Source: Dicyema japonicum (lineage: Eukaryota; Animalia; Dicyemida). Taken from it: 33,000 nucleotides of DNA. The DNA lies in contig RDEW01000049.1 of the NCBI GenBank assembly GCA_011109175.1, positions 114,157 through 147,156 on the forward strand, read 5' to 3'. The position numbers and the translations under genes were made by a program. The notes under the pieces were generated by a model. The model had not been told where the DNA came from and did no database searches. It was given only the letters and a program-made list of their open reading frames with translations. Below, one piece after another: positions 1 through 33,000 of this stretch. Within the stretch, counting starts at the first letter, position 1. Every line of letters starts with the position of its first letter.

Positions 1-38
1 GACACTAACTTGACTTTAAAAAATGTTTCTTTCTTTGC

Positions 39-112
39 GATGGCAACACCCCGAAGGGATAACGATACTCCCATTCGCTAATGGTCGAAACATTGCTGCG
101 GCGTTCACATGT
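39..112 (+). mobile_element. CRE-like non-LTR retrotransposon, restriction-like endonuclease (RLE) fragment
   Basis: With one frameshift it reads DG-HPEGITILPFANGRNIAAAFTC, resembling the CRE RLE motif DGKRPDG.T.FPF..GR...WD.TC. It abuts the next element directly. Confidence 0.55.
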
Positions 113-540
113 TAAAAAATACTCTCCAACAAATTTGGCTGGAATCCAGTTTATGACACCGAAGATCATAAAACTAGACTTGTTCCACAAAGTTCAGCTG
201 TAAAAAAACAGGAACTACTTGGCCCACGAGAAATCGAGAAATGCATTATTTAAGAGATGTAGCACTATACCTATCAGTTTAGAATTACTGGAATCCAGAA
301 GGAAGCTTTTCGGACACGTGCGAGGATGGAATTAACATCCCCACCTAACAAATCTATGGAAACATACTATGTTAGTCAAGAAGGCCGCTATCGTCGAAGA
401 CCAAATACAACAATGCCAACAGTTTTACAAAAAAAAAACCTCGTTAAAATTAAAAGAAATTTAAAAACTGCCGACGACCTTGACACTATGGTCCACATAG
501 ATGGTGGCAACTCTGAAATAATGATTATATGTTGTGTTGT
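113..540 (+). mobile_element. 3' end of an RTE/RTEX-like LINE ORF, degenerate
   Basis: KLDLFHKVQL...NALFKRCSTIPIS...RRKLFGHV, frameshift, then RMELTSPPNKSM...YRRRPNTTMPTVL...LKTADDL. This matches the post-RT C-terminus pattern LFGHILR...RGRPxTT. Confidence 0.7.
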
Positions 541-547
541 TTAATTA

Positions 548-1750
548 AATCGTGTCCTTTGAGATCGCATGAACGAGTTTCCTCAACTCTCCCCGATCCG
601 TTGCAATTTGGAGTAGCCTTGATATAAGAATTCCCGTAACCTCCTCCACCGTGGATAGCTACCAAGTCTTTGGTCGGCCAGGTCTTCTCTTCCGAGTGAT
701 ATTGCTCAGCATATTGGTTCTTTCAAGGGAATCAAAGCGGACAACATGCCCAAAAAACGCCATTCTGTGTTTTACGATTCTTCCTTTAGCGAAATGTCCG
801 TTTCCACCCGTTTGAGTACATCAATGTTTTTAATTTAAAAGTCCAATGGATTCTTACTAACCTCCTTCAGTACCACAGCTCAAAAGCATCAATTTTTCGT
901 CTATCCACTTTTTTCAGTATCCATGATTCTCCGCGGAATAGGAAAACCGGTAACACGATTACATTAACCAGTCTGCATTTGGTCCTTAATCAAACATCTT
1001 TGCTTTTCCAAATTCTATTCATTCTCTGGAAGGTGTCTCGTCCCATGGCAATTCGCCTCTTGATTTCCAAACCTCCGTCATTATTCCGATTAATTAGACT
1101 TCCCAGAAAGACAAAATTATCTCAAATCTCTTGTTTCTTATTCCCAATTTTTTAGTTCCATTATTAGCAGTAGTCATAATTTCGGTCTTCTTGATATTTA
1201 GCAATAAACCAAAGACGACGCTCTATTCTCTGAATCTTAGAATCAACTCCCTGAGGCCATCCTCTGTTTCAGCCAGTAAGGTTGCATCGTCAGCATAGCG
1301 CAAATTATTGATGTTGCTTCATCCAATTTTAATCCCTTTTTTGATACAGTATCCAATTTAGTCATGATCATTTCGGCATAAATATTGAATAGGATGGGAG
1401 ATAATAAGCATCCTTGTCTTACTCCTTTACTAATTTTAAACCAATCGGTATCTCCATACACTGTTCTAACAGTAGCTTCTTGATCCTTATAAAGAGATTT
1501 GATAAGCAATATCAGATGGGCATCGAATCCAAATTCTTTTAAAGCGGACCACAGCTTGTCATGTATAACGGAATCAAAAGCTTTCCGATAGTCAATGAAG
1601 CACATGTATACACTCTTTTGGGATTCATGGGCTTTCTCCATAATCCACCGGACATTTGCTATATGGTCACGTGTGCCTCGTCCCTTCCTGAATCTTGCTT
1701 GGACATCCGGTAGAATCATTTCGGCATTTGGCATTAGACGATGTTGTATA
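548..1750 (-). mobile_element. 5'-truncated RTE (BovB-like) LINE, RT and C-terminus, frameshifted
   Basis: ORF 1243..1776 has QARFRKGRGTRDHI, CFIDYRKAFDSV and GVRQGCLLSPILFN. After a frameshift comes NLRYADD (YADD at 1286-1297), then LNIKKT, FLGS, EIKRRIAM, ESW..KKVDRRKIDAFELW, FFGHV and RPGRP, with stops. Confidence 0.92.
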
Positions 1751-2036
1751 ATGTCACAGGCGCAACAGTTTATCAAATTAATGATTTAATTTATCAAATT
1801 AATATATATAATTTGACCAAACTAGTGCAACAACAACAACAACGATTTATTGACAAAAGAGTTAAGGAGATTTCTGGAGGGTATTACATCTGAGTCCTAC
1901 CATAAGGCTTGGACTCCACACCTGGACCCTTCCTCCTTTTTTTTATTATTAATCTTTTTCGGAACGTTTCTCCCAGCTTTTTAATCTTTATTCTCCCAGC
2001 TTTATGTATGTGTCCTGGACCTTTGATCTCCTCCTG

Positions 2037-2250
2037 AAACCATTGATCCGATCCTCCACAATCTTGCTAATCGGTTCCAGGAGCTTGTTTTCGTCCTCGT
2101 TTAGACAGTCTTTCAGTTTCATTTTTAAGGAGAGCTTAATTGCAAACCATTGATCCGATCCTCCACAATCTTGCTAATCGGTTCCAGGAGCTTGTTTTCG
2201 TCCTCGTTTAGACAGTCTATCAGTTTCTTTTTTAAGGAGAGCTCAATTGC
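2037..2250. repeat. Tandem duplication, 107 bp unit (2037-2143 / 2144-2250)
   Basis: Direct comparison; 3 mismatches. Confidence 0.95.
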
Positions 2251-2342
2251 AGCTCTTCTAGTCTTCTCTAGGAGGGATAAGATCTTGTCCCTTTTCGGAG
2301 AGAAGAACCACCCCTCGCACCCATAAAGTAGGCTAGGGAGAA

Positions 2343-2660
2343 TAACTCCCTTGAAGATAAACAGGTAAGTGTCACGGCTAACGTGTAACTTCCGTGTACA
2401 TAAGAGCGACTAAAAGGCTCTCTTTCTCCTCCCCTTTATGTTGTCCATGTAATCTCCTGCGTGTCCATAGTCGACCCCCAGGTAGCGCAGAATGTGTGGA
2501 TTAACTCCCTTGAAGATAAACAGGTAAGTGTCACGGCTAACGTGTAACTTCCGTGTACATAAGAGCGACTGAAAGGCTCTCTTTCTCCTCCCCTTTATGT
2601 TGTCCATGTAATCTCCTGCGTGTCCATAGTCGACCCCCAGGTAGCGCAGACTGTGTGGAT
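2343..2660. repeat. Tandem duplication, 159 bp unit (2343-2501 / 2502-2660)
   Basis: Direct comparison; 2 mismatches. It duplicates the RYLGV region of the LINE. Confidence 0.95.
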
Positions 2661-3857
2661 TGTTTACTCACAGTGTGTTTTCTTGTTTCAGGTGCTTTTT
2701 CTAACTGCTTATTCGGAGTGCGCAAGATTTTTCAGCAGAGACTTTTAGCCCTCTCAAGTTGCACCAATGCTCAATCTGGTCGACATACTCCCGGATTCTT
2801 CCTTCGGATATAGAAGATTTTAGAGATGTGTCCACAACGATTACGTCATCTGCATAAATAAGAAGACTAGTATTAATATTCCTCGGACGTGGAAAACTCG
2901 CCATAAATATATTAAACAAAATAGGGCTCAATACTGAACCTTGAGGGACTCCTCTTTTGAATGATATTGCATCAGATATATATCCACACACCTTCACAAA
3001 AAATTGTTTTTCCTGAAGATAATTTCTTAGCCAAACAAATAGGTATCTTGGAACATATGCTGATACAAGCTGCTTTAACAACGCTTCATGGCATACACTC
3101 TCGAATGTTTTAGAGATATCAAGACATAATAAGTTTATTTTTCTCTTAGAATCCTTTGCTTTCATGATCTCAGAATTCAGTAGAAAGAAACAGTCTGTAC
3201 AGCCTCTTCCGGGACGAAAACCACACTGCTCCGGAATCAGAAAGTTGTTTTCTTCTATATGTCTACTTAGCCTTTTGAAAATGATACGTTCAATCACTTT
3301 CGCGAAAGAACATATTAAGCTAATTGGTCTGTAGCTTGTCGGATCTCTCTTTGGCTTCCCTGGTTTTGGAATCATCCTCGCAACAGCTATCTTCCATATT
3401 AAAGGCAAGTGGCCAAGTCGCAAACACCCATCATAAAAACATCGCAGATAGTCAAACAAACTATCCGGACACTCTTTGATAAGTTTCATTGATATGTGGC
3501 CATATCCTGGAGCATTGACCTTGCATTCCCTGATAGCTGTCATCACTTCAAAGATGCTGACAGAGCTAACAGCAATAGGTAGTTCTCGTCGGAGTGTTCA
3601 AATATATCGGCAGACACCTTTTTTTGTCATCAGGGATCAAACTCCACGGATCCACACCCTGAATTTTTTGGAGCTGATCCCTGAATATCGAAGGTGTTTC
3701 CTTCGTTATGCATACTCCCCCGTCTGGTTTATCCAGTATAATTTTTTCTGGACCCGACTTCGGACACATTATCTTCTGACAGCATTTCCAAAAAAAGGGA
3801 TTCTTCATATCAATTTTTGCAGCCTCAGCCTTTCCCCTCATAGTTGTTAAAATAACG

Positions 3858-4180
3858 ATAGAAGAACTCGATAACCTTAAAAAAAACTTACTCCCAGTTA
3901 GAAACGAGGTACTTACTAAGTAACCGAATAAGACCATTTCCGAGAAGGACTGGACTGACTTTATTGAGAATGCCTACACAAATCTATTGAGTCTACGGAC
4001 GACTTTATTTTTCGATCATTTGTACCATTCTGTTTCACATAAGGACTTAATTTCGTAAATTTTTAAGATCCCCACCACGTGACGCTCCCGTGTGATAAAG
4101 AAGGCGACAAATATACAAGAGAATGCAACCCTTCTGACAATGAAGTAAATGAGTTGGTGAAAAGATCCTCTCAGGTTGTC
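3858..4180 (+). pseudogene. Unidentified host-gene fragment with candidate micro-introns
   Basis: Removing GT..AG 3909-3932 (24 nt) removes an in-frame stop (…PVRNE|TISEKDWTDFIEN…). A second candidate intron lies at 4022-4043 (22 nt). Frameshifts remain and the family is not recognised. Confidence 0.3.
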
Positions 4181-5029
4181 ATTGTCGCTTGAACTCATCG
4201 ATAATAATGATAATATAAAAGACCTTGAAAATTGTATTGAGAATCTGGAGTTTTTGTTAAATGACGATTAGTTTTTTGATGTTTTTGTTAGATTTGCTTC
4301 CATATTTAAATTCGGTGATTTTTAGTCCGGTAGTTAAGTTTTTTACCGATGTTGCCTGACAGCCAGGGACATTCTACGGAGACATTGATTTGGAGTTGTC
4401 TCAGAGGGGGAAACGATTAGATGGACTATAAGAAGGACAGTAATGGAGGGTACACTGCTTTCTATTTGTCAGGTTGCAACGCTTTTGCATGACAGTTCCA
4501 TTGTGAATGTGCTTTTGCATGACAGTTCCATCGTCTTCTCTGGGAGCGTCCAAACTGACTGGCATCACTAGTTCAATTACCATGTAAAGTGACATACTCA
4601 CTAAACCAACTTAATATGAGGTCATTTAAAACAAACACTTGATAAACTCAGGGTTATGATAATTTCAACATTTCCAGAACTTTTGGGCAATCTCACTAAC
4701 ACGATCCACCAACGTACGAAATACGTTTGGAATACAATTTTGAGACAGACATTGTTTAAGAGCAAAATCAGTTCAGAGATATAAATAAACAACATTTAGA
4801 TCACTATACAGAAATTATTTCACCAGCATCTAATATGGAAACAATTTAGATTGTCTTGTTACGTAATAAATCGTTTTTGTTCCAAAAAATTATTGTGATA
4901 AAAAGTCTAGAAAAGTAGCTATTCGTTTATGAAGTTAATTTTTATTTTTTTATCATATTTTTAATTTATGTTTTTAAAACATTCAATATTTTTTCCTAGT
5001 GATTGAAGTTGCTTGCGTTTTTTGTATTC

Positions 5030-5370
5030 TAATGAGCGATTGGCTGAATGACTAGATCTTCGTAGTCACAGAGGCGCGTTCCATAGTTCATTCCTATCGT
5101 GGCCTCGAGAGGCATTGGTGTCTGGAACTCTCCAGAAATCCAGCGTTCCGGATTTTGAAGGCTCTTTTTCAACAAGCATCGATCTTCATGACATTTGTCC
5201 AAGAGATGAATTGGCCTAAAAATTACATGCGTAAGAAATCATTGTTCAATGTATTGTTTGTATATAGTACATAAAATTGGATGATTTCTGTACTTCCATT
5301 AGCAAGTGAGACTGTTCAAGACATAGACTTCTTTTTTGCATTTTGTTATAACGTTTTCTACATATCTTAC
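5030..5370 (-). mobile_element. Diverged 3' fragment of the LINE family at 14337-15150
   Basis: Nucleotide similarity to 14430-14580 and 14710-15040; translates VENVITKCKKEVYVL...IYKQYIE. Confidence 0.75.
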
Positions 5371-5709
5371 CATTATTACGACACTCAAGAAGCTATCAAT
5401 CGCATGCATTTGAATAGCTGAGACAGAAAATTCTGTATTTGACCATAAACTGTCAGGTTGGGGGTCTTCTTTATTATAAGAGAGTTTATTGTATTCAATA
5501 GTCTGCTGAGGACCATAAAATCAACGAAAATGTTTAATAGTGTTCCTTTTCGAACTACAAACAGACGATTGATCTTTTTGAGAAGCTGTGTGCTGAGAAT
5601 CAGTATTATTGGCTCATCACTAGGGCGATTTTTATGAAGTCAAAAATTCATATGTTCTTTAAAATTCTGTCTCACGGAACAAGTGCCTTTCTGTGTCTCA
5701 CGAAAACTC

Positions 5710-6195
5710 ACTTTTGTCTATGTGGGTGGATGTGAAAAAGCTTACGATTCAGTTGATCATTTTTACCTTGTCGAGTGCCTACACAGTCTGTGTATGCCTG
5801 TGTGGTTCATCAACTTTGTAGTGGCTGTGATGAATAGGTGGAGTATTTATCTGAACTATAATGGGCACCGGATAAGCGAGGTAAAACTCAAGAGGGGGAT
5901 CCTTCACGGGAATAGCTGCTCTTTGTTCTCTGTTTGGAGCCATAGAGTCGCCGTCCCAATGACCGGTTTGAACAAATACCAGTTCATTGTGAGGGGGTTT
6001 GTTTCAGTACAGATCACCTTCACTTTATCGATGACCTGAAGATGTATGCTCTACTCCATAAGGGTCTGTGCCAGGGAAATCTTTGAGAGTATACGACTAG
6101 ATTTGAATTATTCAAAATCTGCGACTAACACGAAAGTATGTAGCGAGATAGTAAGAGTCCTAGAAGAACACGAAGGATATAAGTATCTGGGTGTT
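5710..6195 (+). mobile_element. R4/Dong-like non-LTR reverse transcriptase fragment, frameshifted
   Basis: KAYDSVDH, LKRGILHGNS, HLHFIDDLK (FIDD at 6024-6035), LDLNYSKSATN and EGYKYLGV occur in RT motif order across three frames. Confidence 0.85.
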
Positions 6196-6240
6196 ACCTT
6201 TAACTTTTTTCTCAGTGTATCCGGGGTTAATAAATTAAAT

Positions 6241-6800
6241 TAATAACGTGCTTATTATTTAATTGGTAAATCAGTTGGTTCTTAGCAGACTAAATAGACA
6301 TTTTACATCCAAGCATCCGGACTATTCCAAAAAATCTGTGGATTATTTTATGCATTTGAAAAACAACACAAATTTTATTTAGTTTTTATTATGCATTTTA
6401 GATCCAGTCAAATGTCGTTTAGTGATACTATTGAGTTCAACTGAATCATTAAAATGTTCATATCTGATTTTTGAATTTATTTCAAAATTATTGAAACCTC
6501 ATACAATTATAAAAATGATAATCCCTGATTGTCGTATCACATTCTGACTATGTTTGGTCATAAATATGAGCAAAAATAATGATATACCTTTTTCAGATAA
6601 TACTGTTTAATGTAAGATTTGTTATTTGTCGGAGAATATTGAAAACAATGTTTTATTTTCTATTAAGAAACTCGTTTTTCATTACAACTTGTCCATTAAA
6701 TTGCCAATTTTTGTACTCACTTTTACGTAGCCGAAAAAATTTAAATTTTCATTTTTACGATTAGTCTCCCGCGAGAATTATTTTCTGAAAACCTCTGATT
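6241..6800 (+). mobile_element. hAT (Buster/ZBED-like) transposase remnant
   Basis: SRLNRHFTSKHP...VDYF, SYLIFEFISKLLKPHTI, MFG, IPFSDNTV and FSLQL are collinear with Buster-type transposases; stops and frameshifts present. Confidence 0.8.
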
Positions 6801-6899
6801 TAAAGATAAGATATTTTCTGTATTTTTTCATGGATGAAGTGCTATACAATTAATCAAATAAATAATCTCAAAATTGTGACATAGAAAACAAATTAAATA

Positions 6900-7764
6900 T
6901 TAATAATTTAAATTGTTACGTCTTAATGAATTGTAACGTGTTCGCCGTCGTTTAATTATAAAAAAGATTCCACAGATAATTGTAATTCCACCAATTACAC
7001 AAATTTCCATTATATATTTGTTATCTAAAGTTATATATTTATGTACTTTTTTGAATAATAATAGTTGTTGAAGTATATTTTTTGCTTTTTGATGTGAATA
7101 GTGCCGTTGACTGTAATTTGAGATTTGTTCTTATATCATTTTGACATTCAAGTTCTAAATAATGATTAATTTAAAATAACTATTTCCGGTAAAACTTGTT
7201 CTATTATCTATAAATGATAATTTTATTTTCAAATCACTTATAATGACTTTATCATATGGAGGGAAATATAGAACACTTTTGCTACATTTATAATAACTGT
7301 TATTTGTAAATTTCTCAGGAAAATCAAATAATCTATCAGGGTCTAAGTTAATAAACAAATTTCTTTACATTTATGGTTGTATGCTAATAATTCTAAACGA
7401 ACAGATAATAAACGTTCTGTAGTAAAAGATTTGCTAGTAAATATCAATTTTATGTCAATTTTTCTTCCATAAAAACATAACTTCACCATATTCAGTATTT
7501 TTTAATTCAAATTTTGCATCATTTAAATTTTCATGTAAAATCTTTTTTAATATAATGAGATTACAGTATTATTGATATTGTATGAAACATCAATTCTTCC
7601 TTTAAATAAAACTAAACGCTAGTATCCTCTCTAGCAACCCACATTGGCACTCCATTATCAATTATTTTTGAAATTATAATTTCACTCATCATTGATTTAT
7701 AAATGATTATACATGAAAATACTGGTAATATTATTAATTATTATAAACCTATTAATTGGAACAT
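6900..7764 (-). pseudogene. Type I membrane protein pseudogene (signal-like N-terminus, TM helix, short tail)
   Basis: ATG at 7764; removing the 27-nt intron 7722-7748 gives MFQLIVFSCIIIY; a 26-nt intron lies at 7155-7180. C-terminus EICVIGGITIICGIFFIIKRRRTRYNSL...* (stop 6900-6902). Several internal frameshifts and stops. Confidence 0.55.
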
Positions 7765-7964
7765 TCACACAACGTTATTGTCACAATTAATCACAATCTA
7801 GCAACCCACATTGGCACTCCATTATCAATTATTTTTGAAATTATAATTTCACTCATCATTGATTTATAAATGATTATACGTGAAAATACTGGTAATATTA
7901 TTAATTATTATAAACCTATTAATTGGAACATTCACACAACATTATTGTCACAATTAATCACAAT
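7631..7964. repeat. Tandem duplication, 167 bp unit (7631-7797 / 7798-7964)
   Basis: Direct comparison; 2 mismatches. Confidence 0.95.
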
Positions 7965-8077
7965 TTTTATTAAAATAAAATCAAATAAATTTAATAAAAT
8001 ATTATTTAATTATTAACATAATTAGTTAATGAGATCCCTCAAAGTCAAACATAGAGTTATATTACAAGTAGATTCTT

Positions 8078-8361
8078 CAAATTGTAAACAAACGATATTA
8101 TCAATTCAATAAAATTAAGTTAAACAGTGATAAAATCTGACCAAGAAAATTGTTGATTCTTCACAGAAGACAGAGATCTGGGATTTTTATTTAAATTTAT
8201 GTTTTCTAATAATTATAATCAAATTGTAAACAAACGATATTATCAATTCAATAAAATTAAGTTAAACAGTGATAAAATCTGACCAAGAAAATTGTTGATT
8301 CTTCACAGAAGACAGAGATCTGGGATTTTTATTTAAATTTATGTTTTCTAATAATTATAAT
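8078..8361. repeat. Tandem duplication, 142 bp unit (8078-8219 / 8220-8361)
   Basis: Direct comparison; no mismatch seen. Confidence 0.95.
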
Positions 8362-10079
8362 TTTAATTTTTAAATATCAATTAAATCATTCTTTTTTGTG
8401 GAAGGTGATGTTTGTTATGTGACAAATCAATTCCTGACTGAGGAGATAGTCGACCTGGAAAAGGAAGAAATTTAAGTCAGTCCTCTTAATCATTTACTCA
8501 GGCAGTCTGCCAGAACAAACAAGTATTGATAAGCTCCGAAACAATGAGAAACCGTTAGCTAGAGCGAAGGCATTGTTATAGGTTTGCTACTCTTGGGTCA
8601 TTCAGGCACTATAATATGACAGATGATATATTAATTTGGAATATTTTGTGTGGTAATGATATTGCTAAAATGTGAGATAATTTCTATTCACTATTGTAGT
8701 CTTGATGGCGCATGTAATTTGGTTTATCAAAAAAAGACAAAATCAATTTTTATATTAGCGAAAATAATGCCATTAATCAGAATGAATATCATTGGCTTAA
8801 AATACGTTTCACAAATACAAATTTAACAACAAAAAATATTTATTTTATCTCAAAAGGCTAATTCTAATTAAAATGTTCTCTATCCAATTCGTGATTACAG
8901 CTTTCAAGTCTAATTTCAATAGCTGAAGATTGTCGATATTATTCAAAAAAATGAGGTAGGAAAAAATCTTTATGTTGCATACAAAGAAATCAATTGAAAA
9001 GATGTCCTACAAATATCATTTATTGAAAAATCGTGGACTCGACAACTGTAAACTGTTTCAAACATGCAAAGTTGAGTATTAGGACATCAAAGTTTATTAG
9101 GCAGATCGAGTAGCCTCTCACGATTGCAACAGATCAACTGGAGATGCCGTCGAGTCTCACGTTCGTCGAGGATAACTCAAATGTAACTGTAAACTCAATC
9201 TTATCCTCAATCTAATCAACCATTTTAACACACCTAATACGATTTCTTCTCATTAGTCCCAGTTAGATTGGAAACATTAACTATTAATTTGGTCCTTGTG
9301 CATAACTGTCATATTGTTCAGACTTTTTTTCAACACCTCTGATTCAAGTCCGTTGTTTAATTCCTTTATTTTTTAGAACCAAAAGTATTAGAAGGTAGGA
9401 TCTACCATGGTAGACAATAAATTATGAGATCAGCCAGTAGATGTTACATGTTAGTTTTTGAGTTAAATAAAATTGGTTTGTTTTGAAAAATAAAAAAAAC
9501 TAATTAATTAAAAATTGTATAATTGATAATGATGCAATATACAAAGGTATCCACTATATAATATTTTGGATAGTCTGAAGTACTGGGCAGTAGAGCAAAA
9601 TTATCAAATTTATTAAATTGAACCAGAAAATAGCTACGAAATTACAGATTGAATATATATTTCCCGCCGACTTGAATTAATTGAATATTTTTTTGAGTTA
9701 ACATTTCGACAATAATTAAATTTATTACAAAAACGTCTTATACACTAATGTTTTGAGCTCAACTCTTAGGACAAAATTTTGAGAAATCGACGTTGTAATA
9801 ATTTTGATGATTGTACTCTTGTGTTAAAAATGATAAGAACAAAACATTGATTGTACTTATCATGAATTTGCGTCAATTTAAAGTCGATCCCATACATGCT
9901 TCTAATATCATCCTCTAGTAATGTTACTTAAGTTATTCGGCTACCAAGTGGATGGGTTCACTTCAGTTATTAATATGATCTAATCTGGTATATTTTCTGC
10001 GGGAATTAATGGCTAGATAGAACCGAGGAGACATTCATACCTTTTTTAATTCATTGAGTCACAAATGTTTATTTACTTT

Positions 10080-11960
10080 CCTCTTGTCTTTGATGGACTT
10101 CTGCGTAATTTTGATAAGCATATCATTTTACGTTTGAAATCCTAGAAACAGGATATTCTTAATTTCTGCTATTAAATCTTTTTGCTACAACGAACAGTAT
10201 CGAAGATTCTATTTATGAATTAATAATATCTGTAGTAATTCTCACTTGGCTTCTCAGAGCGGATAATTCATCATGATTCTTATATTAGAAGCCCTTCTTC
10301 ACTATGTTCAGAACGTTTTGTAGTAGTAAATTTTAAATTCGCTGTCCGCCTATTTCGGCTTGTCGTTCTACAGACAAGATTGATATTCAAATAGATATTC
10401 TCAAGTCATTAGTTGCTTTATAGCACAAATAGCCAGATGATGTGTTTTCTGAAAAGTTATTCGGGTGTAACTATCATAAAGGTGGGTGTTACTCACAGAA
10501 TCGCTCTACGACTGTGATGGTTGGAAAATGGAATTGATTATATCTCCCAAACAAATTGTTAATAAAACAATAAACTCCTTGTTATTTCTTATGACTGAGG
10601 TTGCTACTACTTTCAGAGAAAGAACTCAAAACACTAATAAGTAGCTGGAAATAACCACACATAGAAGTAACTGTGGCACTCCAAAAATATCTGTACTCGA
10701 CCAATATGATCAAGTCAATTCATGCAAACAACTACACAAGACGCAAATAAAAAGCTATAAAACGAAAATGCCACAAAAAATATCATTAAGTGAATATTAT
10801 CAATTAGTATAGTCACTTTCACTCGGGAGAGACTATTAACGGGACAATCCATCAGCCCCAGAAAATCATTGAGTTTCTCATTCCTCATAGCTTTCTCAGA
10901 TCTGTCAACAGAAGAGCAGACAAAAGTCATCAATAACTGAACAAATCTAAGTATTTCCACTGACGCAGAATTTCTAGTAAGAATAAGAACACCCTAACTT
11001 CGTCATCCCACGTCGACAGACATACTCAAAATATATTTGGTTCGACTGAGATAAAAACTTCAAAAACAGTTAATAAGTTCTTCTCGACTGATATAGTCCA
11101 TTTAATTCAGAAAATCAGACACACGTTTGAATTTTTCCCACAACTCCAATGCACGTGGGTCAACCGACAGATCGAATAGAACAATTCATAAGTTTTACTA
11201 CAGTTCATGGCGTTATTATTGTATTCCATCATGTTCTCAATACTAATATATTCTTCGAGTAATATTTATCTAGCGTACTCCATTATCAGAGCTTCCACTA
11301 CCACCATGTCCGCAATAATCCACTGTTTCGCATTCTTAGCTCAGCAATTACGATCTTATTCTCAATTCGGCTCCTTAAATCACACTTCTATGAAATAATC
11401 AATCGTTGTATACAGCTTTCCTTTCTGCTGATGCTTGCTGAACCTGCAGAGAATCGCAAGTCATCTTCCCAATCCTTTCAGTATCCTCATCAATCTTCCT
11501 TTTCAGGTCTTCCATCATAGAAAGCACTATCAGTTCTTCACGTTCTTTCAGCCTCTCCTTCTCACCATTAATTTCCTCAACTCTCATTTGGAAGTACACC
11601 ATTAGTTCATCCCACTGAGTGTCTCAATATTCCACAGAAATAAGTTAGCATATTCAATAGTTTGACTTAACAATTGCCGGTTTTCATTCTACTTTAAATC
11701 AGAAGTCGATTTAATTTGGCGTATTTTCTTAGTCCCTCTGTATTCTCGTACTTTCATGCATAATAATTGAAAACCTGTCATAATATCTTATTGATATTCT
11801 AATAATATTCTGAAATTTCATCAAAGGCTTTTCTGCTACTCACATTCTCGGAGCACTCATATACAAGTTCCTCCAGCTGTCATATTTTTTCAGTATATGT
11901 TAGTATTTTAATATCTTGAGGGTTTCTTCTACCATTTTTAGAGTTTCGGGTTTCAAGGTC
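10080..11960 (-). mobile_element. Possible highly decayed Ty3/Gypsy gag-pol remnant
   Basis: Weak motifs in the expected order: gag-like (KAFDEI...YFCGI), protease-like (VVVEALI/DNG), RNase H-like (LFG..., ATNDLR) and pre-integrase (LLQNVLNIVKKG...QKDLIAEI). No catalytic motif is intact and no LTR was found. Confidence 0.35.
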
Positions 11961-12259
11961 TCGCACGTGTATTTAACTGTTAAGCATTTGTTGTGAATTT
12001 TTTGGAGATATAACTATAGTTAAAATAATAGACTCACTCGTGGAGGATTAGGTTCATGTATGCTAATGTGGTCGCTTCCATTCCTGCCTTAGTGAGTGAG
12101 CACGTAATTAGTCCAGTCTAAAAAAAGGAGTGGTTTGTTAGCGACACAAACCGACCATGCTGCTTACATTATTATTAATATTATTAACCAAAGAACAGCA
12201 ATAGTTAATTTAATTACTAAATTAATTAAGTAATCTCGAAAGCCTCAATCAGAATTCTC

Positions 12260-12615
12260 ATTTTCTCCTTGTGCGCCTTCTGTGATCAAACACAATATCT
12301 CTGTGAGTGGGGTGGTTTCGGGAATAGGAATTAAAGAGGTGTGATGTATACCCTTCTCATAAGAAACGTCGTGGCTGTGTATTGTTGAGAGTTAACTGCT
12401 TGCACAAGGTAGCAAATCCCTATCCATTTTGTTGGATAAGGTCTTCAAATGATGAAGGTATTAGTTTTTCTAGTATCCCGAGAATAGTAAAAGTACTGGC
12501 TGTTAAGGCCTAAATGTCCCAGATTCTTTGTTTGTTCGTCCAGGACAGATTGATTCCCCATGACGTACAGGCATAGCTGACAGATGGCTCAATGACTGTT
12601 TGATGTCTCATGAAC
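12260..12615 (-). mobile_element. LINE post-RT C-terminal fragment
   Basis: HQTVIEPSVSYACTSW..LSWTN aligns with YKQFIEPCISYACGIW..ISRTN of the element at 14593-15150. Confidence 0.55.
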
Positions 12616-12794
12616 TCCGGATACGTCATTAATCTATGACTGGGAGATTATATTTGAAGTACCTGTGAAATTAATATCGTGGAACTGTGGGACATCCAAC
12701 TGACAATATCATGGAACCAATAATAATTAGTAATAATAAGGCAAATTTCCACCTATCTAACATATATATTTGGTCTCCAATCAAATTCAATAAA

Positions 12795-12873
12795 ACAGTC
12801 AAGAAAACGACAATATACAACTAAAATGGTTTTGAGAGGGAATAATCAGGCAGTCTGGGCAGCCACTATTTGA
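12795..12873 (+). mobile_element. CRE-like ORF C-terminal tip
   Basis: MVLRGNNQAVWAAT* resembles ILRGNSHAVRAEAN* at 16050-16097 at both DNA and protein level. Confidence 0.4.
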
Positions 12874-13036
12874 CCATTTGCTAACGATTTTTTCCTAAAT
12901 ACATTTTTAATATGAGTTTTAAATCTTTACTTCCAAACAAATTTAATTTAAAAGTTAAGTTAAAATATTTGCTAAGAAAAAAGAGTTTAAAATAATTTTA
13001 AAAATAATTTTAAAATAATTAATTTTAAAAATTCAA

Positions 13037-13510
13037 ATGTATGATTTGTATGAGCTGTGATGACGAAAAATTTGAGATTCAAAGGAGACAAGTAATAAAT
13101 AAAATATAAGTAAATAGACCGATAGGTAAAGAGAAATACAGCAAAAATCGTAGAAAGTGATTCGAAGAGGCACCACAAGAACCAGACACAGTGGAGCATG
13201 GTTTATTTTTTTGCATATGACCACATGCGGGTGGAGACTTATAAAAAGCGTAAATGGAATCCAGTCATACTTCAACGTCACTTTAGAACTTCGACCAAGT
13301 TAATATCTACGTTCAATCGACAACGGAAAAACTGTTCCTGGCCAAATTCACGAGCTCGGTATTTAAAATTCTTTACTTTCTTAGGAGAAGGACTTGTGTG
13401 AAAATCGACCATATAATTGCGCTGATAACTGGATATGGAAAACATTTGGGAGTCGATCTTAAAAATCAGAGCGTTGTGGGGATTGCTGATATTTACACTG
13501 AAAATTGTAT
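13037..13510 (+). pseudogene. FRG1: FRG1 (FSHD region gene 1) unprocessed pseudogene, 5' part
   Basis: Spliced: ..AVMTKNLRFKGDK|P..K-rich..DTVEH|GGWRL...YLRSIDNGKTVPGQIHEL|GEG..VKIDHIIALITGYGKHLGVD...VVGIAD, compared with FRG1 YIHALDNGLFTLGAPH/IALKSGYGKYLG. Three 26-nt introns: 13092-13117, 13201-13226 (acceptor mutated to AT) and 13359-13384. Stops at 13158 and 13301. Confidence 0.85.
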
Positions 13511-13963
13511 GCTATTTATATGTGAAAGATTACAATTGTATAAATTATCCCAAGAGTGTCCGGGAGTAAAGTTGAATACCTTTCCACAACACCAGTTTAT
13601 CTCTTCTCTATAAATGCTGCGTGGGAATGGTATATAGGAAAAGTCGATCATAAGCCCTAAGTTCATATTATACCTTATATGACAATGGATTGCATCGTTA
13701 CTAATTTCAGTAGTTGTGACGGTTGAAGGTTGATAGAAATATACTCGCATACAAAAATCAACTGTGCTCAAAAAACCCTTGAAAGTTTGTCCAGTTATCT
13801 TTCCTATCACCCTACTCAAGCTGTCCGCCGTATAAGAAGCAGGCAAAACAGCGTTGGACGGTTTGAGCTCACTCTTCTCAACAGACATTTTTGTTGAATA
13901 ACAACGGAACTTATTAAAGTCGGACACCATACCAAACAGTCTCTGGAACAAAATCATGCTCAA
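13493..13963 (-). CDS. 156-codon ORF, possibly a degenerate metallo-beta-lactamase-fold protein
   Basis: Long stop-free frame in AT-rich DNA. HCHIRYNMNLGL and FTPGHSWD resemble MBL HxHxDH..NL and TPGH motifs, but the DH ligands are missing. Confidence 0.3.
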   Translation of the reverse strand: MSMILFQRLFGMVSDFNKFRCYSTKMSVEKSELKPSNAVLPASYTADSLSRVIGKITGQTFKGFLSTVDFCMRVYFYQPSTVTTTEISNDAIHCHIRYNMNLGLMIDFSYIPFPRSIYREEINWCCGKVFNFTPGHSWDNLYNCNLSHINSIQFSV

Positions 13964-14336
13964 ATACCTTGAAACTTAATTAAAATTTATGGTATTGTCA
14001 ATAAAAAGAGTAATACAGGATGACGTCCACGTCAGATTCATATTTCGGATGATGGACTGGGATCACTTTAATAGGTGATGCTTTTTTTCTATCATGTTCC
14101 ACTCGTGTTCATTCAAAATAGCCTTCAACCTTCCACGGTCATACGTCGAAAATCCCTCCAACCGAAATCCAACAAATTCATATTTGTGAAAACTAAGGAA
14201 AATGATTCGGCTTCGTGAGAAAGAGCAAATTATCTTTTTTGGTGTCGTCTTTAAACTGGGTGACTTTTTAAGAGAGATGAAGCCATGATAATTTAACAAA
14301 GAAAGAAACAGAGTATAATAAAAAAATGTGATTTGC

Positions 14337-14585
14337 AATAATAATAATAACAACGAGACACGGTTACACAAACTAATTACATGATCCCAGCATACACTAG
14401 CAGGGACCTCGATCCCACACAAACACTTATCGGCTGAATGACTGGATATTCGTAGTCACGACGGCGCGCTCCATGGTTCCTGCGTATCATGCGACCAAGA
14501 GGAATTGGTGGCTGAAATAATCCAGAAATCCATCGTTCCGTGAATTTGGAGGCTCTTTCTTGGCTAGCCTCGATCTTCAAGGAGA
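14337..14585 (-). mobile_element. Short 5'-truncated LINE 3' end with (TTA)n tail (copy A)
   Basis: KIEASQERASKFT...YAGIM*, short UTR, tail at 14337-14350; paralogous to copy B. Confidence 0.8.
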
Positions 14586-14592
14586 ATGTCGC

Positions 14593-15150
14593 AATAATAA
14601 TAACACCAGAGACCACGATTACATAATCTAACTAATCACGTGATCCCAGCACGCTCTAGCAAAGACCTCATCTTTGCCCGATGCTCCTCCCTTGTTCCCA
14701 CACGAGCACGTATCGGTCGATTGACTGGACCTTCGAAGTCACGACGGCGCGTTCTGTGGTTCATTCTTATAAAGGCTTCAAGAGCCATTGGTGGCTGGAG
14801 TTTTTCAGAATTCCAGCGTTTCGTGATTTTGGAGGCTCTTCATCGGCTAGCCTCGATATTCAAGACATTCGTCCGAGAGATGAGTGAACTCCATATACCA
14901 CATGCATAAGAGATACATGGTTCAATGAATTGTTTATATACAGTGCTAAAAACAAAATGCTTTCATATCTTCCATAAGCCTGTGAGGAATTTCAGAACAT
15001 TAGTTTTCTTTTCGCATTTCGTAATTACGTTTTCAACATGGGGAGAGAATGACATATGCATGTCAAAAGTCACCCCAAGGATCCTTTGAGATATTTGAAA
15101 GGAATAGCTTCATTGTTTGCCTTTAGTTCGACCGTCCGTCTTCCCAGTCT
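14593..15150 (-). mobile_element. 5'-truncated LINE (I/Jockey-group) C-terminus with (TTA)n tail (copy B)
   Basis: RILGVTFDMHMSFSPHVENVITKCEKKTNVLKFLTG...YKQFIEPCISYACGIW...RAGIT*; tail at 14593-14603. Confidence 0.85.
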
Positions 15151-15218
15151 CTTGTCTGAAGTAAATAGATTAAAATAATAAATAAAAAAAGATCAGGACA
15201 TTTAAAAATTAAAAAAAA

Positions 15219-15330
15219 CTGATATAATCCACAAATTTATCCAAAAAGGACTATTAGTCAACAACCATCCCGAGGACTTCCCCCTCGACAAGACTTCCTT
15301 CAATTCCGAGCATCATTGCTGAAGGAGGCC
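15219..15330 (-). pseudogene. Possible DDRGK1 exon remnant
   Basis: ELKE/LVEGEVLGMVVD**SFLDKFVDYI resembles DDRGK1 KLKEAFVVEEEG...QSFLTEFINYI; the match is short. Confidence 0.4.
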
Positions 15331-16001
15331 TGATCAGATGCATTTTTTCTTTCTGGCTATAACGTTGGTTTGCTCGACCAAAAATGTAATTTAAAGCTAA
15401 CAAGCCAATTTTTGATTTGATGTAATGCACTTATTTTAAATCTTAGATGGAATTAGAGTAGAATGCACCAACGATTAACAGGATTTAAGTACATTTCCCT
15501 TACATTCCATGTCCCGCACAGATAAAGTACATATCCTCAGTTATTGAATGCCTGATGAAATGTATGTCTTATTTATTACGGCAGAGTACAAACGGACTTT
15601 TAGAATGATAGAGAGGAACCGAGAAAACTTTAACCTTGCTTTCAGCGACATTTCGCGGTTTTACAACGATAAAAACACAACCAGAATACTTTGTACCGCA
15701 GGGACGACAATTTTACAAAAATAAAATACATCTCCCTCACACATTCTCACTTGTCACGTGGTCGTTGAACTCAAGAGACAATATTTGCTAATTGTATACT
15801 TGATGGGAATATAGTAGTGAAGACGAGTGATTGTTTTGAGAGAACAAATATGCATTCATCCTGTCGTCAGGAAAGAAATTGGCAACAACTCCTTGGTCAA
15901 CATGTACAGACTCAAAGTGCGAGATCGCACGTGCACGTACTACAACAGAGTTGAAGGTAAAATTTTTTGTCAAAAATATTTTATTTATTTTTTTAAATAT
16001 C

Positions 16002-16097
16002 AATGGAGATCTCCGCGAACGCCGCTGGTTGTTTGAGCGAATTTCGCTAGCAATTCTGAGAGGGAACAGCCACGCAGTGAGGGCGGAAGCTAACTGA
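16002..16097 (+). mobile_element. CRE-like element C-terminus inside an RTEL1 intron
   Basis: NGDLRERRWLFERISLAILRGNSHAV* matches the CRE C-terminal pattern GD.RE..WL.QR.S.A..RGN. Confidence 0.75.
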
Positions 16098-16667
16098 TGT
16101 TTTGTTCTTTTTTTTATTTGAGTTATGATCGTCCAAAAAATTATCAATTATTTTTAATATTATCATTTTTGAGAGAATTTTTAATTAAATTTTATTGAAA
16201 TTTTTCGTTTTGATCATTTCTTATTTTGCAAAAGTAAAATACGAGGATCTGGCTGCATGGACATTGATGATACCATACAGAAGGTAACTGAACTGACGTA
16301 TTTAAATTTAGTAATACATAGATACTGCCATGTTACTTGGCTAAAGAAATGAAGGAAAGTGACCACATAATATTCTTATCTTATAACTTCTAATCGACCC
16401 AAGTGTTTTATGATCTGCTAATGTCTAGTTGAGATCGAAACGTGACGTTGAAATCAAAGGAAATTTCTAAATACTTGAAGAAGTCCATAATTTGGTTGTT
16501 TTATAGGAGAGTGTTTGTGAGGAAATTATGTTGTTCGACCTTCCTTCTTCATTCTTGCTGTGGCTATTATTGAGTCGNAATAAATCATTTATAAAATTAA
16601 TTGAAGTTAATCTTGGTTCAAGGTTAATGTAACAGGCTGCCCATAGGTAACGCTTGGCCCATGTGAC

Positions 16668-16956
16668 ATATTATACTACTCAGTCATACTGCGAATGAAG
16701 TGATGCAGTTAAAAGTTGAAGCTATTTTATGGACATCTTTTCTAGTGCTATGTTCACGGGTCAAGTNTTGAGTCGACTACATTTATGGAATTCTGGAGCG
16801 AATACTGGTGGAGAATGCAAACTCTGAGGAGTTTGTTGATCACCGATTGGGTATGGGATATTATACTACTTAGCCATACTGCGAATGAAGTGATGCAGTT
16901 AAAAGTTGAAGCTATTTTATGGACATATTTTCTAGTGCTATGTTCACGGGTCAAGT
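16668..16956. repeat. 99 bp duplication (16668-16766 / 16858-16956); the first copy lies in a piece bounded by N at 16578 and 16767
   Basis: 3 mismatches. TTGAGTCG occurs before the first N (16570-16577) and again after the second N (16768-16775). Confidence 0.9.
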
Positions 16957-17340
16957 GTTCAGCCTATAATAGCCTTAAATGACGAAAAACTGGTAAACCC
17001 AATGTCTTCAGCATTAATAGTATTAATATTATTCAGTCCGAAAAACCCTATCATATAAAACCTCGATGTGGAACAAAATTAATTAATTTTTATTTTACAG
17101 TTTATTTTATTCTCCTTAAACGTAAATTTTTACTTCAATCACATAAATTAGAAGACTTGTCACCTTTTTAATGAGTCCGTGTTAATGAAATTATAATTCA
17201 AATTGACTTAATATTCTTGCTGCGTTCTATAAATGAGGCTAACACATTAAGAAAATATTGAAGACTTTAAGACAGTATTAAATTGTTGGATAACAAAGTT
17301 CTCAATATCTTTCAGCATTTGAGACTGAAAAATGTACCTT

Positions 17341-17510
17341 TTAGTGACCCATTCATTTAAAATCAGTAATCTCCATATTAAACTTAGATTTAAACATTGC
17401 TCATAGATTTATTTATTAACCCCGGTTAGTGACCCATTCATTTAAAATTAGTAATCTCCATATTAAACTTAGATTTAAACATTGCTCATAGATTTATTTA
17501 TTAACCCCGG
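17341..17510. repeat. Tandem duplication, 85 bp unit
   Basis: 17341-17425 / 17426-17510; 1 mismatch. Confidence 0.95.
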
Positions 17511-17934
17511 GATCACTGAGAAAGAAAGACAAAGTAATGTCAACTAGTTAGGTGATCCCAGTTCCCGCAACAAAAATTGTCATACGAAGTACCAAATGGT
17601 ACAAGATTATATTTCTACTAGAGAACCTTCCTAAGATTGATGATAATAGTTCCTCTAATCGACTAACACAATCCTCTCTCCCGAGGGACATGCGGGTAAA
17701 CCTGGCTCGTCTACTATTTGGCGACCACCCCTCTTTACCATCTACGTGCNCCTCTGAAACAGAAAACGCTTGTATTTAATTGGTTAGTTTAGTAACTCCG
17801 GAATCACTAGTTAGTTAATCAGCAACACGCTATTAGGTAATATTAACTTAAAATAAAATTTTTAATATTCACTTAAATTAATTTAAACCAATATATAATT
17901 AATAATTAATTAACAGGACCATCCATCCAAAGTG

Positions 17935-18411
17935 TATTTGCTGAGGTGGTGACGACACCTCTATTGCACTATGTCTTATTCATATTCCTTACCGACTTCT
18001 CCGTTCACTCTGGGATCTTTTAATTGCAGAGGACTTGATCGACCATACAAGAAACACCAACTGGTATGCAATCTAACTAAATATAACATCACTGTCTGAG
18101 ACAAAAACGACCGCACAATGTACAGGACTGTTTGTAAAATTCCACCTTTTCATTTTCCCGTCGGCCTGCCGGCATTATTGTTTCGGATTTGCAGTCTATC
18201 AGGACCTGATTCACTACGCTACAAAAGTGTGGACACCATCTGATAATATAATGAAAATGGCGGACGACCTGGACTACCTAAGAAAACGACAGCGCAACAG
18301 AAGATCATGGTCGAAGCTAACTGAGAGGATGGTTCGGAATATGGCTCAAAGGAAACTTAACTAATTATATGTTTTCTCGGGAGTGCTTTTTAATAATAAT
18401 AATAATAATAA
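17935..18411 (+). mobile_element. 5'-truncated RTE/RTEX-like insertion with (TAA)7 tail and 12-bp target-site duplication
   Basis: CCATCCAAAGTG at 17923-17934 and 18413-18424; (TAA)7 at 18391-18411; MADDLDYLR...RRSW resembles KTADDLD near 465-490. Confidence 0.75.
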
Positions 18412-18511
18412 CCCATCCAAAGTGGACCCCGCAGACATTATTTGCGTTGCTTATAACGATCACAACAACTGGAGAAGCCACCGGGTCTCACGTACGTAGT
18501 GACTTTTTACT

Positions 18512-18722
18512 TTAGCTAGGCGTCCAAGTTTGTTTAGGAATCGAGCGGTTTTCCAGTTATTTGTCTATTTGTCTCGACCACAATGCTATAGAATGCAAAT
18601 CGGTCGTAGCGCTTCGCATTTCTTTTCCATTGCCCTCATTGTTTTTCCGCAGAATGGAGTCTGTCTACCGCGTTCTTGACAATGTTGGATGGGCAAAGTG
18701 AGTCGACACAAGTAGCATCCCA
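18512..18722 (-). mobile_element. CRE-like RLE domain fragment
   Basis: WDATCVDSLCPSNIV...SAEK...FAFYSIVVET, frameshift, then TARFLNKLG. Confidence 0.8.
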
Positions 18723-19258
18723 TTTTTATTATTAAATTTTCATTCAAAAATTAGATATTAGTTTTTAAAATACAATATATTGATTTTTATGCTGGATAGT
18801 GGCTACCCTTATTTAAGGAAGAGCCAAAAATTATGTATTCTAATATTTTTTCTACCCTTAACTGACAAATAGGAATCCTCTCCGGGTAATTATGCAGACT
18901 GCTATTGTCTTCCCAAAAATAAAAAGAGAATCATGCCTACCTAGCATTCTACTTGGGACTGCTCCCAGCAATCATTATGCAGTTAGGGGCTATTTATCAC
19001 AATCGAACGTTCCTTCTCTTCGCTGCTCCAGAACTGCTTTCAAGACGGTCCCAAGATGGGGTATTTTGCTTGGTTTACTTTCGAATTTTTCTATCTTGAC
19101 CATTATTCAGAGTGTCCGCTTTAAGTAGAGTTTTTCCTATTAGTTAAAGAACCGGATGGTTTTCAATTATCAAATAAATTAATAATGTAGTAGTTATCTT
19201 CGATCTACTAGACACGCATTGGACGTCTTCGGAGTCAGATGAATTCCACGACGATTCA

Positions 19259-19647
19259 TAAAAATTGAAGAAGGCAAATAGAATAGGATACTTCGACGAA
19301 GCTAGTAGCACTGTATGAATCGATCTCATGGTTAAACCGCGACGTATCCAAATCATTAACTACTAAGGAATCTAGTGATCATCGATTGTTTTCTGTCGAG
19401 ACTGATAGGGTTCAGTCTCTGGATAGATTGTAGAATCAGAATTTGATCATTNATTAAAAATTGAAGAAGGCAAATAGAATAGGATCCTTCGACGAAGCTA
19501 GTAGCACTGTATGAATCGATATCATAGTTAAACCGCGACGTATCCACATTATTAACTACTAAGGGATCTAGTGATCATCGATTGTTTTCTGTCGAGACTG
19601 ATAGAGTCCAGTCTCTGGATAGTTTGTAGAATCAGAATTTGATCATT
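19259..19647. repeat. Duplication, 193 bp unit across N at 19452
   Basis: 19259-19451 / 19455-19647; 9 mismatches. Confidence 0.95.
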
Positions 19648-20039
19648 AAAAAAGGAATAATTCACTTCCTTTATGAATTAATAAATAATAATTATTTATT
19701 AATTTTCGATTACAGATTTTATATGTAAATCACTGATAAATCTATTTAACAATATTCGAGATTAATTTATAAACTTGGAATATCGTTCCACGTTTAATTG
19801 ACAATTGGTAATAATTTAGCTGAATTAAATGTCGTTTATAAAATTTATAAATAATAAGAATATATAATTTATTTAAAAATTTTCATTTAATTTACATTAT
19901 AAATAATATAGTGATAACCAAATAATATCATTTCGAATTTGAGATGATTTATTATTCCAAGGAAATTTAGAATTTCATGTATCTATCGATGCTCAGTGAA
20001 TTCCCTTCACTATTTCATGGTAAGACTTCTCTTTTTTCC

Positions 20040-20130
20040 CGTATTCCTTCTCTTCTTTCCTTTTACTTGAAAAAATCATACGATTCACACATCTAAAATG
20101 TGCATAGTCTATGAAGGCACAAAAAATAAT
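20040..20130 (-). mobile_element. Short LINE RT motif fragment
   Basis: IFCAFIDYAHFRCVNR resembles LYCCFIDY.KAFD.V.R. Confidence 0.35.
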
Positions 20131-20930
20131 CGTTTCTTTCCCCACTCATATAACTACCAACATTTTTTAGAGGGGACTGGCGTAAGACAGGAAACATGAA
20201 GTTTTGACAAATTTTTTTTATTGTGAGTAGACATTAATGAAATGATGTTTTTTTAAATATCTAGTTATTATCAGAGTATAATTGAATATTAAATAATGGT
20301 TGTAAATAAAATCCGAATATTTATAACAAACAAAGCCCCTTGTAAATTTTAATTAAATTAGTATCACAAGTACCGGCAAAGCGATCACTCCCAATGATAT
20401 TGAAAAGTAATGATTTGCAGACAAAGTCCTGCGTGAAGGATTATTTATCAGAAATAGTGTAGCGGTCGAGTCTACAATATAAATAATTAATATAATTTTA
20501 AAAATAGATTAATAAATATTAATATTGTACCTTCAGTCGTTGATGTTGTCGTATTTGGTTCAACTAAATAATCGATGAAATATGTGAATTAAAAATGTTC
20601 CAAATAAACGACATATTCTACTAATTAGTTATTTACCTAGAATAGGATCAGTAGATTCGCATTTAGCATTTTAAAATCATTAAATAACCATCATAAGAAA
20701 AATTTGTGATTTGCACCTTATTTGTATTTTCATTTTATCCGCTGTAAATTTAAATAATTGTGAATTCGTCTTTCAAAAGTATCGCAATGATAAACAGTTA
20801 CGAAAAAGATAAAAAAAATTAAAATAATTACTAAAATTAATAATCATTTTTTTTATTATATATTAAATGACATTTACATTGGTTAACCATTATTTATTAA
20901 TTTTTTAATAACGTGCGCATCAACGTGCTT

Positions 20931-21044
20931 ATGGTTAAATTAGTTCGTCGTTCTTATAAAGATATCTATTTGTCATTCGGATTTATGTGCAAAGATAAAT
21001 ATAAACAACCTCAATGTCTAATTTGCATAGAAATCTTGGCAAAT
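20931..21044 (+). mobile_element. hAT (Buster/ZBED-like) transposase N-terminus with BED finger, cut by N at 21045
   Basis: MVKLVRRSYKDIYLSFGFMCKDKYKQPQCLICIEILAN matches R.Y...YL.FGF....PQC.IC.E.LAN. Confidence 0.85.
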
Positions 21045-22419
21045 NTCGGCCGTCATTAAACGTCTACAGCTATTGCTGGACGCTTTTACAAGTCTCCGAA
21101 GTTCACCTGAGTTCCCGGACAGGAGTAGCTTTTTATAAAATCAATGATAATTGTTCGGTGGTGGAAACCAATAGCCCGAATACTCTTTAAGAAAGAAGTG
21201 TCCAGTGCATATTTCTACTAGGGTCCTCCTTGTTTTATTCGAGATTATTCTTAAGTCATCCACCAATTTCGAAGGCCACACAGCAGATTTTTCGGAGCCA
21301 GTCTTCGGATGGCTTTGATAGAAAGTGTTTATGTATTGTCTTTGACTTGGCTTTATGGAGCTCCACTTTGGAGGGGATCGTGTATTTCAAGGTGATTCTG
21401 ATATATCGATTGTGGATTGTTCTAAGGGTTTCCTTCTCCTGGCCAAAGATGGATTCAGCCACGTGATAGAGGGCGTTTGTAAAATTCACTAGGAATGATT
21501 TTATAGCGAAAATCTCAAAGCTAATTCGATTTCCTAATAGATCTTTGAACGGCTTTTTTAGAATTTGGAATAACATTTTGTGCGATATCTAGTTTCATAT
21601 GATTTTATAGGAGACTGAGAATTTATCGATCCCCGAAAGGTTTGATGAACAAATTGTTAGTAAAATGAAGAAGACAGCTTCCTTAAATACGTTGTACATT
21701 TATTAACAAGCAGCTAAAATGAGTTAACTCGAAAAGACCCAGTTTAAAGGAGATTATTGATTAGATGAAGGACAGACGTGCGAACAACCCAGAAAATCCA
21801 GAAAAGGAAATGATCTATTTTGGAGTTAAAGGCGGTCTTATTTCATTACGATTTCAACATTATGTCACTTTTGGGGCGATGGACGTCTTGAATGGAACCT
21901 TTCCGGAATTCTCTTATTGTCTTTTTAAGAACTCCATGAAATTCATGGCACGTGGTACGTCATACCTCCCAAAACTAAAAAAAAGAAGTCACTCATATCG
22001 AGCGTTTCTTCTATAAGTTTTCTTCTGAAGACACATGGGACGCTGCAAACTATGAGAAAGTAGAATCCTCTCGGATATTAAAATTGTCTCAGATCAGAAC
22101 TGTATCCTAGAAATATCAGAAAATACTCAACGACGCTCATCGGTCGACACCCAATGCCCCATAAAGATCTTACTAAACTTTGGAGATTTAATGTCGAGTT
22201 TAGCATCATAAAACTATATTACTATTCATGCAATAAGTGAATATTGATATATCTATTTGAATTCAGGTTAGAGTTTTTTATAAATAGTGAATATATGTCA
22301 ATACTATAAACTCATCTGGTTTCTAACTAACCTGCCTATGTGGAGATATTAAAATAAAATGTAAATTTTATGTTAGCTTGCATATTGTGTTTTTGTTTAC
22401 AGTGGTTTTTGTTTAAAGA

Positions 22420-22735
22420 TTAGAAAAGAAAGAAGTACCGTAGCATTGGGAATCAGTTCGCCTTCCAGCTGATCTCCATTTAGACGTATAACATCTAGTC
22501 CCTAGTAGAACAAAGTTTTTCAAACGACTTGCAGGACTGAGGAAGCGAGACCCTAGAATAACACTATGGTTTTTCCTCAAATTAGTTTTATTGTCCCAAA
22601 CAATAAGTTTTTACGTTACTCAATAATTCTCTTATTCTTCAGCTGGGCCAATGTCGAGATAACTTTTATCCATAAAAGTGGGAGACAGCGGATCAGATTA
22701 AAAAACGACCATAAATGCACACTCTGGAAAAGTCA
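22420..22735 (+). pseudogene. Possible condensin NCAPH (barren) remnant
   Basis: HWESVRLPADLHLD..L, HYGFSSN*FYCP and VEITFIHK...KCTLWK appear in the same order as NCAPH TLP.D.., YDYNN.ND.NFCP and IEIHYAK...K..MW; weak. Confidence 0.3.
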
Positions 22736-22899
22736 ATTCTTCTAAACGGTGCAGTGACTAGGTGTTATTCAATATATACTATTATGTATTCTCATCAGTT
22801 TCCGCAGAGATTTAATATTTTGATTCTTTTGAATTTTCATTAATTTCTGAATTTTGTTTTTGAATTTGATATAATTATAAATAGTACTGTTGTGAAATT

Positions 22900-23200
22900 A
22901 TAGTTGATACCAATAATCTATAAGGTTAACAGAAATGAGCAAAATTTGCAGAATTTAAAGGCGTGCTTATTTGGTTTTGAATGCTGTTCACGGATAGAGT
23001 AAATTTTGATATTAATTAGGAAATTAAGTTTTTACGTTATGTACGTTTCATTTGTAAAAGTTTCATAAAAATGTTGTTCAAGATTTATAAATAATATTCC
23101 AGAAACTGTACTTTGATGAAAAATGTATACGTTGCCTAATAATATTATAAACTGAGAAATTGTATTTAAGTGAATTATGTTGGCATTTGTTGACTTTTAC
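22900..23200 (+). mobile_element. hAT transposase remnant
   Basis: TEMSK..., FLRYVRFI...MLF and NYVGIC are in hAT order (DMS, YVRF, CVGICTDG); heavily decayed. Confidence 0.4.
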
Positions 23201-23414
23201 GTTTACAATTAGAGTTAGTGAATGTTCAAATATCTATGAATTTGAGTTAGTTTATAAATTCGAGATTATTTAATTATTACGTTAATTTTAAAATTATCTA
23301 ATATTTTCATAATTTTAATAATTTATTTTAAATTATCATAGATCACCAAATTATTTTAATAAAAACATTAGCAACAAATCAGGTTTTTCTGCATTAACAT
23401 GGAATTTCTTGTCT

Positions 23415-23830
23415 ATTTCAATTTGTGGACGTGACTCTTGTGCCGATTGGTTTTTGCTGTGAGTATGTTGATTTTTGGACAGTTTTTTATGGGGATATTT
23501 GTTTTCAAGTATATGTTTTTCTTAACAAGTTTCTTGACTTCAAAAAGGAAGATGGTCATCCCATCGAATCTATTTGCGTCCGCCAATACCCGTAAAAAGT
23601 ACGGCGAGAAAATATCGAAACTGCTCAAAAAGGAAGATGGTCATTCCATCGAATCTATTTGCGTCCGCCAATACCCGTAAAAAGTACGGCGAGAAAATAT
23701 CGAAACTGCTGGAAAATGTTGACACGAATATGTAACTTGGACTGCATTGGAAGAATATTTCGATCAGAGTTAGTCAGGCTGTTGTGATCGTACTTGGAAA
23801 TCATCCAAGGATGCTCAAATGAACTTTTAA
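23415..23830 (+). pseudogene. Unidentified gene fragment with two candidate micro-introns
   Basis: GT..AG at 23459-23482 (24 nt) and 23509-23529 (21 nt) splice into FQFVDVTLVPIGFCFFYGDICFQFLDFKKEDGHPIESICVRQYP*; family not established. Confidence 0.3.
23541..23710. repeat. Tandem duplication, 85 bp unit
   Basis: 23541-23625 / 23626-23710; 1 mismatch. Confidence 0.95.
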
Positions 23831-24597
23831 CAAAGAAATAGAAAAATTGAAAAAAAACTAGTAGAGATTCCGACTCTTGATTAAGTCTTCAAACTTGACA
23901 AGGTTCACTGACCCTCTTAAAAGAGAACGCAACAGAACCATATCAAAATAAATAGAAGAGTGAAAGAATCGCCCGGCATATTTGGATAACTTGGCAAGTG
24001 AATGTTTGATGTGGTTAAACAATTATCCCGCAATATCAGTTCTTGTAAATGACGGAAAGGATGATATTACTACATCATTAAATACTTCATCTAAGGGCTA
24101 CTTTCTACTTTTTGGCTCCATCAGTTCTCAAAAGGTCTCATCAGATCCATTTAAATCATAAGACGTCAATCCAAAAAGGATCTCTCTTTTCACCCACATC
24201 AGAATACTTTACCCGGATGTATATAATCAAACGTTCGATTGGATGATAATTTATTGAAAGATTTAAGCAAGTGAAACACCTGCTTCTCAATCAAAGGGAG
24301 ATATAATATTCCAAATCCACAAATATTTTGATGATGTTTGGAGGAATCCTATTTATTTACCATGGAGTAATGATAAACTTAAATATATGGTTTATAATAT
24401 TCATTATTGAAGAAAACAAAAAGAAACGTCGTGACCATAACTGTTGTGTTATATGTCTATCAAACTCTAACGCATCCAACTTGCATATTGACCTACACTG
24501 GCATCATGCTTAATTAAATAATTACTACAGACTCTCGACTTTTATATTTACTCTGAAACCCCATTTAACAAATAGAAAGCATTAAACTATTTATGCA

Positions 24598-25300
24598 CGT
24601 TGTATCATCAGAATAAACACATTTGTTAATCTATAATCAAAAAAGTAGATAACCTTCTGTCGTTCCCTCTCCCAAATCATTACTAATTTTGGAGTTAATC
24701 CGTTTTTTTCGTGCCATCTTCTTGGCTCGATTTTTGCAAATAACATCTACAATGATGTAAAAATAAACCTGCGAACAATTGCTTTGATATTCCCACAATC
24801 TCCCTTCGACCTATATTTTAATTAACAACAAACGTCCACTGTGAAGATAATCTATCTTTCACCATTAACTGTATCCAATCCTACAATACTTACTCATTGG
24901 ATTTTTTATGTCCAGGGGGTCCTATCTCTGAAATTACTATCCTTCCCCNCGTTGTATCATCAGAATAAACACATTTGTTAATCTATAATCAAAAAAGTAG
25001 ATAACCTTCTGTCGTTCCCTCTCCCAAAACATAACTAGATTTGGGGTTAATCCGTTTTTCTGGTGCCATTTTCTTAGCTCGATTTTTACGAATAACATCT
25101 ACAATGATGTGTAAACAAACCTTCGAATGATGGATTTGATATTCCCACAATCTCCGTACCACCTATATTTTAATCAACAACAGACGTCCACTGTTCAGAT
25201 ACTCTATCTTTTCACCAATAAGAGAATCCAATCCTAAAACCCTAACTTTTTTAGATCTTCTATGTCCAGTGGGTCCTCTCTCTGGGATCACTATCCTTCC
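24598..25300. repeat. Diverged ~350 bp duplication across N at 24949
   Basis: 24598-24946 / 24950-25300; the first ~78 bp are identical and the remainder is roughly 15% diverged. Confidence 0.9.
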
Positions 25301-26010
25301 TCGAATTCCCTGATTAGACAATACCTAAAATATAAAAAACGGACAACCTCATTTATTCCACGGAATCTCTCTACCATTTCATCATAGTTTTCTAATTTCG
25401 TGAGTTTGATCATTGAATCATTCACTTTACGTCTTCTTTGTTTTTTATTATATTTTGGCTAAAATGAGCACAAATAAACTCTAATATTTTTCATATCACT
25501 CATCTTTATGTCAGTCATGACTTGTGCGTCTTTACAAGAAACACTACAGTTAGTTAATTTAATACATTTTCTTATTGGGAATATTCCGAACAGTTGAATG
25601 TTCATTAACATCTGAGTGAATTGGCTTATCACGAGACATTGAACTTTTCATTATCTTTGGTATAACCAATCTATCATCTGGACTTCCGACATTCCTTATA
25701 GGACTCACTAATACAACATAAATATGAATGGAACCTCTGGGGACAATAGAGTCATCCTCGATATTTTCCACTATCGTCTCTCTTCCAATATTATCATCCA
25801 TAGTCTCCACCAGCATAGTATTCGCCCCAGTATTATCTTCTATAATCTCCTCTAATAGGGTACCTTTCCTAAAATTCTTCTCTGTGTATCTTTCATTTCT
25901 TTGGTAATTTATTTTTTCCAAATATGCAGACTTTCTAGGAATTAAAACATCTTGTAGAGAAGACATCGAAGGTGATGGTATCCTAATATCCCCACGACTT
26001 TCGATTTTGT
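24600..26010 (-). pseudogene. Collagen (Gly-X-Y) gene remnant
   Basis: GIR-GRI..ER-GPT-GHR..GLD..GEK near 25210-25310. In ORF 25559..26026 every third codon is often GGN or one change from it (GDI, VPR-GSI, RNV-GSP-DDR). Short GT..AG candidates are interspersed. Confidence 0.55.
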
Positions 26011-26386
26011 TAGAAAATAAATTCAAAAATTGGATCTAAATATTATAAATAGGAATACAAAAGGAGGATCGTTATTTCGGGGATCTATTATTTTATTAAA
26101 AGTTTCATCACTGTCGACAGGGATACTGCAGTAATTGCCGTAATGTTTATTAACAAGTTGTTGTTTATCATCAGTAATACCTGTAAATGTAAATAATATT
26201 AGTTACTGTCAAGACGTATCAGTTTGTGTGTCCTAGCTAACCTTCCATTTCTATATTTTTTAACACGCTCACTGTCTCTCATCACAACAGAAAATAATGT
26301 CTGCCTAATTTTATTTATTTTATTAATTATTTTTATTTATTTATTTGACATTAATCAATTATTTTTATTTATTTATTTGACATTCT

Positions 26387-26490
26387 TTAATCATGTGTGG
26401 TGATGTTGAACCTAACCATGGACCAGTTTCATTTCAGCCAAAGTTGAAGATACTCCAGTTGAGCATAAACGAACTTTCCAAAAAAATGTG
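26387..26490 (+). mobile_element. 2A-like motif followed by the start of a LINE APE endonuclease
   Basis: LIMCGDVEPNHGP (26387-26425), then in frame VSFQPKLKILQLSINELSKK, like APE motif I (L.ILQ.N.NGL..K). Confidence 0.6.
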
Positions 26491-26510
26491 TTGATTTACA
26501 CACATTTTTT

Positions 26511-27677
26511 GGCTTGAAACAGTGCAAACTTCGGACCTTTCAAGATGGCCTTGGCCTCAAATCTTTTGCCGAAATTTCGCTCCTTGCCTTACTTTTTCGC
26601 AATCGTTGTGTGGACGTTTTTTGGCACTCACCAGAAAGAGTTAAGATTACCTCGGATTGAAATTCTTAAGGTGCTATTCAGTTCAAACTCAAAGTGATTT
26701 TTTGTCTCCTGTGAGAGCATCAGGCTTCATAATAAATTTGTCCGACAAAGATATACTAAAACATGTATTTACTTGGTTCGTTTCTTGAAATCCGCAATTG
26801 CTTCCTACACACCAAATTGGCATCAGGCTTCATAATAAATTTGTTAGACAAAGATATACTAAAACATCTATTTACTTGGTTCGTTTCTTGTAATCTGCAA
26901 TTGCTTCCTACACACTAAATTGTTTATTAAATCTCCTAGCCTTCTAGAAGACAAAGAAATCTTGGATACGGATATTTACTACCCTAGCGATTGGTTCGGA
27001 CAGCAGAGTTGTCTTCGAAGATAATGTTGTGTGTTCTCTTTAGAGACTAGTTGCTTGGAGCACTCCTATTTGACCTGACTGTGGATGATGTCGCATGCAA
27101 AGTGCTTTCTCTATTAAACGTATGGTATATGGATGAAGTGGAGGCCCTTATGACTCCGTCTTGATAGACATCTATGTCATTAACAACTCTAAGGAGACTT
27201 TGATTATCAACATCTCTATATGCGCCCAAGATTTAGTTTTCGTAGCCGGAGCTTTAGAGAACAGTTTACGAGATAAAGGATCGGGAAGTGGGTGAATTTT
27301 AATTCCTTAAGATTTGCTTTGGTGACGACAGAAAGCTCTTTTCTCGAAAAACTCTCTGCTACACTCTATATCAGAGAAACGCAAAAAAATTTAAGGTTGA
27401 ATCGACGATGCTTAGGATGTCCTATGCTAAGAATCCTTGATTCACACATGGGTTCTTCCTGCTGAAAAATTGTCTTTCTTACTCTTTGTTCTGGGATACT
27501 CGTCATCATTTAATCACAGGGACATCCTAAACACCATCAACTCAAATCCTTAGTGGAGGGAATTTTTTTATTTAGCTCAACGATCTAGGCTTGATACAGT
27601 GCAATCCCCGGACCTTTCAAGATGGTCTAGGCCTCAAATATTTGGCCGAAATTTTGCTCCTTGCATTTCTTTTTTCG
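26511..27677. repeat. Dispersed ~89 bp direct repeat (26511-26599 and 27588-27677)
   Basis: GGCTTGA.ACAGTGCAA...GGACCTTTCAAGATGG... is shared at about 85-90% identity. Confidence 0.85.
26717..26922. repeat. Tandem duplication, 103 bp unit
   Basis: 26717-26819 / 26820-26922; 6 mismatches. Confidence 0.95.
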
Positions 27678-27847
27678 TGTGCTTCATGTGTTTGCCTTTC
27701 GTCGAGATTTTACTCAACACTTTAAGATCTTTTCTTGAGAGTGTATCTCTAACTAGTCACGTAGCCGCTTTATTAGGGATAGATTTGTAGTGGGTGAACA
27801 ATTGAGAAATGATAATATGAGATTTCGTGTATTAATCTCAAACTTGG

Positions 27848-28070
27848 AATGCTGACAGTTACATGACAGATGGAATAATCATCTTTTTCGCGGCTGGGAA
27901 GCACCTAGTATGGAATGTCACGTGTATGAACAACTTCGCTTCAAATAACCTCCTTTAGAGTGTTGCCAATAACAGTTGAGCTCTGGGAAGGTCGAAATAT
28001 TGCTGGAAGTATGCTAACTTCTTGGTGAGCATAATGAAAGCTATAATATCTATAGCACCGCATGGGTAGG
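27848..28070 (+). mobile_element. CRE-like RLE domain fragment
   Basis: ADSYMTDGIIIFFAAGKHLVWNVTCMNNFASNNL...KYANF, compared with DGKRPDG.T.FP...G..LVWD.TC.DT.A.S...KY. Confidence 0.7.
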
Positions 28071-28129
28071 ACACGCATTTTATTTTAGAGTAAGGTCACG
28101 CAGTTATTTTAACTAAACATGGAAAAGTA

Positions 28130-28330
28130 GATAAAGCACGTTCATGACTTTTTCTTTTTGTTGTGTGTGAGCCCTTATAAACAATCTGGTACCGAGTGAG
28201 GTATCACTGATGATGACGTCCTTTGTCAAAACAAGAACCACCATATGTGGGTTGGACTCTCTGTCGGGATGGACAGCACCAAGATTTGAACATTTGGATT
28301 TTGTCCGAGATTTGAACACTGCGCAATACT
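28130..28330 (-). pseudogene. Possible ribosomal protein eL34 (RPL34) remnant
   Basis: GAVHP, RVQPTYGGSC (YGGS at 28234-28245) and FIRAH...EKVMNVL are collinear with RPL34 AVRP, VSRAYGGS and IKRAF...KIVVKVL; frameshifted. Confidence 0.4.
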
Positions 28331-28399
28331 CATGGTCAGAATAATATTTACTATCAGCATCACACGTGATCTTCAGAGTTTTTCAATTTTGGGCTGGAC

Positions 28400-28583
28400 G
28401 AGGTTCAAACCGGATTTTTTGTTTCCTAAATCTCCCGAGTCCTTAACGTAGTCAATGCTCACTAGAAAAAAGGAAGATGAAGTTTCCATAAGAGGTTCAA
28501 ACCGGACTTTATGTTTCCTAAATCTCCCGAATCCTTAACCTAGTCAATGTTCAATAGAAAAAAGGAAGATGAAGTTTCCATAA
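28400..28583. repeat. Tandem duplication, 92 bp unit
   Basis: 28400-28491 / 28492-28583; 6 mismatches. Confidence 0.95.
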
Positions 28584-29260
28584 CTCATGAAGCTAATTGT
28601 ACATTTCGTTTAATACAATAGAATCAACTTATTAGAATATCTGCAACTTACGAATCTTTCCAAAGTCATACACAAGCCCACTTAGAACCAAGATGTTGGT
28701 ACGTCAATACGTAACAGTTATAAAAATTCACAAAAAATGATCAATAAAGAATTGAGTGGTTTTATTTGGTGCCATCCGATCTTGAGACATGTGAACCACA
28801 TGACGCTGAGTTAACACCATCAGGACAAGGAAGATAAAACAGAATCTTTCACCCTTATTATCATTCGTGAATTGAATATATATAAATATCATTATTGTTT
28901 GGTATTTCGCAACAAAAGCACTTACATTCATGTTGGATCGTCCATGTTCAAGTTTATCAGTGTTTTGAGAGTAAAAGAATCAAACTCGGAACGTTGGAGA
29001 AATTGATATTTTTCAAATTGCTCATTTATTCACTCGTTATGGATGCATGTTTCCTCTCTCAGATTCAATGTGGAAATTTCAAAGTGTGACAAATTCTTGG
29101 ACCACTCACCCAGACATATATATCATATCTATCCCACTCATTCAGAAAGACTTATGGGAGCGTATAGTAATCGTGGTAGGCATTTGGAAGTAGTTATCCA
29201 TATGGTTAGTTTTAGTTAAGTAATTAACTAATATTTAACAAGTCAGATGGATAAATTCTT

Positions 29261-29548
29261 TTAAAGAATCATCATTAACACAACTCTCCATTAATATCTA
29301 ATAACACTTACCCTCTCACTTAACATTCATGGTTTATGCATCTTACTTCCCAGTTGAAAATCGTCGCACATACTCATTTTCCTTAGTTGGAAAGACTGCC
29401 CATATTAAAGAATCATCATTAACACAACTCTCCATTAATATTTAATGACACTTACCCTCTCAATTACCATTCATGGTTTATGCATCTTACTTCCCAGTTG
29501 AAAATCGTGGCACATAATCATTTTCCTTAGTTGGAAAGACTGCCCATA
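29261..29548. repeat. Tandem duplication, 144 bp unit
   Basis: 29261-29404 / 29405-29548; 6 mismatches. Confidence 0.95.
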
Positions 29549-29626
29549 TAACAATAATAAACATTCCATAAAAAAGCGATTCAGCCATTTAAATAAATTA
29601 AATACATTAAAATCAAACAATAACAA

Positions 29627-29968
29627 CAATCCTTTAATAACTTCAATTGGACGAAATTCGATACACTTTTTACTAATATATATGTATCCAATATCTAGGA
29701 ATCGTCTTTATGTGACAGGGAAGCCTCTTCCAATATCAACTTGGGAGAGGCCACTATGATAGAGATTACCTTCTGTCTCATTACTTCTAACACATCTTCA
29801 TCATCTCGCCTTCGCTCGGGAAAGAGTCTTTCCAGCTCCGTGATTCCTAATGTCTCAGAAAACCACACGTCTGTCCCAGTCAGCACATAGCTGCACGTGC
29901 CCATCGTCCTGGGCTAGCCATTCAACTACAAATATAAACTCTAGCAAACTTGATAATCAATGGGATCA
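29627..29968 (-). pseudogene. RTCB: RTCB (tRNA-splicing ligase) unprocessed pseudogene, 3' part
   Basis: PIDYQ|LNG*P..TMGTCSYVLTGT...ETLG, alternate frame HGAGKTLSRAKAR, then EDVL..ISIIVASPKLILEEA and final ISKKCIEFRPIEVIKG. RtcB has MGTCSYVLTGT/HGAGRALSRAK/VASPKLVMEEA/ISKKAIKLRPIAVIKG. 24-nt intron at 29926-29949. Confidence 0.92.
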
Positions 29969-29972
29969 TATA

Positions 29973-30011
29973 AGTCTCTTTAGCCTGACACCTAACCACT
30001 ACGCCACCCGG
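29973..30011 (-). other. tRNA-like 5' half (A-box), possibly a SINE head
   Basis: CCGGGTGGCGTAGTGGTTAGGTGTCAGGCT contains an A-box-like TGGCGTAGTGG; no B-box or cloverleaf follows. Confidence 0.3.
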
Positions 30012-30315
30012 ATAAAATTGATAAAATTATCTTATTTAAATGAATAAAACATGATAAAAATTACTTTTATCTTATTTTAATAAAATATAAAATAAAAAAA
30101 ATTCTAGCGTTACAGCACATAAATAGCCCTTATATTACTACACTTTATGAAGTGCCATATTAGCTATAGCTCCTTCTAAGCATAACACAATCTTAATGTT
30201 AAGTATAGAATAGTTATCATAACTAATCGATGAGAGAAAACCAAGGATTTTCATTTCTTTTTTCTTTTTGTTTTATAGAGACATTTTGTAGACGATCCGA
30301 GTCAGCTGGTAGAAT

Positions 30316-30685
30316 CACTAATGACGGCGTCACTCTTCAAGTCAAAGCTGACACAATAGGAATATCAATGTTTGACAGTGAATCAATTTCTTCGTGTTAA
30401 AGATATTACAATTAAAAATATGATCCCAAATATAAAAAGCCAATAACTCAAAATAAAAAAATAATTAAATCAAATATTACAACACTAATCAAATCATCTN
30501 CACTAATGACGGCGTCACTCGTCAAGTCAAAGCTGGCACAATAGGGATATCAATGTTTAACAGTGAATCAGTTTCTTCGTGTTAAAGATATTAAAATTAA
30601 ATATATGATCCCAAATATAAAAAGCCGATAACTCAAAATAAAAAAAATAATTAAATCAAATATCACAACACTAGTAAAATCATCT
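30316..30685. repeat. Tandem duplication, ~184 bp unit joined by N at 30500
   Basis: 30316-30499 / 30501-30685; about a dozen differences. Confidence 0.95.
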
Positions 30686-30719
30686 TATATTTATTAGCAG
30701 AAGTTCGAGTAAACACCAC

Positions 30720-31244
30720 CAATTCCTCCCACCCTTCGCCTAATCACCCAATGAAAGTCTACAAAAACAATCGCATCTTGGTCCGCGACGGCAAAAACGA
30801 TCTTCCAACATCGGCTGATTGAAATTCGTTTTGAAGACCTCATCATTCTTGTTAAGTAAAAAGCCGACGTGACAGTATTTTAGCAAAAATTTCATATTCC
30901 CCATAATTTGATTGTTCGCATTAATCATACCAATAAGTCATTACAACTCCTCCCTCCGTTTGTCCGTTAAACCGTGGATCCTCTTGAGCTTGCTTCTAAT
31001 ACCGCTCCTTTTCCTCTTTCTCTTTTTCAGCCTCCTCAATTCACGGATCCTCATCATTCATAAGCTACCTCATCATCCTAAGAACAGATGTCCATTAGCC
31101 ACATATAGCTAATTCAGTGGAAATATCCCCTCGGTTTTCATCTTCAATCATCCTTAACGTCGACTCCCTCTGGTCCTTAACGATATCTGACGTATTTCAA
31201 TCCTTCTCTCTAATTATTTCTTTTTCTCCAACTCCTGTAGACAT
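30720..31244 (-). pseudogene. Probable DNA polymerase alpha catalytic subunit (POLA1) 5' remnant
   Basis: VVMTYWYD*CE..YG.YEIFAKI (YWYD*CE at 30915-30935) resembles Pol1 FWLDYCE...LFGKV. It is preceded by an acidic DDEVAYE segment and an ATG at 31244. Confidence 0.5.
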
Positions 31245-31749
31245 TTCCTGTTTTCCCGTTGAATAAACACCGCTTTCAAAAGTGGAGACGGTACAAAAAT
31301 GCTTGTTTTATAATTTGAAACAATAATTTTCTCCACTACAAATAGAAAATGGAAAAGCTGTGGGATTGGAACATCTGGAGTGTGTTAACCTTTTCGTTAA
31401 TATAATAATCTTTCCGCAATGGACACCGTTGGAGCACTGAGACTTTGTTCCTACGATTATTTTTTAAAAATTCGCCAACCTAATCTCATCCCACTCAGAA
31501 AAACTCAAAGAGCTATGATAGCTAAGAATTCCAACGGTTTTCTTTTCAATCCCAAAGGGGATTATTCACACTGTTAGTGCTTCGACTTTCTAACTCTTAT
31601 TTTGTTTGTCGACTTTTGGAATGTCATATTCCAATATGGTTACACTAAAATAAACTTTACAATACTTAACTTTTTTTTTAATTTATTAAGCTAATTATAT
31701 TATTTTTTTAATTTATTAAATAAGTTAATACAGCGGCCCTTATTTACCA

Positions 31750-32450
31750 CCGTAACCGTATTGACAAGGGGTCACTTTTGATGGGGTGAACAGTGGCGTA
31801 GGTCATTCGGAGAGGGTTGATGCTTCTCCAATAGAATCTTGTAAGTACTAGCGGTTGGATTGTGTGGTCCGCCTGAGAGTGAGAGGCCTTACAATGCGAG
31901 TCGGGTTCCTCCTTCAAGCAACTTCGATTGTACAGTCCTTCTTAGGCGAAAAATCTCCGTTTCCCTAGTTGAACTCAAAATCTGAGTTGAACGGATGCAA
32001 AACGATGGGAGGTCTGTAAAGTGAGTTCCATCCATAAAGGCGCGGATGTTGTTCTTCATTTCAATCGAGAGAGACTGTTTCCCATTGCGATCTCGGGGGA
32101 GCCAAGTGCGAAAGTAGCAAAATAACACAGACGTACCCAGTCGTTTATAAAGTCGGAGTGGAGAACATCATCGATTGCTTTGGTTAAGGCTTCGGCAGCT
32201 AAGGGGTGTGCCGCTTTTGGGATCTTCACCGGGATACTCCTCAATGAACGGCGTTCATTGATAAGTTGAGTAGCGAATCTGGATCCAATTGGGAAAGGTC
32301 TTTTCCGGAGGTGCATACACTCGCGTGACCATTTGGAAACCCCCAGCCATTTCCAAGGTACGAGCGTCAGTGCCATATCCCAAGGGCGCGGATGGAGGCC
32401 TGAGAGAGCTTCAAACATCCGAAGTGAAAGAAGCCTCACATGGAGAACAA
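31750..32450 (-). mobile_element. CRE-like non-LTR element, region N-terminal to RT
   Basis: KIPKAAHPLAAEALTKAIDDVL...WVRL, SLSIEMKNNI, VQSKLLEGG..LAL and LLEKH.PSP follow the CRE pre-RT pattern; a degenerate CxxC..IRALG..LGNG finger lies upstream. Confidence 0.7.
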
Positions 32451-33000
32451 AAAATTCTGAACTTTCTCTACAAGGTTTTGAACTAAATCTTCAACAAGGT
32501 TCTGAACTACAGCGCTATGAACAGGTATTGCGTGAGGATTTGAAACTGTTGGATTTTTGGTTTAGAGGAGCTTCTTGGACCTAAGCAAACAAAAAAAAGA
32601 CGCACAGACAACTGCCATTCTTCTCAAAAGTGGATGATACCTAACTTGGGCATTACCCATGTATATGATTTCGGTTTATACATTTTGCGATAACCGTACC
32701 TCATACTTAATTTTCAAAAGAAGGAAGTCTGCAAAATTGTATTTGATCGATCATCGGGAAAGAGACAAACTAGCCACATAGAACCACATAGAGCCACGTG
32801 GCCAAAAATAAAATTATTAGCTAAATATTTTATGTAAAAACTGTGTATCCTTCGGCTTATTAACTAGATGGTTAATTAATATAGTTAGTCAACCTAACAT
32901 GATATAATAGTGAATTATTATTATTTAAGTCAAAGAAACACCGTCTACTGGATAAATACACGGATAAAGAAATTGCTCCCAGAACACTCGAGTCTATAAT

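Follow-up and report, generated by a model that had tools for sequence, protein, structure and literature searches.

Transduplication, in which Pack-MULEs or Helitrons capture host genes, typically yields elements that bear several short exon fragments, and unprocessed pseudogenes are usually isolated tandem duplicates. Interspersed segmental-duplication mosaics are described in terms of duplicons, of a two-step model of primate pericentromeric and subtelomeric duplication and of core duplicons, for example LCR16a (PMC7419210 and the Eichler-lab literature). The locus analysed here, a window of 33,000 nucleotides from Dicyema japonicum (C322:114157-147156 in the assembly that was searched, with 67.5 Mb in 377 scaffolds), resembles such mosaics: intron-bearing gene fragments whose donors are unlinked adjoin one another, the blocks are more identical between acceptor loci than to their donors, and one unit, which carries RtcB, turns up in the majority of the mosaics, as a core duplicon does. 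Differences are the far smaller size of the Dicyema blocks (0.5-15 kb in a 67.5-Mb genome) and the lower identities (71-95%); the Dicyema locus is also placed at scaffold level, with no new expressed fusion genes shown.

The dicyemid genome is small and gene-poor, and about half of it consists of repeats. The window probably lies in a repeat-rich part of it and is made up of duplicated blocks in low copy number, together with pieces of transposons; at least 91% of it has other copies elsewhere in the genome (same-assembly comparison). The reading that we favour is an ordinary mosaic of duplication and decay, rather than a new DNA-capturing system. By a term search, the Dicyema genome paper mentions neither pseudogenes nor transposons (PMC6736024).

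An earlier reading made from the sequence only had described disabled pieces of housekeeping genes interleaved with transposons. The interleaving was confirmed by two reverse transcriptase matches and by several high-copy repeats, and the repeats of the window include the following:

7-4511, minus strand: two adjoining non-LTR retrotransposon fragments, with reverse transcriptase ORFs at 1246-1785 and 2704-3597
4532-7797: 3.3-kb repeat, also at C332:172266-175532 (97%) and C146:645966-648917 (94%)
9633-12243: moderately repeated block family, found at 69-90% identity at at least eight loci (C331, C246:352-354k, C88, C68, C334, C164, C13, C157)
12175-12296: high-copy repeat of about 120 bp, following the block at 9633-12243
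31766-32468: high-copy repeat of about 700 bp, at least 30 copies with 86-90% identity

The non-LTR fragments have dozens of genome copies with 90-97% identity, and their two ORFs matched RVT_1 (E=9e-22 for 1246-1785 and E=1e-36 for 2704-3597, Pfam scan). A further ORF (5638-6036) looked like reverse transcriptase by eye but gave only noise in the Pfam scan. Among all 40 stop-to-stop ORFs scanned against Pfam, reverse transcriptase was the only domain found: no match rose above noise in the 30 ORFs that lie beyond the first 7.8 kb, which is rich in transposons, and the block at 9633-12243 had no Pfam matches. Scans for Rfam families and for tRNAs gave nothing in the window. The ESM Atlas returned no usable match, and low recognition, for the two longest ORFs that are not of transposons; they are therefore probably not genes. 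With its dense, nested transposon fragments in mixed orientation and little or no intact coding capacity, the window is similar to transposon graveyards and piRNA-cluster-like loci. It differs from them in that duplication history alone accounts for its gene fragments.

Of the nine gene fragments that had been named, three stood up to comparison with the genome (RtcB, RTEL1-like and FRG1), while POLA1, collagen, DDRGK1, RPL34, NCAPH and an unnamed membrane protein found no support. The three are arranged as follows:

13003-13505, plus strand: FRG1 5' fragment with upstream DNA, the first coding exons and a retained 26-nt intron (13359-13384), ending inside an exon
13506-13525: FRG1/RTEL1 junction, a filler of about 11-30 nt without long homology
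13526-17014, plus strand: RTEL1-like fragment with about 1.4 kb of upstream DNA and the 5' half of the gene, up to and including the DEAD_2 region, introns kept
26964-29970: truncated copy of the RtcB-bearing repeat unit, with its fixed left end at 26964-26967 and its right part (with the 5' two thirds of RtcB) missing
28036-28230: high-copy repeat within the RtcB unit, about 190 bp long, at least 25 copies with 72-75% identity
29113-29968, minus strand: RtcB 3' fragment, with a coding remnant (29627-29968), a 24-nt intron (29926-29949) and about 350 bp of the 3' flank of the source locus

The RtcB fragment has 71-75% DNA identity to C257:596488-597216, the only full-length RtcB locus, and its ORF at 29698-29913 (minus strand) matches residues 406-479 of human RTCB (E=1.5e-10); the alignment shows it to be disabled by truncation, indels and deletions. 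The FRG1 fragment is 87% identical to C246:147939-148463 and 84% identical to C356, the two FRG1 genes, and its exon shares 67% of its amino acids with the source exon. The RTEL1-like fragment, which a high-copy repeat splits at 14593-15168, aligns with C190 (L027 6796-3875) at 74-85% DNA identity, through introns and some 1.4 kb of DNA upstream: one alignment block spans two introns, and one exon shares 77% of its amino acids with a C190 exon that matches DEAD_2. The C190 gene has DEAD_2 and Helicase_C_2 above the Pfam cut-offs and weak RING matches, and is termed RTEL1-like, as a candidate RTEL1 orthologue. Searches of PDB sequences with the RTEL1 and FRG1 exons of the window, one by one and unspliced, gave nothing or a spurious RecA match; both pieces are identified by DNA homology to source loci validated by HMMs.

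All three pieces are truncated and have no long ORFs, and from the alignments they are unprocessed (DNA-duplicated) pseudogene fragments. Introns and non-coding flanks are kept in RtcB, RTEL1-like and FRG1, in agreement with the earlier view that the confident fragments were copied as DNA and not retroposed; a processed pseudogene (retrocopy) was rejected on the introns kept in the RtcB and FRG1 pieces and the lack of poly(A) at the ends of the RtcB unit. Like other unprocessed pseudogenes the copies are disabled by stops, frameshifts and truncation; unlike the usual isolated tandem duplicates, one gene is present in at least 16 copies within composite repeats.

For the remaining names, whole-genome searches with the DDRGK, Ribosomal_L34e, Cnd2, DNA_pol_B and DNA_pol_B_exo1 HMMs found loci only elsewhere and none in the window or the paralogous blocks. 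The same search missed the RtcB and RTEL1 pieces of the window itself, and its blank result is therefore weak evidence against short, decayed fragments; polymerase domain searches, moreover, cannot assign B-family loci to POLA1. Collagen was rejected, as no frame of the window has a Gly-X-Y run of five or more triplets.

How the three genes came together can be read from the other copies of these sequences. The best source loci of RtcB, RTEL1-like and FRG1 are unlinked and lie on four scaffolds (C257, C190, C246 and C356), and the pieces abut, with short filler at the FRG1/RTEL1 junction; a single old duplication of a segment with adjacent genes, the alternative that had been set against the idea of capture, is therefore ruled out. 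RtcB has at least 16 extra copies in the genome. At least nine begin within a few bases of one source position (L001 489) and at least ten end at 2614/2628; all aligned copies keep the intron and have three common deletions of 10-12 nt relative to C257. Common breakpoints and deletions in so many copies indicate one origin. The tree places the window copy with those at C223:841k and C135:234k (support 86/91, below the 95/80 star threshold of the tool), and a wider group of five young copies is strongly supported, with C257 and both C315 copies outside.

Large parts of the window recur as blocks:

17003-17749: block in common with C223:1903010-1903744, 93-95% identity
19542-32464, plus strand: segmental duplicate of C223:830064-844659, collinear, 91-95% identity

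The stretch 17753-33000 is also collinear with C135:19751-35100, and within the C223-like block the stretch 21045-24341, between scaffold joins, has no C223 match. The FRG1/RTEL1 junction is identical at C223:1.905 Mb (L004), and 12977-14500, which includes it, has 92.6% identity to C223:1904451-1905966. The same mixture of gene scraps is found at several loci (C223:1.90-1.92 Mb, C315:465-497k, C135:10-35k). Identities among copies are 83-95% versus 71-80% to the source loci; for the mosaic blocks they are 91-95% (13 kb, C223:830-845k) and 92.6% (C223:1.905 Mb) versus 71-87% to the donors.

On the duplication-and-decay reading, a few old DNA-level duplications carried whole genes or large parts of them (RtcB, the RTEL1-like helicase, FRG1), with introns and flanks, to new sites, where the copied pieces were united by end-joining; the shared breakpoints, the retained introns and the filler junction show this. 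The resulting composites were then re-duplicated to many loci inside larger blocks, as is shown by the collinearity of paralogues and by copies more identical to each other than to their sources. The spread of the blocks may have been by either of two routes, segmental duplication or the transposition of composite units. Finally, as comparison of the copies suggests, deletions would have trimmed them and insertions of high-copy repeats broken them up. If this order of events is right, the scraps were inherited by the window, not collected there. The sequence-only reading had proposed repeated capture of short pieces at the locus, which fits neither the arrival of the pieces within ready-made mosaic blocks of 13-15 kb that are also at C223 and C135, nor the single origin of each gene, nor the size of the originals: RtcB was copied as a whole gene of about 2.1 kb with flanks, and one RTEL1 copy at C315 has about 4 kb.

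The assembly was built with Platanus, SSPACE and GapCloser (PMC6736024), and none of its contigs looked human. In the window, eleven sequences of 85-196 bp are repeated exactly, as two tandem copies:

30315-30685: artefactual exact two-copy duplication (example), with an N at its midpoint, 30500
2037-2251, 2343-2661, 7630-7964, 8077-8361, 17341-17510, 19259-19648, 23540-23710, 26717-26922, 28400-28583 and 29261-29549: ten further exact two-copy repeats

Paralogues of these duplications carry a single copy, and the eleven repeats are evidently scaffolding or gap-closing artefacts; two-copy duplications at scaffold joins are systematic in the Dicyema japonicum assembly. Together with seven single Ns they mark about 16 contig joins, and these, the choice of assemblers and the N-bounded segment at 21045-24949 without a match in the C223 paralogue are what one would expect if short-read contigs from different repeat copies had been mis-stitched into a chimera. 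We give this explanation very little probability: the FRG1/RTEL1 junction and the RtcB truncation lie within contigs, the overlaps of contig ends fit true adjacency, and the same junctions recur in the C223 paralogues, of which the C223:826-846k stretches (L007, L008) are free of such joins. Paralogues that were assembled independently have the same junctions between gene fragments, so that these are no chimeras of the assembly. The fragmentation nevertheless counts against the duplication mosaic: with about 16 scaffold joins per 33 kb, contig order is scaffolding-based in places that lack a confirming paralogue, such as 21045-24949.

The other observation that sits poorly with a duplication mosaic is that both ends of the RtcB unit are fixed, each at at least ten loci and beside at least three different flanks, and the unit therefore resembles a discrete mobile element more than a random segmental duplication. 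The left end (GATATGGATATTG...) is found at at least ten loci, including C268, C1 and C246, where matches start about 15 bp in, and the left flanks examined are of three different kinds; the right end (...AACCAACCTCTA) is found at at least ten other loci with three different right flanks, and both ends are present, 2.7-4.8 kb apart, at C112, C334 and C268. Gene-bearing units, chiefly the RtcB unit of 4.3-4.8 kb, could thus be non-autonomous mobile elements: a host gene would have been acquired a single time, and later transposition would have left truncated insertions in the window. We regard this as conceivable but doubtful. A fixed-end unit with an intron-bearing host gene at many loci is reminiscent of transduplication, and Helitron-type Rep genes are present in the Dicyema japonicum genome. 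Helitrons, however, have 5'-TC and CTRR-3' with a 3' hairpin and insert between A and T; the RtcB unit has no such termini in either orientation, and Helitron gene capture was rejected. Nor was a terminal inverted repeat found (an inverted copy of the left end was sought in the loci retrieved), or poly(A), an LTR or, at C112, the sole copy inspected with both ends, a target-site duplication. RtcB was also taken up as a single piece, whole gene plus flanks, unlike the several exon fragments of Pack-MULEs and Helitrons. Subsets of the copies have flanks in common, as nested segmental duplication predicts, and the unit is homologous to C257:592.6-593.3k, some 3 kb downstream of RtcB, which suggests that the surroundings of RtcB were copied to form it. 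That the unit is a new kind of non-autonomous element lacking TIR, LTR, poly(A) and Helitron hallmarks, which transduplicated a whole host gene to at least 16 sites, possibly via the dicyemid extrachromosomal DNA pathway, we consider unlikely; other gene-bearing blocks may be of the same kind.

Dicyemids make extrachromosomal circular DNA, and chromatin elimination has been reported (PMC6543705). This background and the recurrence of the gene-scrap mixture at several loci would suit a lineage-specific or dedicated capture process, either reintegration of developmentally excised circles or a gene-acquiring small-RNA trap locus. Such a process is nonetheless highly improbable. Reintegrated circles are expected to have permuted ends, while the ends of the RtcB copies are fixed (at least ten loci per end) and each gene has one origin; in addition, the reported long circular DNAs do not code for proteins and have a median length of about 700 bp (PMC6543705), far below the blocks of 2-15 kb seen here. 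Amplification was also gene-specific: domain searches with DDRGK, Cnd2 and B-family DNA polymerase gave no extra copies; of five other conserved genes that were checked, three had none, and RPL34 has one pseudogene copy in the genome, at C68. The data of the window are not evidence for a new capture system.

By these results, part of the dicyemid repeat fraction consists of low-copy duplicated blocks that bear dead copies of a few housekeeping genes, and gene counts and BUSCO-type estimates of completeness can be misled by such copies. How blocks of 2-15 kb move in the Dicyema japonicum genome becomes a testable question. Should the RtcB unit prove to be a mobile element after all, such scrapyards would be the deposits of an undescribed route of DNA-level mobilisation.

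At least 29,996 of the 33,000 bases of the window (C322:114157-147156) have another copy in the Dicyema japonicum genome. Its features are listed below; C numbers are scaffolds of the assembly and L numbers are stretches fetched from it.

Features of the window and their closest matches
7-4511: non-LTR retrotransposon fragments (RVT_1)
4532-7797: 3.3-kb high-copy repeat
12175-12296, 14593-15168, 28036-28230, 31766-32468: short high-copy repeats
12977-14500 and 17003-17749: low-copy blocks matching C223:1903010-1905966 (92-95% identity)
13003-13505, plus strand: FRG1 fragment (87% identity to C246:147939-148463, 84% to C356)
13526-17014, plus strand: RTEL1-like fragment, five blocks (74-85% identity to the C190 helicase locus, L027 6796-3875)
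17753-33000: low-copy block, collinear with C135:19751-35100
19542-32464: low-copy block, collinear with C223:830064-844659 (91-95% identity)
29113-29968, minus strand: RtcB fragment (71-75% identity to C257:596488-597216)
2037-2251, 2343-2661, 7630-7964, 8077-8361, 17341-17510, 19259-19648, 23540-23710, 26717-26922, 28400-28583, 29261-29549, 30315-30685: exact two-copy duplications

The sequence-only reading named nine gene fragments, and three of these (RtcB, RTEL1-like and FRG1) are borne out by DNA homology, as is their interleaving with retrotransposon fragments and high-copy repeats. The other named genes found no support: in genome-wide HMM searches, the profiles DDRGK, L34e, Cnd2, DNA_pol_B and DNA_pol_B_exo1, corresponding to the supposed DDRGK1, RPL34, NCAPH and POLA1 pieces, match only loci elsewhere, no Gly-X-Y run of at least five triplets supports the supposed collagen piece, and ORF scans were blank. 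These blanks carry little weight, since RtcB and RTEL1 pieces that do lie in the window were overlooked by the same HMM search. Extra copies are selective: there is one for Ribosomal_L34e (C68) and none for DDRGK, Cnd2 and the B-family DNA polymerase domains.

The assembly (377 contigs, 67,542,437 bases) corresponds in size to the published one of 377 scaffolds and 67.5 Mb, made with Platanus, SSPACE, SSPACE-LongRead, GapCloser and HaploMerger, which has 48.9% repeats, 5,012 genes and introns averaging 38 bp (PMC6736024); searched by term, that paper yields no mention of pseudogenes or transposons. The window contains seven single Ns and eleven exact tandem duplications (2.0 copies each, 85-196 bp). 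Each duplicated unit is single-copy in the paralogues, BLAST blocks are interrupted where the duplications sit, and in many fetched loci a single N is the midpoint of an exact duplication; the duplications are unmerged contig overlaps from scaffolding and gap closing, not biology. Similar ones are found in L004, L005, L006, L012, L018, L022, L024, L031, L034 and L035 (overall range 85-460 bp), and such systematic artefacts will swell repeat counts and disrupt gene models. Together with the Ns they mark about 16 joins in the window. The junctions between gene fragments are internal to contigs and are seen again at C223, where the stretches at 826-846k (L007, L008) have no such joins. Positions 21045-24949 may be misplaced, as they are flanked by two Ns and have no match in the C223 paralogue.

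The whole RtcB profile is covered at C257 only, and a DNA search with this locus identified at least 16 additional copies. In the window, an ORF at 29698-29913 (minus strand) resembles human RTCB residues 406-479 (E=1.5e-10), the alignment to C257 extends about 350 bp past the stop codon, and a 24-nt GT..AG intron is kept between the DYQ and LTGQP codons (29926-29949). At least nine copies start within a few bases of position 489 of L001 (C257:596000-599000) and at least ten stop at 2614/2628; the upstream limit coincides with a later high-copy repeat insertion in C257. All aligned copies lack the same three stretches of 10-12 nt that C257 has, and all keep the intron. A maximum likelihood tree places the window copy with C223:841k and C135:234k (support 86/91, under the tool's star threshold), nested in a strongly supported young group of five copies, with C257 and two C315 copies outside.

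The gene at C190 encodes DEAD_2 and Helicase_C_2 domains and, at its C-terminal end, weakly matches a RING-like domain; it is an RTEL1-like helicase and a candidate RTEL1 orthologue. It starts at L027 5329, so the window copy comprises about 1.4 kb of upstream DNA and the 5' half of the gene. The alignment block L027 4777-5385 spans two introns, and the window exon 15821-16033 has 77% amino-acid identity to a C190 exon scoring 35 bits on DEAD_2. A gap at L027 5397-5843 is common to the RTEL1 copies at C315 (~4 kb), C29 (n=2), C79 and C223. C29, a small scaffold of 56 kb, carries a direct repeat whose period is about 13.2 kb, with one RTEL1 fragment per unit (C29:16940-19227, C29:30138-32418).

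The FRG1 fragment consists of upstream DNA and the first exons, with a 26-nt intron kept at 13359-13384. It shares its start, position 340 of the reference stretch L003, with part-copies at C223 and C157; at C328, a shorter piece begins at L003 404. Two intact-looking FRG1 genes (C246:148081-149600 and C356:235305-236828) are 97% identical across 1.5 kb, suggesting that the gene was duplicated recently. The FRG1-RTEL1 junction has 11-30 nt of filler without long homology and is identical in the C223 copy; the juxtaposition thus predates the duplication that yielded the window copy.

All three fragments keep introns, as the sequence-only reading had stated, which rules out retrocopies, and its view that the copies were made at the DNA level from scattered sources holds: the source loci are on different scaffolds, and the pieces therefore do not descend from adjacent parents. 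Its proposal of repeated capture of short pieces is not shown by this locus. The breakpoints, deletions, gaps and starts common to the copies indicate a single copying event per gene, in which a large piece was duplicated; what is short in the window is the remnant left by truncation.

From there, the blocks would probably have spread through hierarchical segmental duplication. Spread by a mobile composite unit is rather unlikely, even though the repeat unit carrying RtcB (truncated in the window, 26964-29970) has the fixed ends, differing flanks and many loci of a mobile element. Its left end is fixed at 26964-26967, with three different flanks and at least ten loci starting there (including three older copies that match from about 15 bp in); its right end is fixed about 85 bp beyond the C257 homology, again with three flanks and at least ten loci, and both ends are present at C112, C334 and C268, 2.7-4.8 kb apart. 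However, the ends are not of Helitron type, failing the Helitron end test, and have neither poly(A) nor LTR; in the few copies covered by the Pack-type test no TIR was found, nor any target-site duplication at the single copy examined with both ends. Moreover, flanks are common to subsets of copies, and the unit has a part similar to C257:592.6-593.3k, some 3 kb away from RtcB, which suggests a duplicated RtcB neighbourhood. Reintegrated circular DNA as the source of the pieces has little support: the ends are fixed rather than permuted, and the long dicyemid circles reported are non-coding, with a median of about 700 bp (PMC6543705).

The genome does contain Helitron Rep genes. Helitron_like_N is found in open frames without internal stops at C179:630702-631217, C179:648205-648747, C257:146326-146745 and C201:799449-799676, suggesting recent Helitron activity.

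The window's mix of RtcB, RTEL1 and FRG1 scraps recurs at C223:1903000-1921000, C315:465000-497000, C135:10000-35100 and C355:13000-23500; several of these loci lie at the end of a scaffold or on a small one. An inverted repeat of about 3 kb (85% identity) brackets the window, at L034 6967-9920 (C322:111123-114076) and L035 95-3020 (C322:147251-150176), and is also present at C135:35.8-38.7k and C315:485-487.8k.

The sole full-length RtcB locus, on the minus strand of L001, appears damaged. It has lesions near L001 1048, 937, ~1745 and ~1725, including one 1-nt and one 2-nt deletion relative to the copies and an in-frame TAG where the GNHY motif should have its conserved ATLG, still present in the copies; a TAA is shared with all copies. 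D. japonicum may have no intact RtcB, or the C257 locus may be mis-assembled or its stops spliced out.

Overall, the sequence-only observation is partly confirmed and its interpretation partly supported. Among known systems, the locus most resembles the interspersed segmental-duplication mosaics of primates (PMC7419210), in which donor-to-acceptor duplication is followed by acceptor-to-acceptor duplication with core duplicons, together with ordinary unprocessed pseudogenes.
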